Positions 1 to 64,000 of a DNA stretch of 64,000 nt are shown here, piece after piece. The notes under the pieces are model-generated. The model was not told the DNA's origin. It was given only the letters and a program-made list of their open reading frames with translations, and ran no database searches. The stretch lies in contig JAZNOM010000048.1 in NCBI GenBank assembly GCA_045580835.1, forward strand, positions 21,908 to 85,907, in the 5' to 3' direction. Origin of the DNA: Eubacteriales bacterium (GTDB taxonomy: Bacteria; Bacillota; Clostridia; Oscillospirales; CAG-272). The position numbers and the translations under genes were made by a program. Each line of letters opens with the position of its first letter. Positions within the stretch are counted from its first letter, which is position 1.

Positions 1-106
1 ACATCAAAAAATACAATAATATAATTTAAAAATTACATTGTTGAAAAAAAACACAGATGATACTATTAATGTAGCTAACTATAAATTTTCACGGAGATGC
101 ATCAAT

Positions 107-1837
107 ATGAGTTTCAAATTCAAGGTATCCGGCATAACAGTCGGTGGATTTACAAAGGAAGTAAAATACGGTGTAGAAGAAAACGGTGATACGATTAAGC
201 TTGTCGTACGTAAGGAAGAGCTTATTTCTCCCCGATTTGAGAATTTAAAAATCGAATCAAGCCTTACTGTGGCTCATGCCGGCGACAAAGGATACATGTT
301 TTATCCTACTGATTTTCGCAATGGATTTGTAATGACTCGCTTTGATGTCGAGCGCCCCAACACACTTTTTCGTACCTGGCCAACGGCTATGCTAACTGCA
401 GGTATGTGCGGCAATGAAAATGCTGTTTTTGTACGTATTGACGGTGAAGCGTTTGACGGACGTTTTGAAATTCAATACAAGGATGGCGTTTATACAATTT
501 GTCCTGAATTTCGTTTTGATGGCGATGAACCGGACGAGGATGTTATTGTTACATATAAGCGCATGCCTAACGCAACATACGCCGACATGGCAAAGGTACA
601 CCGTAAGTATCAGATGGATTTTTGCGGATGCCGTCCGCTTCGCGAAAGAGTAGAGGAACGTGAGCATCTCCGCCGCGCGGTTGATATGGTTGAAATTCGA
701 GTGCGTATGGGATGGAAGCCGATTCCTACTCCGGTGCGTCATCAAAATCTTGAAAATGAGCCTGAAATGTATGTTGCTTGCACTGTAGACGCACTCAATA
801 AGATAGTTGACAGTTTGCAGGCAAAGGGCGTAAAGGATGCAGAACTTTGTCTTGTAGGTTGGGGCGAGGGCGGTCATGACGGACGTTTTCCCCAGCAGTA
901 TCCCTGCGATGAGCGATTTGGCGGAGATGTAGAACTTCGCAAGTTTATTGCAAAGGCGCAACGCATGGGTTACCATGTGGTTTGTCATACAGTAACGTGC
1001 GGTGCATATGAGATTGCAAACAATTTTGACCGTAATCTGTTAACCAAAAAAAAGGGTCCTAATGGTGACCTTGTACCCTATGTGCGTGAGCATTACATTG
1101 AAAAAGGTCTTAATGGTGGCGAGCCCTATCATCTTTGTGCAAAAACTGCATATGAAAACTATGCAGTACATACTTTCCCAAAAGTGCGCGGATACGGTTT
1201 TGCCGGCATTCACTACAATGACGAGCTTACTGCGTACATTCCCGAAAAGTGCTATGACCCCAATCACCCCTGTACGCGTAAGGAGGCGTGGGAATATCAC
1301 CGCAAGGTAGCAAGACTCTGCCGTGACCTCTTCGGAGGCTTCCAGTCCGAGGGTTGGATGGACTACATGGCGGATGAAATGGATGCTATACTTTATATAG
1401 GTTGTAATTCCAAGGTATCGCATGATATTAACCCTCTTTACGATGAGGTAATTCCTTTCTGGCAACTTGTATACCATGGAATTATTCTCTCCAATCCCAC
1501 TGCACAGACTATTAACTACCCCGTAAAGGAAAGATATCAGAATCTCAAATTCATTGAGTATGGCGGCAGACCGCTTATGTACTTCAACTCCAAGTTTGGT
1601 GCCGACCGCAACTGGATGGGCGACCTCGATTTGCATAGTCAAACAGAAGAACAAATTGAAATCGGAACTGATGCAGTTAAGACTGCTTACGATGAATACC
1701 AGCCTCTTAAACATCTTCAGTATGAGTTTATGGAAAATCACGAAAAACTTTCAGAAGGTGTGTACAGAACCACTTATTCTGACGGTACAATGGTAACCGT
1801 TGACTATAATAGCGAAACATATACGGTAGAAAAATAG
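107..1837 (+). CDS. hypothetical protein, possibly glycoside-hydrolase-like; function not recognised
   Basis: Long ORF (track 38..1837). I prefer the ATG at 107 (MSFKF...) with GGAG at 93-96. No motif I can name with certainty. Confidence 0.6.
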   Translation: MSFKFKVSGITVGGFTKEVKYGVEENGDTIKLVVRKEELISPRFENLKIESSLTVAHAGDKGYMFYPTDFRNGFVMTRFDVERPNTLFRTWPTAMLTAGMCGNENAVFVRIDGEAFDGRFEIQYKDGVYTICPEFRFDGDEPDEDVIVTYKRMPNATYADMAKVHRKYQMDFCGCRPLRERVEEREHLRRAVDMVEIRVRMGWKPIPTPVRHQNLENEPEMYVACTVDALNKIVDSLQAKGVKDAELCLVGWGEGGHDGRFPQQYPCDERFGGDVELRKFIAKAQRMGYHVVCHTVTCGAYEIANNFDRNLLTKKKGPNGDLVPYVREHYIEKGLNGGEPYHLCAKTAYENYAVHTFPKVRGYGFAGIHYNDELTAYIPEKCYDPNHPCTRKEAWEYHRKVARLCRDLFGGFQSEGWMDYMADEMDAILYIGCNSKVSHDINPLYDEVIPFWQLVYHGIILSNPTAQTINYPVKERYQNLKFIEYGGRPLMYFNSKFGADRNWMGDLDLHSQTEEQIEIGTDAVKTAYDEYQPLKHLQYEFMENHEKLSEGVYRTTYSDGTMVTVDYNSETYTVEK

Positions 1838-1848
1838 GAAGGTTTTTT

Positions 1849-4800
1849 ATGAAAAAGTATTTCAAACTGCTTGTTACCCTATGTGTAATTGCGTTTATGC
1901 TTGCGTTCACCGTAGCAGCGGCAACTGATTTTACCGGATATACTAAAATTTCAACCGCTGACGAATTGCTTGCGCTTATGAATTCAAAAAACGCAGTAAC
2001 AGGTAAGTACTATCTTGCCAATGATATTGACCTTACCGGCAAAACGCAGTCGCCAATCGGCGAACCGGACGGCAAATCGTTCGGTACTACGGCATCTCCT
2101 GCTATTTTTGACGGTAACGGACATACTGTAAAGGGTGTCAATATCAGCGGCAGTGCACATATCGGATTTTTCGGTGTAATTGATAATGCCGAGATTCGCA
2201 ACCTTACGATTGAGGGTACGATAAAAGCAAGTGGCTCAAATGTCGGCGGTCTTGTTGCGTATGCCAAGACAAAAGCCGTGATTGAAAATTGCACAAATAA
2301 CTGTAGCGTTACCGCTTCGGGTACCGGTGCAAATGTCGGAGGTATTCTTGGCAATACCGAGGGTTCTTCCATGGTAAACCTCAAACTGTCAAACTGTATA
2401 AACGACGGCGACATTGTGGCATACCGAGTTGTCGGCGGCATTGTCGGACATGTTCAGCGTGCTAAAAATAGTACGGTGCTTATTGAAAAATGCACAAACA
2501 ACGGCAGTGTTTCTGCAACCTGCACCGGCACATCCTCATCTGAATATACCAAGGTTGGCGGCATTTTGGGTGCATCTAATCTTGGATCTACAAGCGCAAC
2601 TGTAACAAGCTTTAAAATTACAAAGTGTATTAATGGCGGTGAGGTAAAGGGGTATTTCTTTATAGGCGGTATTTTGGGCGAACTTGTAGGAACTGATAAA
2701 ACTAATGCAAATGTTTATGATAAAGCGAAGTTCCACATTACCGAATGCCTAAACTCCGGGAATGTTATTTCAACCAGAAGCGGCTCCAGCGGTGGTGCAC
2801 GTTGTGGCGGTATTATCGGTTACGGTGTCGACATCGGTAACATAACCGACTGCCTCAATATAGGTACTGTTTCTGCAAAACGCGTGCAGGTAGGCGGCCT
2901 TTTTGGGTATGCTGATTCCTTCTTTGGCGCAAAGAATAATTTAAACCGCGGTCAGGTTTTGTTAAACGGTGTTGCTGAAACGACTAGCGACTATGTAAAC
3001 TCAATCGGCGGATATATGCCCGGAAGACCCTATGGTGTCAATTACTATATGGGAACAAAGCAAGGTAAGGACTGGGAACACTCATCAACCAAAGCGAAAA
3101 CCACACAGTATAATGAATCGCTATTCGCAAATCTTAACGAAAGCGGCAACTGGACAAATGCAGAGCTGCCAATGCTCGTTGAATATGCGATACTTGCATG
3201 CGAACATGAAAATGTCAACTTTACAAAGAGCGGAAATAGCATCGTCTTTACATGTGCTTTATGTGACAAAGCGGTATACACCGACACTGCTGCTATAACA
3301 CGGGTTTACGTTGACTATGAAAACGGTGTTCCGGCAGCTGTCGGTAAGGATGTCGGCACCGCTTCGGCTCCTTTTAAGTCTATTGAAGAAGCCTTTAAAT
3401 ATGTTGCAATTGCCGCAGAAATTAAGAATACCGATGCAAAGATTACCATAAGCGGCAAGGCGGTGCTCAAAGATACATTTGAAACTCCTAAAACTGACCG
3501 AACTATCATCGTAACAGGCGGCAACTTCCACTACGGCGGCGAACTAATTGCAAATCGTCATTTAAACCTCGGTGGTCCTATAGTGTTTGAAAACCTTACA
3601 TTTACCTCTGCAGCTACAGAAGCGCGTATCAATGCGCAGAATAACAAACTCGTAATGGGCGAGGGAATTGTAATGGCAAACGCATCCGCTAGCGCAAAAA
3701 CAAATTCTGAGCTGCCATTTGCGGTAAACAATGTAAAGATGTTTGTTTCGGGTGGCTTTTATCATAGTATCCCTGATACTATGAACACGGATATCTCTAT
3801 TCGCTCAGGCGAATACTATGTTGTTAGTGGTTGGAACGCAACTAATTCCAAAGATGCTACACAGGGTACTGCAAAGATTACTGTTGGTAAAACAAATGCA
3901 AATGACACTCTTAAAATCTGTGACCTCGTTGCATTTTCAACCGTTGCACAGACACGTCTTACAGCGGATTCTACTGTAACTGTTATAATTGACGGCGATG
4001 TTGATATCGGACGTCTTATGATGAGTGAGCGCGAGAAGACAACAAATACAGTTGCTGCAAATTATATTACACATCTTGTTATACGTGGCAATATCAGCGC
4101 AAGTTATCGCAATGCCTACAAAGCACCTTACGGCTTTGATGTAACAGGCGGTTCGCACACCGATGATTCTCTTGGTTACCACACATTCTTTATCTATACC
4201 GATGGGCGCGTAGACGGTGCGGTTCTTGCAGAGCACGCGTTTTTTGGCGGCAACGGATATATCGCCGATGATACGCTTACTACGGGTGGATACAAGCCCG
4301 TGAGCGACGGCGGCGATGTTACAATGACGCAGCATACATACATGGAATATTGTGCTACCTATATGGGCGGTCACGCAGACGGCAATGATGCCGATACACT
4401 TTGTGATGAGTGCGGGGCGGACACTGCGTGCGACCATGCAAACGCTGTTTTGGTTGTAGTAAGTGAGTCTACTTGTACAGTCAACGGCTACGAGTACACA
4501 TTCTGCCATGATTGCGGTTTGATTGTGAGTGAAAGAGAACTTCCGCTTGACTTTGCAAAGCACAATTACGCTTGGGAGGCAGTTGATGGGGGATATCGCT
4601 ATGTTTGTTTGTTGAATGAAGAGCATATACACTCTACTTATAACAAAAGAATAAATGAGTTTTATGTTTCCGGCAAAGGCAAAGCAGATGGTGGTTTCTC
4701 TGCTGACTATCCGTCAAATGATTTTGATACTGTAATGAAACTCGCAGCAGCAAGCAGCGAGCCGACTACGGTATACATCATCGGCAGCATCGCCTTGATT

Positions 4801-6633
4801 GATAATGACAGTACCGAACACGCTGTATATATTGAGCCTGAACACGCGAACACTATTACTATCCGTGGGTACAAAGATGCGTCCGGTATTTTAGAGATGA
4901 ATATGCACAGTGCAAGGCTTGAATATGTTCTCTCGGGCAACACCACATTCGAGCAGATAGAGTTCAATACCGGCATTTCTACAAATTCTTTCTATATTTC
5001 CGCTCGCCATAATCATCTTGTGATGGGGGACAGAATTACATCATCATTTGGACGTAACACCAGCACAACTTCAAATAGTGGTAAACTTATAGTTATTGGC
5101 GGATGTGATAATAGCATTGACAGTTCCAAATGTGACAAAACCGACACTCACATCACTATAGAGTCTGGTACATATTATATGGTAATCGGTGGTTCCAGCA
5201 TTAAGGGGTGTGGACTTATAAACGGTACTATCAATATTGATGTTCTTGGAGACATTGTAGTAGGTGGCGTAGTTACAAACCAAAACGGATTTGTAGACCG
5301 ACAGTTTATCCTCGGTTGCCACAGTGCGGATGCCGGTGATATATCTATGGTTATTGATGGCAACATTACTTGTACTAATGCCTTTTGTATTGGCTCTTAC
5401 GGTATAAAAACAGAAAACGAGCAAAGTTCATGTCGAACGGTAGGTGATATTTCTATCGTTATTAAGAGCGGCTATATTCTTGACTATTCATTCAGCGGAC
5501 GTTCGGATAGAACTTACATTTATGATGACGAATTCGCAAAAGTGTATGACCCCACTGCAGGCGCACTCGAAACTGCCGATTTGGTTGTTTTTCCGCTTGG
5601 AAATTCACATTCCCATGCAATTCGCGGCGGTGTGATGAAAACAGTTGATAGTTTGAATATTTACTACAATACTAGTAATGATTCAGCAGTTCAACTCGCC
5701 AATAGATTCCGTTTCACTCTTGGCGGTAGCGATAACTTTTATATGAATGTTCTTCCTGAAAAAACCTGCACAAGCGCATCCGGTAGGCACACTCCCTCAA
5801 ATGATGGCGAAATAGTGCTTGAATCAACATGCCGTGGTGAGGGAAGTATAAAACATATTTGTGCAGTCTGCGGTTTGAATTACACAGAAAGCATCGCTCG
5901 TATGGCTCACATTTACGGAAGCGAGACACAAGTGAGCGAGGCTAACTGTATTTCTCCTGCAATCTATACAAAGATTTGCACAAATGAAGGATGCGGATTT
6001 AGGAGCTATTCTTCAAGTGGCGAAGCGACAAATATTCATTCGTTTGAAAATGGTATCTGTAAGTTCTGTAACTTCAACAAGCAGACTATTTGTGCACATG
6101 AGAATCTTGGCGATATTGAAGAATACGTCAGCGGATGCGGTGTCGGAACAAAACAGATATGTCTTGATTGCGAAAAAGAGTTTATATCTGTCGAGAGTGC
6201 GGACCACAATTATGGAAAGTTTACTGTTACTGTAGAGCCTACCGAAAGCACTCCCGGTGTAAAGAGCCGTATCTGCCGTCGTTGCGGCAAGGTCGATACC
6301 GCGCTTTTGTACGCAGAGGGAAGCGTTTCTGCAAGTGAAGCGGTTGCTACCAATGCAGATGGCTCGCTATCTGATGTAGATGTGAATTTGCTGAAGCTTT
6401 CAAGTGTTGAAAAAGTTGCACTTAACGCCTTGCTTCAGGCAACTTCTTATGGCTCTGAAGTCAAGGTATCCTATTCGGCAAGTGATGCAGGAACTGACAT
6501 TACTTATAGCATACCGCTTCCTGCAGAATATGCTGCAATGAGAAATCTTAAAGTAGTTGTTAAAGACGAGGATGGCAAACTTCACACAATTGACTTTAAG
6601 ATCGAAAAAGGTTATATTGTTTTCACCTTTTAA
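1849..6633 (+). CDS. very large secreted protein with GLUG-motif repeats and Cys-rich modules
   Basis: N-terminal signal peptide (MKKYFKLLVTLCVIAFMLAFTVAAA). Many GLUG-like repeats (VGGLVAY, VGGILG, GGIVGH, IGGILGE). Repeated CxxC pairs (CALCDK, CDECGADTACDH, CHDCG, CAVCG, CKFCN, CLDCEK, CRRCGK). RBS aggaagg upstream. Confidence 0.85.
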   Translation: MKKYFKLLVTLCVIAFMLAFTVAAATDFTGYTKISTADELLALMNSKNAVTGKYYLANDIDLTGKTQSPIGEPDGKSFGTTASPAIFDGNGHTVKGVNISGSAHIGFFGVIDNAEIRNLTIEGTIKASGSNVGGLVAYAKTKAVIENCTNNCSVTASGTGANVGGILGNTEGSSMVNLKLSNCINDGDIVAYRVVGGIVGHVQRAKNSTVLIEKCTNNGSVSATCTGTSSSEYTKVGGILGASNLGSTSATVTSFKITKCINGGEVKGYFFIGGILGELVGTDKTNANVYDKAKFHITECLNSGNVISTRSGSSGGARCGGIIGYGVDIGNITDCLNIGTVSAKRVQVGGLFGYADSFFGAKNNLNRGQVLLNGVAETTSDYVNSIGGYMPGRPYGVNYYMGTKQGKDWEHSSTKAKTTQYNESLFANLNESGNWTNAELPMLVEYAILACEHENVNFTKSGNSIVFTCALCDKAVYTDTAAITRVYVDYENGVPAAVGKDVGTASAPFKSIEEAFKYVAIAAEIKNTDAKITISGKAVLKDTFETPKTDRTIIVTGGNFHYGGELIANRHLNLGGPIVFENLTFTSAATEARINAQNNKLVMGEGIVMANASASAKTNSELPFAVNNVKMFVSGGFYHSIPDTMNTDISIRSGEYYVVSGWNATNSKDATQGTAKITVGKTNANDTLKICDLVAFSTVAQTRLTADSTVTVIIDGDVDIGRLMMSEREKTTNTVAANYITHLVIRGNISASYRNAYKAPYGFDVTGGSHTDDSLGYHTFFIYTDGRVDGAVLAEHAFFGGNGYIADDTLTTGGYKPVSDGGDVTMTQHTYMEYCATYMGGHADGNDADTLCDECGADTACDHANAVLVVVSESTCTVNGYEYTFCHDCGLIVSERELPLDFAKHNYAWEAVDGGYRYVCLLNEEHIHSTYNKRINEFYVSGKGKADGGFSADYPSNDFDTVMKLAAASSEPTTVYIIGSIALIDNDSTEHAVYIEPEHANTITIRGYKDASGILEMNMHSARLEYVLSGNTTFEQIEFNTGISTNSFYISARHNHLVMGDRITSSFGRNTSTTSNSGKLIVIGGCDNSIDSSKCDKTDTHITIESGTYYMVIGGSSIKGCGLINGTINIDVLGDIVVGGVVTNQNGFVDRQFILGCHSADAGDISMVIDGNITCTNAFCIGSYGIKTENEQSSCRTVGDISIVIKSGYILDYSFSGRSDRTYIYDDEFAKVYDPTAGALETADLVVFPLGNSHSHAIRGGVMKTVDSLNIYYNTSNDSAVQLANRFRFTLGGSDNFYMNVLPEKTCTSASGRHTPSNDGEIVLESTCRGEGSIKHICAVCGLNYTESIARMAHIYGSETQVSEANCISPAIYTKICTNEGCGFRSYSSSGEATNIHSFENGICKFCNFNKQTICAHENLGDIEEYVSGCGVGTKQICLDCEKEFISVESADHNYGKFTVTVEPTESTPGVKSRICRRCGKVDTALLYAEGSVSASEAVATNADGSLSDVDVNLLKLSSVEKVALNALLQATSYGSEVKVSYSASDAGTDITYSIPLPAEYAAMRNLKVVVKDEDGKLHTIDFKIEKGYIVFTF

Positions 6634-6643
6634 AAAATATAAA

Positions 6644-6684
6644 AAACAAAGGGCTATGTTTTTCATAGTCCTTTGTTTTTATTT
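6644..6684 (+). terminator. intrinsic terminator after the GLUG protein gene
   Basis: Stem acaaagggctat / atagtcctttgt (one G-T) followed by a T-run. Confidence 0.7.
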
Positions 6685-6693
6685 AAAAACATA

Positions 6694-6891
6694 TTAGTTT
6701 TTCGGAAAAGACGGTAGCCTTTTGGGTACGCGTTTCATAAGATCATATCTGAATGCACGGCAAGAATAATCTGCATGTACAACACCTTTTTTCTTGCAAA
6801 GCATTTTTTCCTCATCAAGAGTTTTAGATGCGTATTCACAAAAAGCGCACTTTTTTGATATGTCATACTGCTCGCACAGTTTATTCTTCAT
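6694..6891 (-). CDS. small cysteine-rich hypothetical protein
   Basis: 65-aa ORF with 6 Cys and GGAGGA-type RBS (ggaggattcagc before the ATG on the minus strand). Function unknown. Confidence 0.55.
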   Translation of the reverse strand: MKNKLCEQYDISKKCAFCEYASKTLDEEKMLCKKKGVVHADYSCRAFRYDLMKRVPKRLPSFPKN

Positions 6892-6945
6892 GCTGAATCC
6901 TCCGTTTTCGATATAGATTTATATTAGCACAAATATTTCGATAAT

Positions 6946-7830
6946 TCAAGACAAAAAGAATAATTCATATCCAAGTAGCGATATTAAAGCGCAGACTATC
7001 CCCTGTAGAGTTTTTACAATTAAAAAGTGTACATAGTTGATTTTTATTGATTTTACTGCCGAAAGCATCTGCAAGTGGACACATATGCCTGAAAAGCCAA
7101 CGCAAAAGCCGCATACCAATACAGACAACACCGGATTAGTACCGTATAACGAAGCTGCAAAAGAACTGCCGCAGCTTATTTCTAAAATTGGCGCTAAAAG
7201 TGAAAGTTTAGAGTGTTCAATTATCGAAAGCAAGGCTGTAAAAAAGCAAATTATTGCGCAAACCTTAAAAATGCCGTAAACCGATTTTTCGATTGCCGAA
7301 AAAAACAGTTCTTTGACACTGCTTTTGCTGTTATCAATTAAGTTTTTTTGATCAGTACACTTTATAAAACAAATAGGAATAAATGAAATTATTAATTGCG
7401 AGAAATACAGTAAAATTCCAAGTTTTTTGTCGCCGAGCATCGAGACTCCAATTGCTCCAATAACAAAAGCAGGACTTGCGTTGTTGCAATACGGTAAAAG
7501 TTTTTTCACATCGCTTTCGCTTATAGCACCGCTCTTATGTAATCTTTCACAAACTATTGCGCCTATCGGAAAGCCGCAAAGCGCGCCGAGAATAAAAGCT
7601 ATCATTTTCGGCGTAAGCGATAACGAATTATCATTTAACATAAGAGATAATGTTAAATCGGAAAGAACCATAAAAATAAATAGTGAAGGTACAATTGAAA
7701 ATGCACAAATTGAAAGCGCCTTTTGCATACCCGAAATCACGGTTTCAATATTAAAAATACAGAAAACCATAAAAGAAGCAGGAATAACAAATGGCTTAAT
7801 TTTAATCTTCAAACCGTTCACCTCGCTCAT
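6946..7830 (-). CDS. ylbJ: sporulation integral membrane protein YlbJ-like (nucleoside-recognition/Gate-domain membrane protein)
   Basis: Polytopic membrane ORF. The track ORF extends to 8220, but that part overlaps yqfC/yqfD on the other strand, so I start at the ATG at 7830 (MSEVNGLKIK...). It lies divergent to yqfC, as in spore-formers. Confidence 0.6.
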   Translation of the reverse strand: MSEVNGLKIKIKPFVIPASFMVFCIFNIETVISGMQKALSICAFSIVPSLFIFMVLSDLTLSLMLNDNSLSLTPKMIAFILGALCGFPIGAIVCERLHKSGAISESDVKKLLPYCNNASPAFVIGAIGVSMLGDKKLGILLYFSQLIISFIPICFIKCTDQKNLIDNSKSSVKELFFSAIEKSVYGIFKVCAIICFFTALLSIIEHSKLSLLAPILEISCGSSFAASLYGTNPVLSVLVCGFCVGFSGICVHLQMLSAVKSIKINYVHFLIVKTLQGIVCALISLLGYELFFLS

Positions 7831-7888
7831 ACATTTGCCTCTTTGAGAGTATATTTTAAAGTAAAAGCATTTATGAACGGAGGATAAA

Positions 7889-8164
7889 ATGCCCGACTTC
7901 AGAATTATAAGAAATAAGCTTTCAAAGTCATTAGAAATACCGGAAGATGCTCTTGGCTCTGCATATCGCTTACAAATAATCGGCAACTGTGCGATACTGT
8001 GCGGTTGTCTGAAACTTTTGAAATACAAAAGCGAAGAAATTTCTGCACTTACCAAGGACAAAACCGTATCCTTTTGCGGAGAACACCTCAAATGCGTATA
8101 TTTTTTTGAGGGAACGCTTGAAATCACCGGCGATATATGTGGCGTGAGGATTGAAAAAAGATGA
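7889..8164 (+). CDS. yqfC: YabP/YqfC family sporulation protein
   Basis: 91 aa of typical YqfC size and sequence style (LEIPEDALGS...LEITGDI), immediately upstream of and overlapping yqfD. Confidence 0.8.
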   Translation: MPDFRIIRNKLSKSLEIPEDALGSAYRLQIIGNCAILCGCLKLLKYKSEEISALTKDKTVSFCGEHLKCVYFFEGTLEITGDICGVRIEKR

Positions 8165-9339
8165 AAAGATTGATGTATTTTACGCTGGGTTATACTGTTT
8201 TTAAAATAAGTAACAACCATGCAAAAGAACTATTAAACTTTGCTAATATACATGGAATAAAACTGCTTTCATTTTGCGTAGACGAAAGTACGGCAAAAGC
8301 AAAAATCTATAGCCGTAACGAAAGAGAACTTTTTAATAAGCTTAAGAACTGCTGTATAGAATACGAGGTTATATGCCGCCGAGGAATTTTTCATACATTT
8401 AAAAAGTACCGTCATCGTGCAGGAATGATAATCGGTATTTTAGTTTTCTTTGCAGTAATGTATATCTCACCGATGTTTGTGTGGGAGATAAACGTAACAG
8501 GAATTGACAGATTAAACCGTTATTACATATGTGAATTGATTGAAAAAGAAGGAGTTTACATTGGTGCTTTTTCTCCTAATGTAGACCGAAAGGCACTATA
8601 CAGAAATATTCTGCGTACAAGTAAAGATATTTCGTGGATAAGCGTAAATTTTATTGGCAGTAGCGCGAATGTTGAGGTAGTCGAACGAGATTATAAAGAT
8701 ACCGCAAAAACGCTTGCAGACGGTGCCAATATTGTTGCAAGGAAAGACGGAAGAATCATTGAGTCGGATGTTATTTGCGGCAGACTTGTTACAAAGAGCG
8801 GCAGTGTTGTCAAAAAAGGCGATATTCTGGTAAGCGGTGTGTATGAAACTGCCAAAAGCGGGACACGGTATGTATATTCAAGCGCTAAAGTATACGCTAC
8901 AGTTTACGATGAATATATCACAGAAATACCGCTTAAAAGTAAAATGAAAGTATATGACGACGAAACGATTTCCGAGTGCTTTATAAGAATGTTTGGAAAA
9001 AGTGTAAATATTTTTAAAAACTATTCCATTTTAGATGGAAATTATGATACAATAAATAAAGATGTAACCTTGCCGTTGCCGGCGCTCAATAAACTTCCGC
9101 TTTCTTTTGAAATAGTTTCTGCACTTCCTTACTCATACGAAGATGTGCTGCTTACCGAAAACGAGGCTCTTGAGCACGCAAGACGCGAGTTTTATAAAAA
9201 ACTTGATACCGAGGCAGATTACATAGAAACGCTTTCCATTGAAGAAACCGTAACAGTAGAAAACTCTGTTTTGGTTTTACGGTGCAGCGTTGAAGCAGTT
9301 GAAAATATTGGCGCAACTGCCGAGTTTGAAATAAGGTAG
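8161..9339 (+). CDS. yqfD: sporulation protein YqfD
   Basis: 392 aa with a single central TM segment. Its position between yqfC and phoH matches the conserved Firmicutes cluster. Confidence 0.85.
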   Translation: MKRLMYFTLGYTVFKISNNHAKELLNFANIHGIKLLSFCVDESTAKAKIYSRNERELFNKLKNCCIEYEVICRRGIFHTFKKYRHRAGMIIGILVFFAVMYISPMFVWEINVTGIDRLNRYYICELIEKEGVYIGAFSPNVDRKALYRNILRTSKDISWISVNFIGSSANVEVVERDYKDTAKTLADGANIVARKDGRIIESDVICGRLVTKSGSVVKKGDILVSGVYETAKSGTRYVYSSAKVYATVYDEYITEIPLKSKMKVYDDETISECFIRMFGKSVNIFKNYSILDGNYDTINKDVTLPLPALNKLPLSFEIVSALPYSYEDVLLTENEALEHARREFYKKLDTEADYIETLSIEETVTVENSVLVLRCSVEAVENIGATAEFEIR

Positions 9340-9357
9340 TTGCTGAAAGGACAAAGG

Positions 9358-10359
9358 ATGCCGCGTAAAGTACTGTATACAGATTCCGCAGCGATGACTT
9401 CGACAATTTTTGGAACTTTTGATATTAACCTTCAAAAAATCGAGCAAAAGTTTGAGGTGAGAGTTTATAATAACGCGCTTGAACATGCGGATGGCGACGC
9501 CGTTATTATTGAAGGCGCTCACGATGACAATGTCGAAAAAGCATATAAAGCAATGGAGTTTTTAAAAAACATGTGTGCCGGCGGCGACCACTTGAGCGGT
9601 CAAACCGTTGACTATATCATCGGTATGGTGAGCGATGGCAGCGAAGATGAGCTTGCCGATTTTGATGACAGTTGCATCTGTATCACAAGCAGCGGCAAGC
9701 CTATAAAAGCAAAAACCGTTGGTCAGAAAAAGTATATAAATACTATAAAGAAAAACACCATAGTTTTGGGTGTCGGACCAGCAGGTACCGGTAAAACGTT
9801 TTTAGCGGTTGCAATGGCGGTAAAAGCACTCCGAGCGAAAGAAGTTAACCGTATCGTGCTGACTCGGCCTGCGGTTGAAGCAGGCGAAAGCCTTGGCTTT
9901 TTGCCCGGTGATTTGCAAAGCAAAATCGACCCCTATTTGCGGCCGCTTTACGATGCGCTTTTTGAAATGCTTGGAGCAGAAAACTACAACCGTCATCTTG
10001 AGAAGGGAACTATTGAAATCGCTCCACTTGCATATATGCGCGGCAGAACGCTTGACGATTCGTTTATTATTCTGGATGAAGCTCAAAACACCACTCCGGA
10101 GCAAATGAAGATGTTTTTAACCCGTCTCGGCTTCAATTCAAAGGCGATTGTTACGGGTGACCTTACACAAACCGACCTGCCCGGAGGAAAAAAGAGCGGT
10201 CTTGCAGCTGCAGTGAAAATTCTTGACGGCATAAACGGAATTGGCATACATCATTTTACCGAGCGCGATGTAGTGCGTCACCGTCTTGTACAGGAGATTA
10301 TCCTTGCATACGAAAAGTACGAAAAAGAAGCGCGCAAAGCGCCCGAGAGGAAGAAATGA
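9358..10359 (+). CDS. phoH: PhoH family ATPase (PhoH/YbeZ)
   Basis: Walker A GPAGTGKT, ILDEAQN, LTRLG..K..VTGD motifs. The ATG at 9358 follows the aaagga RBS (track ORF begins at a TTG at 9340). Confidence 0.95.
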   Translation: MPRKVLYTDSAAMTSTIFGTFDINLQKIEQKFEVRVYNNALEHADGDAVIIEGAHDDNVEKAYKAMEFLKNMCAGGDHLSGQTVDYIIGMVSDGSEDELADFDDSCICITSSGKPIKAKTVGQKKYINTIKKNTIVLGVGPAGTGKTFLAVAMAVKALRAKEVNRIVLTRPAVEAGESLGFLPGDLQSKIDPYLRPLYDALFEMLGAENYNRHLEKGTIEIAPLAYMRGRTLDDSFIILDEAQNTTPEQMKMFLTRLGFNSKAIVTGDLTQTDLPGGKKSGLAAAVKILDGINGIGIHHFTERDVVRHRLVQEIILAYEKYEKEARKAPERKK

Positions 10360-10835
10360 ATCTTAATATCATAACAGAAAACCATCAAGATAAATTTGAA
10401 ATAACCGAGGAACTCTCAAACCTTGTTTATAAAGCAGTATATGAAGCTATTCGTATGGAAGAAATTGATTTTGATTGTGCAGTTTCACTCACCTATACAG
10501 ATAATGCCGGTATAAGGGAACTGAATCGCGAGTATCGCGATAAAGACACTGCAACCGACGTGCTTTCATTTCCTATGTTTGACACTGAAAACGAGGAGAT
10601 TTACGCGCTTGACGGTACTGCGGCAGAGCTTGGCGATATTGTGATTTCACTGGAACGTGCCAAGGAGCAGTCCGAGCAGTTTGGCCATTCATTCGAAAGG
10701 GAAGTTGCCTTTCTTTGCGTACATTCTGTGCTTCATTTACTTGGATATGACCACGAGATTTCGGATGAAGAAGATAGAATTATGCGTGAAAAGCAACGCG
10801 CGGTTATGAGCGCACTCGGGCTTGAGATTAAATAA
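10356..10835 (+). CDS. ybeY: rRNA maturation RNase YbeY
   Basis: H-x-x-x-H-L-L-G-Y-D-H zinc motif (HSVLHLLGYDH). Overlaps the phoH stop. Confidence 0.95.
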   Translation: MNLNIITENHQDKFEITEELSNLVYKAVYEAIRMEEIDFDCAVSLTYTDNAGIRELNREYRDKDTATDVLSFPMFDTENEEIYALDGTAAELGDIVISLERAKEQSEQFGHSFEREVAFLCVHSVLHLLGYDHEISDEEDRIMREKQRAVMSALGLEIK

Positions 10836-10850
10836 AAAGGATATAGAGAA

Positions 10851-11735
10851 ATGACTAAAACAGCTTTTATTGCAATTGTAGGCAGACCTAATGTAGGCAA
10901 GTCCACATTGCTTAATACAATTTGCGGAGAAAAGATTGCAATTGTATCAAACAAGCCGCAAACTACCAGAAACAGAATTACCGGTATTTTAACAAAAGGT
11001 GAAAACCAGTATGTTTTTCTTGACACGCCCGGTATGCATAAGCCACGCACTGCTTTGGGCGACTTTATGGTAAAGACTGCAAACGGCAGCATCGGCGAGT
11101 CGGATTTAACTTTGCTGGTAGTTGAACCCGTACCGAGCGTTGGCGATATTGAAAAGGGAATTCTGGAGCGTATTAAGTCCGCAAAATCACCGTGTATTCT
11201 TGTTGTAAATAAGGTTGACGAGCATACTCCTGCAGCAATTGCCCAGACAATTGCTGCGTACTCCGCAGACTATAATTTTGACGCTGTTGTTCCGCTTTCC
11301 GCAAAGAGTGGTAAGGGCGTTGATGCACTTTTTGAAGAGGTGGACAAGTTTCTTTATGAAAGTGTTTGGTTTTTCCCGGAGGATGCGATTACAGATCAGC
11401 CAGAGCGGCAGATTGTAGCCGAGATTATTCGCGAAAAACTCCTTCGAACTCTTAATAAAGAGATTCCGCACGGCACTGCAGTCGTAATTGAAGATTTTAA
11501 AGAAGAAAAGAATATTATCCGTATCAGAGCGGAAATTTTCTGCGAAAAGGCTTCGCATAAGGGAATTATAGTTGGTAAAAACGGGGCTGCACTTAAGCTT
11601 GTCGGAACTTATGCAAGACAGGACCTTGAGGCTTTCTTTGGCGTAAAAGTATATCTTAATCTTTGGGTAAAAGTTAAAGAGAACTGGCGTGACAGCGCCA
11701 TGACAGTAGGCAATTTCGGTTATAAAGACGAGTAA
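10851..11735 (+). CDS. era: GTPase Era
   Basis: G1 GRPNVGKST, G3 DTPG, NKVD, C-terminal KH domain (GKNGAALK). Confidence 0.97.
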   Translation: MTKTAFIAIVGRPNVGKSTLLNTICGEKIAIVSNKPQTTRNRITGILTKGENQYVFLDTPGMHKPRTALGDFMVKTANGSIGESDLTLLVVEPVPSVGDIEKGILERIKSAKSPCILVVNKVDEHTPAAIAQTIAAYSADYNFDAVVPLSAKSGKGVDALFEEVDKFLYESVWFFPEDAITDQPERQIVAEIIREKLLRTLNKEIPHGTAVVIEDFKEEKNIIRIRAEIFCEKASHKGIIVGKNGAALKLVGTYARQDLEAFFGVKVYLNLWVKVKENWRDSAMTVGNFGYKDE

Positions 11736-11746
11736 GGAGTAATGCT

Positions 11747-12553
11747 ATGCTCATCGGTATCAAAGGCTTGGTTTTAAAGACCGTAGAAAGAACGGACAGC
11801 GATAGGCTGGTTGTTCTTTTTACCGTTGAGCGCGGAAAAATTACGGTTTGTGCAAAAGGCAGCCGTTCGGCAAAAAGCAAAACTCTTCCTTGTATTGAGC
11901 CTTTTTCTTATTCCGAATTTGTACTTTACGAAAAGGACGGCTTTTTTTGGATAAAGGAAGCCGCGCTTATCGAAAATTTTTACGCAATACGCGAAGACGT
12001 AGCAAAGCTCGCGCTTGCTTCCTATATTTGCGAAGTTCTTGATATAACTGTTTACGAGAATATGCAAGAGCGTGAATTGCTCCGTCTTGGACTTAATTCG
12101 CTTTATGCTATTGCATCTGATTTGCGACCGTTAAATACCGTAAAAGCGGTTTTTGAAATGCGTGCCGCAATGCTTCTCGGCTTTGCTCCAAGTGTGGAGT
12201 TCTGCTCAAAATGCGGTAAAAGCCAAGCTTTAGATTTTTATTTCTCTTTACCCGATGGAGAAGTTGTCTGTGCAAAATGCCGCGAAAAAGCATATAAAGA
12301 GTATCTTGACAGCCGTGGTAGTGTAAATGCGGACGAGGAAATACGTTTTGCCTCGCAGATTTTCCGTACAAGCACGGACGTCAGACTTGCAATATCGTAT
12401 ATAATCAGTTGTCCGCCTGACAAGATTTACGGTTTTACAATGCCCGACGAAGAACTTATGGATTTATCAAAACTTTGCGAAGAACATCTTATATACCAAC
12501 TTGAAAAAAAGCCGAAAACTCTTGATTTTTACAAAGAGGTTTCGGCACTTTAG
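11747..12553 (+). CDS. recO: DNA repair protein RecO
   Basis: Follows era as in the conserved cluster. Has the CxxC...CxxC zinc motif (CSKCG...CAKC). Confidence 0.9.
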   Translation: MLIGIKGLVLKTVERTDSDRLVVLFTVERGKITVCAKGSRSAKSKTLPCIEPFSYSEFVLYEKDGFFWIKEAALIENFYAIREDVAKLALASYICEVLDITVYENMQERELLRLGLNSLYAIASDLRPLNTVKAVFEMRAAMLLGFAPSVEFCSKCGKSQALDFYFSLPDGEVVCAKCREKAYKEYLDSRGSVNADEEIRFASQIFRTSTDVRLAISYIISCPPDKIYGFTMPDEELMDLSKLCEEHLIYQLEKKPKTLDFYKEVSAL

Positions 12554-12560
12554 AGGAACT

Positions 12561-14939
12561 ATGTTATATACACAAAAATCACTTGCAATGCTTGAATATG
12601 ACAAGGTTATTGCCATGCTTGCAGAGCGCGCCCTCACTGAAGGTGCGCGCGATTTGGCACTTCGCCTTGTTCCGTCAAATGCAGAAAAGACGGTTATAAA
12701 AAAGCAGAGAACAACCGCCGATGCGCGTAGACTTGTTGACGCTAAAGGTTATCCTTCTTTCGGCGGTGTTAAAAACATATCGGAGATATTAGGCAGAGCA
12801 AAACGCGGTGCGCTCTTGCAGCCGCTTGAACTTTTGGAGGTTGCTGACCTCTTACGCGTTTCACGCGGACTCTCTGATTATATCAAAAACGACAAGCCTT
12901 TTGAAACTTCGCTCGATGAAACATTTTTGCTTCTTACGGTTAACAGACATCTTGAGGATAGAATCAGCCGTACAGTTGTAAGCGAGGAATTTATTGCCGA
13001 TGAAGCAAGTGCTGAACTTGCAGACATTCGCCGCAAAATCCGCTCGGCGAATGACCGCATCAAAGACTCCCTTCAAAAGTTTATAAACGGTGGCTACGGA
13101 AAGCTACTTCAGGAAAATATCGTTACTATGCGTAACGACCGCTATGTTGTACCTGTAAAGATTGAACACAAAAACGAGATAAAAGGTCTTGTTCACGATA
13201 CATCTGCATCGGGACAAACAGTGTTTATCGAACCGGTTTCTGTTGTCGAAGCCAACAACGAACTAAAAATTCTTAAGAACAAAGAAGAACGCGAAATTGA
13301 AAAGATTTTGTATGAGCTTTCCGCGATGTGCGCAGAAAACGCCGACATGCTTTCTTCAAACTATCATCTTGTGACCGAGCTTGCATTTGCGTTTACTTGT
13401 GCAAGTCTTGCGGAACACATGAAGGCAAACGCAATTACGCACGAATATGAGAAAAAATTCAACCTCAAGCGTGCAGTTCACCCTCTGCTTGACCAAACTA
13501 CTGCGGTACCTATTAACGTTCGGGTTGGTGAAGATTTCGATACTCTTGTTATTACCGGTCCAAACACCGGCGGTAAAACCGTAACTCTTAAGACAATTGG
13601 ACTTTTTGCGCTTATGTATCAATCAGGACTTCAACTTCCTGCGGCACCTAACTCAACAATGTGTGTTTTTGATGAAATACTGGTTGATATCGGCGACGAG
13701 CAGAGCATTGAACAATCACTTTCAACATTCTCGGCTCACATGGTTAATATCGTAGATATTTTAAAGCATACTTCAAGCCGTTCGCTCGTACTTCTTGACG
13801 AGCTTGGTGCCGGTACCGACCCCGTAGAAGGTGCAGCACTTGCAGTTTCGATTCTTGAAGAAATCCGCGCCGCCGGCGCACTTTCGGCTGCAACTACCCA
13901 CTATGCCGAGCTTAAAGCATACGCTATTGACACAGACGGTGTTACTAACGCATCTTGCGAATTTGATATCGAAACTCTCCGTCCAACGTATAAGCTTATT
14001 ATCGGAACACCCGGCAAATCAAACGCTTTCGCAATTTCAAAACGTCTTGGGTTGCCCGAACGAATCGTCGAAAAAGCTAATTCTTATATTTCGGGCGACA
14101 GTAAACGTTTTGAAAACATCATCGAAAAACTCGAAACTGACAGAATCGCAATGGAGCGCGCCAGGGAAGAAGCCGAGCGCATGAAAATAGAGTACGAGTC
14201 TTTCAAAGCAAAAGCTGAAGCAGATATTGCAAAAAATAAAAAAGAAGCGGAACGAGAAAAAGAACGCGCGCAAAGTCAAGCAAAGCGCATGATTCAAAGC
14301 GCGAGAGAGTCGAGCGAATATGTGCTCAAAGAAATCTCCGACTTAAAGAAGAAAAAGGCCGAAGAGGTAAAAAAAGAGGAGCTTGAGAAAGCCAAGCAAT
14401 CCATTCGCGCCGAGCTTCGCCGTAACAGCGGTCAGTACGACCCAATCGAGGACCTTACTGATAAAAACTATGTTCTTCCTCGTGCGCTTGTTAAAGGCGA
14501 CACAGTTTTGATAATGAGCATAGGTCAGACCGGCACTGTAATCAGTCCTCCTGATAAAAACGGGATGGTTCGCGTTCAGGCAGGAAGAATTGCCACAAGG
14601 ACAGAGGTTGCAAATCTAAAACTGATTGAGCAGCAGAGTGCAGCGACTAAAAAGAACAAAGAAAAAACCGCATACAGAAATGCGGTTGTAAAATCATTCA
14701 GTCCCGAACTTGATATTCGCGGTATGTACGGCGATGACGGTTGTTTTATGCTTGACAAATACCTTGATGATGCGGCACTTGCCGGCATTCACACCGTGCG
14801 TATTATACACGGCAAGGGAACAGGTGCGCTGAAAAACGCCGTTTGGCAATTTTTAAGAGGTGACAAGCGCGTCGCTTCATTCCGCCTCGGCGTATTCGGC
14901 GAGGGTGATGGCGGCGTTACAATTGTAGAAATTAAATAA
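12561..14939 (+). CDS. mutS2: endonuclease MutS2
   Basis: Walker A GPNTGGKT, DELGAGTDP, coiled-coil KE-rich linker, C-terminal Smr (IIHGKGTGALK). Start is the ATG at 12561 (MLYTQKSL), not the upstream track start. Confidence 0.95.
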   Translation: MLYTQKSLAMLEYDKVIAMLAERALTEGARDLALRLVPSNAEKTVIKKQRTTADARRLVDAKGYPSFGGVKNISEILGRAKRGALLQPLELLEVADLLRVSRGLSDYIKNDKPFETSLDETFLLLTVNRHLEDRISRTVVSEEFIADEASAELADIRRKIRSANDRIKDSLQKFINGGYGKLLQENIVTMRNDRYVVPVKIEHKNEIKGLVHDTSASGQTVFIEPVSVVEANNELKILKNKEEREIEKILYELSAMCAENADMLSSNYHLVTELAFAFTCASLAEHMKANAITHEYEKKFNLKRAVHPLLDQTTAVPINVRVGEDFDTLVITGPNTGGKTVTLKTIGLFALMYQSGLQLPAAPNSTMCVFDEILVDIGDEQSIEQSLSTFSAHMVNIVDILKHTSSRSLVLLDELGAGTDPVEGAALAVSILEEIRAAGALSAATTHYAELKAYAIDTDGVTNASCEFDIETLRPTYKLIIGTPGKSNAFAISKRLGLPERIVEKANSYISGDSKRFENIIEKLETDRIAMERAREEAERMKIEYESFKAKAEADIAKNKKEAEREKERAQSQAKRMIQSARESSEYVLKEISDLKKKKAEEVKKEELEKAKQSIRAELRRNSGQYDPIEDLTDKNYVLPRALVKGDTVLIMSIGQTGTVISPPDKNGMVRVQAGRIATRTEVANLKLIEQQSAATKKNKEKTAYRNAVVKSFSPELDIRGMYGDDGCFMLDKYLDDAALAGIHTVRIIHGKGTGALKNAVWQFLRGDKRVASFRLGVFGEGDGGVTIVEIK

Positions 14940-14948
14940 AGAGGAAAT

Positions 14949-15302
14949 ATGGAAAAAGGCATCTATGAAATTAATATCGAAGAGGGGCTTCCCGACGTGG
15001 ATGCCGCTCTTCGAATACTCGAATATCAGTTTGCTTCAGCGGCGGTAATCGGTGAGCGCGTGGTCAAGGTAATTCACGGTTACGGTTCAACCGGTCGCGG
15101 CTGCGGACGACTGCGCACAGCGGCAAGACGATGGGGAAAAAACGACCCTCGTGTGGGATTTGTCGTAAAAGGCGAGGACTTTTCAGTTTTCAATCCTCAA
15201 GCGCGATATCTTGTTGAAAAATTTCCGCATGTTGCAAAAGACAAAGACCTTGAAAACTGCAACGAGGGAATCACGCTGTTTTTTATAAACGCAAAAAAAT
15301 AA
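14949..15302 (+). CDS. standalone Smr-domain protein
   Basis: VIHGYGSTGRG motif resembles the Smr core IHGKGTG. RBS agagga upstream. Confidence 0.65.
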   Translation: MEKGIYEINIEEGLPDVDAALRILEYQFASAAVIGERVVKVIHGYGSTGRGCGRLRTAARRWGKNDPRVGFVVKGEDFSVFNPQARYLVEKFPHVAKDKDLENCNEGITLFFINAKK

Positions 15303-15330
15303 ACCGTGTTTTTAACACGGTTTGTTTTTT
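15301..15330. terminator. bidirectional terminator between the Smr gene and acp
   Basis: aaaccgtgtt ttt aacacggttt hairpin followed by a T-run, between convergent genes. Confidence 0.75.
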
Positions 15331-15331
15331 C

Positions 15332-15559
15332 TTATTTAGCGACTTTTTCGATATACTTAACTACGTCACCAACGGTAACAAGATCTTTTGCTTCGTTGTC
15401 GTCAATCTCAATAGAGAACTTTTCTTCACAAAGGAAAACAAGCTCCGAAAGTTCAAGTGAATTGATTCCGAGATCATTTTCAAGTTCTGCTTCCATAGTA
15501 ATGTCATCTGCGTTGATAGAAAGTTCTTCAACGAGGAGCGTTTTAATCTTATCGAACAT
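15332..15559 (-). CDS. acpP: acyl carrier protein
   Basis: 75 aa, acidic, with the phosphopantetheine-attachment context LGINSLELSEL. The plus-strand ORF 15306..15647 is its shadow. Confidence 0.88.
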   Translation of the reverse strand: MFDKIKTLLVEELSINADDITMEAELENDLGINSLELSELVFLCEEKFSIEIDDNEAKDLVTVGDVVKYIEKVAK

Positions 15560-15694
15560 ATGTGTTCCTCCTAAAATGTCTGTTGACTTAAAATATAACC
15601 GTTGTTATTATAGTGTATTTTGGGTGCCTTGTCAAGTTTTTTGTTGATTACGCTTACGGTTTGTGTTATAATATAAATAAATGGAGGTGTTATT

Positions 15695-16126
15695 ATGCAA
15701 TATCTTTGGCTTGGAGTGCTAATTTGCGCTATTGTCGTTGAGGTTATAACTGCCGGACTCGTTTCTGTTTGGTTTGTTCCTGCGGCGCTAGTGGCAATGG
15801 TTCTAGCACTTTTTGAAGTTCCGCTCTATTTGCAAATTATCGTTTTTCTGGGACTTTCACTTATTTTTATTGTATTATCTCGAACCATTTGGAAAAAATA
15901 CACATCCATAAAGCCGCTTGAACCTACAAATACTGACGTCTTGCTTGGTGAGATCGCCGTCGTTACCGAAGGAATTGATAACATTAATTCATTAGGTGAG
16001 GTTAAAGTCAACGGTCAGCGTTGGAGTGCACGCAGCGCAAACGGTGAAAGAATTGAACTTGGAGAAAAGGTAAAAGTTCTTTCTATTGAAGGCGTAAAGG
16101 TTATTTGCGAAAAATCTGATATTTAA
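15695..16126 (+). CDS. NfeD family membrane protein
   Basis: Two or three N-terminal TM helices plus a C-terminal OB-like segment (GEVKVNGQRWSARS). Paired with the downstream SPFH gene. Confidence 0.85.
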   Translation: MQYLWLGVLICAIVVEVITAGLVSVWFVPAALVAMVLALFEVPLYLQIIVFLGLSLIFIVLSRTIWKKYTSIKPLEPTNTDVLLGEIAVVTEGIDNINSLGEVKVNGQRWSARSANGERIELGEKVKVLSIEGVKVICEKSDI

Positions 16127-16138
16127 GGAGTGAATATT

Positions 16139-17110
16139 ATGTTAAACATTTTTGTAGCTAATGGAGTCGCTACTAATTCCGGCGGCATTATGGGAATTCT
16201 CATTGCACTTGTTGCAATTGCGGTAGTAATTTGTATTTCCTGTGTAAAAATTGTTCCACAGGCTCGCGCATATGTAATAGAGCGTCTTGGAGTTTACAAC
16301 GGTACATGGAAAACCGGACTTCACTTTAAAATGCCTTTTATTGACAAAATTGCAAAACGCGTTGTTCTTATGGAACAGGTTGCGGACTTTCCTCCACAGG
16401 CCGTTATCACCAAGGATAATGTTAAGATGCAGATTGACACTGTTGTATTCTTTCAGATTACCGACTGTAAACTTTATGCATACGGCGTTGTAAACCCTAT
16501 TTCCGCAATTGAAAACCTCACCGCAACAACTCTCCGAAATATCATCGGTGAGCTTGAACTCGACAGCACGCTTACCTCGCGCGATATTATCAATTCCAAG
16601 ATGCGTTCTATCCTTGATGAGGCTACCGACCCGTGGGGTATCAAGGTAAATCGTGTTGAGCTTAAAAACATCATGCCTCCCAAGGAAATTCAGGATGCGA
16701 TGGAAAAGCAGATGAAGGCTGAACGCGAGCGCCGCGAATCTATTCTCAAAGCTGAAGGTGAGCGTAATTCCGCAATTCTTGTTGCCGAAGGTAAAAAGCA
16801 GTCAATGATTCTTGAAGCTGAAGCTGAAAAGCAGTCTGCAATTCTTCGTGCAGAAGCGCTTAAGGAAGCACAGATCAGAGAGGCGGAAGGTCAGGCTGAG
16901 GCTATTCTCAAAGTACAGCAGGCTACCGCTGAGGGTATCCGAATGATTAATGAGGCATCTCCCGGTCAAGGCGTAATTGCAATCAAGAGCCTTGAAGCGC
17001 TTGAAAAAGTTGCAGACGGCAAGTCCACGAAGATTATTATTCCTTCAGAAATCCAGTCACTAGCCGGTCTTGTTACAAGTGCAAGCGAGCTTATGAAAGA
17101 GGATAAGTAG
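16139..17110 (+). CDS. SPFH/band-7 (stomatin-like) protein
   Basis: N-terminal TM, SPFH core (VPQARAYVIERLG...), A/E-rich coiled coil. The ATG at 16139 is 8 nt after AAGGAG. Confidence 0.9.
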   Translation: MLNIFVANGVATNSGGIMGILIALVAIAVVICISCVKIVPQARAYVIERLGVYNGTWKTGLHFKMPFIDKIAKRVVLMEQVADFPPQAVITKDNVKMQIDTVVFFQITDCKLYAYGVVNPISAIENLTATTLRNIIGELELDSTLTSRDIINSKMRSILDEATDPWGIKVNRVELKNIMPPKEIQDAMEKQMKAERERRESILKAEGERNSAILVAEGKKQSMILEAEAEKQSAILRAEALKEAQIREAEGQAEAILKVQQATAEGIRMINEASPGQGVIAIKSLEALEKVADGKSTKIIIPSEIQSLAGLVTSASELMKEDK

Positions 17111-17118
17111 ATTCAAAA

Positions 17119-17147
17119 AAGGCTGCGAAAGCAGCCTTTTTTTCATC
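17119..17147. terminator. bidirectional terminator (SPFH gene / aph-like gene)
   Basis: aggctgc gaaa gcagcct hairpin flanked by an A-run and a T-run. Confidence 0.8.
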
Positions 17148-17928
17148 CAAACACTTCGCAGGCTGCTATAAGTTTTAACATTTCTGTTTCAACTTTATCG
17201 CGGCCGTATGCATCAATAAAACGTGAAGCGTAATCGTTTGTTTTGAGATTAAAAAACAGTGTCCAAATACCCCAAAATATGTCAATGTGTCTATCGCCGA
17301 CACCGCCGTTGCCAAGGTCAATAAATTTGCTGAATTTCCAGTTGTCAAGCATGATATTAGGCAAGCAGTAATCACCGTGTAGCAGAGTATCGGATTTTAA
17401 TAAATGCTTGTTTGCTTCAACAACTCTCCAAGCATCGTATGCGCTTTTATATCCAAAGATGTCCGGAAAAGCAGCTTTGTCATATGTACCGGAATGATAG
17501 TTATTTGTAGCCAATTCAAGATAACTTTCGATTCGGTTTTGCACCGGACAATCTGAAAAATCCGTTTCGTGCAATGTTCTCAAAAGTTCGGCGATGATGT
17601 CGCAAAGACGCTTGGGATTGGCGAGGTACTCAGCGTAAGTGCAGTCTTCGCCGCAAACTTTTTCGGTCAGCATCCAATCTTTTTCAAGCGATATGTAATC
17701 AAGCACATTGGTTGCAAGACCTTTTGAATGAAAATATTTTGTCAACACGGCTTCGTCTTTGAGAGAGCCTTTGGGTGCGCTTTTTAAATAATAGCCGCAG
17801 TCCTTGTCAATAAAGAAAACTCTTGCTTCAGGCGAGCAACTGCTATCATAAACTTTTGTATTTTCAAAAAAACTGTGAAAAGCCTCGGGTATTAAATTCA
17901 AATTTGGCGTGATAAGTCTTCTGTTCAT
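17143..17928 (-). CDS. aminoglycoside 3'-phosphotransferase (APH(3')) family protein
   Basis: Catalytic loop HGDYCLPNIM and FIDLGNGGVGDRHIDI, as in APH(3') enzymes. Confidence 0.8.
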   Translation of the reverse strand: MNRRLITPNLNLIPEAFHSFFENTKVYDSSCSPEARVFFIDKDCGYYLKSAPKGSLKDEAVLTKYFHSKGLATNVLDYISLEKDWMLTEKVCGEDCTYAEYLANPKRLCDIIAELLRTLHETDFSDCPVQNRIESYLELATNNYHSGTYDKAAFPDIFGYKSAYDAWRVVEANKHLLKSDTLLHGDYCLPNIMLDNWKFSKFIDLGNGGVGDRHIDIFWGIWTLFFNLKTNDYASRFIDAYGRDKVETEMLKLIAACEVFG

Positions 17929-17991
17929 TTAATCTCCTTAATTTAGGTGCGTGGTTACAATGTCTTGCTACGCAAGCCATTAAGCAAATAT

Positions 17992-18058
17992 AAACAAAAA
18001 AACACCGCACGGGTGTTTTTTTGTTTATGGTGCGGGTGACAGGACTTGATGACCTGCA
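17992..18058 (-). repeat. duplicated tRNA-Leu 3' end plus terminator (degenerate copy)
   Basis: Near-identical to 18134..18196, apart from A7/T7 versus A6/T6 in the terminator arms and a 2-nt insertion in the T-loop region. The rest of the tRNA is missing. Confidence 0.85.
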
Positions 18059-18167
18059 AGGTCTCGCGAGGCGAGCCCTATTTAAAAGCCATGCGGCTTT
18101 TAAGGCAGAACCAAGTCTAACATCACTCTACAAAAACAAAAAACACCGCACGGGTGTTTTTTGTTTA

Positions 18168-18251
18168 TGGTGCGGGTGACAGGACTTGAACCTGCACGTC
18201 GGGGACACTAGATCCTAAGTCTAGCGCGTCTGCCAATTCCGCCACACCCGC
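18168..18251 (-). tRNA. tRNA-Leu (anticodon TAG), CCA encoded
   Basis: The reverse complement folds as a class II tRNA: acceptor GCGGGTG/CACCCGC, anticodon arm CTAGA-CTTAGGA-TCTAG, long variable arm, T-arm GCAGGTTCAAGTCCTGT, 3' CCA. Confidence 0.95.
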
Positions 18252-18261
18252 ATGTCATTAC

Positions 18262-18290
18262 AGTATATCATAAAACTACACCCGTGTCAA
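18262..18290 (-). promoter_or_regulatory. sigma-A type promoter for tRNA-Leu
   Basis: Minus strand TTGACA, 17 nt, TATACT, ending about 10 nt before the tRNA 5' end. Confidence 0.7.
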
Positions 18291-18372
18291 GCGAATTAAT
18301 GGTTTACTAATTATTGAATTTAAAAAATATATATGTTATAATAATTTAATAATAAATATTTTAGGTAGTAAA

Positions 18373-19173
18373 ATGATAAACAAATCAGACGTGATTAAAC
18401 AACTTCAAATAATGAATGCACCGCAGGACAAAATAGTCCTTGTACATTCTTCTTTGCGTGACGTTGGCGAGGTGGAGGGCAGAGGAGAAGGTTTACTTGA
18501 AGTTTTGATTGAATACTTTACTGCAAAAGGCGGTCTTTTGTGCATTCCTACCCACACATGGGCAAATGTCGGTGACGAAAGCAAGATTACTTTGGATTTG
18601 ACGGCGAAGGATACTTGTATTGGCACACTCCCGAATATAGCTGCAAAAGCTGCCGAGATTCGCACTTCGCATCCTACGCATTCAATGGCGGTGTTTGGTG
18701 ACGAAAAACATGCTGCGGTTTTTGCAAGCGGCGAAGAAAAGTTTATAACTCCTGCAAATCCTCTGGGGTGTTACGGCAAAATCTATGAAAACGATGGATT
18801 TATTTTGCTTATAGGAGTGGAGCATAACCGTAATACATACTTACACTGTGTCGAGGAAATGCTTGGTGTCCACAACCGTATTGCCAAAGAACCAAAGCGA
18901 GTTACCGTAAAACATCTCAACGGAGAGGTTGAAACTAAAACGATGCATCCGCACGAAGCTATCGGCATAGGAGACGTGTCTCTGCGTTATCCTAAATACG
19001 AAGCCGCTTTCCGCTATCATGGCGCGATTACTGACGGCTTTATAGGCAATGCAAAAACTCAACTTTGCAGCGCTCGCAAAATGAAAGAAGTTATGGAACT
19101 TATCAATATTAGAAGCAACGGTAAAGAACTATTTTTGGATGACACACCTTTAGAAAAATCACTCTATATGTGA
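18373..19173 (+). CDS. aminoglycoside N(3)-acetyltransferase (AAC(3)) family protein
   Basis: VHSSLRDVG, IPTHTW, HNRNTYLHCVEE blocks typical of the AAC(3)/YokD family. TTGAAT-17-TATAAT promoter upstream. Confidence 0.8.
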   Translation: MINKSDVIKQLQIMNAPQDKIVLVHSSLRDVGEVEGRGEGLLEVLIEYFTAKGGLLCIPTHTWANVGDESKITLDLTAKDTCIGTLPNIAAKAAEIRTSHPTHSMAVFGDEKHAAVFASGEEKFITPANPLGCYGKIYENDGFILLIGVEHNRNTYLHCVEEMLGVHNRIAKEPKRVTVKHLNGEVETKTMHPHEAIGIGDVSLRYPKYEAAFRYHGAITDGFIGNAKTQLCSARKMKEVMELINIRSNGKELFLDDTPLEKSLYM

Positions 19174-19180
19174 GGTTGAC

Positions 19181-19861
19181 ATGGAAAAGCCAATGAACAT
19201 AATTGCATATATACGCACGGATTTTCCTACTAAATTCGGCATACCGCGTCAAAGTGGACTTGCAGAGTTTGAAGCGACGATTGTGTTTGAACCTGAGTAC
19301 AGAAACGCAGAGGCGCTTCGCGGTATAGAAGGATACAGCCATTTGTGGCTGATTTGGAAATTCTCTAAAGCCGAGCGCGACACATGGTCGCCGACAGTAC
19401 GGCCGCCGCGTCTTGGCGGAAATAAACGTGTCGGTGTATTTGCTACCCGTTCACCATTCAGACCTAATCCAATCGGTCTTTCTTCTGTAAAACTGCTCGG
19501 TGTTGAGAAAACGGATAACGGCTATGTGCTCCGAGTATCCGGTGCAGACCTTATGGACGGCACTCCCATATATGATATAAAGCCGTATCTTGCTTTTACG
19601 GACAGTCATCCCGATGCAGTCGGAGGATTTGCCGATGAGAAAAAAGAATATTCGCTTAATGTTGATTTCCCCGAGGATTTACTTTCCAAAATCCCCAAGA
19701 GCAAACAAAAAGCATTGCTCGAACTTCTTTCCGAGGATCCGAGACCGCAGTATATTGATGATTCCGAGCGCGTATACGGGTTTGAGTTTTCGGGTGTCGA
19801 GATAAAATTTGTTGTAAGTAACGATATTCTTACTGTAAAAGAGGTAGAAAAAATAAAATGA
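19181..19861 (+). CDS. trmO: tRNA (N6-threonylcarbamoyladenosine(37)-N6)-methyltransferase TrmO (TsaA/YaeB family)
   Basis: FGIPRQSG, GYSHLWLIWKF, RPNPIGLS, DGTPIYDIKPY motifs. Confidence 0.88.
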   Translation: MEKPMNIIAYIRTDFPTKFGIPRQSGLAEFEATIVFEPEYRNAEALRGIEGYSHLWLIWKFSKAERDTWSPTVRPPRLGGNKRVGVFATRSPFRPNPIGLSSVKLLGVEKTDNGYVLRVSGADLMDGTPIYDIKPYLAFTDSHPDAVGGFADEKKEYSLNVDFPEDLLSKIPKSKQKALLELLSEDPRPQYIDDSERVYGFEFSGVEIKFVVSNDILTVKEVEKIK

Positions 19862-21177
19862 TAGTTTCCATTGCATTTATAAACTTCATACTTATGACAC
19901 TATGCGCAAACTGCTTTTTGATTTGCTATAAATATCCGCTTTTGACATTAGTGTTCTTACCTCTTTTTATTGTAGTAAACATAATACCCTCTTTTTCAAG
20001 AAGAGAATTTTACAATTTGCGCCTCAGGATATGTTACCATGGCAACATGTGTTTAAGGCAATTCCTTTGTTCGGCTGTAATCTCAGTTATAATTCACGCA
20101 ATTATAGCAGTTCATTTCTTTCAAACCCAAACTATGCTTTTAATTTCGAGTGCAATTGTGTGCATAGTGATTGAGGCTGTTTTTTTCTGGAATGGCATAA
20201 TATCGCTTTATTGCACATCTGTTCAACTCGGCATTAAACTTCGCGTTATCGGCGCTCTTTGTGGCATGATTCCCATAGTTAATTTGATAGTACTTGGAAT
20301 AATTTTAAGAATAACTTCTTTAGAAATTAAAGTTGAAACAAAAAAGGCTCAATTGAACGAAGAAAGAAAGCATAAAGAAATTTGCAAAACCAAGTATCCA
20401 ATTTTACTTGTACACGGCGTGTTTTTCAGAGACTTCAAGCTTTTGAATTATTGGGGAAGAATTCCCGCAGAATTAAAAAAGAACGGCGCTTCTGTTTTTT
20501 ATGGCAACCATCAATCGGCGCGAGCGGTTGCAGATAGTGCCGCGGAGCTTACGGAGAGAATAAAGCAAATCGTAAACTCTACCGGATGTGAAAAGGTAAA
20601 TATTATAGCGCATTCCAAGGGCGGACTTGATTGCCGTTATGCGATAAGCCATTTAAACGCGGCGCCTTATGTAGCCTCGCTTACGACGATAAATACGCCT
20701 CACCGAGGCTGTAAATTTGCCGATTTTCTTCTCGAAAAAGCGCCTGATTCACTCCGAAAAAGAATAACTAAACTATATAACGACGCTTTTGAAAAACTCG
20801 GCGACGAAAATCCTGATTTTATGGCTGCCGTTACTGATTTAACTTCTTCAACTTGTATTGAACTGGATAAATCTATGATTGCACCGAACGGTGTAAAGTG
20901 TAGTAGTATCGGTTCTATTATTAATCATCCACTGAAAGGCAAATTCCCACTTAGCCTTACATATCATCTTGTTCATTTATTCGATGGACCCAACGATGGG
21001 CTCGTAGGAATAGATTCATTTGAATGGGGTGATTCTTATACTTTATTAAAAACAAGCGACAAAAGAGGAATATCCCATATGGATATTATCGATTTAGGCA
21101 GAGAAAACCTACCCGACTTTGATGTGCGCGAGTTTTATGTAAATATGGTTTCCGAACTTAAAAAGCAAGGCTTGTAA
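19858..21177 (+). CDS. membrane-anchored alpha/beta hydrolase (lipase/esterase family)
   Basis: About 170 aa of N-terminal TM helices, then ILLVHGVFF and nucleophile elbow AHSKGG. The ATG overlaps the trmO stop (ATGA). Confidence 0.75.
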   Translation: MIVSIAFINFILMTLCANCFLICYKYPLLTLVFLPLFIVVNIIPSFSRREFYNLRLRICYHGNMCLRQFLCSAVISVIIHAIIAVHFFQTQTMLLISSAIVCIVIEAVFFWNGIISLYCTSVQLGIKLRVIGALCGMIPIVNLIVLGIILRITSLEIKVETKKAQLNEERKHKEICKTKYPILLVHGVFFRDFKLLNYWGRIPAELKKNGASVFYGNHQSARAVADSAAELTERIKQIVNSTGCEKVNIIAHSKGGLDCRYAISHLNAAPYVASLTTINTPHRGCKFADFLLEKAPDSLRKRITKLYNDAFEKLGDENPDFMAAVTDLTSSTCIELDKSMIAPNGVKCSSIGSIINHPLKGKFPLSLTYHLVHLFDGPNDGLVGIDSFEWGDSYTLLKTSDKRGISHMDIIDLGRENLPDFDVREFYVNMVSELKKQGL

Positions 21178-21201
21178 TTCTAAAGATTTTAGAGGCAAAA
21201 A

Positions 21202-22080
21202 ATGAAACTTACAAAACTTTTTGAAAACAACGCTCTTTCCCTCTCTTTCGAGGTGTTTCCGCCAAAGGTTGATACCGCATTTGAGAGTGTAAAACATGCA
21301 ACCGAGGAAATAGCAAAACTGCACCCTTCTTTTATGAGCGTTACATACGGTGCGGGCGGCGGTACAAGCAAATACACTCTTGATATTGCCGAAAACATAA
21401 AAAAGATGTACGGCGTTCCCACTTTGGCACATCTTACGTGCGTATCTTCCACTAAAGAAACCGTCCATAACAAAATAGAGGCAATAAAAGCAGCGGGTAT
21501 TGAAAATGTCATGGCGCTTCGCGGCGATCTCACTCCCGAGCTTGAAAACTCAGACAGAAGCAAGTGGCATTATCACCACGCAATTGACCTTGTGCGCGAA
21601 CTTAAAGAAAGCGGAATGGATTTTTGCATCGGCGGCGCATGCTATCCGGAAATTCATCCCGAAAGTGCAAATCAAAACGAAGATATAAAGTATCTCAAGG
21701 AAAAGGTTGATGCCGGTTGTGATTTTTTGACAACACAGATGTTTTTTGATAACAATTTGCTTTACAACTTTCTATATAAAATCCGCGAAGCAGGCATTAC
21801 CGTGCCGATTATTCCGGGTATAATGCCCATAACTAATGCAAATCAGGTTGACCGCGCAATTAAACTTTCCGGTTCATTTATGCCGCAACGATTCAAAAGC
21901 CTCGTAGATAAATTTGGCAGCAATCCTGCCGCAATGAAGCAGGCAGGTATTGCGTATGCAACCGACCAGATTATCGACCTTTATGCCAATGGCATTAAAA
22001 ACGTTCATGTTTATTCGATGAACAAGCCTGATGTTGCAGAGAAAATTCAAAACAATCTTTCAGATATTTTGGGCAGATGA
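21202..22080 (+). CDS. metF: methylenetetrahydrofolate reductase
   Basis: SFEVFPPK, SVTYGAGGGT, ALRGD, FFD motifs. Confidence 0.93.
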   Translation: MKLTKLFENNALSLSFEVFPPKVDTAFESVKHATEEIAKLHPSFMSVTYGAGGGTSKYTLDIAENIKKMYGVPTLAHLTCVSSTKETVHNKIEAIKAAGIENVMALRGDLTPELENSDRSKWHYHHAIDLVRELKESGMDFCIGGACYPEIHPESANQNEDIKYLKEKVDAGCDFLTTQMFFDNNLLYNFLYKIREAGITVPIIPGIMPITNANQVDRAIKLSGSFMPQRFKSLVDKFGSNPAAMKQAGIAYATDQIIDLYANGIKNVHVYSMNKPDVAEKIQNNLSDILGR

Positions 22081-22640
22081 ATACTGTATTTACAAAGAAC
22101 TATAGCGAGCCAAGTTTTGCTCATAATGAGATTTTAAGGTATGCGGCAAGCAAACCTACCGAAGAGATTAACGCGCTTTTATATGACTGTTTAAATGAGC
22201 TTTGCGGCAAACTTTCATATCGCGTTTGCTACATTGAGTTACCGCTCGGCACACACTTTTTAAATGTAAATTCAGAACTGCTTGACGATTATCTCGCAGA
22301 TTGTGAAAAATACGTGCTTTTTGCTGCTACTGTCGGAATAGAGATAGATAGACTCATTGCAAAATATACAAAAATTTCTCCCGCGAAAGCACATATGTTC
22401 CAGGCAATCGGTGCAGAGCGTACCGAGGCTCTTTGCGATATGTTTTGCAACGATATAAAAGCGCAATATTTGCATACGAAACCGCGTATCAGCCCAGGAT
22501 ATGGCGATATGCCGCTTGAAATGCAAAGGGAAGTGTTTGAAATTCTTGATTGTTCCCGAAAAATCGGAGTTTCACTAGGCGACAGTCTTTTAATGTCGCC
22601 GTCAAAATCTGTAACAGCCTTTATTGGAGTGTTAAAATGA
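22077..22640 (+). CDS. methionine synthase activation (AdoMet-binding) domain protein, encoded separately
   Basis: C-terminal RISPGYGDMPL...LMSPSKSVTA resembles the MetH reactivation domain. Overlaps both neighbours by 4 nt. Confidence 0.75.
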   Translation: MNTVFTKNYSEPSFAHNEILRYAASKPTEEINALLYDCLNELCGKLSYRVCYIELPLGTHFLNVNSELLDDYLADCEKYVLFAATVGIEIDRLIAKYTKISPAKAHMFQAIGAERTEALCDMFCNDIKAQYLHTKPRISPGYGDMPLEMQREVFEILDCSRKIGVSLGDSLLMSPSKSVTAFIGVLK

Positions 22641-25030
22641 ATGTTTTAGAATTTTTAAAAGATAATATCGTAATACTTGACGGCGGAATGGGAACGCTTT
22701 TGCAAGGCGCAGGACTTGCTGCCGGAGAGCGTCCCGAAATATGGAATCTCGCACATCCCGAGGTTATACAAAAGATACATTGTGATTACTATAATGCCGG
22801 CAGTAATATTGTAAATACTAACACCTTTGGCGCTAACATTTTGCATTTTTCCGCCGATGAGCTTGACCAAATAGTAAAAGCGGCAGTTGAAAACGCAAGA
22901 ATAGCGGCAAAAGTCAGTGAAGGTCAAAGTAAAAAGTATGTAGCACTTGACATAGGTCCCACCGGAAAACTTTTAAAACCGTATGGCGACTTTGAGTTTG
23001 AGGATGCCGTTGCAACTTTTGCCGAAACTGTAAAGCTAGGCGTAAAATACGGTGTTGACCTTATCATGATTGAAACCATGAACGATAGCTATGAAACAAA
23101 AGCTGCACTTCTTGCAGCAAAAGAAAACTGTAACTTACCCGTTTTCGTTTCAAACGCTTACGGTGAGGACGGCAAACTTATGACCGGAGCAACACCAGCT
23201 GCAATGGTAGCCATGCTTGAAGGCATGGGCGCAGACGCGATTGGTGTAAACTGTTCTCTTGGTCCCAAGCAGCTTTCGTCTGTGGTAAACGAGTATCTCA
23301 AATACGCTTCCGTTCCCGTGCTTTTAAAACCCAATGCAGGACTTCCCAAAAATGTTGACGGTAAGACCGTATATGATGTTTTACCAAGTGAATTTGCGCT
23401 TGATGTAAAAGAGCTTGTTGAAAATGGCGTGCGCGTTGTCGGCGGTTGTTGCGGTACTACTCCAAAGTATATAAACGAACTTGCCACCGCGATTAAAGAA
23501 TTAAAACCGAAGCCGATAGAGGAAAAGAGTATTTCTTTTGTATCGTCATATACGCACGCCGTAGAGTTTGGCAGTTCACCTATTCTAATTGGCGAGCGCA
23601 TCAATCCAACCGGCAAAAAACGTCTTAAGCAAGCGCTTAAAGAAAATGACATTGATTATTTGCTTTCCGAAGCCATAAATCAGCAGGACAAGGGTGTGCA
23701 TGTCCTCGACGTAAACGTTGGATTGCCCGAGATTGACGAAGTGGCAATGCTTAAAAAGGCAACTTTTGAAATTCAGTCAGTTTCTAATCTGCCTTTGCAA
23801 ATTGATACTGCGCTACCTGAAGCTATGGAAGCGGCGTTGCGTATCTATAACGGCAAAGCCATGGTAAACTCGGTTAACGGTAAAGAAGAGAGCATGCGTG
23901 CAATTTTTCCGCTTGTAAAAAAATACGGCGGACTTGTTGTCGCTCTTACGCTTGACGAAAACGGAATACCGTCAACCATAGAGGGAAGAGTTGAAATCGC
24001 TAAAAGAATAATAGCAACCGCCAAAGAATACGGGATAAAGAAAAAGGATATCATCTTTGATACCCTCACAATGCCGATAAGCGCGGATGTCAACGCGGCA
24101 AACGTTACTCTCGGTGCTTTAAAAGTTATCAAGGACGAGCTTGGTTGCAACACATCGCTTGGCGCATCTAACGTGTCATTCGGACTTCCAAATCGCGATG
24201 CGGTAAACGGAGCCTTTTTCTCGCTTGCACTCGCAAGCGGACTTGACGCAGCGATTATGAACCCCTATTCAGCTGAGATGATGAAAACATATCATACTTT
24301 CCGTGCACTTCGCGGAATGGATGAAAACTGTGCTGAATATATTGCGTTTGCCGAAAACTTTGTTGCTGATACAGTTTCAACAACCCAAAATGTAACGGAA
24401 AAGAATGATGAGTTTAATTCGCCACTTCAGCGTGCTATCGTGAAAGGCTTAAAAGAGCAGGCGGCAAAATTTACAAGTGAACTTTTGGCAACTTCTCCTG
24501 CACTCGAAATAGTACAAAGTGAAATAATCCCTGCGCTCGATATTGTCGGCGTAGGTTTCGAGAAGAACACCGTTTATCTGCCGCAACTTTTAATGGCGGC
24601 AGAGGCCGCAAAGAGCGCATTTGATGTTATTAAAGAAAACATGGCGCAAAGCGCGGAACAGGCCGCTTCAAAATCAGCAGTAGTTATAGCAACTGTCAAA
24701 GGCGATATCCACGAAATCGGTAAAAACATTGTAAAGCTTTTGCTTGAGAATTATGGATTTGCCGTAACCGACCTTGGTAAAGATGTTGCTCCTGAAGCAA
24801 TTGTAGAAGAAGTTGTCCGATGCCATGCCCCGATAGTAGGTTTGAGTGCCCTTATGACAACTACTGTTCCGGCAATGGAAGAAACTATAAAACAGCTTCG
24901 CAAAGCGGCTCCGTGGTGTAGGGTTGTGGTTGGCGGAGCAGTTCTCACCGAAGAATATGCGGCTCAAATCGGCGCTGATAAATACGCCAAAGATGCTATG
25001 GAAACCGTCAGATACGCAGATAGTTTGTAA
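22637..25030 (+). CDS. metH: methionine synthase (Hcy-binding, pterin-binding and B12-binding modules; no activation domain)
   Basis: LDGGMGT, GGCCGTTP (Hcy/Zn), pterin-binding block, B12 motif GDIHEIG. Start is the ATG at 22637 (MNVLEF), overlapping the upstream stop. Confidence 0.93.
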   Translation: MNVLEFLKDNIVILDGGMGTLLQGAGLAAGERPEIWNLAHPEVIQKIHCDYYNAGSNIVNTNTFGANILHFSADELDQIVKAAVENARIAAKVSEGQSKKYVALDIGPTGKLLKPYGDFEFEDAVATFAETVKLGVKYGVDLIMIETMNDSYETKAALLAAKENCNLPVFVSNAYGEDGKLMTGATPAAMVAMLEGMGADAIGVNCSLGPKQLSSVVNEYLKYASVPVLLKPNAGLPKNVDGKTVYDVLPSEFALDVKELVENGVRVVGGCCGTTPKYINELATAIKELKPKPIEEKSISFVSSYTHAVEFGSSPILIGERINPTGKKRLKQALKENDIDYLLSEAINQQDKGVHVLDVNVGLPEIDEVAMLKKATFEIQSVSNLPLQIDTALPEAMEAALRIYNGKAMVNSVNGKEESMRAIFPLVKKYGGLVVALTLDENGIPSTIEGRVEIAKRIIATAKEYGIKKKDIIFDTLTMPISADVNAANVTLGALKVIKDELGCNTSLGASNVSFGLPNRDAVNGAFFSLALASGLDAAIMNPYSAEMMKTYHTFRALRGMDENCAEYIAFAENFVADTVSTTQNVTEKNDEFNSPLQRAIVKGLKEQAAKFTSELLATSPALEIVQSEIIPALDIVGVGFEKNTVYLPQLLMAAEAAKSAFDVIKENMAQSAEQAASKSAVVIATVKGDIHEIGKNIVKLLLENYGFAVTDLGKDVAPEAIVEEVVRCHAPIVGLSALMTTTVPAMEETIKQLRKAAPWCRVVVGGAVLTEEYAAQIGADKYAKDAMETVRYADSL

Positions 25031-25200
25031 AATTACAACACACTTGACAACATCCGCAACCATGGCATAATACTCTTGAATTGTAGTTAGCTTAAGTAGG
25101 AAAGTATGCATGGGAAAACGGTTTAAGTTTTCGGTCACACGGATACCACACAGAACCGTCCCCTGTGTATACCTTTATATGAAATAAAGGGAGGATAATT

Positions 25201-25614
25201 ATGAATTATGGTGGCGCAATAGGATGCGGAATATGTTTAATTTTACTTCGTCCAATTTCAGCATTTTTTGTATTAAGCGCTACTGTTCGTTGGATTCTAC
25301 GTAAGGATAATAGCAATACATATATTCGCAAGTTAAAAAAATCTGCAACGGGAAAAGAAAGGTTCACATATATGTGCTATTGGAATGCAGAATCATCAGA
25401 AATTCCTTTGCTTAGATTTTTTATATCATTACGTCTGTATGGAATTATAACATGGTTATTTCCTTTAATAGGTGCTTTGTTTTTTTATAATATAGGGCGC
25501 GGGGATTTAGGTGAACTTGGAATTTATGTGGGATATGCCTACGATCTTTTTGTACAGCTTCCTGTCGCCATGTTTACTATGAGTTTGCGCCCTGATAGAA
25601 AACATAAGAAATAA
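25201..25614 (+). CDS. hypothetical small membrane protein
   Basis: 137 aa with predicted TM helices and GGGAGGA RBS 6 nt upstream. No recognisable family. Confidence 0.5.
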   Translation: MNYGGAIGCGICLILLRPISAFFVLSATVRWILRKDNSNTYIRKLKKSATGKERFTYMCYWNAESSEIPLLRFFISLRLYGIITWLFPLIGALFFYNIGRGDLGELGIYVGYAYDLFVQLPVAMFTMSLRPDRKHKK

Positions 25615-25707
25615 CTTAAAGCACACGGAGCACACACGGAGCATGTTTTTGCGTGGGAGCACATGGGAGCACACAGGGAACGGTTCTGTGTGTTGACTAA
25701 CGAACTT

Positions 25708-25808
25708 GTCATCCTGATGAGCGAAGCGAAGAAGGATCTGCGGACGATAGTCCGTCTTATTTAAGAACTCGCTATGCGAGTCAGATTCTTCACTTCGCTT
25801 TGAATGAC
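25708..25808 (+). ncRNA. candidate structured RNA element (multi-hairpin, strand uncertain)
   Basis: Outer stem GTCAT/ATGAC plus GCGAAG/CTTCGC plus GAAGAA/TTCTTC plus ATCTG/CAGAT. It encloses hairpins CGGAC-GATA-GTCCG and ACTCGC-TAT-GCGAGT. Confidence 0.3.
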
Positions 25809-25899
25809 ATATAGAAGCGAGCTTGGCAGCGTAGATTAACGAACACATAGTGGATGTGTTTGTCCCCTGTGTTTGATTCGTCTGTTTTGAGGTGATAAA

Positions 25900-26214
25900 A
25901 TGGATAAATTTAATAGAGCTAAAAAGAATACAGTATTATTTGCTATAATTGGTTTTTTCGCATTTATAGGTTATGTTATAGTTTATGACAAGACTGCTAT
26001 ATTGGATAGAAGTTATTTGATTGCTGCATTAGCAAGATTTGCATTATGCTTACCCTTCTCACTCGTTTTGATTAATATTGGGAATATGATTAAATATCAT
26101 TCTGAAGAACAATCACGTTATTTTTTTGTAATGAATTTGAAATTCATCGGTTGGGCGTTGCTAATTGGAAGTGCCGTAATAGTTATTTTTAATTTAATCA
26201 CAATGATGCTATAA
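25900..26214 (+). CDS. hypothetical small membrane protein
   Basis: 104 aa with 3 predicted TM helices and GAGGTGA RBS. Confidence 0.5.
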   Translation: MDKFNRAKKNTVLFAIIGFFAFIGYVIVYDKTAILDRSYLIAALARFALCLPFSLVLINIGNMIKYHSEEQSRYFFVMNLKFIGWALLIGSAVIVIFNLITMML

Positions 26215-26318
26215 CATTCAAGGATAACACAGGAAAATAACAATAACACAGTGGATGTTTTTGCGAGTAGAGCGACGGTTAAACAACAAGGGTGTATCTC
26301 TCGATACACCCTGTTTTA

Positions 26319-27173
26319 TTATATTGTTCCTGTTACTGTGAGGACTGTTACACCCGGTTCAACTACTACAATACCTGTAGCGGCATCTTGAGTATAGGTT
26401 GCAGCAGGAACTGTTATTCTGCCTGCAACTGTTGCAAAAGCACCGGTTGCTGCATCATAGGTGTAATCTGTGCCAGGCACAAGTGCTTCGCCGTCTAGCG
26501 TTACACTTTGAATGTCAAGTATGGGGTCAAAATTGTCTGTTACAATTACATTATCAGTAGCAACGGCGGCGGTATTACCTGTATTGCTGATAGTGAAAGT
26601 ATAAGTCAATGGACCGTTACCGACTACAGAAGTCGGAGCAAGAGCTTTGGTTATTGTAAGCATTGGTTCATCGACTGTATTTATTATTTCTGTAGCAACT
26701 ATAGGCGTTGTAATTCCGCTGCCGGTAATTGTAACGGTATTTACAATACTTCCGCCGGTGTCGAGTCGTGCAAATTCGTTTACTGTTGCGGAGTAGATAA
26801 GCAGGGCATTGCCTCCCGCCGGAACATTGATACCGCTTATCGTAAGCGGTACGCTGCCGGTAACGGTGGGTGCTGCCTGCAGAGCGCCGTTTATAAAATA
26901 GCGAATTGTGCCTTCTTCGAATGTAAGAGGTACAAGTTCGGTTTCATTAAAAACATATTCGCCGAGGTTATCAGTAATAGTAAGGTTAGTATAAGGTGCT
27001 ACGCCGGAGTTTACGATGCTAATAATATAGGTTACCGTATCACCGGCTCTGTAGCTTTCAGAAACAGCAGTTTTATTTGCAGAAAGAACTTCAAGCAATT
27101 CGCCCGTAACAACATTTGAAGTTGTAACATTGTTATTATAGTACAAAGTTGCTTGATTTGTAAAAGTTGGCAT
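26319..27173 (-). CDS. DUF11 / conserved-repeat-domain protein (three Ig-like repeats)
   Basis: Three repeats of the pattern (Y/T)TFTISNTGN / YIISIVNSGV ... TDN(L/F). T/V/N-rich, Cys-free, with no signal peptide visible. Confidence 0.7.
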   Translation of the reverse strand: MPTFTNQATLYYNNNVTTSNVVTGELLEVLSANKTAVSESYRAGDTVTYIISIVNSGVAPYTNLTITDNLGEYVFNETELVPLTFEEGTIRYFINGALQAAPTVTGSVPLTISGINVPAGGNALLIYSATVNEFARLDTGGSIVNTVTITGSGITTPIVATEIINTVDEPMLTITKALAPTSVVGNGPLTYTFTISNTGNTAAVATDNVIVTDNFDPILDIQSVTLDGEALVPGTDYTYDAATGAFATVAGRITVPAATYTQDAATGIVVVEPGVTVLTVTGTI

Positions 27174-27277
27174 GCTAATTCCTCCTGTTGGAATATAGAG
27201 ACAAACGTCTCTATATTCAGTATATGATATCTATAAAAATAATGAAAACTATTTGTCGAAAAAATATCAAAAAACTA

Positions 27278-27307
27278 TTGACAATATCTAAATAATAATG
27301 TTATAAT
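27278..27307 (+). promoter_or_regulatory. sigma-A promoter of the rplU-prp-rpmA operon (about 85-nt leader follows)
   Basis: TTGACA (27278-83), 18 nt, TATAAT (27302-07). Confidence 0.7.
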
Positions 27308-27394
27308 AATTTGCCGCATGAAATCGGGCTTTTTTAAGTGCGTGTAAACGCCGCCCATATTCAGCGAGTCATAAATGAAAGTGAGGTGCTTTTC

Positions 27395-27706
27395 GTGTTT
27401 GCAGTAATCGTAACTGGCGGAAAGCAGTACAAGGTCAACGAAGGCGACATTCTCTTTGTAGAGAAGCTCGACGTTAACGAAGGCGACAAAGTTACATTTG
27501 ACAAAGTGCTTGCTGTATCCGGCAACGCAGGTTTTGTCGTAGGCGCTCCCTATGTAGAAGGTGCATCCGTTGTTGCAAATGTCGTTAAAAACGGCAAGGG
27601 CAAGAAGATTGATGTTATCAAGTACAAGGCAAAGAAGAACGAGAAAAAGAAGATCGGTCACAGACAGCCTTACACCAAGGTTCAGATTGACAAGATCAAC
27701 GGCTAA
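27395..27706 (+). CDS. rplU: 50S ribosomal protein L21
   Basis: [13 protein letters not shown]... The GTG at 27395 is 6 nt after GAGGTG. Confidence 0.95.
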
Positions 27707-27712
27707 TTTTCT

Positions 27713-28063
27713 ATGACTAAAATCGTTTTCTACAAAAGCGGCGACGTTTTTTACGGCTTTGAAGAGCAGGGACATACCGGATACGGTGAAGCAGGTACTG
27801 ATGTACTTTGCGCAGCGATTTCCTCGATGTCCATGCTTATTATAAATGCCATTGAAGTTGTGTACGCTTCTGATGTTGATTATTCCATTGATGAGAAAAC
27901 CACGGACATTAAAGTTATTGCTCGCGGTGCCATTGAGGATGATGACGAAAAGAAGAGATATGCAATTTCGGGACTTATTACCGCTTACTACTATCAGTTA
28001 AATGATTTAACTGAAGAATATTACGATTTTCTCGAAGTTGAAGCGCGTGAAATGCCGATATGA
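27713..28063 (+). CDS. prp: ribosomal-processing cysteine protease Prp
   Basis: [18 protein letters not shown] motif (His/Cys dyad), located between rplU and rpmA. Confidence 0.9.
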
Positions 28064-28094
28064 TTCGGCGGAAAATTTAATGGAGGTTGCTATA

Positions 28095-28373
28095 ATGTTG
28101 AAACTCAGTTTACAATTCTTCGCTCATAAAAAGGGTGTAGGTTCTACAAAGAACGGTCGTGACAGTGAGTCTAAGCGTCTTGGCGTTAAGAGAGCTGACG
28201 GTCAGGCAGTTACAGCCGGCAATATTCTTGTTAGACAGCGCGGCACAGCAATTCATCCCGGTAACAATGTTGGTATCGGTTCTGATGATACTTTGTTCGC
28301 TCTGATCGACGGAAGAGTAAAGTTCGAGCATATTTCCAAGTCCAAGAAGTGCGTTAGCGTATACGCTGACTAA
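28095..28373 (+). CDS. rpmA: 50S ribosomal protein L27 (with cleavable N-terminal extension)
   Basis: [24 protein letters not shown]... Start is the ATG at 28095. Confidence 0.95.
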
Positions 28374-28381
28374 TTGGTGAA

Positions 28382-28408
28382 AGGTCGGGAGCAATACCCG
28401 ACCTTTTT
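28382..28408 (+). terminator. intrinsic terminator after rpmA
   Basis: ggtcggg agcaata cccgacc followed by TTTTTT. Confidence 0.85.
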
Positions 28409-28506
28409 TACTGTTTAAAAAATTGTGTAATTTTTTTCATCAAATTAAGATTGTACATTTGCCCCACGCATTATATAATATATGTAGAAACAAATAGGAG
28501 GTCATT

Positions 28507-29406
28507 ATGACACTTGTAGTATTGGCAGCCGGCATGGGCTCGCGATATAAAGGTTTAAAGCAGATTGACCCTATAAGCAAAGCAGGCGAGTTTATTATAG
28601 ACTTTTCTGTTTTTGATGCAATTAAAAGCGGCTACACCAAGGTCGTATTTATTATCAAGCGTGATCTCTACGAGGTATTTAAAGAGTCTATCGGCTCTCG
28701 CCTCGAAAAATATATTAAAGTTGAATATGTATTTCAAGAAAAGCAGTTTCTTGACGGTGTAGATATTCCGGCAGAACGTGTAAAACCTTTCGGCACAGCG
28801 CATGCGCTTCTTGCATGCTATGGCGTTGTAAACGAGCCTTTTACTGTTATTAATGCGGATGATTTCTACGGCGCAGACGCATATAAGTGTGTTTCCGAGT
28901 ATTTAACCAACAATCCTAAAGATGACAAGTGCCATTTTTGCATGGCGGGCTACGAGCTCGGCAACACCTTAAGCGAAAGCGGATATGTTTCACGCGGCGA
29001 GTGCTTTGCCGATGATAGCGGTTATCTCACCGGCATTGTTGAACGCACAAAAATTTGTGCAAAAGATGGCGGTGCTGAATATCTTGACGGGGAAGAGTGG
29101 AAACCGATTTCCACCGATACAGCTGTGTCTATGAACTTCTTTGGCTTCACTCCCGAGATAATTGAGTATATAAAGGACGGATTTGTAAAATTCCTTCGCG
29201 ACCCCAAAACCGACCTTTTCAAAGACGAGTATTATCTCCCACACGCAGTAACACAGATGCTCCGTGACGGACTTTGTGACATAAAACTTCTTCGCACAAG
29301 TGCCAAATGGTACGGTGTTACATATCCCGAAGACAAACCCCATGTAGTAAATGAAATTGCAAAAATGATTTCGTCCGGTGAGTATCCGGACGGTTTATGG
29401 AAATAA
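28507..29406 (+). CDS. sugar-phosphate nucleotidyltransferase family protein
   Basis: N-terminal LAAGMGSRYKGLKQ (GxGxR nucleotidyltransferase loop) and NADDFYG. Upstream TTGTAC-17-TATAAT. Confidence 0.8.
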   Translation: MTLVVLAAGMGSRYKGLKQIDPISKAGEFIIDFSVFDAIKSGYTKVVFIIKRDLYEVFKESIGSRLEKYIKVEYVFQEKQFLDGVDIPAERVKPFGTAHALLACYGVVNEPFTVINADDFYGADAYKCVSEYLTNNPKDDKCHFCMAGYELGNTLSESGYVSRGECFADDSGYLTGIVERTKICAKDGGAEYLDGEEWKPISTDTAVSMNFFGFTPEIIEYIKDGFVKFLRDPKTDLFKDEYYLPHAVTQMLRDGLCDIKLLRTSAKWYGVTYPEDKPHVVNEIAKMISSGEYPDGLWK

Positions 29407-29422
29407 TCCAAGGAGGAAAACT

Positions 29423-30436
29423 ATGGCTATTCTCGTAACAGGCGGTACCGGTTTTATCGGTTCCCACACAGTAGTTGAGCTTTTAAACGCAGGTAAAGAG
29501 GTTATTATAGTTGACAACTTCTCAAACTCCAAGCCTGTAGTTCTCGACAGAATTGAAAAGATTACCGGTAAGAGATGCAAACTTATCGAGGCTGATCTTC
29601 TCGATTATGACAAGATCGAAAACATTTTCAAGGAAAATAAGATTGAATCCTGCATTCACTTTGCAGGCCTTAAAGCGGTGGGCGAATCTGTAGCAATTCC
29701 GCTTCGCTATTATCACAACAACATTACCGGCACTCTTAATCTTCTCGATATTATGTCCAAGTACGGTGCAAAGAAGATTGTATTCTCTTCTTCCGCTACT
29801 GTTTATGGCAAGCCTAAGAGCGTGCCGATCAGAGAAGATGCCGACCTCTATACAACAAACCCCTATGGCGAAACAAAGCTCATGATCGAGCGTATTCTCT
29901 CCGACCTTTATAACTCTGATAAAGAATGGAGCATTTCTATTCTCCGTTACTTCAATCCCATCGGAGCGCACGAGAGCGGTCTTATCGGTGAAGACCCCAA
30001 GGGTATCCCGAACAATCTCCTTCCTTACATAGCAAAGGTTGCAATCGGCGCGCTTCCTTGCCTCTCCGTATTTGGCAATGACTACAATACACATGACGGT
30101 ACGGGTGTACGCGACTATATTCACGTTGTTGACCTTGCAATTGCGCATCTTCACGCTCTTGAAAGAGCAGAGAAGGTTACCGGCGTTGAGCACTTTAACA
30201 TCGGTACCGGTGTTGGTTACTCTGTTCTTGACATCGTTCATGCTTACGAAGAAGCTATTGGCGAAAAACTTCCTTATAAGATCGTTGACCGCCGTCCCGG
30301 AGATATTGACGAGTGTTATGCTGACCCCACCAGAGCAAAAGAATTGCTTGGTTGGCAGGCAACTCGCGGTATCAAGGAGATGTGCCGTGATAGCGCAAAT
30401 TGGCAGAAAAACAACCCCAACGGCTACGATGCATAA
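29423..30436 (+). CDS. galE: UDP-glucose 4-epimerase
   Basis: VTGGTGFIGSH, SSSATVYG, YGETK, and the end of the protein typical of GalE. The ATG at 29423 follows AGGAGG. Confidence 0.95.
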   Translation: MAILVTGGTGFIGSHTVVELLNAGKEVIIVDNFSNSKPVVLDRIEKITGKRCKLIEADLLDYDKIENIFKENKIESCIHFAGLKAVGESVAIPLRYYHNNITGTLNLLDIMSKYGAKKIVFSSSATVYGKPKSVPIREDADLYTTNPYGETKLMIERILSDLYNSDKEWSISILRYFNPIGAHESGLIGEDPKGIPNNLLPYIAKVAIGALPCLSVFGNDYNTHDGTGVRDYIHVVDLAIAHLHALERAEKVTGVEHFNIGTGVGYSVLDIVHAYEEAIGEKLPYKIVDRRPGDIDECYADPTRAKELLGWQATRGIKEMCRDSANWQKNNPNGYDA

Positions 30437-30446
30437 ATTTGAAAAT

Positions 30447-30479
30447 CGACCAAAAAATTTTGGTCGATTTTTTTATAAA
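30447..30479 (+). terminator. intrinsic terminator after galE
   Basis: aaatcgaccaaaa / ttttggtcgattt stem followed by a T-run. Confidence 0.85.
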
Positions 30480-30484
30480 AACTA

Positions 30485-30513
30485 TTGACAAGTCAAAAAT
30501 AATAGGTTATAAT
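30485..30513 (+). promoter_or_regulatory. sigma-A promoter of the rubrerythrin gene
   Basis: TTGACA, 17 nt, TATAAT. An AT-rich partial dyad downstream (taatcaagaataggaattatta) could be a PerR/Fur-type box, but this is weak. Confidence 0.7.
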
Positions 30514-30578
30514 AAAACCGTAATCAAGAATAGGAATTATTACTAAATAAATTTATCAAATATTTGGAGGAAATTATT

Positions 30579-31121
30579 ATGGCAAAGTATGTATGTTCTG
30601 TATGCGGTTATGTTCACGAGGGTGACAGCGCTCCCGAATTCTGCCCCCAGTGCAAAGTTCCCGCAAGCAAGTTTGTAGAGCAAAAGGAAGAGATGTCTTG
30701 GGCAGCTGAGCACGTTGTAGGCGTTGCACAGGGCGTTAGAGAAGATATTATTGAAGATCTTCGTGCAAATTACATGGGCGAATGCACCGAGGTTGGTATG
30801 TACCTCGCAATGGCTCGCGTAGCTCACAGAGAAGGCTATCCCGAAATCGGTCTTTACTGGGAAAAGGCTGCTTTTGAAGAAGCAGAGCACGCTGCAAAAT
30901 TCGCAGAGCTTCTTGGCGAAGTAGTAACCGACTCCACAAAGAAGAATCTCGAAATGCGTGTTGAGGCTGAAAACGGCGCTACCATGGGCAAGACCGACCT
31001 TGCAAAGCGTGCCAAGGAACTTGGACTTGATGCTATTCACGACATCGTTCATGAAATGGCTCGTGGCGTGGCTCGCCACGGGAAAGCATTCGCAGGTCTT
31101 CTCAAGAGATATTTTAACTAA
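30579..31121 (+). CDS. rbr: reverse rubrerythrin (N-terminal rubredoxin-like domain plus ferritin-like diiron domain)
   Basis: CSVCGY...CPQC at the N-terminus, ExxH diiron motifs (EEAEHA). The ATG at 30579 follows GGAGG. The last ~10 codons lie in or after the island attL core. Confidence 0.92.
31092..31114 (+). repeat. attL core
   Basis: 23/23 identical to 60336..60358. Flanking codons are synonymous variants of the same [13 protein letters not shown] peptide. Confidence 0.88.
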
Positions 31122-31197
31122 TTTTAGATACATATAAATAAAATTAGGAAAGTCTCGGAAGCCGCATAAAATAAGGCTTTTTCAAGGAATAGACACG

Positions 31198-31236
31198 AAA
31201 CACGATTATCTGTTTTTGGATAATCGTGTTTTTTTG
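31198..31236 (+). terminator. intrinsic terminator downstream of rbr (island-supplied)
   Basis: aaacacgattatc / gataatcgtgttt stem followed by a T-run. Confidence 0.85.
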
Positions 31237-31448
31237 TATCTATTTATATTTTTTCGATACGTGGGCAAACCGTGGGGAAAACGAGAATTTTTATAAAGAA
31301 TTAGTCTTTGCCCACGAAAATCCCGCAACCCCTTGTCAGTGCTGGGCTCACGAGCTCTCAAAATTTTCAAATGTGGGCAAATTTTTGCGCTAAAAATTAA
31401 GATTCCTGCTTTCAAATTGCTACAATGAAAAGTAAAGGAGGAAACTAA

Positions 31449-32636
31449 ATGAAAGGTAGCGTAAGAAAAAGAGGAGCAACTTGGTCATACCGTGTTGAAT
31501 TGGGTGTTGTCCAAGGCAGAAGAAATCAAATTGAGAGAGGAGGTTATCAAACTAAAAAGGAAGCCGAAAAAGCTTTAAACGATGTTTTGTATCAATATAA
31601 CAATACGGGTGATTATATTGAGAATAAGAAGATCACTTTTACCGAGGTGTACACAGAGTTTATAGAGAACGAGGCACCGGCAACAAGGGCATATGCAACT
31701 ATTGTCAGATATAAGTCACTGTATAACAATCACTTCAAGGATAGGTTTGGTCCCTATTATATGTATCAAATCACCGCAAATTCGATAAACGACTTCTTGA
31801 ATGAAAAGCGCACCTATTTAAGTGAGGAATTCGTCAAAGGGCTTTACAAATTTCTAAAGGTGCTTTTCGGATACGCACACAAAAGGCAATATACAAAGAA
31901 AGATATTTTTGAAAGTGTCACCGCTCCGCCTGATCCCCGCCATATCGGCGAAATTCGAGCCTACAGCACAGAAGAACTTGCGTCAATGGAAGAACGCTTA
32001 CAAGGAACAAACGTCATCATTTCCTTTTATATCGCTCTCAACACTGGCATGCGTGAAAGTGAAATATTCGGGTTGCAGTGGAGTGATGTTGATTTTGAAG
32101 CAAAGAAAATCAAAATACATAAGCAACTTTTATTTCAAGATAAAAAGTGGTGTTTTTGTCCTCTTAAAACAAAGAATGCCTACAGAAGTGTCAATATTAC
32201 CGATAGCTTCTGCGAATATCTAAAAAGCTTAAAAGAGCAGCAAGCAAAAAACAAAGTATTCTACGAGGACGGATATAAAAGAAACTTTGTAACAGACCGC
32301 CTTGTACGCAACAAGGAAAAATTGCTTGAAATAACCGATTTTATCAATGTAAAACCAAACGGCGAGATGCTTACTACAAATAGCATCAAGTTTATGGCAA
32401 ATGTCATGAAGAACGAGCTTAACATACCGTTTAAATTTCATAATTTGAGGCACACATTTGCAACTGTTCTTGCAGAAAGCGGTATAAGCCCTAAGTATGT
32501 GCAGGAAACACTCGGACACGCAAAACTCGAATTCACTTTGCGCTACTATACACACATCACCGAAAAAATGGGCAGTGCCGCCAAAGAAGCCCTCGAAGGC
32601 TTAGTTAGTTTTAAAAGCAATAAGGAGAACGATTAG
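31449..32636 (+). CDS. int: tyrosine-type site-specific integrase
   Basis: N-terminal arm-binding style MKGSVRKRGATWSYRV. Catalytic region has R (GMRESE), HNLRHTFAT, LGHAKLEFTLRYYTH. RBS AAAGGAGG. Confidence 0.95.
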   Translation: MKGSVRKRGATWSYRVELGVVQGRRNQIERGGYQTKKEAEKALNDVLYQYNNTGDYIENKKITFTEVYTEFIENEAPATRAYATIVRYKSLYNNHFKDRFGPYYMYQITANSINDFLNEKRTYLSEEFVKGLYKFLKVLFGYAHKRQYTKKDIFESVTAPPDPRHIGEIRAYSTEELASMEERLQGTNVIISFYIALNTGMRESEIFGLQWSDVDFEAKKIKIHKQLLFQDKKWCFCPLKTKNAYRSVNITDSFCEYLKSLKEQQAKNKVFYEDGYKRNFVTDRLVRNKEKLLEITDFINVKPNGEMLTTNSIKFMANVMKNELNIPFKFHNLRHTFATVLAESGISPKYVQETLGHAKLEFTLRYYTHITEKMGSAAKEALEGLVSFKSNKEND

Positions 32637-32637
32637 T

Positions 32638-32970
32638 ATGGATGAATTAGTTTATAACCGAGAATGCTTGGAGTTTATACACCAACGAGGTGGCAAGGTG
32701 TTTGAAAAGTTTGATCTTGTCGTAGGCGCTCTCGTGAGAAATGAAAAGCCAATTATTGACGCTTATGTAAAACATATTTCAAATAAAAAATATAGTGATT
32801 TATACGAAATTTGCTTTCAAGTTTCAGGTAAACTGATAAGAATTCTATTTGCAAATGATGATGCAGAAAATGATATTATATTCTTGCATGCCTTCGAGAA
32901 AAACGATAAAAAGGATACCGACAAGGCATTAGAAATAGCATATAAGAGATTGAAAGCATATAAAACGTAA
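32638..32970 (+). CDS. Gp49-like / HigB (RelE-ParE superfamily) toxin-like protein
   Basis: LYEICFQVSGKLIRILFANDDAENDIIFLHAFEKNDKKDTDKALEIAYKRLKAY matches the Gp49/HigB pattern (LxElR...RilY...vlLhgF.KK..k.p..ei..A..r). Starts 2 nt after the int stop. Confidence 0.6.
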   Translation: MDELVYNRECLEFIHQRGGKVFEKFDLVVGALVRNEKPIIDAYVKHISNKKYSDLYEICFQVSGKLIRILFANDDAENDIIFLHAFEKNDKKDTDKALEIAYKRLKAYKT

Positions 32971-32975
32971 AAACA

Positions 32976-33009
32976 GCACAAGCAGGAGTGGTAATACTCC
33001 TGCTTGTGC
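32976..33009 (+). terminator. strong hairpin after the int/toxin-like unit
   Basis: Perfect 14-bp stem gcacaagcaggagt / actcctgcttgtgc. The T-tract is weak. Confidence 0.6.
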
Positions 33010-33129
33010 GTTATATAGGCCACTATACAGGCTTGCGTTTGGTTTGTACATTTTGCAAATTCAAAAGTTGCGAAATAACTTTCAATATGCTATACTTGTG
33101 TTAAGTATTCTATTAAATTGGAGAATGAA

Positions 33130-35856
33130 ATGCCAAATATCAATAACAATTTGATAATTATAAAAGGCGAAGATAAAACTGCGTCTATACGTAATTTTGC
33201 TTTTGAACAACATAAGCCAGTTGTTTGGATTACATACAATAGTGGTAGACAGTATCCGTATAATACAGATGACGTTATTTTTTTAAAGAACCCAAATGTA
33301 ACAGTAATAAAAGATCAAATCGTTTTAATAAATGGTGTTCCTAAGTCAGGTGTAACAATCGTGCAAGAATTTGAAATGTATTGCAGGTTGATTTTTAAGA
33401 ACAATTATACCGAACTTTGCCGTGCAGCAGAAGTAAAAATAGTTGACTCTGCTTTGAGCAAGCCAGATTCAAAAAGCTGTTTCGAATACTTAAAGGAAAT
33501 AGCATATCAAGTTGGATTGTACACACCGGACGGACACAATATTTTGGGTGCAAGATATTCTAAAATAGATTTTATCCGAGAAGACAGTATTTTAGCTTCA
33601 TTTTTGAGCGGTGAACTTAAAGATAATTGCTATGCGAAAGATAAAACTGCAGTGTTTCCGTTTGGCTTCAATGTAAGCCAAAAAATGGCGGTAGACAATG
33701 CGTTGAATTACAAACTTAGTGTTATCGAAGGTCCTCCAGGTACAGGAAAAACACAAACAATTTTGAATATAATTGCGAATGCCATTATGCGTGGCGAAAG
33801 TGTGGCGGTGGTTTCCAGTAATAATTCCGCAACATCAAATGTATTACAAAAACTTCAAAAATACAATGTTGGATTTATTGCAGCACCTCTTGGTAGCAAG
33901 AAGAATAAAGAAGCATTTGTAGAAAATCAGTCGGCAGATTTGCCAGATATGACATCATGGAAACTTGACACGCTTGAATATTTACAAAAGATACAGACAT
34001 TGCATTCAGAAGCAAAAGCGCTTGATGATGCTTTGTTATTAAAAAACGAACTTTCAAAACTTTCACAAGAGAGTGAAACTGTTACGCTGGAGTCGGAACA
34101 TTTTAGTGAGTACTTAAATAATTTTAATCTGATTTTTAAACCTTCATTTTATAAAGCAAAAGCATCCAGTATTCTTTTATTTGTCGCAGAATACGATTTC
34201 AGTATGCAAGATGGCAGAAAGATCAATTTTTTAAAACGCGCAAAATGGCTTTTAAAATACGGAATAGTTAGTTCAAAGTTTCTAAAAGAACCAGCCGAAA
34301 AAGTTATTTCATATTGTTATAGTTTATATTATAAACGACGTTCTGAGGAGATCGCTAGGCGTATTACCAAGATAGAGAAAGAACTTGCTAAGTATGATTT
34401 TCATAAGAAATTGGAAGAATACTCTGAGTTGTCTGCGGTTCTTTTTAGAGCTAAACTTCAAGAAAAATTCGAAGGCGTTCGTTCGCGATATTTGTATAGT
34501 CAAGATGACTTGTGGAAACATTCCGATCAGTTTATTAAAGACTATCCCGTTGTGCTAAGTACTACATATTCACTTAGAGCAAGTTTGTCAAACCAATTTG
34601 TATATGACTATGTTATCATAGATGAGGCATCTCAAGTAGACTTGGCGACAGGAGCACTAGCGTTATCTTGTGCAAAAAAAGCGATCATTGTTGGTGATTT
34701 GAAACAGTTGCCTAATGTTGTCGATAATGCGCAAAAAAATGCTACAGATGAGATATTTTCAAGGCACAGACTTCCCGAAGTGTATCGATATTCAAACCAT
34801 AGCTTGCTTTCTTCGATAACTGAAATGTTTGATGAAGTTCCGCAAGTTTTGCTAAAAGAGCATTATCGCTGTCATCCGGAGATTATTGGCTTTTGTAATC
34901 AACGTTTTTATAATAACGAATTGATCATCTTAACAGAGGCAAGGCAAGATCGGCAACCAATGATGGTTTATAAAACTGTAGCCGGGAACCACGCTAGAGG
35001 GCATATAAATCAGCGACAGATTGATGTAATAATGAATGAGGTTATTCCGCAGCAGAACTTGAATCTGAACGATGGCTCTGTTGGTATTGTTACACCGTAC
35101 CGAGATCAAGCAGATGCTCTGCAAAGTGCATTTGCTGAAACAAGCGTAAAAGCGGATACTGCTGATAAATTTCAAGGGCAAGAACGTAGCGTAATTATAC
35201 TTTCGACCGTTGATAACCAGATTTCAGAATTTGCATCTGATCCTAATCGTTTGAATGTAGCCGTTTCTCGCGCTATTGATCAGTTTATAGTTGTAACTGA
35301 TGGCAATGACAGCGATGGCACTTCAAATATTCACGAACTTATAGGATATATTAGATACAATAATCATGAAGTTATTGATAGCCAAGTATATTCGGTTTTC
35401 GACTATTTGTATAATAGTTATGCCAAAGAGCGTGAAAAGGTTCTCAAAAAATATGGACGTATATCTGATGTAGAGAGTGAAAATCTAATGTATGCGGTCG
35501 TCCGTGATGTACTTGGAGAAGACCGCTTTTCAAAATACGGTGTGGTATCACACATTCCATTGCACATGATTCTTAATGATATGGAAAAACTCACTCCTGA
35601 AGAACTTAAATTCGCGAGTAATCATTTAACACACGTGGATTTTATGATCTTTTCTAAACTTACACATCTGCCGGTGCTTGTAGTTGAAGTAGATGGTTTT
35701 GCTTTTCATAAACGAAACGAGAAGCAACGTCAGCGAGACATAACTAAAGACACTATTTTAGAAAAATATAACATTCCTGTGCTGCGACTGAGTACTGTGG
35801 AAAGTCAAGAAAAAGAACGATTGATAGAAGCGCTTTCAAAAACTATCGATTTATAA
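33130..35856 (+). CDS. SF1 (Upf1/DNA2-like) helicase fused to a C-terminal DUF2726/DUF559-like PD-(D/E)xK nuclease domain
   Basis: Walker A GPPGTGKT, Walker B VIIDEASQ, GDLKQLPNVV, HYRCHPEII, VTPYRDQ, KFQGQERSVIILS. C-terminus has HVDFMIF...VVEVDGFAFH...R. The ATG at 33130 follows GGAGAA. Confidence 0.88.
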   Translation: MPNINNNLIIIKGEDKTASIRNFAFEQHKPVVWITYNSGRQYPYNTDDVIFLKNPNVTVIKDQIVLINGVPKSGVTIVQEFEMYCRLIFKNNYTELCRAAEVKIVDSALSKPDSKSCFEYLKEIAYQVGLYTPDGHNILGARYSKIDFIREDSILASFLSGELKDNCYAKDKTAVFPFGFNVSQKMAVDNALNYKLSVIEGPPGTGKTQTILNIIANAIMRGESVAVVSSNNSATSNVLQKLQKYNVGFIAAPLGSKKNKEAFVENQSADLPDMTSWKLDTLEYLQKIQTLHSEAKALDDALLLKNELSKLSQESETVTLESEHFSEYLNNFNLIFKPSFYKAKASSILLFVAEYDFSMQDGRKINFLKRAKWLLKYGIVSSKFLKEPAEKVISYCYSLYYKRRSEEIARRITKIEKELAKYDFHKKLEEYSELSAVLFRAKLQEKFEGVRSRYLYSQDDLWKHSDQFIKDYPVVLSTTYSLRASLSNQFVYDYVIIDEASQVDLATGALALSCAKKAIIVGDLKQLPNVVDNAQKNATDEIFSRHRLPEVYRYSNHSLLSSITEMFDEVPQVLLKEHYRCHPEIIGFCNQRFYNNELIILTEARQDRQPMMVYKTVAGNHARGHINQRQIDVIMNEVIPQQNLNLNDGSVGIVTPYRDQADALQSAFAETSVKADTADKFQGQERSVIILSTVDNQISEFASDPNRLNVAVSRAIDQFIVVTDGNDSDGTSNIHELIGYIRYNNHEVIDSQVYSVFDYLYNSYAKEREKVLKKYGRISDVESENLMYAVVRDVLGEDRFSKYGVVSHIPLHMILNDMEKLTPEELKFASNHLTHVDFMIFSKLTHLPVLVVEVDGFAFHKRNEKQRQRDITKDTILEKYNIPVLRLSTVESQEKERLIEALSKTIDL

Positions 35857-36242
35857 AAAATGTAGAGAACATAGTATTAACAATTTTGTTACTGACGGTA
35901 AACATTTTAATCCGTTATAATTGTCGAATACGTCGTAAATGAAAAGGCAACTGTTTACGTTTTGACGACCTATTTGAAGCGCAGTATAGGTGTCTGTTTA
36001 ATCTGGATAAGATGGAGAGAGTGTTACTTGCACTTTCTGACGGCAATGTAGATAATATTAAGGCATTTGAAAAGCATATTAAATACTAAATTCAGATTGT
36101 GAATTAATTGAAATTGATTATGAATTCTTTTATAATTGCTATAAAGATAGTTTTAGGAATAAACGCTTCGATCACAAAAGAAATATAACAAACTAATAGT
36201 TGTTTAACCAAAAGCCGAAAAGCAGTGAATAATAATCATGCT

Positions 36243-36272
36243 GTCACAGGTTCGAGCCCGGCAGGGGGAGCC
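36243..36272 (+). other. degenerate tRNA 3'-end-like fragment
   Basis: gtcacaGGTTCGAGCCcggcagggggagCC resembles a T-loop plus acceptor 3' strand, but the T-stem does not pair. It is followed by hairpin agagacaaac/gtttgtctct plus a T-run (36277..36326). Confidence 0.3.
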
Positions 36273-36942
36273 GAAAGAGACAAACGCTTTTTATAATATA
36301 GTTATAATGATGTTTGTCTCTTTTTATATGCAAATTTCATAGCATTTCTGTTTAATAATATACAGGATGAACAATCAGAATTGAAAGTCTAAGGGTAAGC
36401 AAGATATTCATAACATCATAATGGTAATGTTTAAAAATTTAATACTATAAATTATGAGCACATTTGAGTGAAATCAAGATGTGCTTTTATATTTTTAAAA
36501 TTATAAGGAGGAAGTTAAAATGGTGGAATTGGATTTGTATGAATCAAGATTGTTCGGTAGGATTTGTTACGGTTTGGTAGAGATGAAAAAGGATATGCTT
36601 ATATCAAAGATAATGAAATTAATGTGGTTTGAATGATTTATGATATATCCATTTTCGTATGATTTGCAAGAAGTTCTGAAATTCATATCTTAGATATAAA
36701 ATTCTATTTTTTGACCAGAATTAACCTCGATGCATTTAACAATATTTTTTATAAATGGTTCAAAATTATGATTCATATTTAATTCTCTTAATGTGTGCCA
36801 AATACTTATAGTTTTATCAAAAACATCCCTTGTCAACTTATCTTTTCCTAAAGGAGATTTAATTACCCTGCTGTGTAATTCTGCCGGAATATTCTGCAAG
36901 CTGTGACCATTGATAGATAGTATATATTTTTCACTGCTCTCA

Positions 36943-36971
36943 TTGATAAATTAAGAAAAATATGGTATAAT
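36943..36971 (+). promoter_or_regulatory. sigma-A promoter of the caspase/TIR operon
   Basis: TTGATA (36943-48), 17 nt, TATAAT (36966-71) with an upstream TGG (extended -10), 35 nt before the ATG. Confidence 0.7.
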
Positions 36972-37005
36972 GTAAAAAAATCTCAAGAAACGCAAGGAGA
37001 ATCCA

Positions 37006-37974
37006 ATGAGAAAAGCCTTAGTTGTAGGAATTGATAATTATTCTTCTTGTCCACTAAATTGTTGTTGTAATGATGCAGATGATATGGCAAGGATTTTATC
37101 TAATAATGGTGATGGTTCAGCTAATTTTGTAGTGAAGTTAGAAAAAGATGTTAGTAAGAAAGCGGATTTAAGGAGATTAATCGAAGAGTGTTTCTCAGGA
37201 AATTCAGATGTTGCGCTATTTTATTTTTCGGGACATGGGCATATAGATGCGGTGGGAGGATATCTTGTAACACCCGATTATAGTAAATATGATTGTGGAG
37301 TATCGTTGCAGGATATATTGACTATTGCAAATAATTCAAAATGTAGAAATAAGATTATCATTTTAGATAGTTGCTATTCAGGATTTATGGGGGATATCAA
37401 TACAAGCGGTCAAAGCACAACTATAATTAATGAAGGTGTAACTATATTAACAGCAAGTCGTTCGACTGAAACATCTATAGAGGTCAATGGGCATGGCTTA
37501 TTTACGTCATTGTTGATAGAAGCTATGGAAGGTGGAGCAGCTGATATTACTGGGCACATAACTCCAGGTGGAATATATGCATACATAGATAAAGCATTAG
37601 GGCCTTGGGAACAAAGACCTGTGTTCAAAACAAATGTTACTAGATTTACATCATTGCGTAATGTAGTTCCAAGAGTAGATATGGCTGTTATCCGAAAAAT
37701 ATGCGACTATTTTAATAGGGAGGATGAAAGATTGCCGCTTAATTCATCTTTTGAACCAACTAATACTCCAAATGCAAAGCATGAAATTTTAGAACCTTAC
37801 GCAGATGAAAATAATGTAAGAATATTTTCGGATTTGCAAAAATTAGAAGGAATAGGATTAGTTGCTCCAGTTGAAGAAGAGCATATGTATTTTGCAGCAA
37901 TGAATTCTAAATCATGTGAATTAACATCGATCGGAAAACAATATTGGCGACTAGTTAGTAAGAATTTAATATAA
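37006..37974 (+). CDS. caspase-like (peptidase C14) protease with an uncharacterised ~120-aa C-terminal domain
   Basis: ALVVGIDNY, catalytic His in LFYFSGHG, catalytic Cys in IILDSCYSG. RBS AAGGAG. Confidence 0.9.
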   Translation: MRKALVVGIDNYSSCPLNCCCNDADDMARILSNNGDGSANFVVKLEKDVSKKADLRRLIEECFSGNSDVALFYFSGHGHIDAVGGYLVTPDYSKYDCGVSLQDILTIANNSKCRNKIIILDSCYSGFMGDINTSGQSTTIINEGVTILTASRSTETSIEVNGHGLFTSLLIEAMEGGAADITGHITPGGIYAYIDKALGPWEQRPVFKTNVTRFTSLRNVVPRVDMAVIRKICDYFNREDERLPLNSSFEPTNTPNAKHEILEPYADENNVRIFSDLQKLEGIGLVAPVEEEHMYFAAMNSKSCELTSIGKQYWRLVSKNLI

Positions 37975-37986
37975 AGGAATTGTGCT

Positions 37987-38376
37987 ATGGCAAAGAAAAG
38001 AAGTTTTATAAGTTTTGATTATGATAATGATAGTGATTTGAAAGCGTTATTAGTAGGACAAGCAAGGAATTCAGACTCCCCATTTTCAATAGCCGATATG
38101 TCAATTAAACATAAAATTGAAAAAGATTGGAAAGATAATGCCAGAAAAAGAATAAAAGGCTGTGATGTTGTTATTGTTATATGCGGAACAAAGACTCATT
38201 TAGCAACAGGCGTAGGCACCGAAATTAAAATAGCACAGGAAGAGGGAATACCATATTTTTTGCTTTGTGGAAGAAGCGATAAGAAATGTACCAAACCTAA
38301 AGAGGCAAAAAATGATGACAAAATGTATAGGTGGACATGGAATAATTTAAAACTACTTATTGGAGGTTCACGATGA
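37987..38376 (+). CDS. TIR-like protein (DUF1863 / ThsB-like)
   Basis: SFISFDYDNDSD ... CDVVIVICG ... GVGTEIKIAQEEGIPYFLL pattern of the MTH538/DUF1863 TIR-like fold. Confidence 0.8.
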   Translation: MAKKRSFISFDYDNDSDLKALLVGQARNSDSPFSIADMSIKHKIEKDWKDNARKRIKGCDVVIVICGTKTHLATGVGTEIKIAQEEGIPYFLLCGRSDKKCTKPKEAKNDDKMYRWTWNNLKLLIGGSR

Positions 38377-38837
38377 AAATTTTTGTTTCGCATAAAAGAG
38401 AAGATGCAATAATTGCAAATGCTATAGCTAATGAATTAAAACGGTTAGGAATTAGCTGCTATCTTGATTTATTGGATGCGGGCATGGTACTTAATGGTAA
38501 AGCCCTTACAGAACATATAAAACGCAATTTGAACAATTGCACTGATATTATAGTTGTAATGTCTGAGAACACTAGATATTCACAATGGGTTCCTTTTGAG
38601 GTTGGTATGTCTGCACAGAAAGATATGCCAACAGCTACATATCTAAAGGAGGATGTGGATTTGCCAAGTTTTTTAAGCTACTGGCCCCGGTTGAAAAAAC
38701 TTTCAGATATTCAGAAGTACGTATCAGCACGCAACGAAGTAAAAAGAGAGTATATACATAAATCCTTATTTGAAAGTGCTTCAGTAACTAGATCACAAAC
38801 TGACAGATTTTATGAGGTTTTGAAACAAAGACTGTAA
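38373..38837 (+). CDS. TIR domain protein
   Basis: KIFVSHKREDA ... LKRLGISCYLD ... IIVVMSENTRYSQWVPFEVG (the W..E segment carries the usual catalytic Glu position). ATGA overlap with the upstream gene. Confidence 0.82.
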   Translation: MKIFVSHKREDAIIANAIANELKRLGISCYLDLLDAGMVLNGKALTEHIKRNLNNCTDIIVVMSENTRYSQWVPFEVGMSAQKDMPTATYLKEDVDLPSFLSYWPRLKKLSDIQKYVSARNEVKREYIHKSLFESASVTRSQTDRFYEVLKQRL

Positions 38838-38852
38838 AGAAAGGAAGACAAA

Positions 38853-39806
38853 GTGGGGTTTAAAGCAAGAGTATATAAAATTTTTATTTCTTCTCCTAGT
38901 GATGTTTTGGAAGAAAGAACTGCAATAAGAAGACAAATAGATAAATGGAATGCGATACATTCAGAAAAAGAAAATATAATTTTGTTACCGGTTAGTTGGG
39001 AAACGCATTCGGTTGCGCAAGCAGAAACACATCCGCAGAATTACATTAATGAAGCTATTTTATCAAATTGTGATTTACTTTTGGGTGTTTTTTGGTGTAG
39101 GGTTGGAACTCCGACACCAAGAGAAAATAGTGGTACAATTGATGAAATAAAGACACATATTCGAAGAAAAAAACCAGCAATGATATTTTTTTCTAATCAA
39201 GAGAAACCCCGTAATTCTGATTTGGCTCAGATAAATGAAATTGAAAAATTCAAAAATGAATTTAGGGACAAGTGTTATTATGTGGAATATAGCAATATAA
39301 TTGAATTCGAAAGTGTTGTGTACAAACAAATAGAGTTGTTTGTGAATTCTGGAAAATTACATGTTTATTATGATTCTGATGTCACTTCTTTGATTGAAAG
39401 TGATTCGAAATTAGCAAAACAAATATCAGAGAGATTTCCTATAGTAGCTAAGAGAGTGTTGAGTAAAATCATAGATGAAAAGCATGATGAATGTGTTTGG
39501 GATGCAATAATAAAAAAATTAGAAAAAAGTCCGGCTGATTTAAGGGATGCGTTGTACTTTATGACAGACAGAGGGGCTTTTTTACATCCTGCTTTTGAGA
39601 AAGGGTATATAACATTAGCAAAATGTTCGGAGGTGGATTATTTTAGTTTGCTGACATATGTTTATACTGTTAATTCATTCACATTTAAACATATGTATAC
39701 CAATAGTCCTCTATCTGACGTGGCATTATCCAATCAAATTAAAGCAATTATAGATAAAGATGAATATATTGAACATAAAATTAGAGAAACATCACTGTTA
39801 GATTGA
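38853..39806 (+). CDS. DUF4062-like (TIR/deoxyribosyltransferase-like fold) protein with an unknown helical C-terminal half
   Basis: YKIFISSPSDVLEERTAIRRQI ... CDLLLGVFWCRVGTPT. GTG start 7 nt after GAAAGGAAG. Confidence 0.65.
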   Translation: MGFKARVYKIFISSPSDVLEERTAIRRQIDKWNAIHSEKENIILLPVSWETHSVAQAETHPQNYINEAILSNCDLLLGVFWCRVGTPTPRENSGTIDEIKTHIRRKKPAMIFFSNQEKPRNSDLAQINEIEKFKNEFRDKCYYVEYSNIIEFESVVYKQIELFVNSGKLHVYYDSDVTSLIESDSKLAKQISERFPIVAKRVLSKIIDEKHDECVWDAIIKKLEKSPADLRDALYFMTDRGAFLHPAFEKGYITLAKCSEVDYFSLLTYVYTVNSFTFKHMYTNSPLSDVALSNQIKAIIDKDEYIEHKIRETSLLD

Positions 39807-39964
39807 TTTAGTTTTAGCTGAAAACGTCTTGGTATATAATTCATTATTTTGCACTTTCATCTGTCCACTAATATTGACAAGTTTCGAGAAGGTGGTTTTC
39901 CAAGAGTGAAGCGAGATATTTCACTAAAAATATAAATATTCTTATGGTTCGGCTTTCCCATGAA

Positions 39965-39990
39965 AGAGATCGCTTCGCGGTCTCTTTTTT
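39965..39990 (+). terminator. intrinsic terminator (copy 1 of the duplicated terminator/promoter module)
   Basis: agagatc gcttcgc ggtctct followed by TTTTTT. The module is repeated at 45882..45942. Confidence 0.75.
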
Positions 39991-40115
39991 CGTTGTTTAC
40001 AATGATAATTACGATGTACTGTGGTATAATTTTTATAAAAAGTTGGATTTTTGTCACAAATGACATTTTGGCTCGTTATAATTAGTGTCCGGACAAAATG
40101 GAAAGGAGCGGTGGT

Positions 40116-40616
40116 ATGCCTAATAACGAAGAAGATATCATTGATAGTTTGTACAAGCTATATGAGCAATCAATGTATTATGAGGCTTATAAAATACTGC
40201 ATGACGAATACCTTGCAGAGGATGCGGTACACGAAGCATTTTTGAGATTGATACGAAATAGAGACAAAATTAGCAATCCTTCTTTTCACGAGGTGCGGAA
40301 TTATGCATATAAGACTTTAAAAAGTGCGGCACTTGATATATACCGAAGACAGAAAAAGCAGCGAGAGAATTGCTGCGAAAGCATAGAGACCGCTGAATCT
40401 TTATTTAATGACGATAATGAAAATTCAAATGACATAGTTTTATTGATTTCGGAACTGCCGCCTAAATATGCTACGGTTATGCGATGCTTGTTTATTAGAG
40501 GGCTGAACATACACGAAACTTCAGCGGTACTACAGATCAGTGAAGCATGCATACGCAAAAGATGCGAGCGTGCCAGAAAACTTTTGAAACGCATTAAAGA
40601 AGACAAGGAGGATTAG
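40116..40616 (+). CDS. sigma-70 family (ECF-like) RNA polymerase sigma factor
   Basis: Region 2 (AEDAVHEAFLRLIRN) and region 4 HTH (LNIHETSAVLQISEACIRKRCERARKLLK). The ATG at 40116 is 8 nt after AAGGAG. Confidence 0.82.
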   Translation: MPNNEEDIIDSLYKLYEQSMYYEAYKILHDEYLAEDAVHEAFLRLIRNRDKISNPSFHEVRNYAYKTLKSAALDIYRRQKKQRENCCESIETAESLFNDDNENSNDIVLLISELPPKYATVMRCLFIRGLNIHETSAVLQISEACIRKRCERARKLLKRIKEDKED

Positions 40617-40618
40617 TC

Positions 40619-41908
40619 ATGGAAAACAACCATGTTTTTTCTGAATCTTATGAGAAAAGAAAAAAAGCCGTGCGTGCAGCATTGCAGCAAGAGTGCATAT
40701 CAGCTGAAACGTACAGACAAAGGTGGTCAGTCAGACTGGTTGCCGTGATAGCTATATTGGCAATATTATCAATTAGTATATATGCGGCTGCTCGCTGGAT
40801 TGAGTTTCGAGTGGAACAAAAAGGTAAAGATGTATTTGTGCATGCAGGTATTATGCAGGCGGAAAATAGTGTTTACGAAGAAAAGCCGCTGCGTAGTTGG
40901 AGAGCAGAGAACGGAGAAGTCAGCGTCAAACTTAACATCCCCGGAATGCCTGCAGATATGCTTGAAGACAAAACTGCACCCGGAAAATGGCATGGCAACG
41001 ATGATTCACGCGCGATTACTATTAATGGTATTGACCTTCGCCGTAGTGATTTGAATACAGTTGTTGGAGATGCAAAAGAAACAAAGAGCCTGACAGCAGG
41101 AGAAAATGCCGTCTATGTTATTGAAAAGGGTGAAACTTCTTTTTATAGCCGTATAGCATTTGTAGTATTTGAGGAAGAAGAACTTGTACTGAAAATTTGG
41201 GTGAGTTACGGAATCAATGAGGATGAGTTCTTGAAAATAGTATCTACTATCACCGTTGAGCAAGCGAAGAGCACGGCGCTTGCAATCCCGATTATGAACG
41301 AAATAGTAACCGCAGATAATTATATACCAGAGATTGTTCATACTGAAAAAGCGTCTATATTCGTATCGGATCTGTCGAAAATCGGCGACTCGGTTCGTGA
41401 CATAGAGGATTGGTATACCGTTACTGTTAATACTGTCAGCGTGTATGACAATACGGCAGCACTAAATTCTGAACATATTATTGCAAAAGATAAGCTCGGA
41501 AAGTTTACAGATGATAGCGGCAATTTGATAGCTTACAAACGAACGCCTATAATTTATAACGAAGATGGTACTAAAGGATTTGGAGAATCGGTTTCGGTGA
41601 AGAAGCGATTATATTTCATAACAATTAGCATGGAAGACATTGAGAAAAATCAAGAACTAATATATGCGTGTGTAAACGGATTCAGTTTGCGCGGATATAC
41701 AGAAGAAAATGGTGAAGTTAAGTTTATTTCCGATAATTCGGTAATAGATGCGAAGCCACAAAATCATGCTATGACAACAGAACTTATTTACCGCGAATAT
41801 TTAGGAAACGATAGGTGGAAGATTGCGTATCTGGTGGACGAAGATATTAGCCAAGGAAATCTTGCACTCGTAAGCCAAACAGGAAAAGTTTATATAAAAA
41901 TTCAGTAG
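40619..41908 (+). CDS. membrane-anchored protein, putative anti-sigma factor
   Basis: Starts 2 nt after the sigma gene. Short cytoplasmic N-terminus, one TM (LVAVIAILAILSISIYAA), large extracytoplasmic domain. Confidence 0.55.
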   Translation: MENNHVFSESYEKRKKAVRAALQQECISAETYRQRWSVRLVAVIAILAILSISIYAAARWIEFRVEQKGKDVFVHAGIMQAENSVYEEKPLRSWRAENGEVSVKLNIPGMPADMLEDKTAPGKWHGNDDSRAITINGIDLRRSDLNTVVGDAKETKSLTAGENAVYVIEKGETSFYSRIAFVVFEEEELVLKIWVSYGINEDEFLKIVSTITVEQAKSTALAIPIMNEIVTADNYIPEIVHTEKASIFVSDLSKIGDSVRDIEDWYTVTVNTVSVYDNTAALNSEHIIAKDKLGKFTDDSGNLIAYKRTPIIYNEDGTKGFGESVSVKKRLYFITISMEDIEKNQELIYACVNGFSLRGYTEENGEVKFISDNSVIDAKPQNHAMTTELIYREYLGNDRWKIAYLVDEDISQGNLALVSQTGKVYIKIQ

Positions 41909-41938
41909 AGCAAAAGAGCCGCAAGCAAGGAAGCCTCT
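41780..41938 (+). repeat. 159-bp direct repeat, copy A (3' end of the 40619..41908 gene)
   Basis: Hand alignment with 45707..45865 gives 12 mismatches and no gaps. Confidence 0.85.
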
Positions 41939-42325
41939 CATCCGAGAGGCTTCCTTGCTTCTATCCTACTGTAAAACAAGTGGTCTCTTGATGCAGTTAG
42001 CGCTATAAAAATTACCGAGTATAGCGACAGATTGGAAGCCAAAATGCGGAAGCGGAACAAAGCCGCAGCCGCCATATTATAATGTCTAAAAATTACGCGA
42101 TAATATTGATAAAGTAGATTTTTGGACAGATTCTTTTAGGAAGAAAGATAAGTTAAAGGATAGTATGATTGCGAAGTTAAGCAGCCCCATATATGATATA
42201 TTTATTTTTACACCTACAATGTCGCGAGAGGAACGGAGAAAGGCACTAAGAGCATTTGTTTTTGATGAACCATACAATCATATACGGTAAAATTGTAAAG
42301 CTAACAATAATTTGATACTCGTAGT

Positions 42326-42375
42326 CAACAAAAGGAAACTGTGAATGATGTTACAGTTTCCTTTTGTTGTTTTTG
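42326..42375 (+). terminator. intrinsic terminator after an ORF remnant
   Basis: Perfect 17-bp stem caacaaaaggaaactgt / acagtttccttttgttg followed by a T-run. Preceded by a start-less reading frame ending at 42290 (...SREERRKALRAFVFDEPYNHIR*). Confidence 0.8.
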
Positions 42376-42523
42376 CTGGGGTGCTTTCAATAGAGCCAAA
42401 ACATATTTTTATACGTAACATGCGGCTTGTTTTCTATAACTATGGACAATATTTTGATTTTTTGATATTATTATGTATAAATATGTCGTAGGAGTGATTG
42501 TCTTGTTATTCATCTACTTACAA

Positions 42524-43027
42524 ATGATAGAGACGGACGAGGATAAATCCAAGTTCGAACAAATATATAAAGAGTATAAGGGACTTATGTTTCATGTAGC
42601 ATACGAGAGAATGCATCACGTACAGGACGCAGAGGATGCTGTACATCATGCTTTTGTTAAAATCGCTGAAAATATTAAAAAAATCGATCCGGTGAGTCCA
42701 AAAACGAAGCAGCTTGTCGTAACTATTGTTGACAATCGGGTTACTGATGTTTTTAGAGTAAGAGGCAGACACCCGGAAGAGGTGTACGAAGATGCGTTAA
42801 TAAATAAACTGTCAACACAGGATTTTGAAGAAGATTTTCTCACGGAATGTATCTTTAAACTTCCTGATCAGCAGCGACAGGTTATTTGGCTAAAATATCA
42901 TCATGGTTATGATCTGCGTGAAATTGCTAAGATGATTGGCGTTTCTCTTGTATGGGCACAGAAGATAGACCAGCGTGCAAAGAAAAAGCTGAAAGAATTG
43001 TATGAGCAAGGGGGTGGGAATATATGA
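42524..43027 (+). CDS. sigma-70 family RNA polymerase sigma factor
   Basis: MIETDEDKSKFEQIYKEYKGLMFHVAY..., region 2 AEDAVHHAFVKI, region 4 LPDQQRQVIWLKYHHGYDLREIAKMIGVS. The internal ATG at 42524 is preferred over the hydrophobic upstream extension. Confidence 0.82.
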   Translation: MIETDEDKSKFEQIYKEYKGLMFHVAYERMHHVQDAEDAVHHAFVKIAENIKKIDPVSPKTKQLVVTIVDNRVTDVFRVRGRHPEEVYEDALINKLSTQDFEEDFLTECIFKLPDQQRQVIWLKYHHGYDLREIAKMIGVSLVWAQKIDQRAKKKLKELYEQGGGNI

Positions 43028-43701
43028 TTACCGATGAAATGCTACGAAGAGCTGCATCAAAGTCTAACGAGATTTATGTAAACTATTTTGAAAGCACATA
43101 TAATCCCGAACTTCAGCATGAATTTTCTTTAGAATTTGAAAAGAGAATAGAAAAATTAAAACGAAAAGTAAGGCATCCATATTTCTATAGCCCCTTAAAG
43201 CGAGTTGCTTCTGTTATACTTGCGCTTGCTATTTCAATCAGTGTATGGCTAGCTGTAGATGCCAAGGCAAGAGAAGCTTTCTTTGGTTGGATTAAAGAAG
43301 TATATGAAACATATTTTGTATATAGATATACTGATAACAAAAAATCTGATGTTTCGCCTGCAAAGTATCAATTAATGGGTATTCCTGATGGATATACAGA
43401 GGTATTTGTTGATGATAACGAAAACTACTATATAGCAATATACGTGGATGATTCAGGAGAAATGTTGACATTTAAGTATACCAATAATCCAAATGAAACG
43501 GAATGGTATGTAAATGCTTCACAAATGCAGAAAAAGCAGGTTTATGTAAATGGTTACTTTGCAGATTTGCTAATTTCTACAGACCCTTCGGTGTCTAATA
43601 TTATTCTTTGGACAACTTCTAAAAATACAGCTTTTTACATTTCGGCTTTCTTGAGTGAAAATGAATTGATTAGACTTGCGAAAAGCGTAAAAGAAAAATA
43701 A
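43024..43701 (+). CDS. DUF4367-like membrane protein (putative anti-sigma partner)
   Basis: Overlaps the sigma gene stop by 4 nt. One TM (VASVILALAISISVWLAV), C-terminal beta-rich domain typical of DUF4367 partners of this sigma type. Confidence 0.7.
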   Translation: MITDEMLRRAASKSNEIYVNYFESTYNPELQHEFSLEFEKRIEKLKRKVRHPYFYSPLKRVASVILALAISISVWLAVDAKAREAFFGWIKEVYETYFVYRYTDNKKSDVSPAKYQLMGIPDGYTEVFVDDNENYYIAIYVDDSGEMLTFKYTNNPNETEWYVNASQMQKKQVYVNGYFADLLISTDPSVSNIILWTTSKNTAFYISAFLSENELIRLAKSVKEK

Positions 43702-43726
43702 TTTAATATTTTTTACAAAGAGTCCA

Positions 43727-43774
43727 AAATCATCCCCTTTCATCGTATTTGTGTTACGAGAAAGGGGATGATTT
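43727..43774 (+). terminator. 15-bp hairpin plus T-run that also contains the RBS of the next gene
   Basis: aaatcatcccctttc / gaaaggggatgattt. The right arm carries AAGGGGA, and the ATG lies at 43777. Confidence 0.7.
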
Positions 43775-43776
43775 TT

Positions 43777-45696
43777 ATGAAAAAGAGATTATTTAGCATT
43801 ATGATTTCCGGAGCGTGCATTTTATTATCAGTGCTTTGTGGGTGTTCAAGGGACGGCGAAACGAAAATTATTAACAATATAAAAGACGATATTGATTTTT
43901 TAACAAGTGATATATGCAGTGGACGTTTATATGGTACTTCCGGTAACGAGGAAGCAGCAAAGTATATTACGAGTCAACTTATGGCAGAAGAACTTATTCC
44001 ACTAATAAATGATGAAATGTCGGTGTCGTTTACGGCGGAATTACCTGCTCACATAAACACGAAATGTACGCTCCAATACTCGGGGGAGTCATTATCTTTG
44101 AGTGAAGGTGTAGATTATATTCCTCCAATCTGGGAGTCTATTGATATTCAAGGTGAAATAGTTCGTACATATGATGATGGTAAATCTAGCTTTCTTATAA
44201 AAGATAATGACGAAGTATTACTTAGGTTTAAAGAATCCGAACATCGGACAGGATGGCAGGGTTTTTTACCAAACAGCATTCCGGAAATTATTCTAACAGA
44301 GACAGGAGTGGAAAAACTGTCATCCTGTTTGGGTGGGCAAATCCATTATCAGTGTGAGAATAAATCTAGCGTTATAGAACTTAATAACATTATTGCAGTT
44401 TTACCAGGGAAAAACAGGCAAAAGGCTATAGTTTTGGGAGCACATTTTGATCATATGGGTCGATATGGTAATATTATGTATCAAGGGGCATTGGATAATG
44501 CTTCGGGAGTTAGTGTATTGTTGCAGATTGCAAGGTCGGTTTCAAATGAAACACCAGATGTAGATGTTGTTTTTGCATTTTGGAATGCAGAGGAGCATGG
44601 TTTTTATGGTAGCAAATCCGGTGCGGAACTTATTAGATCGTTATATGATGAAATGTGTTATATCAACTTGGATTGCCTAGCATATTCTGATGGTGGAAAC
44701 ATAGAGGTGTTTACAGAGAATGACTCAATTGCTTTTCAAAACAAGCTAGTTACATTGTTGCATCAGGAAGGGTATGAAGGAATAGAAGCAACAAATACTG
44801 TTATGTCTAGCGATCATGTGAGTTTCTCGTTCTGTAGTTCGGTTTGTATCGGTCACGGAGATTCAATTGGCGGTATTATTCATACTCCGAATGATACAGC
44901 AAAGGTGATAGATTATAAAGAACTTCAGATGATATCTCAGGCACTAGCTTCTGTTTTGACAAACGATAGTACTGCTTTGTTTGAAACAAATAATATTGCA
45001 GATATGTTACCGCAGCCACAAGGTGACATTATATGGCCTTGCGGGGATTATTTGAATATGACAGAGAATGAGCAGCAAGAGTATCGGAAGAATATTGCGG
45101 CACAACTAAAATATGATGAGTATGTCTTGTTGCCTGATGGTAATAAACAGACTGTAGTAAAACGGAATGTGACCATGGATCTTCCCGAAGTTGCTCATTA
45201 TTATCCTGGTTTAACTGTGCCTGAAGCAATAGGTGAGTTTACTTTGGAGGGCATTTGGATTTCTGAAACATCTTCAGCAATTGAAGAGGGACTACCCAAT
45301 TTTACAGTTTTGAATTGGTATCCTTCTAAGCATAAAATACGCTCGATTTATCTTTATTATGGCAAAGGGGAAAGAATGGTTGAGTTGTCGTATTTTTGCT
45401 ACGGAGCTAATCAGAGAATTGAGACAGAAGTTCTTGTAGGCTCATATGATAAAACTGAGGTTTTAGATACAAATGGAACTATTAAACTTTACCATTCTAA
45501 TGAAGGATTGGGATATTCATATGCAATTGATGAATACGACTCATGCTTAATCATTAAAGTTGGCGAGAAACACTATTTATCGGACAGAGGCATTGTTTGT
45601 TTGCTTAGTGATGATTATATAAATAGCCGTGATGATTTCTTAAATATTATTAATCCTTTTTTAGAGAATTTACCTATTGTTGACTTTTTAGAATGA
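43777..45696 (+). CDS. M28 family metallopeptidase lipoprotein
   Basis: Lipobox LSVLCGC. GAHFDHMG, ALDNASGVSVLL, FWNAEEHGFYGS zinc-ligand blocks. Confidence 0.85.
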   Translation: MKKRLFSIMISGACILLSVLCGCSRDGETKIINNIKDDIDFLTSDICSGRLYGTSGNEEAAKYITSQLMAEELIPLINDEMSVSFTAELPAHINTKCTLQYSGESLSLSEGVDYIPPIWESIDIQGEIVRTYDDGKSSFLIKDNDEVLLRFKESEHRTGWQGFLPNSIPEIILTETGVEKLSSCLGGQIHYQCENKSSVIELNNIIAVLPGKNRQKAIVLGAHFDHMGRYGNIMYQGALDNASGVSVLLQIARSVSNETPDVDVVFAFWNAEEHGFYGSKSGAELIRSLYDEMCYINLDCLAYSDGGNIEVFTENDSIAFQNKLVTLLHQEGYEGIEATNTVMSSDHVSFSFCSSVCIGHGDSIGGIIHTPNDTAKVIDYKELQMISQALASVLTNDSTALFETNNIADMLPQPQGDIIWPCGDYLNMTENEQQEYRKNIAAQLKYDEYVLLPDGNKQTVVKRNVTMDLPEVAHYYPGLTVPEAIGEFTLEGIWISETSSAIEEGLPNFTVLNWYPSKHKIRSIYLYYGKGERMVELSYFCYGANQRIETEVLVGSYDKTEVLDTNGTIKLYHSNEGLGYSYAIDEYDSCLIIKVGEKHYLSDRGIVCLLSDDYINSRDDFLNIINPFLENLPIVDFLE

Positions 45697-45706
45697 TATA
45701 TAAATG

Positions 45707-45865
45707 GAACCTGTTTACCGCGAATATTTAGGAAACGATAGATGGAAGCTTGCGTATCTTGTGGACGAAGATATTAGCGAAGGAAATCTTGCTCTCGTGA
45801 GCCAAACAGGAAAAGTTTATATAAAAATTCAGTAGAGCAAAAGAGCAGTAAGCAAAGAAGCGTCT
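45707..45865 (+). pseudogene. 159-bp direct repeat, copy B: orphan 3' fragment of a paralogue of 40619..41908
   Basis: Would encode ...YREYLGNDRWKLAYLVDEDISEGNLALVSQTGKVYIKIQ* but has no upstream ORF. Confidence 0.8.
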
Positions 45866-45881
45866 AGTTCGACAGACTGAA

Positions 45882-45942
45882 GAGATCACGTTCGCGGTCT
45901 CTTTTTTCGTTGTTTACAACGGTAGCAGCGGTGTGGTATAAT
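45882..45942 (+). promoter_or_regulatory. terminator plus promoter module (copy 2)
   Basis: agagatc acgttcgc ggtctct followed by TTTTTT, then TTTACA (45913-18), 18 nt, TATAAT (45937-42) with an upstream TGG. Copy 1 (39965..40030) has a 23-nt spacer. Confidence 0.7.
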
Positions 45943-45974
45943 GGATTCAATATTATGGAAAAAAGGAGAAGGCA

Positions 45975-48890
45975 ATGAAAAGAATAGTATGTATTTTATT
46001 GGTTCTTTTAACGGTAATATTTAATTCCTGCGGCAAAGAGAATGTCGATAATACAGATAGCGAAAAAGCAGTAAGTACAGCAAAAACTACTGCAGAAACC
46101 GCAACCGTAACCACGCCCTTAACAACCGTGCAAGATGATATAGAAGTGCTTGTAAATGACAGTCAATCTGCTTTGGATATCTATAGTATGATGTACTACA
46201 CGGGAACAAAACAAGAGATGTATATCAGCGATTATCTTGCTAATTACGAGTTGTCCGTAATGAAGTATTCCGTTATCGACCTTGACGGCGATAGCAATTC
46301 GGAAACGGTGTTATGGTTGGCAAAGGGCACATATGAATATTATGGCTTTTTGATACTACACGAAAACGGAGACTCGTTTTATGGGTATGAATTGACGTAC
46401 AGAGCATTTTATGAACTAAAAGAAGACGGAACGTTTAGCTTTTCCGCAGGTGCATCGGATCATGGAATCGGCAAAATTGAGTTTACAAATGATACATACA
46501 GTATAAAAAAGATCGCATATTGCGAATCTGACTGCATGAGTCAAAAAGTATCGTATTATATTGAGAACGAGGCTGTTTCACATGAAGAATTTGAACAGTA
46601 TATAACGGAGCATGACCAAAAGCAGAATACTAAGTGGCATGAAGTTGAAAAAGAGAAGATTGATACGACCGATAGTATAGATGATATAATGGAAACTACC
46701 GAGAAAACCTCAGAGCCTTTTACCGAAACAACCGATGCAACCGAGGCAAAGCCCTCCATATTTCCCGAGGGATTTGTATTCCCAAAGACCGATGGCTCGA
46801 CATCGACCACAAATCTTGATAATGCAATAAGAAACGCCATCCTCGGCGGCGAGCAGAAAGTGTCGCACACAAAAACATACACATCATTCGAAAATCTGTT
46901 AAGCGGAAATTGTGAGCTTATATTCACAACACCGCTTTCCGATGCGCAACTCAAACGTATGGCGGAAGTCGGCTTCAAACATGAAGCCGAGCCCGTGGCA
47001 GGTGAGGGATTTGTATTTGTTGTAAACAAGGATAATCCTGTGGATACGCTCACCGTTGAGCAATTAAAAGGTATCTACTCGGGAGAAATAACAAACTGGA
47101 GCGAGGTCGGCGGTAACGACGCTGAGATAGTAGCATATCAGCGAAACAACGATTCGGGCAGTCAGAACTATATGATTTCCTTTATGGGTGATATACCGCT
47201 GATGAAGCCTGTCACCGATGTAATTCCCGCAACAATGACCGGAATACTCGATGTCGTTGCAAATTACAATAACGGAATAAACGCTATCGGTTACTCCGTA
47301 TACGCATTTTCTGACGGAATGTATGAGAATATTTCCGAGATCAAATACATAAAGGTAAACGGCGTTGAGCCTTCGCTTAAAACTCTTGCTGACGGCAGTT
47401 ATCCTTTACTTGGCTATAATTACGCCGTTTTCTCTGCTGACGAAGCCGAGGATTCTCCCGTTCGTACCCTCGTAAAATGGATACAGTCGGACGAGGGACA
47501 GCAGGTCGTTGCCGATGCGGGATATATTCCTTATCGCAGTGTGGATGGCTTGACATTGCCAGAGGCGACAACGAAAACTTTGTACAGCACTGCAGCCACA
47601 TCGGGCATATCAAAACCCGAAGAAACGGCGGACTACTATTATGTGTGCAGGCGGAATGTCGATAACTTCACTGCGGTGGGACTCTCGGAAAAGGTGCAGA
47701 GCTTTATAGATGAAGCTACAAACGAGCTTTCCAAGGTCGATAAGGAAAAAATGCGTGAATTCATAAAGACTCGTGACATGCTTCCGTACACTCAGGATAT
47801 CATCACCTACAAGGAGCTGATAAACGGTTATCTTTCGGTTACTGTCGGTTTGGTATATTATGACGGTACTCAAGAGGCAAATGAATTTTTCTACGACGTC
47901 CGCACCGCAGTATTTGATATTTACACGGGTGAAAAACTCGAACTGTCTGACCTGTTCTTTGACGGCGTAGATTTTGTTCCGCTGTTGAACAGCACACTTG
48001 CAAAAGAAGCGTCGGCTCCTTATTCTTCTTTCGGTGCGACCTACGATATGATTAGCGATTTTTCGGGGCTTTACAACGGCGATTTTGCATTTACAGCGGA
48101 CAGTATAATTTTCAGTCCAGGAACCTATTTTGCCGACGGCGTTAAACTTTCCATAGCCGACCTTTCCGAATATATGGTCACGAGCATCCCGAGAGATATG
48201 GCAGGCTGTATCGACGACAGCATACCGATCTATAAGGTTATAAGGACGAGAATTTCCGATGACATCGGTTACGCCGAGGTGAAAAACGGTATTACTATTT
48301 GGTACCTTGACAGTGAAAAATCGGGCATTCCTGCAGAGTCGTGTGACAAGGTAAATGCTTTCATTAACCAAATCTATGAGACCTATTTTACCGAAGAAAA
48401 ACTGCTTAAATTTGTAAAAAGCAAGGGTGTAAACGCAGAAACTGTATCGGTAGGACCTTGGCCTGATTTTCGCATTACGGTTGTCGGAAACAGATACGTC
48501 ATGTTAAACGGTGCCAATTTGGTATTCGCCTCGGTCGGGGATAAATACTATGAGTTTTCTGTTATTGAAGAGCATTATAACTCGTACTATTTTTATTACT
48601 ACTTTAATGCTGAAACAGGAGAGAAACTACAGGTCAGCGACTTGTTCGCTGACGGCTGGGAGAATGATGCGGAGTATTTCGCCTTAGATGATGACTTTAG
48701 CGAGACAAACGAAAATGTTATTTCACAAGGTGACTTGACCGATTGCAGCATTGTAAATATCCGAAACTATACCGATCCCTCACACAATAAAGGTGATTTA
48801 AGTGACCTTGAATGGCCTGTTTCGGTATATGCAGTTACAAAAACAGGCGAAAAAGTATTGGTCTGTGTTCTGAGAGAATATATAAAATAG
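45975..48890 (+). CDS. large lipoprotein with a PstS-like (PBP_like_2) substrate-binding domain and DUF3298-like C-terminal repeats
   Basis: Lipobox VIFNSC. DGSTSTTNL...GEGFVFVVNKDNPV..LT.EQLKGIYSGEITNWSEVGG...QRNNDSGSQ resembles phosphate-binding-protein-like domains. Confidence 0.75.
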   Translation: MKRIVCILLVLLTVIFNSCGKENVDNTDSEKAVSTAKTTAETATVTTPLTTVQDDIEVLVNDSQSALDIYSMMYYTGTKQEMYISDYLANYELSVMKYSVIDLDGDSNSETVLWLAKGTYEYYGFLILHENGDSFYGYELTYRAFYELKEDGTFSFSAGASDHGIGKIEFTNDTYSIKKIAYCESDCMSQKVSYYIENEAVSHEEFEQYITEHDQKQNTKWHEVEKEKIDTTDSIDDIMETTEKTSEPFTETTDATEAKPSIFPEGFVFPKTDGSTSTTNLDNAIRNAILGGEQKVSHTKTYTSFENLLSGNCELIFTTPLSDAQLKRMAEVGFKHEAEPVAGEGFVFVVNKDNPVDTLTVEQLKGIYSGEITNWSEVGGNDAEIVAYQRNNDSGSQNYMISFMGDIPLMKPVTDVIPATMTGILDVVANYNNGINAIGYSVYAFSDGMYENISEIKYIKVNGVEPSLKTLADGSYPLLGYNYAVFSADEAEDSPVRTLVKWIQSDEGQQVVADAGYIPYRSVDGLTLPEATTKTLYSTAATSGISKPEETADYYYVCRRNVDNFTAVGLSEKVQSFIDEATNELSKVDKEKMREFIKTRDMLPYTQDIITYKELINGYLSVTVGLVYYDGTQEANEFFYDVRTAVFDIYTGEKLELSDLFFDGVDFVPLLNSTLAKEASAPYSSFGATYDMISDFSGLYNGDFAFTADSIIFSPGTYFADGVKLSIADLSEYMVTSIPRDMAGCIDDSIPIYKVIRTRISDDIGYAEVKNGITIWYLDSEKSGIPAESCDKVNAFINQIYETYFTEEKLLKFVKSKGVNAETVSVGPWPDFRITVVGNRYVMLNGANLVFASVGDKYYEFSVIEEHYNSYYFYYYFNAETGEKLQVSDLFADGWENDAEYFALDDDFSETNENVISQGDLTDCSIVNIRNYTDPSHNKGDLSDLEWPVSVYAVTKTGEKVLVCVLREYIK

Positions 48891-48898
48891 GGAGAAAA

Positions 48899-51559
48899 AT
48901 GAAACAAAAAAAGGTATTATATTTATTTCTGTTGTTAACGCTGTGCGTGGCTTTAGTCTCCTGTAAAGGACAAGCCGAAACCACCGAAAGCATTACAACA
49001 AATGTTAGCGTGACGTCAGCCGAAACAAGTACTTTTGCAGAAAGTACAACCGCAGAAGATTTTGAGATGTTTGAGACTGAATATGTCTGCGATATAACCG
49101 GAGACGGTATTTTAGATACTTGTAAAGTTTCTGTACTTGGCGCTCACGATGAGAAATTCATTGAGGATGTTACAGTATTAGAGGGCGGTGAAAGTCAAAT
49201 CAAAATTGACAGCCCACTATTGTTTGTTAATAATTATGTATTTCGTGCCGAAGACGAAGAAAGGTATAGTATATCATATGGCGGAGAAATACATACCTTT
49301 GAAAAGAGCAGACTTGCAACGCCGCAGGATGAACAATTTAAATTCTTAGAAAGCGGCGATACTGTAGACTATACGGTCATGGACGGAAAACTCGTAGCCT
49401 ATGTTTCAATTGCGTGCAGTCTTTCCGAAATGTGCGGAAAGTGGGAGTTTGTCTATGTATTCAAAGACGGCAAAATGACAATAGACCATGTATATATACA
49501 TAACTATACCACTGGAAAGACCGTAGATTTGGGAGGCACAACACAGAGACTTGAATCTTATAAAAGACGCTACTATTTTAATCAAAATTACAGTGGCTAC
49601 AGTACACTTGAACTGAACGAAGTCAGCGCAGAAGATTTTGCGGCTCTTGATAACAGTTACCATGTATTTACCGAAAGTTATCCTGCTCATCATGGAGGTA
49701 TTCTGTATGATACAGGTGATGAGTATAATTCAAAAATGCTGAAAAACATTAACGAGTACCGCAACATTCTGGAACACTTGCAAGCACATGATGCTGTTAC
49801 TTTGGATGATGTCGAGATAGCAAACGGCAGTGTCTCATACAAGAATATTCAGCTTACCGCGAGGGCTGATACATTAAGTCTGATAATGGAAAGGATCACA
49901 ATGCCGGATGCAGATACTGCGAGAAAATTCCTAAAGGTTGATGCGATGCTTATGCTTTGCGGCATAACAGATCCGATTGCCGAAACCACTTATGACTATG
50001 GAGAAATCATACATACTTTCTATCAGGACTACGGCGATGCAGTCATGACAGAAAGTGCAAAAACTCTTAGATATGTTACCGTGAGATCTAACGAAAATGA
50101 GAGCAAGGTATATATTCAAGGCAAATTGAGTGAAGATAAAAAAGCCGAAGGCTTTTTACACGTAAACAATTATGATATAATTGCAGACCTTAACAGTAAA
50201 AGAGAAAAAGCAGTTACAACGCTGAAGTATGATATCGTTTATTCAGGCGTCGACTATTTTGGGTACAGTATCCCGTGCTATATGATTTATGTTCCAATAG
50301 AAGGAACCGATGATTTTGAATTGTATTTTTACCGTATGCAGATAATGGATATGGATTTTTACGATCTTGAAACGGTGTCATATGCAATAGTAAAGCCGCT
50401 TGAAGATGAGCATTATGCAACCTCGGCAGAGGATTTTTATGCTTCGGATATTACATACAAAGCAGATCTTACGCATGACGGTGTGGAAGATGTATGCGCT
50501 GTTAAGGTTGTCGGACACGGCACCGAGTGCTACGAAGAAGAGCTTATAATAACCGATGGAAAAAGCGGAGAGGTTATAAATGTTTTTTCGCCTGTCACTT
50601 ATGCGAATGAAAATATAGAATTCGAACAGCAGGAAAACGCATATCGTATAAAAACTAACGGTAAAGTATACGAAATGAAAAAAGAAACACTCGACACGCC
50701 GCCTGAAAACCTTTGCGATATTGGTTATGGCAGCATAGTCGACTATACGGTAATTGAAAACAGGCTGTTTTGTCGAATGGGAATTATGTGCGGCATTGTC
50801 GAGGTGTGCGGCGAGATAGTTTATGAGTATTCGTACAAAGATGGCAAGATGACTATTGCCGGCGTTGAGTTGAAAGATTGGCGAACAGGTAGCATAGTCG
50901 ATTTTGGAGCAAGCGAAGCTGGTAGTCTTTTCGATATTCCTGTTTCTGAGTTACAGTCAAGAATGGAAAGATATGAATTTGCAGATCGCTTGCCTGAAGA
51001 GCCGTATACAATAAATGTAACAGGACTTTCTGTACCCGTGACACTATATATGAGCCTTGACTGTGTAACCGCTATCGAGGCTTACGGTCATAGAGTTGCT
51101 CTTGAAAAGCCGAGAGATATTTACGGTAATTGCAATTTTGATTTGTTTGAATACGGCGGAGCTATTATAATTGAGGGCGGATATTACGGTATCGGCGAGG
51201 TGCATATTCTCACTGCAGATGGGACAAGCACCGTACAGCACAAAGACAATGCATCATATTATCTGCATATCAATGACAGCGGCGAGCTTTATTATAAGCT
51301 TTTGCATAATGGTATTGCTGGCATATCGCAGACAGGCGGACTCACGGTAGCAACAAGCTATGATGAGTTCCTTTCTGCCGAGGGATATGCAAGCATCGAT
51401 GGTTGTAATGTTGTATTTAATGAGGCTTACGAAAGTTATGTAATCTCGGACAAATATGACCTTGATAAAGAGTTTGAGTTGAATTACAAGCAGGACTATG
51501 CAAGCATTGAGGAAAAATTTGCAGAAAATGTGGAGAGATATAACTATAAGGAGAAATGA
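48899..51559 (+). CDS. large lipoprotein with an internal ~150-aa domain duplication
   Basis: Lipobox VALVSC. The ATG at 48899 follows GGGAGA. Residues around DITGDGILDTCKVSV...KDGKMTIDHVYIHNYTTGKTVDLG recur as DLTHDGVEDVCAVKV...KDGKMTIAGVELKDWRTGSIVDFG. Confidence 0.75.
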   Translation: MKQKKVLYLFLLLTLCVALVSCKGQAETTESITTNVSVTSAETSTFAESTTAEDFEMFETEYVCDITGDGILDTCKVSVLGAHDEKFIEDVTVLEGGESQIKIDSPLLFVNNYVFRAEDEERYSISYGGEIHTFEKSRLATPQDEQFKFLESGDTVDYTVMDGKLVAYVSIACSLSEMCGKWEFVYVFKDGKMTIDHVYIHNYTTGKTVDLGGTTQRLESYKRRYYFNQNYSGYSTLELNEVSAEDFAALDNSYHVFTESYPAHHGGILYDTGDEYNSKMLKNINEYRNILEHLQAHDAVTLDDVEIANGSVSYKNIQLTARADTLSLIMERITMPDADTARKFLKVDAMLMLCGITDPIAETTYDYGEIIHTFYQDYGDAVMTESAKTLRYVTVRSNENESKVYIQGKLSEDKKAEGFLHVNNYDIIADLNSKREKAVTTLKYDIVYSGVDYFGYSIPCYMIYVPIEGTDDFELYFYRMQIMDMDFYDLETVSYAIVKPLEDEHYATSAEDFYASDITYKADLTHDGVEDVCAVKVVGHGTECYEEELIITDGKSGEVINVFSPVTYANENIEFEQQENAYRIKTNGKVYEMKKETLDTPPENLCDIGYGSIVDYTVIENRLFCRMGIMCGIVEVCGEIVYEYSYKDGKMTIAGVELKDWRTGSIVDFGASEAGSLFDIPVSELQSRMERYEFADRLPEEPYTINVTGLSVPVTLYMSLDCVTAIEAYGHRVALEKPRDIYGNCNFDLFEYGGAIIIEGGYYGIGEVHILTADGTSTVQHKDNASYYLHINDSGELYYKLLHNGIAGISQTGGLTVATSYDEFLSAEGYASIDGCNVVFNEAYESYVISDKYDLDKEFELNYKQDYASIEEKFAENVERYNYKEK

Positions 51560-51610
51560 GTTTCTATCATTGCACTTACTAAAGCGTTCAAATATATGCG
51601 AGGATTCGAT

Positions 51611-51826
51611 ATGATTACCATTTTTAATAGAAAGCGACTTATAACTACTTACGATTTAACAGTACAAGCAAAAGTGCGCGCAGCATTAGCGGTAAACAAT
51701 GTAGATTATTATGTACATCCATTTATATTTTCAGCACGACCGAATACGCAACCTGAGTTTAAGGTTTATGTAAAGAAGAAAGATTACGACAAGGCAAAAT
51801 ATCTTATAGGAGATATTTTTAGATAA
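51611..51826 (+). CDS. small hypothetical protein
   Basis: 71 aa. The ATG at 51611 is 5 nt after GAGGA. No family recognised with confidence. Confidence 0.45.
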   Translation: MITIFNRKRLITTYDLTVQAKVRAALAVNNVDYYVHPFIFSARPNTQPEFKVYVKKKDYDKAKYLIGDIFR

Positions 51827-51917
51827 TCAACTACATTAAGTAGAGGTACGTATATTTATGATGTCTCAACTTCGAGCGTAGCACTAGTGATTTATAATAG
51901 CATCAATGTGGTATAAG

Positions 51918-51951
51918 AATCATAACCACTGGCACGGCCGGTGGTTATGAT
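51918..51951. terminator. hairpin between convergent genes
   Basis: atcataaccac tggcacggccg gtggttatgat, an 11-bp stem. Confidence 0.55.
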
Positions 51952-51976
51952 TTAGAGGTTAGATGAGAAAAATGTG

Positions 51977-53692
51977 TCATCCATTGAAATTAGTGGTGTG
52001 CGTACTAAATAGTTTCAGTATTTTAGGGAAATTAATTGACTTCATAAAATGTTCATAATTGTGGGAATCATACCTAGCGATTTTAAAAAGAGGAAGCCAC
52101 CACTTTGAATACATGATTTCCGATTGCCAATGGGTTGATCCTGTTTCCTTAATATAATGATCTTTGATTGAGCAGAATAAATCTTTATTCATGTTTTTAC
52201 CCGGTCGAACCATAGATGCTGCTATTAATGGATTGTATTGTTTTATCTTGAATTCGGAAATCATATGAGTTTTTTGCGTATCGGAAGAATGTTTGAATAG
52301 TATATAATAATACCAAATTTGCAAAAGTGTATCGGGATATTCGGTGTCTATCTTTTGCTGTTTATGCAACAAGGCGTTAAGAAGTGGATCTTTGTCAAAA
52401 GCTATGTTTAATAGAGTATCTAAAAGTCTGTACACATGACTTGACAATGAAACGTCTTCAAATCCTAGTTTTAATAAAAAGTAAAAAAGTTCATCAAATA
52501 TATCTTCGGGCGATAATTTTTCTGCTTCAATCTTTTTTTGCATTAGGCTGAGTAACGCACGTAGTTGTGAGGTACGGCTTTCACGAAGGCATTGACTAAT
52601 ATACTTTTTTAATGCAAAAAAGTCATCGAGATGCAGATTTTGAGTTTCTTCTGATAATTTTAGTTTAGGAAATTCGTGCTCTAACTCAGAGAGGTACGAG
52701 TGTTGAGCTGAATACACTGCGTGGCTTGTTTCGGTTTTGTTCCCATTTATACGAAGGCGATATTGGTTTAAAATCGATTGTATAGCGGGGTAGAGTGCAG
52801 TTAGTTCGCTCTCTGAATCGCTGAAAAAAGTAAGATCATCTACATAACGAACGTATCCGACAGGATGAGTTGTCCTCGAAAGAAGATTGCGAATTTCTTC
52901 GTCTACAGAAAGCATGCAGAGTTCTGCTGCTACATGTGAAGAAAAAGTGCCTGCTGGAATTCCTTTAGTTTGGTTATTATTTATACGTTGATGAAAAAGA
53001 TCAAGAAAACGGAAATAACGAGAATCTGCGTTAAAAGAGGTAAAGGGAGCTTTGTTTGCGATTTTTTCAAAATTATGTGTATAAAGATTAGGAAAAAAAG
53101 ATTCGACATCTAGTTTTAGCGTATATAGGTAGTCCGCTTCTGCTGCTAATAATCTTTTTTTGTTTTCGTTTAAAACGGAGGAACTGTTAATTTTATTGTT
53201 TTTAGTAGTAAAAGTTCCTGCTAAAACCCAGTCTTCCTCTTCATCATATGAGTGAAGAAGAAACGCCTCTTCAAATACTAGGTATGAATTAGAGTTTTTA
53301 ACTATATGCTCGTTGGCGGGATTAATATAGAGTTCTTCAAAAATTGAAGAAAATTCAAATAGTGTATTGTACATGAAAGATATGTAGTGAACAAGATGTG
53401 GAATTTGCATTTCCCGAAGGCTTTTGTTTTTCTTAAAATCAAAAAAACTAACAGCCTCTACGCCTGGACGGCGGATATGTATGGGAGAGACGATGCATTT
53501 GTAGTTAGTAATAAAGCCGTCAGGATCTTGTTCGTATTCTTGAGCATTTTGTGTATTGATTTCGTCAAATATGCTATCTATGTCAAGGATTAATTCGTTT
53601 ATATCTAGTATGTTTGGAAGCTCGGTGTACCACAGACCTGTAAGTAATAGTTCGGCATTTTTACGATAATTTTCAAAATTTAAATCAATCAT
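51977..53692 (-). CDS. standalone reverse transcriptase, Abi/DRT (defence-associated) type with an alpha-helical C-terminal domain
   Basis: RT motifs LDVESFFPNLYTH, GIPAGTFSSHVAAELCM, YVRYVDDLTFF (YxDD), LRINGNKTE. No maturase, endonuclease or intron features. The ATG at 53692 is 4 nt after GGAGGG. Confidence 0.88.
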   Translation of the reverse strand: MIDLNFENYRKNAELLLTGLWYTELPNILDINELILDIDSIFDEINTQNAQEYEQDPDGFITNYKCIVSPIHIRRPGVEAVSFFDFKKNKSLREMQIPHLVHYISFMYNTLFEFSSIFEELYINPANEHIVKNSNSYLVFEEAFLLHSYDEEEDWVLAGTFTTKNNKINSSSVLNENKKRLLAAEADYLYTLKLDVESFFPNLYTHNFEKIANKAPFTSFNADSRYFRFLDLFHQRINNNQTKGIPAGTFSSHVAAELCMLSVDEEIRNLLSRTTHPVGYVRYVDDLTFFSDSESELTALYPAIQSILNQYRLRINGNKTETSHAVYSAQHSYLSELEHEFPKLKLSEETQNLHLDDFFALKKYISQCLRESRTSQLRALLSLMQKKIEAEKLSPEDIFDELFYFLLKLGFEDVSLSSHVYRLLDTLLNIAFDKDPLLNALLHKQQKIDTEYPDTLLQIWYYYILFKHSSDTQKTHMISEFKIKQYNPLIAASMVRPGKNMNKDLFCSIKDHYIKETGSTHWQSEIMYSKWWLPLFKIARYDSHNYEHFMKSINFPKILKLFSTHTTNFNG

Positions 53693-53748
53693 ACTGCCCT
53701 CCATAATTTGCATTAAATCATTTGCCACGAATGTATACTTATGATATC

Positions 53749-53777
53749 AGTATACTCGTAGTTGGAAGTTAAATCAA
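53749..53777 (-). promoter_or_regulatory. sigma-A promoter for the RT gene
   Basis: Minus strand TTGATT, 17 nt, TATACT. The palindrome TGATATCA and two GTATAC sites overlap the -10/+1 region. Confidence 0.55.
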
Positions 53778-54120
53778 GATTTTCATTTGCATAATATATG
53801 GCGTAAGGGATCGAAATGTTATATTTGCCTAAAAATTTTCAGGCGTTTTGTCCTAGCTTTCTTTAATATTTGTTTTTGAGATTTGAAATTTCCGCTAAAA
53901 TGGCGGAGCCTTTAATGAAATAGCCCAAATTTTTATCGAGGCTATTTCTATGTGGTTAGATTTATGGTAACTGTAACATTATCAATAAAGATGTCTTCAT
54001 AACATATTTCAAACAGTCTTCCTTTGAGTTATTTAATGGTTATGCGTCTGAGTTGTTTGAATACAACTTGAGATCGCAAATATTTATATATTTGAGGAAA
54101 ATAACACTAATTGTACAATC

Positions 54121-54196
54121 TTAAGGCAGGAGTACTCAGCGCTATTTTTGCTCTATTTTGTAGAGCGGATTTAATAGGCGAATACTCCTGCCTTAA
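54121..54196. repeat. 76-bp imperfect palindrome with perfect 14-bp arms
   Basis: ttaaggcaggagta ... tactcctgccttaa, with inner pairs cgctatt/aataggcg and gctcta/tagagc. The GGCAGG(A/C)G core recurs at 54275..54282, 54324..54331, 54474..54481 and, in reverse, at 57202..57209. Confidence 0.8.
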
Positions 54197-54641
54197 TAGC
54201 ATTAAAAGCCTTATAAACGAAAGGATTTGAGACACATCGCCACTCTTACTTTTTGCATGACTGCACCCTAGTGTGGAGGCAGGAGTATTCATAGGAAAAC
54301 ACCTTCAAAAATGCGTAGTTAAGGCAGGCGAAGACATTAAAACTTTAAGGAAAATATTTTTTTGTGAATTTTTCTTTTTTCGCCACCCTAAAATGTCTGC
54401 GAAACCTTATAAAACATAGCGTTTTCGGACTATAAAAATTTAAGAATCGAAATCTTTTTCAGCCTAGTGTAGAGGCAGGCGAATTTGTTATGAAAAAGTG
54501 GATTTCTAAAATTTGCAGTAATAAACATAACACAGAATTCAAAACAGAGTGTTCACACACTTTGCAGAAATGAACCTAGGGGAATTTGTTGCAGGTATAT
54601 CAAGGCGAGGAAGATAAAAAGATGGAATAGTGTAGAGAGAG

Positions 54642-54684
54642 GAGTAACCCCCGAAAAACGCTTTGTGTTTTTCGGGGGTTACTC
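54642..54684. other. perfect 18-bp stem-loop (terminator-like, no clear U-tract)
   Basis: gagtaacccccgaaaaac gctttgt gtttttcgggggttactc. Confidence 0.6.
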
Positions 54685-54906
54685 TTGTAGGAACGAACAG
54701 GAAGAAGTTTTATCAGAGGGATCCCTTGCAGGAAAAATTCTGTGGAGGAATTGTTGTGTCAACCATACAGTTAGAAAGCGTGAGTGCTTTCTTTTTTTAT
54801 AGAGTTTCGTAGATTTTTGGAGAGACAGGGGAGAAATTACCTTGCAATTAATACTAATAGGAAACGAGAAATACATTTGTGTCAAATATATTTTGTGGAG
54901 GAATAA

Positions 54907-54935
54907 TTGCACGAATTGCTAAAACATGCTATAAT
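54907..54935 (+). promoter_or_regulatory. sigma-A promoter of the phosphatase/NUDIX/AbiH block
   Basis: TTGCAC, 17 nt, TATAAT. Confidence 0.65.
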
Positions 54936-54968
54936 TTTATTATAAAGTTATGGAAGTAGGTGTATTGC

Positions 54969-55571
54969 ATGAGATTATTAGTAATTCGTCACGGCGAGTC
55001 CGAAGCCGATTTATTAGATGTACACGAGGGACGAGCGGACTTTCAATTAACAGAAAGAGGACATAGGCAAGCCGAAGCTATGGCAAAATATGTCCGTGAT
55101 ACCTATAAAGTATCTGCTATTTATTGTAGTACTCTCAAGCGTGCATACCAAACTGCTGAACATTTATCTTATGAGTGTAGCATACCGCTTACACCCGATA
55201 AGAAACTCATGGAATTTAACAATGGACTTCTTGCCGGATTGGAAAGAAAAGTTGTGGAGGAGAAGTATCCTGAAGTGCGGGAGCTTCCTATACATGCTGC
55301 CGTTTATGAACAAGAATCTGTACTCGAATTTAGATATAGGGCTGAATATATACTTTCTAAAATAATTTCAGAAAATAACTCTGATGCGACCGTTGCTATC
55401 GTAACACACGGCGGCATGGTTAATCAGTTATACAGGTCATTTCTGAAGTTGTCAGTAGATTGCAATGTATTTTTTAATACAGGTGATACCGGCATACACG
55501 AATGGGTTTGTGCGAAAGATTATCGTTGTGTTGTTAAATCAAATTATACTGCACATACAGAAGGAATATAA
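54969..55571 (+). CDS. histidine phosphatase (phosphoglycerate mutase) family protein
   Basis: LLVIRHGESEAD (RHG catalytic motif), TERGHRQA, VTHGG. Confidence 0.85.
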   Translation: MRLLVIRHGESEADLLDVHEGRADFQLTERGHRQAEAMAKYVRDTYKVSAIYCSTLKRAYQTAEHLSYECSIPLTPDKKLMEFNNGLLAGLERKVVEEKYPEVRELPIHAAVYEQESVLEFRYRAEYILSKIISENNSDATVAIVTHGGMVNQLYRSFLKLSVDCNVFFNTGDTGIHEWVCAKDYRCVVKSNYTAHTEGI

Positions 55572-55619
55572 AAAACGAACAGGGACTGGCGATTTACTAA
55601 AGAAGAGTACTCTTGCGGA

Positions 55620-56149
55620 TTGCGTGTGGCTGGTGTTCTCATGTGTGATGGCGAAATACTAGTTCAAAAGGACAAATGCGGCAAAGAATATGCTTTACCG
55701 GATGGCGGTGTGCAAATTGGGGAGACTACCGAAACTGCACTTTCAAGAGAGTTTAAAGAAGAAATCGGAGCATTTATAGAAACAAAGAAGCTATTGTGGG
55801 TGAAAGAAATCTTTGGGGAGTGTATTGGCAAAAAAATCATGGCATTGTCTTTTATTATCTTATAGAAGCGAAAGATGGACTTTACATTCCCCACAATAGT
55901 GAGTTTGTTCTGCATAAGGATAATAGTAATGTTGTGATTGTCCGGATGCCGATTAGCGAGCTTGATAGCGTTACTATATATCACGAGTTATTAAAAGATT
56001 GGATTTGTCATTTGGAGAATGGGGGGCAGCGTTTTATAACGTATAGCGAATTAACATTTTTGAGGCAAAATATAAGACGTGAAATTGTTTACGAAAGTAA
56101 TGGAGAAGCTGTTACATTTATTCCAAGAGTGAATAGTAACAAAAGCTAG
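55620..56149 (+). pseudogene. NUDIX hydrolase, frameshifted at an A7 run
   Basis: NUDIX box GGVQIGETTETALSREFKEEIG lies in frame 1. The continuation NHGIVFYYLIEAKDG... lies in another frame. One extra A at 55830..55836 restores ...IGKKNHGIVFYY... No ATG start exists (TTG at best). Confidence 0.7.
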
Positions 56150-56192
56150 AAAGGTGATATTATTAAATACAAAAAGTTCAAGGAGAGGATTA

Positions 56193-57146
56193 ATGAGTTC
56201 GTTATTTATAGTTGGAAACGGATTTGATATTGCGCACGGTATTCAAACAAAGTATAGCGACTTTAGAACTTTTATTATAAATATGTTCCCACGAGCATTT
56301 GAGTTGCGAGACGAAATTGTATACCTGGAGGACTTCAAAAACATCGATTTAGCGGAATTTGCAGCGGAGATTTTGTTAAATGCAATGGATAAAGCTGCCG
56401 GTGAAGATTGGTTTAATTTTGAAGAAGCACTTGCTTATGTAAATTTTGACAACAAATTTCCATTACCTAATCACAGAGAAGATGAAACAGATGAATAAGA
56501 TCAGATGTTAATGACACGTTATCTATTATATATGGATATATTAACCGATTGCTATATTAAGTGTTCAAAGACATGGCAAGATTTTTTCAGGTTATGGATC
56601 AAAAGCATTCAAGCAAAAATTAACAATGGCAACTTCTCTGCAAAGGAATCATTAAAAGAACTTTTTAACGCTCCAGATATGCAATTTTTCAGTTTCAACT
56701 ACACCAAAACTTTACAAAAACTTTATGGAGTAAAAAAGGTGATTCATATACATAACCGCGTTGGACAAAAATTAATTTTTGGGCATGAAAAACGTGCTAC
56801 CGAAAGTCTTTATCAAAATATAAATTTTGACAAAGGAACATGTATTGGCTCTACTTTTTTAGATGACATGATTCTTTCTTTAAAAAAAGATACGGATTCC
56901 CCATTGAAAAAATATAATGATTTTTTCAGAAAACTAGATGGAAATATTGACAAAGTATATTCTTATGGATTTAGTTATGGAAAAGTTGACAGCATTTACA
57001 TTAAAAAGATATTAGATGGAATTTCGCCTAACGCTGTTTGGTATTTCACAACTTTTGAATCCAAAAATACTGAAGCGTTTAGAATTAAAAAAATCAAATT
57101 ACGAAATTATGGGTTTAAAGGTCAATTTGGTATTTATACAGGATAA
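56193..57146 (+). pseudogene. abiH: AbiH family abortive-infection protein interrupted by one in-frame TAA
   Basis: LFIVGNGFDIAHGIQTKYSDF is the AbiH N-terminal signature. ORFs 56154..56498 and 56505..57146 share a frame, separated only by the TAA at 56496..56498. Combined length is 318 codons. Confidence 0.78.
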
Positions 57147-57250
57147 GACATAAGACACAAATATATAATTATTCTCACTAAAAAAGTAGTTTGTTTTTTT
57201 ACTCCTGCCATTGTGGACTCTATTTTTCTATGATAAAATAGGATTGTAAA

Positions 57251-57282
57251 AATGGTAAGCAGTTAAAATGGTGAGCAGTTAA
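57251..57282 (+). repeat. tandem 2 x 16-nt direct repeat
   Basis: aatggtaagcagttaa aatggtgagcagttaa, about 200 nt upstream of the sigma-like gene. Confidence 0.8.
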
Positions 57283-57487
57283 GCAGGTTAAGATTTCACT
57301 ATATCAAGGGGGTACTATACCTTTTTGAGGATTGTGGAACGGATTGACACCAAACAATTTATAGGATAACAAAACATTTATTAGAGCCAGAACACACATT
57401 AGTATCTTTGGGTACCCATGTGTGTTTTTCTTTTTCTGCTATGTCTCGTCTAAACGGTACTGACAAATTATAGCGGAGGTGATGCCT

Positions 57488-57811
57488 ATGAATATAGACC
57501 TCAAGTCACAAGCCAATAACTGCGATAACAAGGAATATATTGACAACTTTTCTTACAAAGAAGCGGAAAAAGAATGGAAATCACTTTTTGATAGCGTACT
57601 AATCGATATTATAATAGACGAATATGAAAATACAGAACTAGTAAAAGCAATACTAGCACTTACTAGAAATGAACGTATCGTAATTATTCTGAATTTTGTA
57701 GAAGGAATGACACCTAAAGAAATCAGCGACATAATGGATATAAGAACAAATAATGCGTATGTACATAAAAACCAAGCATTAAAGAAACTTAGAGCAAAAT
57801 TGACACAGTAG
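57488..57811 (+). CDS. small sigma-70 region-4-like HTH protein (mobile-element regulator type)
   Basis: LTRNERIVIILNFVEGMTPKEISDIMDIRTNNAYVHKNQALKKLR. The ATG at 57488 is 8 nt after GGAGG. Confidence 0.75.
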   Translation: MNIDLKSQANNCDNKEYIDNFSYKEAEKEWKSLFDSVLIDIIIDEYENTELVKAILALTRNERIVIILNFVEGMTPKEISDIMDIRTNNAYVHKNQALKKLRAKLTQ

Positions 57812-57823
57812 GGAGGCGATATA

Positions 57824-58051
57824 TTGAAAAAAGAGAATAATACTTCTCAAGAATTACTGTACACAATCAGCGAAGCAGCAGCAATTCTGAAGATAAACAA
57901 AAACTTTGTTTATACCCTAATAGGGCGAGGATATCTTAAATCTATCAAACTCGGTTGCCGTAAAGTCACACGAAAATCTTTGCTTGAATTCTTGGATAAA
58001 TATGACGGCTTAAATTTCGATGAAATATTAGCTTGCGAAACAGATGACTAA
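57824..58051 (+). CDS. xis: excisionase-family / MerR-like HTH DNA-binding protein
   Basis: LYTISEAAAILKINKNFVYTLIGRGYLKSIKLG.RKVTRKSLLEFL. TTG start 7 nt after GGGAGG. Confidence 0.75.
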   Translation: MKKENNTSQELLYTISEAAAILKINKNFVYTLIGRGYLKSIKLGCRKVTRKSLLEFLDKYDGLNFDEILACETDD

Positions 58052-58254
58052 TAACATATACAGTGCTTGAAAACATTAAACATATTATGATATAATAAAC
58101 TAAAATCAGTGAAAAGTGAAACTCAAAAAGAAGAAAATGCAAGGATAGCCTCAAGGTATGCAGAAATTGAAAGCTATGTAAACAGCCTTTCCAAAACTGA
58201 GTTACGAAGAGAACTAACTGAGCTCTTGTATGAGTTAAGATATGAACATTGGTA

Positions 58255-58299
58255 AATAAAAAATCGTATGAACAAAGTAAAATGTTCATACGATTTTTT
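58255..58299. terminator. bidirectional intrinsic terminator
   Basis: A-run, aatcgtatgaaca / tgttcatacgatt 13-bp stem, then a T-run. Confidence 0.85.
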
Positions 58300-58322
58300 A
58301 TTTATGATTTTAATAAGTAAAG

Positions 58323-58655
58323 TTATTTATTTTGCCTTTTCTGCTCAATATTTTTTTCTACTGAATCATCAAGTAATTTACGCAGTGATTCGCAAATTTT
58401 GGAAAAATATTTTGCTATCGGTTCCACTAAAATTCCACTTAAATACTCGGCTGCCGGAACGTACTGTGAAGCAAAATGTGCAGCAAAAGCAAGCGCTCCA
58501 TAACCAATTGCTAAATAACCGATTTTCAAAAGGCCTGCCCAAAGTAATTCCTTTTTAAAACCGTTTTTCCAAGAACCATAAGTCGTTCCTATAATTTGGT
58601 TGACACCCATTAAAACGAGCAAAACTATTATCAATATAATACTCACGAAGATCAC
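58323..58655 (-). CDS. small membrane protein (3 TM), function unknown
   Basis: 110 aa, hydrophobic N-terminal two-thirds, charged tail. Last gene of the minus-strand cluster. Confidence 0.55.
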   Translation of the reverse strand: MIFVSIILIIVLLVLMGVNQIIGTTYGSWKNGFKKELLWAGLLKIGYLAIGYGALAFAAHFASQYVPAAEYLSGILVEPIAKYFSKICESLRKLLDDSVEKNIEQKRQNK

Positions 58656-58676
58656 CTTACCTTTAGATTCTTAAGA

Positions 58677-58886
58677 TTATATAGCCGCTCCGCGAGATTT
58701 TATATAAATATCAATGTCGTTATTTATATAGTTATGACCTGTGGTATGAAGAATATCGTAAAACTCGTTAATATAATCATATACGCCATATTCTCTAAAC
58801 AATTTAGCAACATCTTTTCCACTTATTTTACGATAGTTTTTATAACTTTCCAAACAAAATATTGTAAATGCTAATTTTTTACTCAT
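58677..58886 (-). CDS. DUF3791 family protein
   Basis: FTIFCLESYKNYRKISGKDVAKLFREYGVYDYINEFYDILHTTG matches the DUF3791 pattern as I remember it. Confidence 0.7.
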   Translation of the reverse strand: MSKKLAFTIFCLESYKNYRKISGKDVAKLFREYGVYDYINEFYDILHTTGHNYINNDIDIYIKSRGAAI

Positions 58887-58897
58887 ATAATGACTCC

Positions 58898-59134
58898 TTA
58901 TACATCAGGGAACACAATGGTTCCTGTTGTTTTCTCTTGTAGCAACAGCGAATAAAGCATATCGGTACTGTACTGCCATACTTTAGTTTCTTCATCTTCA
59001 AGTTCCTCATATAGTTTTGAAGAATAAAGCATTTGAATCGCATCTTCATTTGATAAATTTTGTTTATTTACAATCATAGCAACTAAGTCTGCACTAATAT
59101 AAGGCATCATTGCTAAAAATTGATCCTGTCCCAT
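58898..59134 (-). CDS. DUF3791-like protein (second paralogue)
   Basis: LYSSKLYEELEDEETKVWQYSTDMLYSLL. Adjacent to the other DUF3791 gene and to the DUF3990 gene. Confidence 0.6.
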   Translation of the reverse strand: MGQDQFLAMMPYISADLVAMIVNKQNLSNEDAIQMLYSSKLYEELEDEETKVWQYSTDMLYSLLLQEKTTGTIVFPDV

Positions 59135-59144
59135 ATTTTTCTCC

Positions 59145-59630
59145 TTATTTAATTTCTTTAGCTTCTAAAAACTTTAGATAAGAAAGAGCTTTGTTTGTAT
59201 GCAGAGTCCATTGATCATGCAATACTTCTGTCTTAAGCTTTTTTACAGTATATTCAGCATCATAAGCACCTGTTTCAAAAAGGCGAATAGATTGATATAT
59301 ATTATCATCAGCCACGGGGCCGATATACAAATCATGTATTACTGTGCTTTCAGCTCCTTTGCGATTGCTTACTACAAAATCTAACCAATTTTCATCGGCT
59401 GTTTTAAATTCTTCAAAGCTAAGCTCGCCTCTTGCTTTCTCAAAGTCAAATTCATAAACTGATACATATCCAATTTTAATATTATTTCTGCGCATTTTTA
59501 TTCTTGCCCAACGCTCAGCTTGTTCGTATGAAGTAGTAGTATAAAAGCCAACACCAAAGTCTAAATATACATCGCCCTTTCGTATCTCCGGTTTATCAAC
59601 AAGATCAGTGCTGCCATGATATAAAATCAT
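59145..59630 (-). CDS. DUF3990 family protein
   Basis: MILYHGS...DFGVGFYTTTSYEQAERWA is the typical DUF3990 N-terminus. Overlaps the upstream gene by 4 nt. Confidence 0.75.
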   Translation of the reverse strand: MILYHGSTDLVDKPEIRKGDVYLDFGVGFYTTTSYEQAERWARIKMRRNNIKIGYVSVYEFDFEKARGELSFEEFKTADENWLDFVVSNRKGAESTVIHDLYIGPVADDNIYQSIRLFETGAYDAEYTVKKLKTEVLHDQWTLHTNKALSYLKFLEAKEIK

Positions 59631-59923
59631 CCTAATCCCTCCATAATTCTCGTTATAGCCTTTTGCTCGCGTTTTAGAGCACTTAACATTTCTTCATAGT
59701 GTTTTCTTTGCATTAATTGGTCCTTTACTTGGGAAATCACATCGGGATCTTTACCAATGTAATCATCACAAACTTTGCCGTCTTTTCGATACTTTAAATA
59801 GTAGTATTCGTTTTTACGGCAAATCAAGGCGCCTTTAGGAAGTTCAGATAGCAGTTTTTCGTATTCTTCGATCATTTGTTGATTGCGTATGGCTTCGTTT
59901 TTTACAACTGTATTAATTAACAT
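59627..59923 (-). CDS. hypothetical protein (first gene of the DUF3990 cluster)
   Basis: 98 aa, coiled-coil-rich, translationally coupled to the DUF3990 gene. Confidence 0.55.
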   Translation of the reverse strand: MLINTVVKNEAIRNQQMIEEYEKLLSELPKGALICRKNEYYYLKYRKDGKVCDDYIGKDPDVISQVKDQLMQRKHYEEMLSALKREQKAITRIMEGLG

Positions 59924-59938
59924 ATCATCACCGTATAT

Positions 59939-59967
59939 ATTTTATCACACCAAATTGTGTTTTGCAA
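59939..59967 (-). promoter_or_regulatory. sigma-A promoter of the DUF3990 cluster with an overlapping 8-bp inverted repeat
   Basis: Minus strand TTGCAA, 17 nt, TAAAAT. The inverted repeat TATCACAC ... GTGTGATA (59943..59982) brackets the -35. Confidence 0.6.
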
Positions 59968-60305
59968 GATATTTGTGTGATATGGTTATATGTTGAAAAT
60001 CATTATTATACGTTGCGATATTTACACATTTAGTATGTAATTTAGAAAACGAATGCGAAGTGTTCAAAAAAGCAGAAAAAGAATATGTTAAGTATGTAGG
60101 GCGAGTATAACTTTAAAAACATTTATACTCATTGACATCCATACAAAAATCCTGTATAATCTATTCGAAAGCAGGCATCGAAAATGGCGCAAAAGTGCAA
60201 ATGTGGGAAGCAATTTTACGTGGGAAAAGAGTGGGAAGTGCTCTTTTTCAAGGTGTAAAAAAGCCAGTAAACACAGGCACAATCAGCATTCCCCAAACAG
60301 ACTAT

Positions 60306-60365
60306 CGTGACGAAGCTCGTCATGGAAAAGCATTTGCAGGTCTTCTCAAGAGATATTTCGGTTAA
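60306..60365 (+). pseudogene. displaced 3' remnant of the rubrerythrin gene (contains the attR core 60336..60358)
   Basis: Encodes ...[19 protein letters not shown], parallel to the rbr end ...[18 protein letters not shown]. The upstream part of track ORF 60132..60365 is not rubrerythrin-like. Confidence 0.85.
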
Positions 60366-60553
60366 TTTTAAACCATACATAAGAGGGTAGGGTAACCTAT
60401 CCTCTTTTTGTGTAATAATAGCGGAAGTTTTGGTGTTCTGCTAAACAGCCATAGTTTTGTTTTGAATAATACATTGAATGCTTCATTAAAACGAGGAAAT
60501 CATATTAAATCTACGACTAACTGTTGAAAAGATTTCCATATAAGGAGGCTATT

Positions 60554-61051
60554 ATGAAAAAAATCACATTATTACTTGCCGCTTTAATGCTTGCATTTTT
60601 GCTTTGTACATGTCAGAGTGAAACAAATATTGATTCTTCTGTGACTACTATGGAACAGCAGGTAACAGATTCATATTTTGTTGCTAAAGTTATAGAGCCG
60701 GGCGAAAGTTCTATGCTTGTAGAAATAACAGATGCCGGTACTTCCAATATTTCGCTTGGCAGCGAGGCGTGGTTATCTTCACGCAAAGAGAGCAATGTTT
60801 CCTATTACGGATACGCTGCAGGCGACTATGTTCGTATTCTCTTTGATGGAATGGTTATGGAAAGCTATCCGCTTCAGATAAATTCTGTCACTTATATCAG
60901 TCTTACTGATTGTACTGGTAAAAGTATTTCGGATGCCGCACCGGAAAAGAAAGTGGTAAATATCGTTGACAAAACCGTAAATTCAGACATAGTTACCGCG
61001 GATGCGTTAGAGGGGTTTTACCATGACGATATGTACGATTACTATTTTTAG
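60554..61051 (+). CDS. hypothetical lipoprotein (possibly continuing through an in-frame TAG to 61225)
   Basis: The ATG at 60554 follows AAGGAGG. Lipobox FLLCTC. The frame stays open for 57 codons after the TAG at 61049..61051. Confidence 0.65.
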   Translation: MKKITLLLAALMLAFLLCTCQSETNIDSSVTTMEQQVTDSYFVAKVIEPGESSMLVEITDAGTSNISLGSEAWLSSRKESNVSYYGYAAGDYVRILFDGMVMESYPLQINSVTYISLTDCTGKSISDAAPEKKVVNIVDKTVNSDIVTADALEGFYHDDMYDYYF

Positions 61052-61266
61052 AGCATTAAAAGCCAATACGTAATTGTCGAGTATTCAGACGGTAGCAACG
61101 AAACGGTAGAGAATGCCATAAATGAAGGCCGTATCACGATTGCAGATCTTGATTATTACGGTATCGGATATTACAAATGGCCGAAAACAGAATCCCGTCA
61201 TTCACAATTTGGCCATCTTGAATAGAATATGCCCCGCATAAAAGAACTATTTATGCGGGGCACATT

Positions 61267-61827
61267 TTATTTCAACCTTAATCCATCGCTAAACGCCTTG
61301 CCAACTTCTTCACCCAGTTTACGATAGGTGTGGTGAACCGGATCGTATGTGATGGGAACAAACTTTGCAAGGTCAATTTTTCCGTCAGTGCCAAGTATTC
61401 TTTCATCGGCACAAACATTGACTATTTCGCCAACAAGGCGACAACTTTCTTCGTCATAACTTACGAGTTTACATTCAAGAGCCATTGGCAATTCTTCAAA
61501 AATCGGTGTGTTAACAAATTCACTCTTTACTGCGTGCCAGCCCGCCTTTTCAATTTTGTTAGGCTCTTTATTACCTGAAACAACGCCGACATAGTCAGCG
61601 GAAACAACATTTTCTATATCAGATACGCTTACGGTGAAATATCCGTTAGAAAGGATATTTTGTGTGGTTTTGTGCTCTGCGCTAACGCAGATCGAAATCT
61701 GCGTTTCTTCACTTATTCCGCCCCAAGCGGCATTCATCGCATCCGGTACACCATTTTCATCATACGAGCCAATAATCAGCACCGGCATAGGGTATAAAAT
61801 TGCTTTAGCTCCGAAATTTTTTCTCAT
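61267..61827 (-). CDS. flavin reductase-like (flavoredoxin) FMN-binding protein
   Basis: LYPMPVLIIGSYDENGVPDAMNAAWGG is typical of the flavin reductase domain family. Confidence 0.82.
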   Translation of the reverse strand: MRKNFGAKAILYPMPVLIIGSYDENGVPDAMNAAWGGISEETQISICVSAEHKTTQNILSNGYFTVSVSDIENVVSADYVGVVSGNKEPNKIEKAGWHAVKSEFVNTPIFEELPMALECKLVSYDEESCRLVGEIVNVCADERILGTDGKIDLAKFVPITYDPVHHTYRKLGEEVGKAFSDGLRLK

Positions 61828-62519
61828 GATTTACTCCTTCTATAATTCAACCAAATAACATCATCGTATTGTTTAATCTTTTTCAATTCATAATCAGCAA
61901 TGCTGCTGTTCGTAAACAGTGGTTTTGACTTTTCATCGGCGACCACCGGAGCAACAACAAGGCTGAGTTCGTCAATCAAATCTGCTCGCTCAAAATATCC
62001 GTTTACAACACTTCCTCCTTCAAGTAAAAGTGTATCTGCTCCAAGCTTTTTAATTTTACTCAAAGCAAGCTCTGCATCTATCTCGGTTTCTCCTGCAAAT
62101 ATGTAGGAAATCCCCATTTCTTTCAGATATCCCAAATAACGTGTATCAACCTGTTTGGTAAGAACTTCAATTATCTGCGAATTTCCATATCCTGGATCTT
62201 CATCAATTATGCAACTGCTTTTCCAGCCAAGTTTGCCCTTTGGATCAAAAGCAACAGCATAAAAACTCGACAAATCGCCAGTAATATAGTCATTTTTGTC
62301 ATCAATCATCTTATACTTCGATAGCTCGGGAAACCAACCGTTTGTAAAACTGTCTTCCATGGTTATGCGTCCGCAAATAAATCCGTTTGCTTTGTAATCA
62401 CGGTTGATTTCATAGTAAATATCGGTAGCTTTTTGACATTCCGTTCGGAACAAATAGTCGCCCGTAACCTTGCCGTCAATAGACATCACCATATGGCAAA
62501 TTATATAAGGTCTGTTCAT
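61824..62519 (-). CDS. dihydrofolate reductase family protein (RibD C-terminal domain type)
   Basis: MVMSIDGKVTG ... LLLEGGSVVNGYF. The ATG at 62519 follows AGGTGA. Confidence 0.82.
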   Translation of the reverse strand: MNRPYIICHMVMSIDGKVTGDYLFRTECQKATDIYYEINRDYKANGFICGRITMEDSFTNGWFPELSKYKMIDDKNDYITGDLSSFYAVAFDPKGKLGWKSSCIIDEDPGYGNSQIIEVLTKQVDTRYLGYLKEMGISYIFAGETEIDAELALSKIKKLGADTLLLEGGSVVNGYFERADLIDELSLVVAPVVADEKSKPLFTNSSIADYELKKIKQYDDVIWLNYRRSKS

Positions 62520-62640
62520 TGCTATCACCTCAAGAATATTTTATCATGGTAAAAGAACTTTTGCAATAAATACATTTACTATTTAGCTTTGATATGTTAT
62601 AATTGTTTTGTGAACATACAAAACCAAAGGAGAACAAAAC

Positions 62641-62880
62641 ATGGATATCAAAGCAAAAATTGAAGAAATTGTTGAGAAAATCAAATCCGATAAAGGTCTT
62701 TTGTCGAAGTTCAAGAGCGAGCCTATCAAGACTATTGAAAGTCTTATTGGTATTGACCTTCCGGATGAACAGATTGAAAAAATCGTTGACGGAGTAAAGG
62801 CAAAGATTTCAGTTGATGACCTTGCAGATAAGCTCGGTGGACTTGGCGACAAGCTTGGCGGACTTTTTGGTAAAAAATAA
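62641..62880 (+). CDS. small hypothetical protein with a Gly-rich C-terminal repeat
   Basis: 79 aa, RBS AAAGGAGAA, tail DKLGGLGDKLGGLFGKK. Confidence 0.6.
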   Translation: MDIKAKIEEIVEKIKSDKGLLSKFKSEPIKTIESLIGIDLPDEQIEKIVDGVKAKISVDDLADKLGGLGDKLGGLFGKK

Positions 62881-62886
62881 AATTTA

Positions 62887-62916
62887 AGGGTGCAACCGAT
62901 GCACCCTTGATTTTTT
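62887..62916 (+). terminator. intrinsic terminator
   Basis: agggtgca accga tgcaccct followed by a T-run. Confidence 0.85.
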
Positions 62917-62960
62917 ATTATATATTGTTTATACTAAAAGAAAACGCATGGAGTTAAATT

Positions 62961-63833
62961 ATGATACTTTCTACTCAAACTGATTATTTATACAGAAAAT
63001 ATGGCGCAGAAAAGTCAATTGATATGATAGCCGATGCAGGCTTTGACGCAATTGACTTAACCTTGTTTGATATGAAGAACGATACTTCTGTTTTTTGTCA
63101 GGATGACTATAGAAAACTTGCGAAAAAACTTAAAGAAAGAGCGCAGAGCAGGGGACTGTTCTTTAATCAAGCACACGGACCTTTTCCTTGTTCAAAAAAC
63201 GACGGCGAATACAATAAGATGATTTATCAAAGACTTCTTCGCAGTATTGAAATTGCTGGAATTGTTGGCGCAAAATGCATAGTAGTACACCCCATGCACC
63301 ATTTGCCGTATCTTGAGAATTCAGAATTGCTAAAAGAAATGAACATGGAGTTTTATAGCAGTCTTGCGCCATACGCAAAAACGGCAGGCGTAAAAATCGC
63401 ACTTGAAAACATGTGGCAGCGTGACGCAGAAAAGAAAATAGTTGTAAGCGCATGCTCTCGTACCAAAGAGTTTGCAGACTGGATTGACACCCTTAACGAC
63501 GATTGTTTTACTGCTTGTCTTGACCTAGGTCACTGCGGCCTTTATGGTTTTGATGCCGCGGAAATGATAAAAGGTCTCGGCTACAGACTCGGCGCACTCC
63601 ATGTGCATGATAATGATTATCAAAGCGACTCGCATACAGCGCCATATCTCGGAAAAATGCATTGGGATACTATCAGTGAAGCTCTTGCAAAAATCGGTTA
63701 TAAAGGCGACTTAACGCTTGAAGCGGATAACTTTTTCAACCATTTTCCTGAAGAGCTTGCGCAAAACGCGGCAAAATTCTTGCACGATATAGGAAGAAAT
63801 TTAATTGATAGAATTGAAAAAGCTCAAGGCTGA
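62961..63833 (+). CDS. sugar phosphate isomerase/epimerase (xylose-isomerase-like TIM barrel) family protein
   Basis: AGFDAIDL, VVHP, IALENM, LDLGH, LHVHDN metal-ligand blocks. Confidence 0.82.
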   Translation: MILSTQTDYLYRKYGAEKSIDMIADAGFDAIDLTLFDMKNDTSVFCQDDYRKLAKKLKERAQSRGLFFNQAHGPFPCSKNDGEYNKMIYQRLLRSIEIAGIVGAKCIVVHPMHHLPYLENSELLKEMNMEFYSSLAPYAKTAGVKIALENMWQRDAEKKIVVSACSRTKEFADWIDTLNDDCFTACLDLGHCGLYGFDAAEMIKGLGYRLGALHVHDNDYQSDSHTAPYLGKMHWDTISEALAKIGYKGDLTLEADNFFNHFPEELAQNAAKFLHDIGRNLIDRIEKAQG

Positions 63834-63848
63834 CACCTTGAGCTTTTT
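63822..63848. terminator. hairpin terminator between convergent genes
   Basis: gctcaagg ctgaca ccttgagc followed by TTTTT. Confidence 0.8.
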
Positions 63849-63850
63849 GC

Positions 63851-64000
63851 TTACTTAATTTTTACTTTTGTACCAACAATGGGACAAATAATGATGTTGC
63901 AAACAAATTCAACTATAAAGTTTATTCCTACGAGAACGGTAATCATATAAATGAATACGTTAGTTTCTCCTGCCCATTGTCTTAAAATCTCCGGATAAAA
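63851..64000 (-). CDS. C-terminal part of a membrane protein, truncated by the window edge
   Basis: The minus-strand frame is open from the window edge to the TAA at 63851..63853. Translation is hydrophobic (...IYMITVLVGINFIVEFVCNIIICPIVG...). Confidence 0.45.
   Translation of the reverse strand, partial: FYPEILRQWAGETNVFIYMITVLVGINFIVEFVCNIIICPIVGTKVKIK

Follow-up and report, generated by a model that had tools for sequence, protein, structure and literature searches.

The tyrosine-integrase elements e14 and phage 21 reportedly occupy the 3' part of icd in E. coli, and they are said to carry a slightly diverged copy of the last icd codons while the original host end persists, as a pseudogene fragment, at the opposite junction. 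In Firmicutes, ICEs and IMEs target the 3' ends of housekeeping genes, with ICESt3 in fda and IMEs in rpsI or rpmG, and defence islands occur within genomic islands that bear an integrase and occupy fixed hotspots of the tRNA/tmRNA, P4-like and PICI-like types. The locus described here lies in a window of 64,000 nucleotides from a rumen Clostridia bacterium, the whole stretch of DNA that was analysed, and it very probably represents a 29,244-bp integrative genomic island put into the rubrerythrin gene (rbr) at its 3' end by an rbr-specific tyrosine integrase acting on attP and a chromosomal attB. As in e14 and phage 21, the full-length gene has element DNA at its end, and the original host end is a fragment at the far junction; the differences are the target, rubrerythrin; the hosts, Clostridia of gut and rumen; a replaced stretch of about 19 codons; the absence of phage genes; and, in this genome, the loss of a catalytic ligand from the replaced end. 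Likeness to the Firmicutes ICEs and IMEs extends to an integrase with an arm-binding N-terminal and a catalytic domain, to specificity for a gene 3' end and to variable cargo, although relaxase, coupling protein and T4SS are all lacking, so that the island falls outside the definition of an ICE; it is only a candidate IME. With the hotspot defence islands it shares a constant integration module and att arms combined with rapidly exchanged anti-phage cargo, whereas its hotspot is a protein-coding oxidative-stress gene and satellite-type packaging and replication genes are absent. The integration mechanism itself is familiar; for the rbr 3' end as a docking site we found no description, and full-text literature searches returned no paper on rubrerythrin as an attachment site. 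The principal features are as follows.

30579-31121, + strand: hybrid rbr, 180 codons, with Pfam domains RUBY_RBDX and Rubrerythrin, ending ...GLLKRYFN*
31061-31126, + strand: attL, the island-borne last ~19 rbr codons and 5 nt past the stop, holding the exact repeat at 31092-31114
31127-31448, + strand: left (P') arm, with a terminator, arm-type repeats and a promoter-like site
31449-32636, + strand: tyrosine integrase (int), 395 aa (Pfam PF14657, PF14659, PF00589; phrog_1 integrase)
32638-32970, + strand: Gp49/HigB-like small protein (Pfam PF05973), 2 nt after int
33118-57146: variable cargo (Pfam, PADLOC, PHROGs)
57479-57811, + strand: sigma-70 region-4-only protein (Pfam), part of the backbone regulatory/excision module
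57824-58051, + strand: HTH_17 excisionase-like protein (Pfam), part of the same module
58323-59923, - strand: DUF3791/DUF3990 small-gene cluster (Pfam), just within the right end
60035-60304, + strand: right (P) arm, conserved in related elements that have different cargo upstream of 60035
60305-60370, + strand: attR, the displaced original host rbr 3' end (remnant 60306-60365, 20 codons)

According to the initial annotation, an integrative island sits at the rbr 3' end and supplies a replacement coding end of its own, and this proposal held in every test that we ran. Its 23-bp sequence GCAGGTCTTCTCAAGAGATATTT was recovered by our search as exactly two copies, at 31092-31114 and 60336-60358, each on the + strand; no 23-bp repeat is expected by chance, even with two mismatches tolerated. 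The identity forms the middle of a longer in-register duplication of 66 nt (31061-31126 versus 60305-60370, 83%), and the duplicated rbr 3' end flanks 29,244 bp of low-GC DNA. A compositional check proposed at that stage shows GC falling within the island, to 0.361 in the interior from 0.419 in the left flank and 0.384 in the right. Direct repeats derived from the 3' end of the target gene are present at both junctions, with an integrase adjoining one end, as in 3'-end replacement of the icd/e14 type.

Related rumen strains have the empty site that had been predicted, in which rbr ends ...KRYFG* and is joined to the right flank in the same register on single contigs. One contig in each of runs X1, X2 and X3 spans 30917-31114, then 60306-60479 and 61191-62000; past 31114 these contigs read CGGTTAATTTTAAACC..., equal to the window from 60359 on, and the site equals a single repeat copy. 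The right junction is host-like, since no difference is listed between 60306-60418 and the empty-site contigs in X2 and X3, and the native rbr terminator lies after attR at 60381-60406. The attL stretch, on the other hand, moves with the island into another host species (L153-L157; X25/X26).

The integrase gene starts 327 nt past the rbr stop, and its product has three domains: arm-binding, SAM-like core-binding and catalytic (PF00589, 89.6 bits). All of the catalytic residues R, K, HxxR, H and Y are there, with GMRESE, LKTKNAYR, HNLRH, LGHA and RYYTH in the translation, so that the tyrosine integrase claimed just inside the left end is corroborated by both domains and residues. In the left arm, the hybrid rbr is followed by a strong terminator (31197-31232); beyond it lie four GTGGGVAA arm-type repeats (at 31261, 31272, 31308, inverted, and 31373) and a promoter-like site for int (31397-31426), and the arm is conserved in L130 and L153-L158. 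Related arm-type repeats, GTGGGAAG/GTGGGAAA, occur in the right arm at about 60203-60238, together with a perfect, outward-facing TTGACA-17-TATAAT at 60132-60160. These predicted sites are clustered in both arms with spacing as in the related locus L115, and they accompany the N-terminal arm-binding domain (PF14657, PF14659). Moreover, the int-Gp49 pair is kept in relatives with 81-99% identity. The Xis-like HTH noted toward the right end proves to be the HTH_17 excisionase-like gene, whose product scores 27.9 bits against TIGR01764 ('excise'), below the 28.8 cutoff; this gene and the sigma-70 region-4 gene also adjoin the decayed int in L130. Excision would need Int and the HTH_17 protein, and any transfer of the island would need help in trans. 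Among the runs, all stored as contigs broken at the repeat, neither attP nor a newly formed attB was seen.

The rubrerythrin encoded at the left junction is of the reverse type, with an N-terminal rubredoxin-like domain followed by the ferritin-like domain. Its gene appears to be host DNA up to about 31050-31065 and island-supplied from there to the stop, and the final residue, N180, is island-type. Where N* endings occur in L041, L005 and L074, island arms are absent and the ending is natural variation. The initial annotation had called the rbr at the left copy intact. It is indeed a 180-codon ORF closed by the repeat, with its length restored by the island copy, but the product has GV in place of an invariant DE (D163G at 31066 and E164V at 31069-70), in addition to a third private substitution, T156I (31045). 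Rbr reads DE in more than 120 relatives and in sister island copies, which encode the canonical C-terminal end; DEARH is present in 80 of 80 genome loci and in all attL loci examined, the D163 and E164 positions being otherwise invariant. V164 aligns to the E of ExxH (EKTH) in PDB 9fj2, and the lost Glu belongs to the second of the two ExxH iron-binding motifs that supply the diiron ligands of rubrerythrin, which reads V-A-R-H here versus E-A-R-H in relatives. The Rbr of this genome is probably inactive, unless GV is an assembly error, and the private DE-to-GV change, which would inactivate the enzyme, may also hinder excision. If the change is real, gain of the defence island coincided with loss of an oxidative-stress enzyme, at a possible fitness cost.

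Assembly or sequencing error has to be considered because the GV allele is known from this single assembly; in that case the island restores a normal Rbr differing only by G180N. We rate this as a serious possibility, if not the favoured one. The allele is missing from all other data sets examined, and the sister island copies have GAC GAA at the site. Exact-protein look-ups found no record of the window's Rbr or of the downstream lipoprotein, and k-mers of the GV allele matched no public run, a weak test with only 3 sampled words. In addition, five private changes inside 38 nt would be an odd pattern for real mutation. Nevertheless, the rest of the window is free of signs of poor quality, with ORFs intact, and 31083-32700 is ~99.5% identical to L157. 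Moreover, GGCGTG is found in no relative, and it could not therefore have been produced by chimeric assembly of other rbr alleles.

The 28 main ORFs (at least 69 aa) were all compared with Pfam, and some of them also with PHROGs, PADLOC and NCBIfam. The cargo consists of defence and envelope genes, mostly anti-phage, and the island also contains internal 186-nt repeats.

33118-35856: SF1 helicase with DUF2726 nuclease
37006-39806: caspase, two TIR proteins and a DUF4062 protein
40098-41908 and 42473-43701: two ECF sigma/DUF4367 anti-sigma-like pairs
43768-45696: M28 peptidase
45975-48890: PBP-like protein, 971 aa
48812-51559: 915-aa protein without assigned function
51977-53728, - strand: UG31 defence reverse transcriptase
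54960-55571: histidine phosphatase
56154-56498 and 56505-57146: split AbiH

The Pfam, PHROGs, PADLOC and NCBIfam scans detected no relaxase, coupling protein, T4SS, capsid or terminase in the island. Of the marks of an IME, a relaxase and/or an oriT, the relaxase is absent from these results, as are the coupling protein and the type IV secretion genes that an ICE would have in addition; the earlier description of accessory cargo of defence and envelope type, lacking phage and conjugation genes, is upheld by Pfam, PADLOC and PHROGs.

The integrase belongs to a large family that is linked to rbr. We examined the metagenome loci whose integrase is 55-94% identical and which have at least 450 nt of DNA upstream of it. 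In all 41, rbr or an rbr 3' fragment lies upstream, and where distances were tabulated int begins 295-373 nt after the rbr stop. The same rbr-int arrangement is present in the isolate Agathobaculum desmolans and in relatives with 99% and 81% identical integrases; in a 94% identical relative, another element lies upstream. For a single related integrase sequence, the index of the assembly collection lists 594 blocks. The initial annotation had singled out rubrerythrin as a notable target, and although rbr is the target, this preference is general for the family and not peculiar to the island. Related elements have only int, Gp49 and the arms in common. The island falls within an int-Gp49 lineage of this family, with a backbone of int, Gp49, the sigma-r4/excisionase-like pair and the att arms, all else being exchangeable cargo, mostly for anti-phage defence.

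More distant family members, judging by their gene neighbourhoods, occupy ICE-like elements: integrases 61-78% identical are directly followed by RepA_N/DUF6017, ParA, ParB, LPD28 and a 2838-aa polyvalent protein, modules that we take to be typical of Firmicutes ICEs. It is conceivable, if rather unlikely, that the island is itself a decayed ICE, once conjugative and rbr-targeting, which has shed the modules for replication, partition and transfer and retains int, the att sites and cargo. Support for this idea is provided by those modules, by the retention of DUF6017 after int-Gp49 in the 81% relative, and by decay and mosaicism within the island, seen in the split AbiH and the internal repeats. 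No remnants of conjugation genes were detected across the 29 kb, however, and the closest relatives (94-99% integrase identity) are likewise without conjugation genes, perhaps implying that the int-Gp49 lineage was never conjugative.

The position of the junction is shown by near-identical island copies in another host species, from which we infer the exact exchange point. Loci L153-L157 come from another host species, with a left flank 81% identical to the window. Through rbr to 31049 they differ from the window at 10-14 positions per 100 nt; past 31049 differences occur only at four window-private sites, followed by ~0.5% through int. The same host-to-island switch is seen in X26, and X25 is near-identical to the window from 31046 onward. 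Because the island copy switches there, we place the start of island DNA at 31050-31065, and the island therefore supplies ~19 codons and the right remnant is host DNA. These data, together with conspecific empty sites that carry the right-copy and not the left-copy allele at 31061, 31066, 31069, 31076, 31079 and 31082, move the crossover ~30-40 nt upstream of the 23-bp core in which it had been put, and they overturn the idea that the island supplies one codon only. The right-hand 20-codon orphan exists as described, but it is the host's original gene end and not island DNA.

A crossover inside the core would make 31061-31091 host DNA, leave only the final codon (N*) as the island's contribution to the gene and assign to the island the 30 nt that precede the right core; it seems to us improbable. 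The core is the longest exact identity, which is where usual practice would place the exchange. In L130, whose decayed integrase is 94% identical, rbr upstream of the core is only 71% identical to the window's left copy, and attL is unlike the window's up to the core and identical from CTTCTCAAG onward. This pattern may reflect core crossover in that locus or a different island-borne end. Against core crossover in the window, 31050-31091 is common to island copies in two host species with rbr otherwise 10-14% different, and the conspecific empty sites have the right-copy allele at all polymorphic sites upstream of the core. Column diversity across 26 NK*-clade attL loci was also tried as a crossover map, but host rbr is too conserved to decide.

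In the upstream-exchange model, the rbr-specific integrase would recombine the island attP with the chromosomal attB in the rbr 3' end. The attP would carry a copy of the final ~19 rbr codons, flanked by two arms with GTGGGVAA arm-type sites, and strands would be exchanged at the upstream edge of this copy, at 31050-31065, around TCGTG/GACGA. Exchange at that edge accounts for both a hybrid gene end and a displaced host end: the working rbr would then finish in island DNA, with ...KRYFN* and the island terminator, while the host's last 20 codons and terminator would be displaced 29 kb, to 60306-60406. The right arm and rbr share only TCGTG at the inferred junction, which is short for a tyrosine-recombinase overlap region. 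For annotation, a seemingly intact target gene may end in island DNA and may be inactive, and a 'pseudogene' fragment 29 kb off may be the original host sequence.

Origin as a prophage or phage satellite remnant is extremely improbable, for although phrog_1 is the family hit by the integrase and there are phage relatives of the Gp49-like and HTH_17 proteins, Pfam and PHROGs gave no match to capsid, terminase, portal, tail, primase or lysis families among the ORFs tested, packaging-hijack genes are likewise absent, and IMG/VR integrases are at best 25-30% identical.

A broader reading, which we regard as speculative and doubtful in its combined form, is that mobile elements of gut and rumen Clostridia have in the rbr 3' end a major, as yet undescribed landing pad, used by at least three integrase lineages, and that the five private substitutions are a real footprint locking the island. 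The substitutions (31045, 31066, 31069, 31070 and 31082, within 38 nt) straddle the crossover point; if they are such a footprint, the Rbr diiron site is destroyed and the attL exchange region altered, leaving the defence island locked in the chromosome. As a very common integration site, rbr would be a predictable place to find ICEs, defence islands and remnants, in the role that tRNA and tmRNA genes have elsewhere. On this reading the three or more integrase lineages that use rbr, ~30% identical to each other, would insert there in both orientations and also form tandem arrays. The short rbr fragments of L114, L120 and L122 are not attP forms and do not bear on the crossover position: they mark tandem junctions at which the neighbouring element has an integrase of a second family, encoded on the minus strand.

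The 23-mer GCAGGTCTTCTCAAGAGATATTT has exactly two copies in the window (31092-31114 and 60336-60358), against a chance expectation of none even with two mismatches allowed. This reproduces the coordinates of the initial annotation, as well as its placement of the left copy in a rubrerythrin (rbr) ORF of intact length and of the right copy in a 20-codon tail. The 23-mer is the centre of an in-register duplication (31061-31126 versus 60305-60370; 66 nt, 83% identity), the copies of which lie 29,244 bp apart from start to start and differ at seven positions upstream of the 23-mer and four downstream of it. The left copy (attL) ends a 180-codon gene (30579-31121) with Pfam matches to RUBY_RBDX and Rubrerythrin; the tail in the right copy (attR) stands alone at 60306-60365. 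Between the copies GC content drops to 0.361, from 0.419 on the left side and 0.384 on the right, and no tRNA gene is involved at the insertion site. Genes flanking the island are of housekeeping types (nucleotidyl transferase, NAD-dependent epimerase/dehydratase, flavin reductase, RibD_C and AP-endonuclease-2 fold), and the island itself carries the following features.

31449-32636: tyrosine integrase gene (int), starting 327 nt past the rbr stop; domains Arm-DNA-bind_4, SAM_3 and Phage_integrase
32638-32970: Gp49/HigB-like gene, 2 nt behind int
56154-57146: AbiH in two ORFs of 114 aa and 213 aa, one matching the N-terminal and the other the C-terminal part of the Pfam model; probably a pseudogene
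Backbone, opposite strand: DUF3791/DUF3990 cluster
Near the right end: sigma-70 region-4-only protein
Near the right end: HTH_17 protein, 27.9 bits against the 'excise' model TIGR01764 (cutoff 28.8)
Cargo: SF1 helicase with DUF2726 nuclease domain
Cargo: caspase, two TIR proteins and a DUF4062 protein
Cargo: two ECF sigma/DUF4367 pairs
Cargo: M28 peptidase
Cargo: 971-aa PBP-like protein and 915-aa protein without assigned function
Cargo: UG31-type defence reverse transcriptase
Cargo: histidine phosphatase

We sought the empty site in public sequencing runs, using ruminant gut metagenomes with strains ~2.3% off the left flank of the window. One contig in each of three runs (X1, 4405 nt; X2, 3856 nt; X3, 7444 nt) spans 30917-31114, then 60306-60479, and then 61191-62000; the loose end of the X3 contig past 31114 is CGGTTAATTTTAAACCATACATAAGAGGGT, which is the window from 60359 onward. 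All three contigs carry the ending ...KRYFG* that had been predicted for an empty site, in the predicted register. Foreign DNA lies between attL and attR, at a position left empty in relatives, and the island's integrase is intact and belongs to a family linked to rbr. The proposal of a site-specific integrative island in the 3' end of rbr is supported, with the corrections described below. In the same contigs the jump from 60479 to 61191 removes 711 bp (60480-61190), a second, separate strain-specific indel ~115 nt past the displaced rbr end; it has no obvious flanking repeat and holds a gene for a 175-aa lipoprotein-like protein (60524/60554-61051) with a weak DUF3221 match.

In the initial annotation the crossover lay within the 23-bp core; three lines of evidence move it ~30-40 nt upstream. 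First, five loci on metagenome contigs from another species (L153-L157), in which the integrase is 99% identical and the left flank 81% identical to the window, show 10-14 differences per 100 nt in the part of rbr that ends at 31049. Past this point the only differences are those at 31066, 31069, 31070 and 31082, followed by ~0.5% divergence through int. A contig from run X26 exhibits the same switch from host to island, and one from X25, which starts only at 31046, is equally close to the window from there. Second, over 60306-60418 no difference is listed between the conspecific empty-site contigs and the right copy; from the left copy these contigs depart at 31061, 31066, 31069, 31076, 31079 and 31082. 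Third, homology between left and right begins at 31061/60305, and in the homologous right arm of L115 the arm-type repeats stand at a similar distance from the start of rbr homology, which there is at GACGA. Island DNA therefore probably starts within 31050-31065. So the island supplies approximately the last 19 rbr codons together with a terminator (16-bp stem) at 31197-31232, rather than only the final codon, and the right-hand tail is no part of the island but the host's original rbr end with its native terminator (60381-60406). attB is then predicted to join 31060 to 60305, and attP to join 60304 to 31061. The same geometry is known for e14 and phage 21 in icd, where the element supplies the gene end and the host end is displaced. 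One caveat is that the attL of locus L130 is unlike that of the window up to the core: members of the family differ either in the point of exchange or in the rbr end that the island brings.

The claim that the island restores an intact rbr ORF holds for its length (180 codons) but not for its sequence as assembled. The reading ...HDT(V/I)HEMA(R/K)DEARHGK... is common to all 80 genome relatives and to every attL relative, and sister copies of the island also encode DE at the positions where the window has GV (D163G and E164V). In an alignment with rubrerythrin structure 9fj2, V164 takes the place of the Glu in the second ExxH motif. This Glu is a diiron ligand. Changes private to the window (31045 C>T, 31066 A>G, 31069 A>T, 31070 A>G and 31082 A>G) put five differences into 38 nt across the junction, versus ~0.5% divergence over the next 1.6 kb. 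The GV allele is absent from all other data sets examined, so that the private mutation cluster is either real or an error of assembly; we regard the latter as possible, though less likely than not. If the mutation cluster is real, the window rubrerythrin is probably inactive, judging from the sequence. Moreover, the attL exchange region (TCGTGGCGTGGC) does not match that of attR (TCGTGACGAAGC) in the window, a mismatch that, were the allele real, could impair excision.

Use of rbr as a target extends through the integrase family. A scan for Rbr in species-representative genomes gave 80 loci, one of which, in Agathobaculum desmolans ATCC 43058, shows an integrase of 61% identity ~355 nt past rbr. 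Scanning metagenome contigs for the integrase gave 67 loci, 41 of them informative (complete integrase N-terminus, at least 55% identity and at least 450 nt of upstream DNA), and rbr or an rbr 3' fragment lies upstream of int in every one of these 41. The distance from rbr stop to int start is 295-373 nt in the tabulated loci, and the new rbr endings differ by clade: N* (this island and L130), NK* (26 loci), A* (5 loci and A. desmolans) and G* (9 loci). Two other integrase lineages, ~30% identical to that of the island (based on L114 and L158, the two compared), abut rbr fragments in tandem with these elements.

L114:1226-2437, L120:1280-2491 and L122:1149-2378, minus strand: second integrase lineage (403-409 aa), abutting an rbr 3' fragment
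L158:8163-9500, plus strand, and also L159: third integrase lineage (445 aa), abutting an rbr 3' fragment

Several integrase families thus share the rbr end as a hotspot, where their elements can lie in tandem. A full-text literature search found no paper naming rubrerythrin as an attachment site.

Relatives with 61-78% integrase identity carry RepA_N/DUF6017, ParA, ParB, LPD28 and a 2838-aa polyvalent protein directly behind int, an ICE-like layout. In the assembly collection, one integrase of this group is indexed in 594 blocks; in all three places shown it follows a FUR-family gene and rbr. The nearest relatives (81-99%) have only int and Gp49 in common, with one retaining a DUF6017 gene, and related right arms are conserved over 60035-60305 only, the cargo upstream of 60035 being different. 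IMG/VR gave integrase matches of only 25-30% identity. L130 represents this type of element reduced to a decayed, minimal backbone: its int (L130:2030-3047), the nearest relative in the scan of metagenome contigs (94% identity across residues 1-156), has a ~100-nt deletion and is fragmented into several short ORFs, and the sigma-70 region-4 and HTH_17 genes follow directly. In the sister species, L153-L156 hold a truncated copy (rbr, int, Gp49 and the first 493 helicase codons, these being 97.5% identical up to window position 34610; ~9000-15100 in L153) that is followed by unrelated genes and the AP-endonuclease-2 flank gene. No attR is found in this copy, which is therefore stranded. Within the island, Pfam, PHROGs, PADLOC and NCBIfam gave no match to a relaxase, coupling protein, T4SS, capsid, terminase or primase. 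We therefore class the island as a cargo-rich, integrase-only member of a family related to ICEs; it falls outside the definition of an ICE, and could only tentatively be called a mobilizable element.

The Gp49/HigB-like gene lies directly behind int in every examined relative with 81-99% integrase identity (window; L153-L163), has no antitoxin-like neighbour in them, and looks like part of the integration module rather than cargo. The cargo itself is mosaic. Direct repeats at 41766-41951/45693-45878 (186 nt, 88%) and 39974-40007/45891-45924 (34 nt, 94%) bracket a sigma/anti-sigma/M28 peptidase segment, and GC content rises to 0.41-0.45 in the 46-49 kb region.

The mechanism is of a known kind, replacement of a gene 3' end by a tyrosine-integrase island; what is new is the target gene, the size of the integrase family using rbr, and the damaged replacement end. 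The residues R, K, HxxR, H and Y are all visible in the integrase, and arm-type repeats are present in both arms. Integrase acting on arm and core sites would have recombined attP with the rbr end, and excision would need integrase and the HTH_17 protein. Horizontal movement would require a helper element because the island has no transfer genes. The int-Gp49 module and the arms would persist while cargo turns over. The right arm also contains a perfect outward-pointing TTGACA-17-TATAAT promoter consensus (12/12) at 60132-60160, which in the integrated state reads into the displaced rbr tail and native terminator, and in an excised circle would read across attP toward int.

Follow-up and report, generated by a model that had tools for sequence, protein, structure and literature searches.

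A mobile Clostridia cassette probably pairs a type IV Thoeris system with an independent DUF4062 gene

Introduction

Does an operon that couples a caspase-like protease to three divergent proteins of the TIR superfamily specify one defense system of a new kind, or a catalogued system with an additional gene on its transcript? A stretch of 64,000 nucleotides from a Clostridia genome (contig JAZNOM010000048.1; hereafter the window) raises this question with four consecutive genes, g1 to g4. A sequence-only reading had presented them as a possibly undescribed variant of Thoeris, in which a caspase effector is served by three parallel TIR-type sensors or synthases. We address the question with observations on gene order, domain identities, orthology, catalytic-residue conservation, and neighborhood statistics, and we weigh against one another the possible roles of the last gene.

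Results

A scan of the window for open reading frames returned four plus-strand genes within 37006-39806 (Table 1), exactly where the sequence-only reading had placed them as a tightly spaced set behind one promoter. A 12-nt gap separates g1 from g2, g2 and g3 overlap by 4 nt (ATGA), a 15-nt gap precedes g4, and a purine-rich ribosome-binding site lies ahead of each gene. The top-scoring promoter-like site of the region ends 35 nt ahead of the g1 start codon and is kept in two related cassettes (L011 and L094). It is a plausible rather than a proven promoter of the four-gene operon, because promoter-like sites are no more numerous in the region than in shuffled sequence (17 observed versus 18.6 expected). 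The scan of the region found no separate promoter-like site for g4. A terminator-like hairpin, the sole such site within 36500-40200, closes the operon, and a search of Rfam over 31000-42500 returned no RNA family. GC content is 0.329 across the cassette versus 0.419 across the core (positions 1-31000); the earlier estimates of about 30% and 43% were thus about right.

Table 1. Features of the four-gene cassette and its left border (positions in the window)
Feature	Position	Strand	Description
Inverted remnant, 3' end of large serine recombinase gene	36646-36899	-	Abuts the left end of the cassette
Mobile cassette, ~3 kb	36913-39972	+	Promoter, four genes, and 3' tail; block common to contigs with differing flanks
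Sigma-70-type promoter-like site	36943-36971	+	TTGATA-17-(TG)TATAAT; 11/12 matches, TG extension
thsE (g1)	37006-37974	+	322 aa; caspase-like (C14) protease; protease domain ~1-198, ThsE-specific C-terminal domain ~200-322
thsB-1 (g2)	37987-38376	+	129 aa; short ThsB_TIR-class TIR protein, PsTIR class; catalytic Glu E79
thsB-2 (g3)	38373-38837	+	154 aa; second TIR protein, TIR_2 class, ~70-aa C-terminal extension; catalytic Glu E76
g4	38853-39806	+	317 aa, GTG start; DUF4062 TIR-like, predicted NADase domain ~6-146, Glu E98; rare all-helical (predicted) C-terminal domain ~174-315
Intrinsic-terminator-like hairpin and T-run	39962-39988	+	12-pair stem, 5 G-C pairs, T-rich tail

Residues 1-178 of g1 match Peptidase_C14 (Pfam, E 8.5e-18), and its His/Cys dyad (H77 in FSGHG, C123 in DSCYSG), which had been read as intact, is invariant among 82 aligned family members, including the E. 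coli caspase EcCaspase. For residues ~200-322, Pfam and NCBIfam gave no match. BLASTP aligned g1 with EcCaspase at 44% identity over residues 1-319 (E 3e-85), continuing through the C-terminal domain (residues 200-319); the E. coli gene follows, at a distance of 10 nt, a TIR gene that is 100% identical to the EcTIR that Rousset et al. cloned and validated. In the 82-sequence alignment the two domains are equally conserved (mean identity to the reference of 56% for the C-terminal domain versus 58% for the protease domain), and the motif WEQRPVFKTN at their junction (residues 201-210) is invariant. The N-terminus MRKALVVGI is common to PsCaspase and g1. A homolog with 48% identity (L072) is encoded by Alicyclobacillus acidiphilus NBRC 100859, whose genome is entered as type IV Thoeris in Table S1 of Rousset et al. 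(10.1101/2024.10.24.620036).

On these sequence grounds, g1 is a full-length ortholog of ThsE, the validated effector of type IV Thoeris. This bears out the proposal of a signal-activated, Thoeris-type effector, with the C-terminal domain as the putative N7-cADPR sensor of the family. The description of g1 as a short single-domain caspase, in turn, has to be dropped, since the protein is a standard two-domain ThsE of ~320 aa. The suggested structure prediction for the C-terminal domain produced an AF2 model but no usable fold: mean pLDDT is 61 for g1 and below 50 in that domain (28 homologs, all 72-96% identical), which makes the model unusable for ligand binding. Genome relatives of the protein number 386, and a sequence search of the PDB found no ThsE-like chain, only metacaspase-9 (E 0.02).

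The next two genes encode, judging from profiles and alignments, genuine TIR/ThsB proteins in which the catalytic Glu is conserved, in line with their first description as a DUF1863/ThsB-like and a canonical TIR. The g2 product matches ThsB_TIR (formerly DUF1863; Pfam, E 1.2e-8) and aligns over its full length with PsTIR (31% identity, E 4e-16). Its E79 is in register with PsTIR E79, the Glu mutated there (E79Q), and is conserved in at least 90% of 61 class members. The g3 product matches TIR_2 (Pfam, E 2.9e-11) and ThsB (PADLOC, E 6.9e-12), and at least 90% of 27 class members conserve its E76 and W72/P74 motif. Profile searches gave no domain assignment for its ~70-aa tail.

Among 80 genome loci with a g1 homolog, 76 carry at least one TIR open reading frame within 1.6 kb of the caspase gene and 31 carry at least two TIR genes; the order caspase-g2-g3 recurs with the same spacing where caspase identity is 52-77%. 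Table S1 of Rousset et al. has an "Additional TIR" column, in which such a gene is listed for 11 of the 27 Firmicutes rows, some of them ordered caspase-TIR-TIR (10.1101/2024.10.24.620036). Because of this column and the 31 loci, a caspase with two TIRs is not new but a known, catalogued layout of type IV Thoeris, and the proposal of an undescribed three-TIR variant finds no support. g4 is absent from 79 of the 80 loci; of the expected co-occurrence of the four genes, that of caspase and TIR is conserved and that of g4 is not. Types I and II were ruled out, as no SIR2, SLOG, or Macro effector is present: no gene for ThsA (SIR2 or TM plus SLOG) or a Macro effector was found in the operon or its flanks, and profile searches gave only weak STALD-like matches, inside g2 itself.

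The assignment of g4 to the DUF4062 type was confirmed by Pfam (E 1.6e-7; 31.8 bits versus a cutoff of 24.7), and its E98 is invariant in a seven-sequence alignment. An AF2 model has a five-stranded alpha/beta N-terminal domain and a C-terminal half predicted to be all-helical. The structural check thus yielded a model, but Foldseek against the PDB matched nothing to the helical half and returned only generic flavodoxin-like, small-GTPase, and 2'-deoxyribosyltransferase hits (E ~1e-3 or weaker); a PDB sequence search found no g4 relative. The PADLOC profile PDC-S60 was hit with E 1.5e-26 at profile positions 3-191 only. This profile has 906 positions versus the 317 aa of g4, and the common part is the DUF4062 region plus linker; full membership was rejected, with only 21% of the profile covered.

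N-terminal relatives of g4 are common on plasmids and prophages, the plasmid-borne DUF4062 proteins aligning with residues 1-~215 only, whereas among 1.84e9 cluster representatives only 15 are related to the C-terminal half. Beside the caspase, g4 is confined to cassette copies of ~95% identity, and it is absent from the abundant gut-metagenome cassettes. Relatives at 65%, 41%, and 38% identity are solitary genes, neither a caspase nor a TIR being close by, and two further ones are flanked by oppositely oriented genes; informative contexts number only about five, the subfamily being rare. The contigs of C-domain relatives, mostly 1-2 kb long, added little context. A metagenome search with a narrower g4 alignment returned one locus (L117), and one with the single g4 protein as query returned no further g4 loci. 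The two-domain architecture of g4 also exists in stand-alone genes, which must be activated without ThsE. From its family and contexts, g4 is probably an independent single-gene DUF4062 defense module and a predicted NADase. Its earlier casting as a third parallel sensor finds no support, given its absence from related loci and the relatives that occur alone.

At least three genomic contexts contain the four genes as a unit. By blastn, 36913-39888/39914 is 94.7-95.7% identical to four other loci (L011, L094, L095, and L096) with unrelated flanks, and weaker homology extends to 39972. In L011 and L094 the cassette lies directly 3' of an intact serine-recombinase gene, to whose 3' end and junction positions 36646-36786 of the window are 88-89% identical in reverse orientation. 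Other Thoeris cassette copies are packed equally tightly against unrelated systems (a type II RM 11 nt upstream, AbiL, a 614-aa gene 8 nt downstream); close spacing is therefore no evidence of common function. No 3' flank common to three-gene cassettes and the sequence after g4 was found.

The region is rich in defense genes and low in GC, as had been noted. Its description as integrase-bounded holds on one side, with a tyrosine integrase upstream (31449-32636) and no second integrase among the downstream open reading frames scanned. A search for an empty site or island boundaries found no exact match on record for the downstream sigma factor. A 33-nt imperfect direct repeat at 31286 and 40028 is a candidate att site that could also be due to chance.

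Discussion

We consider it likely that the locus is a compact mobile cassette with two systems under one promoter, a type IV Thoeris (g1-g3) and an independent DUF4062 gene (g4). By analogy with the family, ThsB-1 and ThsB-2 would detect phage infection and turn NAD+ into the cyclic signal N7-cADPR, the presumed ligand of the ThsE C-terminal domain. Through His77/Cys123, ThsE would then cleave many cellular proteins after arginine and thereby abort infection. The presence of two different ThsBs would most likely broaden the range of phages sensed, as in multi-ThsB type I Thoeris. g4 would act as an NAD+ hydrolase of the Swarozyc family with its helical C-terminal domain as its own sensor, most likely independent of the caspase and merely on the same transcript. 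N7-cADPR production, protease activation, and NADase activity at this locus are extrapolated from relatives at 31-44% identity.

How closely g4 is tied to the Thoeris genes is where other readings diverge. Co-regulation, and hence some functional link, is possible because g4 lacks a separate promoter-like site, lies next to g3, and moves with the other three genes. That g4 is wired into the Thoeris system, whether it serves the caspase as a third TIR-like sensor or synthase or forms a NADase arm that the signal or ThsE cleavage sets off, we regard as unlikely; if true, the operon would specify a composite "caspase + NAD-depletion" system, with the rare helical domain as a novel type of sensor. 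One integrated four-gene system, in which all three TIR-superfamily proteins, DUF4062 included, feed one signal to the caspase, seems quite unlikely. The single promoter, the short g3-g4 gap, and the movement of the genes as one 3-kb block into different contexts would fit it, as would the view of the Swarozyc authors that some DUF4062 proteins, found in operons with other defense enzymes, may do more than NAD+ hydrolysis (10.64898/2026.05.01.722283). However, nearly all caspase-family loci do without g4, its relatives occur without caspase or TIR, and the characterized DUF4062 protein yields ADPR and nicotinamide, not a cyclic signal, and has its own sensor domain (10.64898/2026.05.01.722283). 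It is most improbable that g4 acts downstream of the Thoeris signal or protease as a second effector or amplifier, such as an autoinhibited NADase that ThsE cleavage or N7-cADPR sets free, so that a single sensing step would lead to two kill mechanisms. DUF4062 proteins form autoinhibited oligomers and require an activating input, with activation by a phage protein (10.64898/2026.05.01.722283), and both the apparent cotranscription of g4 and its rare C-terminal domain would accommodate such a role; yet the co-occurrence is confined to one recent lineage, and stand-alone genes of the same architecture must be activated without ThsE.

ThsB-2, for its part, might regulate ThsB-1 or serve it as an adaptor, or be a decayed duplicate, rather than act as a second signal synthase. 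Its TIR_2 class is used by neither validated type IV system (Ps, Ec), it carries the additional unassigned tail, and across the 80 genome loci the class is nearly always the second TIR beside the caspase, with a PsTIR-class or EcTIR-class gene. Retention of E76 and W72/P74 argues against this role, as do a reading frame that is intact across lineages at 42-71% identity and at least one locus (L020) in which a g3-class protein is the sole TIR adjoining the caspase; we hold it to be very unlikely. The TIR_2-class ThsB-2 would represent a third class of candidate type IV Thoeris sensor and, being mostly a second TIR, a good test case for multiple ThsBs widening phage recognition.

With two ThsB genes, the core of the locus is a Clostridia-borne type IV Thoeris whose layout was already tabulated by the discoverers, and nothing in it is new in principle. 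A candidate site of ligand coupling is the invariant WEQRPVFKTN motif, where the two ThsE domains meet. As a whole, the 3-kb cassette would bring two NAD-linked abortive-infection systems under one promoter, moved by serine-recombinase elements.

Swarozyc is an experimentally demonstrated DUF4062, single-gene NADase defense with the catalytic Glu E97 (Osinski et al., 10.64898/2026.05.01.722283). Like it, g4 has at its N-terminus a DUF4062 TIR-like domain whose Glu is conserved (E98; in KpSwz E97), then a helix, and finally a C-terminal accessory domain, and its relatives are stand-alone genes on mobile DNA. The C-terminal half of g4 is predicted to be all-helical, whereas the auxiliary domain of KpSwz, compared by description, binds the phage portal through a beta-hairpin and an alpha-loop-beta motif (10.64898/2026.05.01.722283). 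g4 also differs in the very small size of its C-terminal domain family and in being embedded in a Thoeris operon. If g4 is a Swarozyc-like NADase, its helical domain would be a new phage-sensing module.

In type I Thoeris, several divergent TIR sensor genes per effector are thought to broaden phage recognition; such systems with multiple thsB genes were reportedly described by Doron in 2018 and Ofir in 2021. The present locus likewise has several divergent TIR genes sharing one effector, but this effector is a caspase-like protease, not a SIR2-SLOG ThsA. The likeness to type IV Thoeris covers a two-domain caspase-like effector related to EcCaspase over its full length, an adjoining short PsTIR-class TIR whose catalytic Glu aligns, the option of a further TIR recorded in Table S1 (10.1101/2024.10.24.620036), and a location on mobile elements or in defense islands. 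The gene order here is caspase-TIR-TIR, whereas the cloned Ps and Ec systems are ordered TIR-caspase; Table S1 lists the former order for Clostridium and Ruminococcus (10.1101/2024.10.24.620036). What sets the locus apart from the cloned systems is a second TIR of the TIR_2 class and a DUF4062 gene that appears to be cotranscribed downstream.

Results

ORF calling recovered four plus-strand genes (g1 to g4) at the positions where a sequence-only reading of the window had placed them, and profile searches bore out all of the domains that it had assigned. Residues 1 to 178 of g1 match Peptidase_C14 (E 8.5e-18), g2 matches ThsB_TIR (E 1.2e-8), g3 matches TIR_2 (E 2.9e-11), and g4 matches DUF4062 (E 1.6e-7, over the curated cutoff); residues ~200 to 322 of g1 received no assignment in these searches. 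Each gene is preceded by a ribosome-binding site, and the junctions are a 12-nt gap (g1/g2), a 4-nt ATGA overlap (g2/g3), and a 15-nt gap (g3/g4). The total of promoter-like sites in the region is not raised (17 found versus 18.6 in shuffled sequence). The GC content of the ~3-kb cassette comprising the promoter-like site, g1 to g4, and the 3' tail is 0.329, versus 0.419 for positions 1 to 31000.

Features of the cassette and its surroundings (window coordinates)
Feature	Position	Strand	Remarks
Tyrosine integrase	31449-32636		Upstream of cassette
Imperfect 33-nt direct repeat	31286-31318 and 40028-40060		73% identity, first 12 nt identical
SF1 helicase (AAA_11/AAA_12) fused to C-terminal DUF2726 nuclease-like domain	33118-35856	+	912 aa; profile searches
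Serine recombinase 3'-end remnant, inverted	36646-36899	-	Abuts left edge of cassette
Promoter-like site TTGATA-17-TATAAT	36943-36971	+	11/12 positions matched, TG extension; best site of the region
g1	37006-37974	+	ORF, 322 aa
g2	37987-38376	+	ORF, 129 aa
g3	38373-38837	+	ORF, 154 aa
g4	38853-39806	+	ORF, 317 aa, GTG start
Terminator-like hairpin	39962-39988	+	Sole such hairpin in the region scanned
Two ECF-type sigma factor genes, each with a putative anti-sigma or DUF4367 gene behind it	40098-41908, 42473-43701	+	Directly downstream of cassette
Defense reverse transcriptase	51977-53728	-	583 aa; PADLOC RT_UG31, E 2e-98, full profile
AbiH-like ORF	56505-57146	+	213 aa; C-terminal part of AbiH only (profile positions 139-318 of 343)
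DUF3990 protein	59145-59630	-	PADLOC candidates PDC-M13A, PDC-M10A, E 4.5e-54

In type IV Thoeris, defined by Rousset et al., the TIR product N7-cADPR triggers promiscuous arginine-specific proteolysis (10.1101/2024.10.24.620036). Comparisons for g1 and g2 started from Table S2 of that work, where PsTIR is given in full, EcTIR as 399 nt, and PsCaspase by its opening codons. In 14 complete Escherichia coli genomes, one gene shows 100% identity to the EcTIR stretch; in strain 165, this gene lies inside a lambdoid prophage, and a 321-aa "caspase family protein" is encoded 10 nt downstream of it. Judged by sequence, g1 is ThsE (a name used in 10.64898/2025.12.03.692087) and g2 a PsTIR-class ThsB, because g1 matches the EcTIR-adjacent caspase over residues 1 to 319 (44% identity, E 3e-85) in an alignment that continues across the C-terminal domain, g2 aligns with PsTIR over its full length (31% identity, E 4e-16) with E79 in register with the Glu mutated by Rousset et al. 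(PsTIR E79Q), PsCaspase and g1 share the N terminus MRKALVVGI, and a g1-related locus occurs in Alicyclobacillus acidiphilus NBRC 100859, entered as a type IV Thoeris carrier in Table S1 (10.1101/2024.10.24.620036). Residues H77 and C123 of g1 are invariant across 82 caspases. So is WEQRPVFKTN (g1 residues 201 to 210, window 37606-37635), located where the protease domain meets the C-terminal domain, in 82 ThsE-family sequences of 44 to 99% identity; this motif is a candidate ligand-coupling element.

The PsTIR mutant is named inconsistently at its source (E89Q in Methods, E79Q in Table S2; 10.1101/2024.10.24.620036); the sequences show residue 79 changed (KWEIQ to KWQIQ), and E79 is the numbering adopted here for comparison with g2. 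In E. coli strain 165 (NZ_CP020509.1, 3886579-3887956), the validated pair sits between a lysis cassette and the Q antiterminator gene, a typical moron position.

Scanning a single genome for each species returned 386 relatives of g1, and the best 80 of these loci, from many bacterial phyla and archaea, share 46 to 99% identity over the full length. When ORFs called around the caspase gene in these 80 loci were searched with iterated TIR profiles, 76 loci had at least one TIR ORF within 1.6 kb and 31 had at least two, the partners sorting into three classes (g2/PsTIR, EcTIR, and g3). The order caspase (322 aa), TIR (129 aa), TIR (~155 aa), spaced identically by the short gap and the 4-nt overlap, was found again at 52 to 77% caspase identity. 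In Table S1, the "Additional TIR" column is filled for 11 of 27 Firmicutes rows, and the caspase, TIR, and TIR gene IDs of Clostridium roseum and Ruminococcus sp. NK3A76 are consecutive (10.1101/2024.10.24.620036). A caspase with several TIRs is therefore an already known layout: the sequence-only reading had recognized the kind of system correctly, and its suggestion of an undescribed architecture does not hold.

The cassette does lie in what can fairly be called a defense island, with the helicase-DUF2726 fusion, the RT_UG31 reverse transcriptase, part of AbiH, and the DUF3990/PDC-M13A gene nearby. An integrase had been proposed to bound the island, which is half borne out: the upstream tyrosine integrase is present, and no second integrase was found downstream among the ORFs scanned. 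The helicase fusion, which in PADLOC matches best to MkoC/MkoA (Mokosh; E 2.9e-51) and PDC-S37, is probably a further defense gene of the same low-GC island, and the AbiH-like ORF may be truncated. GC content is still reduced (0.37) in the ECF sigma region. The 33-nt repeat brackets the integrase, helicase, and cassette; it could be the att pair of an 8.7-kb island or a chance match in AT-rich DNA, and a search for the corresponding empty site found none. In two near-identical copies of the cassette (L011 and L094), a large serine recombinase gene runs intact straight into it. In the window, a 141-nt piece at 36646-36786 corresponds to the 3' end of that gene plus the junction, inverted (versus L094:995-1136 and L011:646-791). 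A short ATGGATA/ATAGATA core is present at both breakpoints and is suggestive of a site-specific rearrangement at the left edge of the cassette.

The g4 family is rare. Six proteins came out of a word-indexed search of 5.8 billion, and an exhaustive HMMER search of 1.84 billion cluster representatives with the C-terminal half (residues 170 to 317) gave 15 matches (E ≤ 1e-3), most of ~305 to 315 aa and several of those with a DUF4062 N terminus. PADLOC PDC-S60 is matched over its first 191 of 906 positions only (E 1.5e-26). For DUF4062 proteins carried on plasmids (191 records) and for 16 viral contigs, the match is confined to residues 1 to ~215 of g4; therefore, the N-terminal module is common and the C-terminal module specific. 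An AF2 model (pLDDT 74.9) predicts a five-stranded alpha/beta domain (residues 6 to 146) and an all-helical C-terminal half, and the sole matches given by Foldseek were generic ones (flavodoxin-like, GTPase, and 2'-deoxyribosyltransferase).

Discussion

Our findings probably depict a type IV Thoeris pathway formed by g1 to g3 and, beside it, an independently acting g4 NADase. The analysis itself establishes the orthology, the residues, and the neighborhood statistics; the chemistry, like the independent action of g4, is inferred. The two ThsB proteins would detect infection and convert NAD+ to N7-cADPR, which would act via the ThsE C-terminal domain to release the His77/Cys123 protease and thereby abort infection. 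Separately, g4 would hydrolyze NAD+ and would use its helical domain to detect a phage component. The g3 class is nearly always the second TIR and is the sole TIR in one locus (L020), and the catalytic Glu is kept in at least 90% of each class (g2 E79, g3 E76); that g3 serves as a regulator instead of a synthase is very unlikely.

Tight spacing does not imply a single system and is uninformative on shared function, because Thoeris cassettes elsewhere lie equally close to other genes: one has a type II restriction enzyme gene ending 11 nt before it, and another (L016) adjoins AbiL (AbiLi/AbiLii upstream) and carries in the slot of g4, 8 nt after its second TIR gene, an unrelated 614-aa ORF (L016:9861-11705, also in L017) with no match in Pfam or PADLOC. 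One caspase-TIR-TIR version, very frequent in metagenomes of the human gut, forms the final cargo of an integrative mobilizable element of ~10 kb (contigs L001 to L010, positions 1000-9836; integrase, NikA-like, AAA_25, Mob_Pre, HTH, and type II MTase and REase genes) found at several different chromosomal insertion sites; the collection indexes its caspase proteins in 392 and 465 blocks. The position 3' of the second TIR is not fixed, and independent systems are, as a rule, stacked in this element. A truly integrated three-TIR system that includes g4 is quite unlikely, and a role of g4 as a second, downstream effector is highly improbable; that the DUF4062 gene is functionally tied to the caspase pathway is itself unlikely. 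The gene and the caspase occur together only in near-identical cassette copies (L011, a Clostridia MAG from roe deer rectum, and L094 to L096), ~95% identical in nucleotide sequence to window positions 36913-39888/39914 and with different downstream flanks; g4 is absent from the other 79 of 80 genome loci with the caspase family. Wherever their context could be read, the relatives of g4 stand alone: P0122 (65% identity) has a cohesin/dockerin giant gene on one side and topoisomerase genes on the other, P0124 (41%) comes directly after three serine recombinases, and L117 (38%) is flanked by a membrane transferase gene and by convergent dCTP-deaminase-like genes; two further relatives on short contigs have neighbors in the opposite orientation. 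The convergent genes at L117:2344-3505 (minus strand), one dCTP-deaminase-like (Pfam DCD, E 2.2e-19) and one an unassigned 209-aa gene, may be another defense pair.

An independently acting g4 would have a counterpart among known systems. DUF4062 proteins were shown by Osinski et al. to be TIR-like NAD+ hydrolases, and in Swarozyc such a protein is a single-gene abortive-infection system that is activated by the phage portal and requires the catalytic Glu (E97) and a C-terminal auxiliary domain (10.64898/2026.05.01.722283). A conserved Glu is common to both, E98 being invariant in the g4 alignment. The auxiliary domain of the characterized Swarozyc protein KpSwz is described as having a hairpin and an alpha-loop-beta motif (10.64898/2026.05.01.722283), whereas that of g4 is predicted to be all-helical; because of this description, the g4 domain is probably a different sensor.

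Follow-up and report, generated by a model that had tools for sequence, protein, structure and literature searches.

Some defence reverse transcriptases (RTs) depend on a neighbouring RNA and others do not, and the locus described here raises the question of which kind it holds. In the 64-kb stretch of DNA analysed (hereafter the window), a stand-alone RT gene lies next to strongly structured, conserved DNA, and the initial annotation had proposed that this DNA, at 53.7-54.9 kb, encodes a structured non-coding RNA (ncRNA) that is bound and copied by the RT, as in retrons, DRT2, DRT3 and DRT9; DRT10 is a further such system. The adjacency and structure of the region favour such a proposal, and several defence RTs are known to use adjacent ncRNAs (PMC9226505, PMC12632851). 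The evidence presented below argues instead that the locus quite probably holds two unrelated neighbours, a Class 1 UG31 RT and a separate conserved non-coding element.

The RT and its class

The likely start of the RT is the ATG at 53692, which is preceded by a GGAGGG ribosome-binding site and yields a protein of 571 aa (Table 1). The initial annotation had described a stand-alone enzyme with a YVDD motif and a helical, Abi-like C-terminal part, free of intron, maturase and retron features, and this description holds in full. RVT_1 is the sole Pfam domain (E 1e-14), with no match to GIIM or Intron_maturas2, and neither intron nor retron RNA was found by Rfam in the whole window or in a permissive search of 51.5-55.2 kb. 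Residues Y283, V284, D285 and D286 are unchanged across 42 homologues (alignment A1). The AlphaFold model is confident (pLDDT 86, pTM 0.88) and contains about 12 helices over residues 355-560 at pLDDT >90. Tyr149 is also invariant in A1 and aligns with a Tyr of DRT6 in a profile alignment; in the model it sits in a low-confidence loop (residues 141-156). No target-site duplications or terminal repeats were found flanking the RT gene, and exact look-ups returned no database record for the RT and histidine phosphatase sequences of the window. Within 6 kb of the RT lie further defence genes, namely an interrupted AbiH and a PDC-M13-like DUF3990/DUF3791 set. Damaged genes are present at the locus, AbiH carrying an in-frame stop and NUDIX a frameshift.

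Table 1. Features of the RT gene, the non-coding element and their surroundings (window coordinates)
Feature	Position	Strand	Evidence
16-bp terminator-like hairpin between converging 76-aa ORF and RT 3' end	51918..51952	unassigned	arms 94% complementary, 3-nt loop
RT ORF	51977..53728	minus	ORF list
Stand-alone RT, 571 aa, UG/Abi group UG31 (Class 1 type)	51977..53692	minus	ORF, Pfam, PADLOC
All-helical C-terminal repeat domain, alphaRep-like, residues ~355-560	52013..52630	minus	AlphaFold, Foldseek, AbiK profile alignment
Catalytic YVDD, residues 283-286	52835..52846	minus	translation
Tyr149, putative priming tyrosine (inference only)	53246..53248	minus	A1 alignment, model, DRT6 alignment
AT-rich RT-proximal spacer with small hairpins, part of variable segment	53693..54072	unassigned	folding z = -3.0
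RT promoter-like site TTGATT-17-TATACT	53749..53777	minus	chance-frequency match; position as in L001/L002 sites
Conserved non-coding element: degenerate ~190-bp tandem units, hairpins, conserved blocks	54089..54910	plus	L103 comparison, tblastx, AGGA bias
Hairpin 1 (box1 : box1')	54121..54196	plus	palindrome, folding, 75/76 nt same in L103
Box2 of unit 1 (CCTAGTGTGGAGGCAGGAGTATTC)	54266..54290	plus	perfect complement of box1' (54180-54193); 100% kept in L103
Unit 2 hairpin, degenerate (11/14 pairs)	54317..54393	plus	unit-specific CGAA variant on both arms
Longest highly conserved block, with 3/4 TTGCAG repeats	54441..54634	plus	L103 alignment (~93% to L103)
Box2 of unit 2 (CCTAGTGTAGAGGCAGGCGAATTT)	54463..54486	plus	motif scan, unit alignment
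Hairpin 3, perfect 18-bp stem extending to ~22 pairs	54642..54684	plus	inverted-repeat search, L103 alignment
Histidine phosphatase gene, right boundary of element	54969..55571	plus	Pfam His_Phos_1, E 1.2e-37

Sequence profiles and structure comparison agree on the affiliation of the enzyme. The PADLOC profile RT_UG31 matched residues 14-557 over profile positions 2-448 of 456 (E 1.8e-98, 329 bits), the runners-up being Drt6 (2e-35), AbiK (1.6e-31), UG30 and Drt4, with AbiP2 at 1.7e-21. Full-length Foldseek matches were obtained to UG15/DRT4 (TM 0.67/0.71) and DRT6 (TM 0.64/0.72), and further to AbiK and Abi-P2 (TM 0.5-0.6) and AbiA, whereas for DRT2 and DRT9 the match is confined to the RT core (query-normalised TM 0.32 and 0.23-0.32, respectively). 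The profile of the RT family matched DRT6 (2.8e-21), Abi-P2 (2.7e-20) and AbiK (5.5e-15), the alignment with AbiK running from the RT domain through the helical C-terminal one, to position 535; DRT2 was reached at about E 5e-8 over 95 residues, and DRT9 was absent from the matches. On its sequence and predicted structure, the RT is a member of UG31 and a stand-alone, AbiK/DRT4-like Class 1 defence enzyme. A retron RT is excluded by the length of 571 aa (vs ~300-350 aa), the helical C-terminal domain, the lack of a retron RNA in Rfam and the lack of an adjacent effector gene, and a group II intron RT by the lack of a maturase (X) domain and of an intron RNA in Rfam. Neither sequence nor structure agrees with membership in the Class 2 groups UG2, UG28, UG17 or UG3.

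In the text of Mestre et al. (2022, PMC9226505), UG31 is missing from the Class 2 groups that are named, a defence role is predicted for it, and no ncRNA is described for it there. The Class 1 enzymes studied to date use no template and are for the most part primed from protein, and an ncRNA is dispensable for DRT4 and DRT6 (PMC12783706, PMC13174585, PMC9508834). The priming residue of DRT4 is Tyr125 of the palm subdomain (PMC12783706), and AbiK and Abi-P2 are protein-primed, template-independent Abi polymerases (PMC9508834).

Flanks of homologous RT genes

The family comprises at least 203 homologues at E <= 0.001 and is found in gut Clostridia. The viral contigs of IMG/VR yielded only distant RTs (22-35% identity over the core), so that UG31 is not evidently phage-borne in that collection, and those loci were left out. 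Flanks were compared at those 14 homologous RT loci for which either gene calls or an ORF list existed. Where genes had been called, the upstream gene lies 109-755 bp away and the downstream gene 19-770 bp away, and the genes next to the RT vary from locus to locus (KilA-N, type I R-M S subunit, Fic, TIR, integrases/recombinase, radical SAM). Over 300 bp upstream and 400 bp downstream, distinct RT loci have no DNA in common, the longer upstream regions show no comparable repeat architecture, and the box motifs of the element described below occur in none of the RT-homologue loci, the only hit among 102 loci being a chance match in a metagenome (L010). Two of the homologues (L001 and L002) have perfect TTGACA-17-TATAAT sites upstream of the RT. 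Since the flanks differ, the boxes are absent, and the element is present in a close relative lacking the RT (see below), we find no conserved non-coding region linked to the RT.

The neighbouring non-coding element

The DNA near the RT contains no ORF of note, and pseudogene remnants were sought in the spacer with the ten longest of 24 stop-free six-frame pieces of at least 30 aa, none of which has a Pfam match at E <= 1. The conserved element beyond the spacer is modular, each unit consisting of a hairpin and a third box able to pair with the 3' arm of that hairpin. The initial annotation had called this DNA ORF-free, structured and repeat-rich, pointing to a 76-bp palindrome with perfect 14-bp arms, a perfect 18-bp stem-loop and repeated GGCAGG boxes; all of these are present and exceed chance. 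The 17-nt arms of the palindrome at 54121-54196 are 94% complementary, and perfectly so over the outer 14 nt. TAGTGTRGAGGCAGGMG occurs three times (0.22 expected) and AGGCAGGMGWA five times (0.08 expected), the latter always within 54.12-54.65 kb and nowhere else in the window. Folding of 54115-54805 lies far beyond that of shuffled sequences on both strands (z = -5.9 plus, -8.2 minus). Hairpin 3 has a U-tract on neither strand, and the histidine phosphatase gene has a promoter-like site of its own (TTGCAC-17-TATAAT, 54908-54936).

A pronounced strand bias runs through the element. Its 822 nt contain 25 GGA on the plus strand, several of them as CAGGA/GCAGGA, and two on the minus strand, and for AGGA the counts are 14 and one; none of 500 dinucleotide shuffles reached 14. 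The element is the most extreme (A)GGA-biased segment of the window, and the same bias is found in the close relative. Exposure of the motifs is mixed, several being placed inside stems in the predicted fold. The likeliest reading of the element, held tentatively, is a plus-strand RNA or leader, which fits the earlier suggestion that any transcript, if made, would be a unit separate from the RT and on the opposite strand. Promoter-like sites occur in 51.5-55.2 kb at chance frequency (17 vs 14.3 +/- 3.7 in shuffles), so the individual promoter matches carry no statistical weight: the two promoters that had been named, TTGAGG-16-TACAAT on the plus strand and the site upstream of the RT, do exist as matches, but at that frequency, and the TACAAT -10 of the former is not kept in the close relative.

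That relative is represented by a syntenic contig of 16.5 kb (L103), reached via membership of a 90%-identity histidine phosphatase cluster, whose flanking genes are 83-89% identical to those of the window. The RT is absent from it. The element, which takes up about 8.05-9.08 kb of L103, aligns there at 8049-8605 and 8791-8946 (86.7% and 86.5% identity) and is one unit longer, 185 bp having been gained or lost between sequences resembling box2. The segment with the RT is variable: window 50.93-54.07 kb shows no relationship to L103 3.24-8.04 kb, the spacer (53693-54072) has no blastn or tblastx match in L103 or in the upstream regions of RT homologues, and the variable segment starts about 20 bp from the left edge of the element. 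Similarity between the two copies is about equal in all six tblastx frames, and the element is therefore judged to be non-coding; a coding role for small ORFs after SD-like boxes was likewise rejected, since either their start codons or their frames are not conserved in L103. Conservation is uneven, the boxes being 100% identical, the spacer 54218-54262 only about two-thirds identical and the unit 2 hairpin decaying further in L103. A plus-strand terminator-like hairpin (54773-54792) is not kept. A Mor-family gene lies just downstream of the element in L103; the window has none.

Changes in the stems are compensatory, from unit to unit as well as from genome to genome. Hairpin 3 differs between the two genomes by two compensatory pair changes (pair 13/63, A-U vs G-C; pair 23/53, C-G vs U-A) and no disruptive one. 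In the box1:box1' stem, pairs 15/70, 17/68 and 20/65 are altered on both sides with 86% of cells paired, a value that falls to 32-46% when the partners are slid against each other, and in the box1':box2 pairing three pairs are changed on both sides with 81% paired. In L103, box2 of unit 2 carries a G-to-A change and box1' the corresponding C-to-T change. This covariation draws on two genomes and paralogous units and amounts to about 2-4 independent events, which concerted evolution of recombination sites could mimic. Judging from its conserved hairpins and boxes and the compensatory changes, the element is under constraint.

Relatives of the element were sought widely. At gathering score, Rfam 15 identified only a tRNA (18171-18251) in the whole window, and at E <= 5 only sub-threshold noise in 51.5-55.2 kb (psRNA14, miRNA hairpins, His_leader). 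Comparison of 53693-54960 with phage and plasmid collections by blastn gave no match. Exact-motif scans of viral contigs gave one isolated 17-mer match (L009) lacking other similarity and none to the hairpin arm, and the single match in one metagenome scan (L010) has no flanking similarity and was judged to be due to chance. No other copy lies within the window, and beyond the copies in the window and L103 no third one was found in the phage, plasmid, viral and metagenome collections. Two further histidine phosphatase homologues (L101 and L102, 74-78% identity) have different upstream genes and lack the element; they are uninformative because they are too distant. Of known element types, an integron attC site was rejected since the palindrome ends in TTAAGGC...GCCTTAA rather than RYYYAAC...GTTRRRY and no integrase was seen, and CRISPR arrays, T-boxes, PyrR/TRAP/RAT sites and REP/BIME were set aside because the spacing does not fit, motifs are missing or the sequence occurs at a single locus.

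Discussion

The proposal of an RT-associated template ncRNA has largely been refuted already. Although the RT and the element are adjacent and the region is strongly structured and conserved, the RT is of the Class 1 and not the Class 2 type, and conserved flanks and boxes are missing from all 14 homologous loci, where the room next to the RT can shrink to 109 bp upstream or 19 bp downstream. What weighs most is L103, which keeps the element at about 87% identity and has no RT. The (A)GGA bias of the element lies on the strand opposite to that of the RT gene. A CACACA at about 54.55 kb equals the DRT3 template motif, but some 0.6 such occurrences are expected by chance in 1.2 kb. Classification of the RT had been set beforehand as a test of the proposal, and the enzyme was found to group with the template-independent AbiK, Abi-P2, DRT4 and DRT6, its homologues lacking a conserved non-coding flank. 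We regard a copied ncRNA at this locus as very improbable, and hold with considerable confidence, on the sequence comparisons, that the RT and the element are mutually independent; that this RT uses it in trans, or in this lineage only, is improbable though compatible with the comparative data.

What the element does is a separate matter. It could act as DNA, its boxes being sites for a recombinase or regulator (e.g. the Mor-family protein of L103), or its cruciform or single-strand structures marking a hot spot of cargo exchange. The 20-30-bp boxes are 100% conserved and occur in direct and inverted orientation, unit number differs by 185 bp between the two genomes, the RT-bearing variable segment begins about 20 bp from the left edge, a Mor-family gene adjoins the element in L103, and concerted change of partner sites is expected for recombination sites too. 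However, no recombinase gene turned up in a non-exhaustive scan of 43.8-59.6 kb, nor within the 16.5 kb of L103, an invertible segment would be expected to be longer than the 42 and 83 bp that separate the inverted boxes, and the element is kept in the window although the Mor-family gene is absent. There is also no obvious DNA-level reason for an (A)GGA strand asymmetry over 800 bp together with changes that are G.U-compatible on the plus strand, and we consider a role as DNA unlikely, if clearly more plausible than that of an RT template. Less likely still is decay without function, the region being a degenerate tandem duplication or the remnant of a MITE or IS end with leftover hairpins. The damaged AbiH and NUDIX genes, the degenerate unit 2 hairpin that decays further in L103 and the lack of any database relative would agree with decay, but the element equals the protein-coding genes on its flanks in degree of conservation (~87% vs 83-89%), its conservation is a mosaic with blocks at 93-100% identity, every stem substitution in hairpin 3 is compensatory, and the single occurrence in the 64-kb window speaks against a multicopy MITE.

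Our preferred explanation, two unrelated neighbours, can be outlined as follows. The RT would be transcribed from its own promoter in a variable, defence-rich chromosomal spot, and as a single gene with an RT domain and an alphaRep domain it would not need an ncRNA. By analogy with DRT4/UG15, DRT6/UG12, AbiK and Abi-P2 it would most likely oligomerise, and during phage infection it would make single-stranded DNA without a nucleic-acid template, primed from a tyrosine of its own (candidate Tyr149), leading to abortive infection. Untemplated, protein-primed synthesis is predicted from relatives at only 14-17% identity, and Tyr149 is a putative priming residue on the same basis. The element would belong to the chromosomal backbone upstream of the histidine phosphatase and NUDIX genes, with box1', the 3' arm of the hairpin, pairing either with box1 or with the downstream box2, and a very stable, conserved hairpin at its end. 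That it is a plus-strand structured, (A)GGA-rich RNA, either a long leader or a stand-alone ncRNA, is our tentative inference. More speculative, and on balance doubtful, is the fuller picture of an undescribed large structured RNA of gut Oscillospiraceae, built of tandem box1'/box1/box2 switch modules with plus-strand (A)GGA motifs, which regulates as a leader or sequesters proteins or ribosomes and whose left edge marks a swap spot for defence cargo such as the UG31 RT.

The locus illustrates that a defence RT next to structured DNA does not always use an ncRNA, and a wrong annotation is avoided: the UG class (Class 1 with alphaRep) correctly predicts that none is needed here. The element combines conservation, strand bias and a modular array of hairpins with compensatory changes across two genomes, has no database relative, and is a reasonable candidate for a new ncRNA or a recombination-related site in uncultured gut bacteria.

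Comparison with known systems

The element shares with GGA-repeat sponge RNAs of the CsrB/RsmZ type many (A)GGA motifs on one strand and modular, hairpin-rich units. It differs from them in having no sequence or Rfam relationship, about half the motif density of CsrB and much larger units. CsrB-type sponge RNAs have, to our knowledge, not been described in Clostridia, and we offer the comparison as a functional analogy, a lead rather than a classification.

Class 2 UG RTs (DRT2/UG2, DRT9/UG28, DRT10/UG17), DRT3 and retrons are also defence RTs, several with an adjacent structured ncRNA. Similarity of the window RT to these is confined to the RT core (query-normalised TM ~0.2-0.3), and it has no SLATT gene, second RT, effector gene or retron msr/msd. 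AbiK and Abi-P2, in which the priming tyrosines are placed elsewhere (Tyr44 and Tyr61, in a fingers loop), form a branch more distant from the window RT than UG31, DRT6 and DRT4. The closest parallels are DRT4 (UG15) and DRT6 (UG12), likewise single genes of RT plus alphaRep architecture with no partner RNA or protein; the two are the best full-length structural matches (TM 0.64-0.72), and DRT6 is the best profile match. Sequence identity to them is only 14-17%, and Tyr125 of DRT4 is not obviously conserved in the window RT, where the candidate is Tyr149 in a disordered loop. A hexamer, random single-stranded DNA synthesis and a phage DNA-binding-protein trigger would be predictions for the window RT. 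With the UG31 group itself the agreement is nearly end to end along the HMM, the RT standing alone among defence genes, and nothing contradicts membership. We know of no UG31 enzyme characterised by experiment, and the group offers a compact single-gene candidate for asking whether untemplated, protein-primed DNA synthesis extends to another branch of Class 1, with Tyr149 as a concrete candidate residue.

Architecture of the non-coding element

No credible ORF was found between the reverse transcriptase (RT) gene and the histidine-phosphatase gene, and of the 24 stop-free pieces of at least 30 aa upstream of the RT, the ten longest gave no Pfam hit at a threshold as loose as E <= 1. The hairpin- and repeat-rich DNA located here (~54.09-54.9 kb, called the element below) contains two degenerate tandem units, whose unit-to-unit alignment score is 15.5 as against -5.6 +/- 5.0 for shuffles, and it folds far better than shuffled sequences on both strands (z = -5.9 and -8.2). 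Three copies of TAGTGTRGAGGCAGGMG (0.22 expected) and five of the core AGGCAGGMGWA (0.08 expected) are confined to 54.12-54.65 kb, with no further copy of either in the rest of the window. The ORF-free character of the region, its palindrome and stem-loop, and its repeated boxes were all correctly recognized in the initial annotation. Within each unit, box1′ is complementary to box1 and also to box2, and each of the three boxes carries its own unit's version of the two distinguishing positions (AGTA vs CGAA). At 54628 a box2-like copy leads into hairpin 3. A second repeat, YTTGCAGR, has four copies in the element's 3′ half and seven in L103, the syntenic contig of a close relative, all of them on the plus strand; the shorter TTGCAG likewise has four plus-strand copies in the element and seven in L103.

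Positions of features in the window and, where named, in L103
Feature	Position	Strand	Description
Variable segment, window	50.93-54.07 kb		End of 915-aa protein, 76-aa ORF, RT, 380 bp spacer
Counterpart segment, L103	L103 3.24-8.04 kb		Other surface-protein genes, LRR fragment
RT ORF	51977..53728	-	
Palindrome (hairpin 1)	54121-54196		17-nt arms, outer 14 nt perfect
Unit 1	54121-54316		~196 bp
Unit 2	54317-54512		~196 bp
Box1			TTAAGGCAGGAGTA in unit 1; TTAAGGCAGGCGAA in unit 2
Box1′			Inverted box1 copy, 42-45 nt downstream of box1
Box2			CCTAGTGTRGAGGCAGGMGWATT, ~80 nt beyond box1′
YTTGCAGR repeat	54513, 54562, 54589, 54726	+	Also TTGTAG at 54683
Stem-loop (hairpin 3)	54642-54684		Perfect 18-bp stem
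Additional unit, L103	L103 8606-8790		~185 bp
Mor-family gene, L103	L103 9166-9909	+	247 aa
Promoter before histidine phosphatase	54908-54936	+	TTGCAC-17-TATAAT, TG upstream
Histidine-phosphatase gene	54969-55571	+	
NUDIX gene	55572-56149	+	
NUDIX ORF, L103	L103 10608-11084		158 aa
AbiH-family gene	56154-57146	+	In-frame stop at 56499-56501
Sigma-70 region 4/HTH_17 pair	57479-58051	+	
DUF3990 gene	58677-59630	-	

An orthologous element at a locus without the RT

The histidine phosphatase of the window belongs to the same 90%-identity cluster as a protein on L103, a 21.9-kb Logan contig that is syntenic with the window (DNA identity 86-89% for the PBP-like genes, 83% for histidine phosphatase/NUDIX and 88% for the sigma-70 region 4/HTH_17 pair). 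The element is present there, window 54073-54634 corresponding to L103 8049-8605 (86.7% identity) and window 54628-54783 to L103 8791-8946 (86.5%), and L103 has one additional unit relative to window position 54634/54635. The breakpoint of this difference in copy number of the ~185-190-bp unit falls inside box2-like ATAGTGTA sequences, which is what unequal recombination between units would give. No RT is present in L103: the two variable segments are unrelated, and similarity between the genomes starts ~20-50 bp ahead of hairpin 1. Since L103 carries the element but no RT, the comparison places the element in the conserved backbone and the RT in a variable segment abutting it. The proposal that the region beside the RT encodes an RT-associated template RNA is unsupported, and is contradicted by the element at this RT-less orthologous locus. 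There is a second variable spot after the NUDIX gene, where the window has AbiH and L103 has unrelated genes, namely a Cass2-like gene and a membrane protein. L103 also carries, between the element and the histidine-phosphatase gene, a Mor-family (late transcriptional activator-like) gene that is missing from the window (~54.80-54.93 kb), in which the short conserved blocks flanking its position are kept.

Flanks of RT homologues

Homologues of the RT were gathered at 14 loci (L001-L008, L091-L100; 42-71% identity). Where gene calls were available, the upstream gene lay at 109, 156, 158, 198, 230, 509 or 755 bp and the downstream gene at 19 to ~770 bp, and neighbours differed from locus to locus, including KilA-N with a recombinase, a type I restriction-modification (R-M) S subunit, Fic, a tyrosine integrase, a radical-SAM/SET operon and peptidases. 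No sequence in the 300 bp upstream or 400 bp downstream was shared across distinct loci, blastn of 53693-54960 against these loci gave no match, the box motif was absent from every RT-homologue locus, and the three homologues whose upstream spacers are long had no repeat or hairpin architecture comparable to that of the window. The conserved flanking non-coding region that an RT-linked RNA would have called for is thus lacking at these 14 loci, as are the boxes. In L001 and L002, a perfect TTGACA-17-TATAAT promoter lies 77-105 bp ahead of the RT start codon, and TTGATT-17-TATACT of the window occupies an equivalent position. The promoter matches noted initially do exist, but not in excess of chance, with 17 promoter-like sites in the region compared with 14.3 +/- 3.7 in shuffles. 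From these comparisons, the UG31 RT family looks like a self-contained single-gene cassette. An RT at least 90% identical to that of the window is on record on a 2.7-kb Logan contig (P0242).

At the locus of one UG31 homologue (58% identity; L092 5771-9752, L093 2060-6041), same-strand genes for radical-SAM, SET-domain, short-chain dehydrogenase and PAD_porph proteins begin 19 bp after the RT, which may represent an operon fusion, seen at no other locus. A widespread UG31-like RT (L095-L100; 42% identity), indexed in 484 collection blocks, was always located 156 bp after a type I R-M methylase and S subunit in the 24 contigs read. One source attributes a member of its cluster to Blautia sp., and in some of its contigs further RT genes follow within 2 kb, among them one for a group II intron RT that has a maturase domain.

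Evidence for selection on pairing, and possible roles of the element

Pairs were counted in the two units of the window together with three of L103, five in all. In the box1:box1′ stem, 86% of cells are paired as compared with 32-46% when the partners are slid, three pairs have changed on both sides, and the covariation score was reached by no shuffle. For box1′:box2 the corresponding values are 81% and 33-53%, again with three pairs changed on both sides. One of these three post-dates the split of the two genomes: in unit 2 of L103, a C-to-T change in box1′ is matched by a G-to-A change in box2. Box1 retains its G there, so that its plus-strand pair with box1′ becomes G.U. The stem of hairpin 3 differs between the genomes by four substitutions, which make up two compensatory pairs (A-U/G-C and C-G/U-A), none being disruptive. 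Compensatory changes of this kind point to selection on base pairing. The element is also strongly strand-biased, with 25 GGA and 14 AGGA on the plus strand and 2 and 1 on the minus strand (in L103, 25 vs 6 and 14 vs 1); no other 822-nt segment of the window is as extreme, whichever strand is taken, and no dinucleotide shuffle equals it. The downstream genes lie on this plus strand, and the RT gene on the other. Similarity to L103 is about equal in all six reading frames, indicating that the element is non-coding.

Strand bias and G.U-compatible changes speak for transcription of the plus strand, and we tentatively regard the element as a plus-strand structured RNA that is either the long leader of the operon downstream or an independent non-coding RNA. 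In each unit box1′ would pair alternatively with box1 or box2 in a switch-like manner. A serious competing explanation, though one we rate as less likely, is that the boxes act at the DNA level as partner sites of a recombinase or a regulator, or mark a hot spot of cargo exchange. Concerted evolution of recombination sites would likewise yield co-varying repeats, the number of units differs between genomes, and the variable segment begins at the edge of the element. Functionless decay is quite improbable because conservation relative to L103 is a mosaic, in which hairpin 1 is identical at 75 of 76 positions, the boxes are 100% identical and 54441-54634 is ~93% identical, whereas divergence is clearly higher in the spacer 54218-54262, where about two-thirds of positions are identical. 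In the window, a near-consensus promoter directly precedes the histidine-phosphatase gene, which therefore has no need of read-through from the element.

Neighbouring genes

The NUDIX gene downstream of the histidine phosphatase appears to be frameshifted, its halves aligning in different frames to the single intact ORF of L103, with the switch around 55.79-55.89 kb. The AbiH-family abortive-infection gene has one in-frame stop (...DETDE*DQMLM...), its halves matching AbiH profile positions 1-71 and 110-259, and is either a pseudogene or affected by a sequencing error. The DUF3990 protein matches the PADLOC candidate defence system PDC-M13A (E 4.5e-54), and its gene is followed directly by a 78-aa ORF and a gene for a DUF3791 protein; together with the RT and AbiH, this set makes 52-60 kb rich in defence genes. 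The sigma-70 region 4 and HTH_17 (excisionase-like) proteins, encoded together in L103 as well, form a pair with no adjacent integrase, which we take to resemble a Tn916-type regulatory module and which may be a remnant of one.

The RT and comparison with known systems

The most plausible start codon of the RT is the ATG at 53692, which follows a GGAGGG site by five bases and gives a protein of 571 aa. RVT_1 is the sole Pfam domain, and the YVDD box (residues 283-286) is invariant across 42 aligned homologues (38-71% identity). In PADLOC, RT_UG31 matched best and nearly end-to-end (E 1.8e-98), followed by Drt6, AbiK, UG30, Drt4, Drt3b and AbiP2, all at E 1e-35 or weaker. The AlphaFold model based on this alignment is confident (pLDDT 86, pTM 0.88) and has the RT core followed by ~12 helices at residues 355-560. 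Foldseek against the PDB gave full-length matches to UG15/DRT4 (TM 0.67/0.71), DRT6 (TM 0.64/0.72), AbiK, Abi-P2 and AbiA; the ncRNA-dependent DRT2 and DRT9, retron RTs and group II intron RTs matched the core only. The RT is neither a retron RT nor a group II intron RT. The family profile matched DRT6 (2.8e-21), Abi-P2 (2.7e-20), AbiK (5.5e-15, through the C-terminal domain) and DRT4 (1.5e-14). The YVDD motif, the helical C-terminus and the defence-type, Abi-like class read from the DNA at the outset are all borne out.

Mestre et al. (PMC9226505) place RTs fused to a helical alphaRep domain in Class 1 and groups with ncRNAs (UG2, UG28, UG17, UG27 and others) in Class 2; UG31 is absent from the Class 2 groups named in their text, and its defence role was predicted from loci with strong defence-association signatures. 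Taken with that classification, the PADLOC, Foldseek and profile matches make the RT a UG31 member of Class 1 type, newly found in a known but uncharacterised group on which our literature search found no experimental work.

The element resembles nothing curated: it has no Rfam match, and searches of phage, plasmid, viral-contig and metagenome sequences likewise gave none. CsrB-type GGA-repeat sponges offer a functional analogy only, through motif content, and the element stands, from its comparison with L103, as an unexplained conserved non-coding feature known from two genomes. ncRNA-dependent systems are defined by a non-coding region conserved beside the RT gene, a feature that this RT lacks. 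In the Class 1 enzymes characterised to date, DNA synthesis uses no nucleic-acid template and is mostly protein-primed, and DRT4 and DRT6 are single genes acting without an ncRNA (PMC13174585, PMC12783706, PMC9508834). Tyr149, invariant among the homologues, located in a disordered loop (141-156) and aligned with a Tyr of DRT6, is a candidate priming residue that we propose by inference only, and we likewise infer by analogy that the RT would work by a mechanism like that of DRT4, DRT6 and AbiK.
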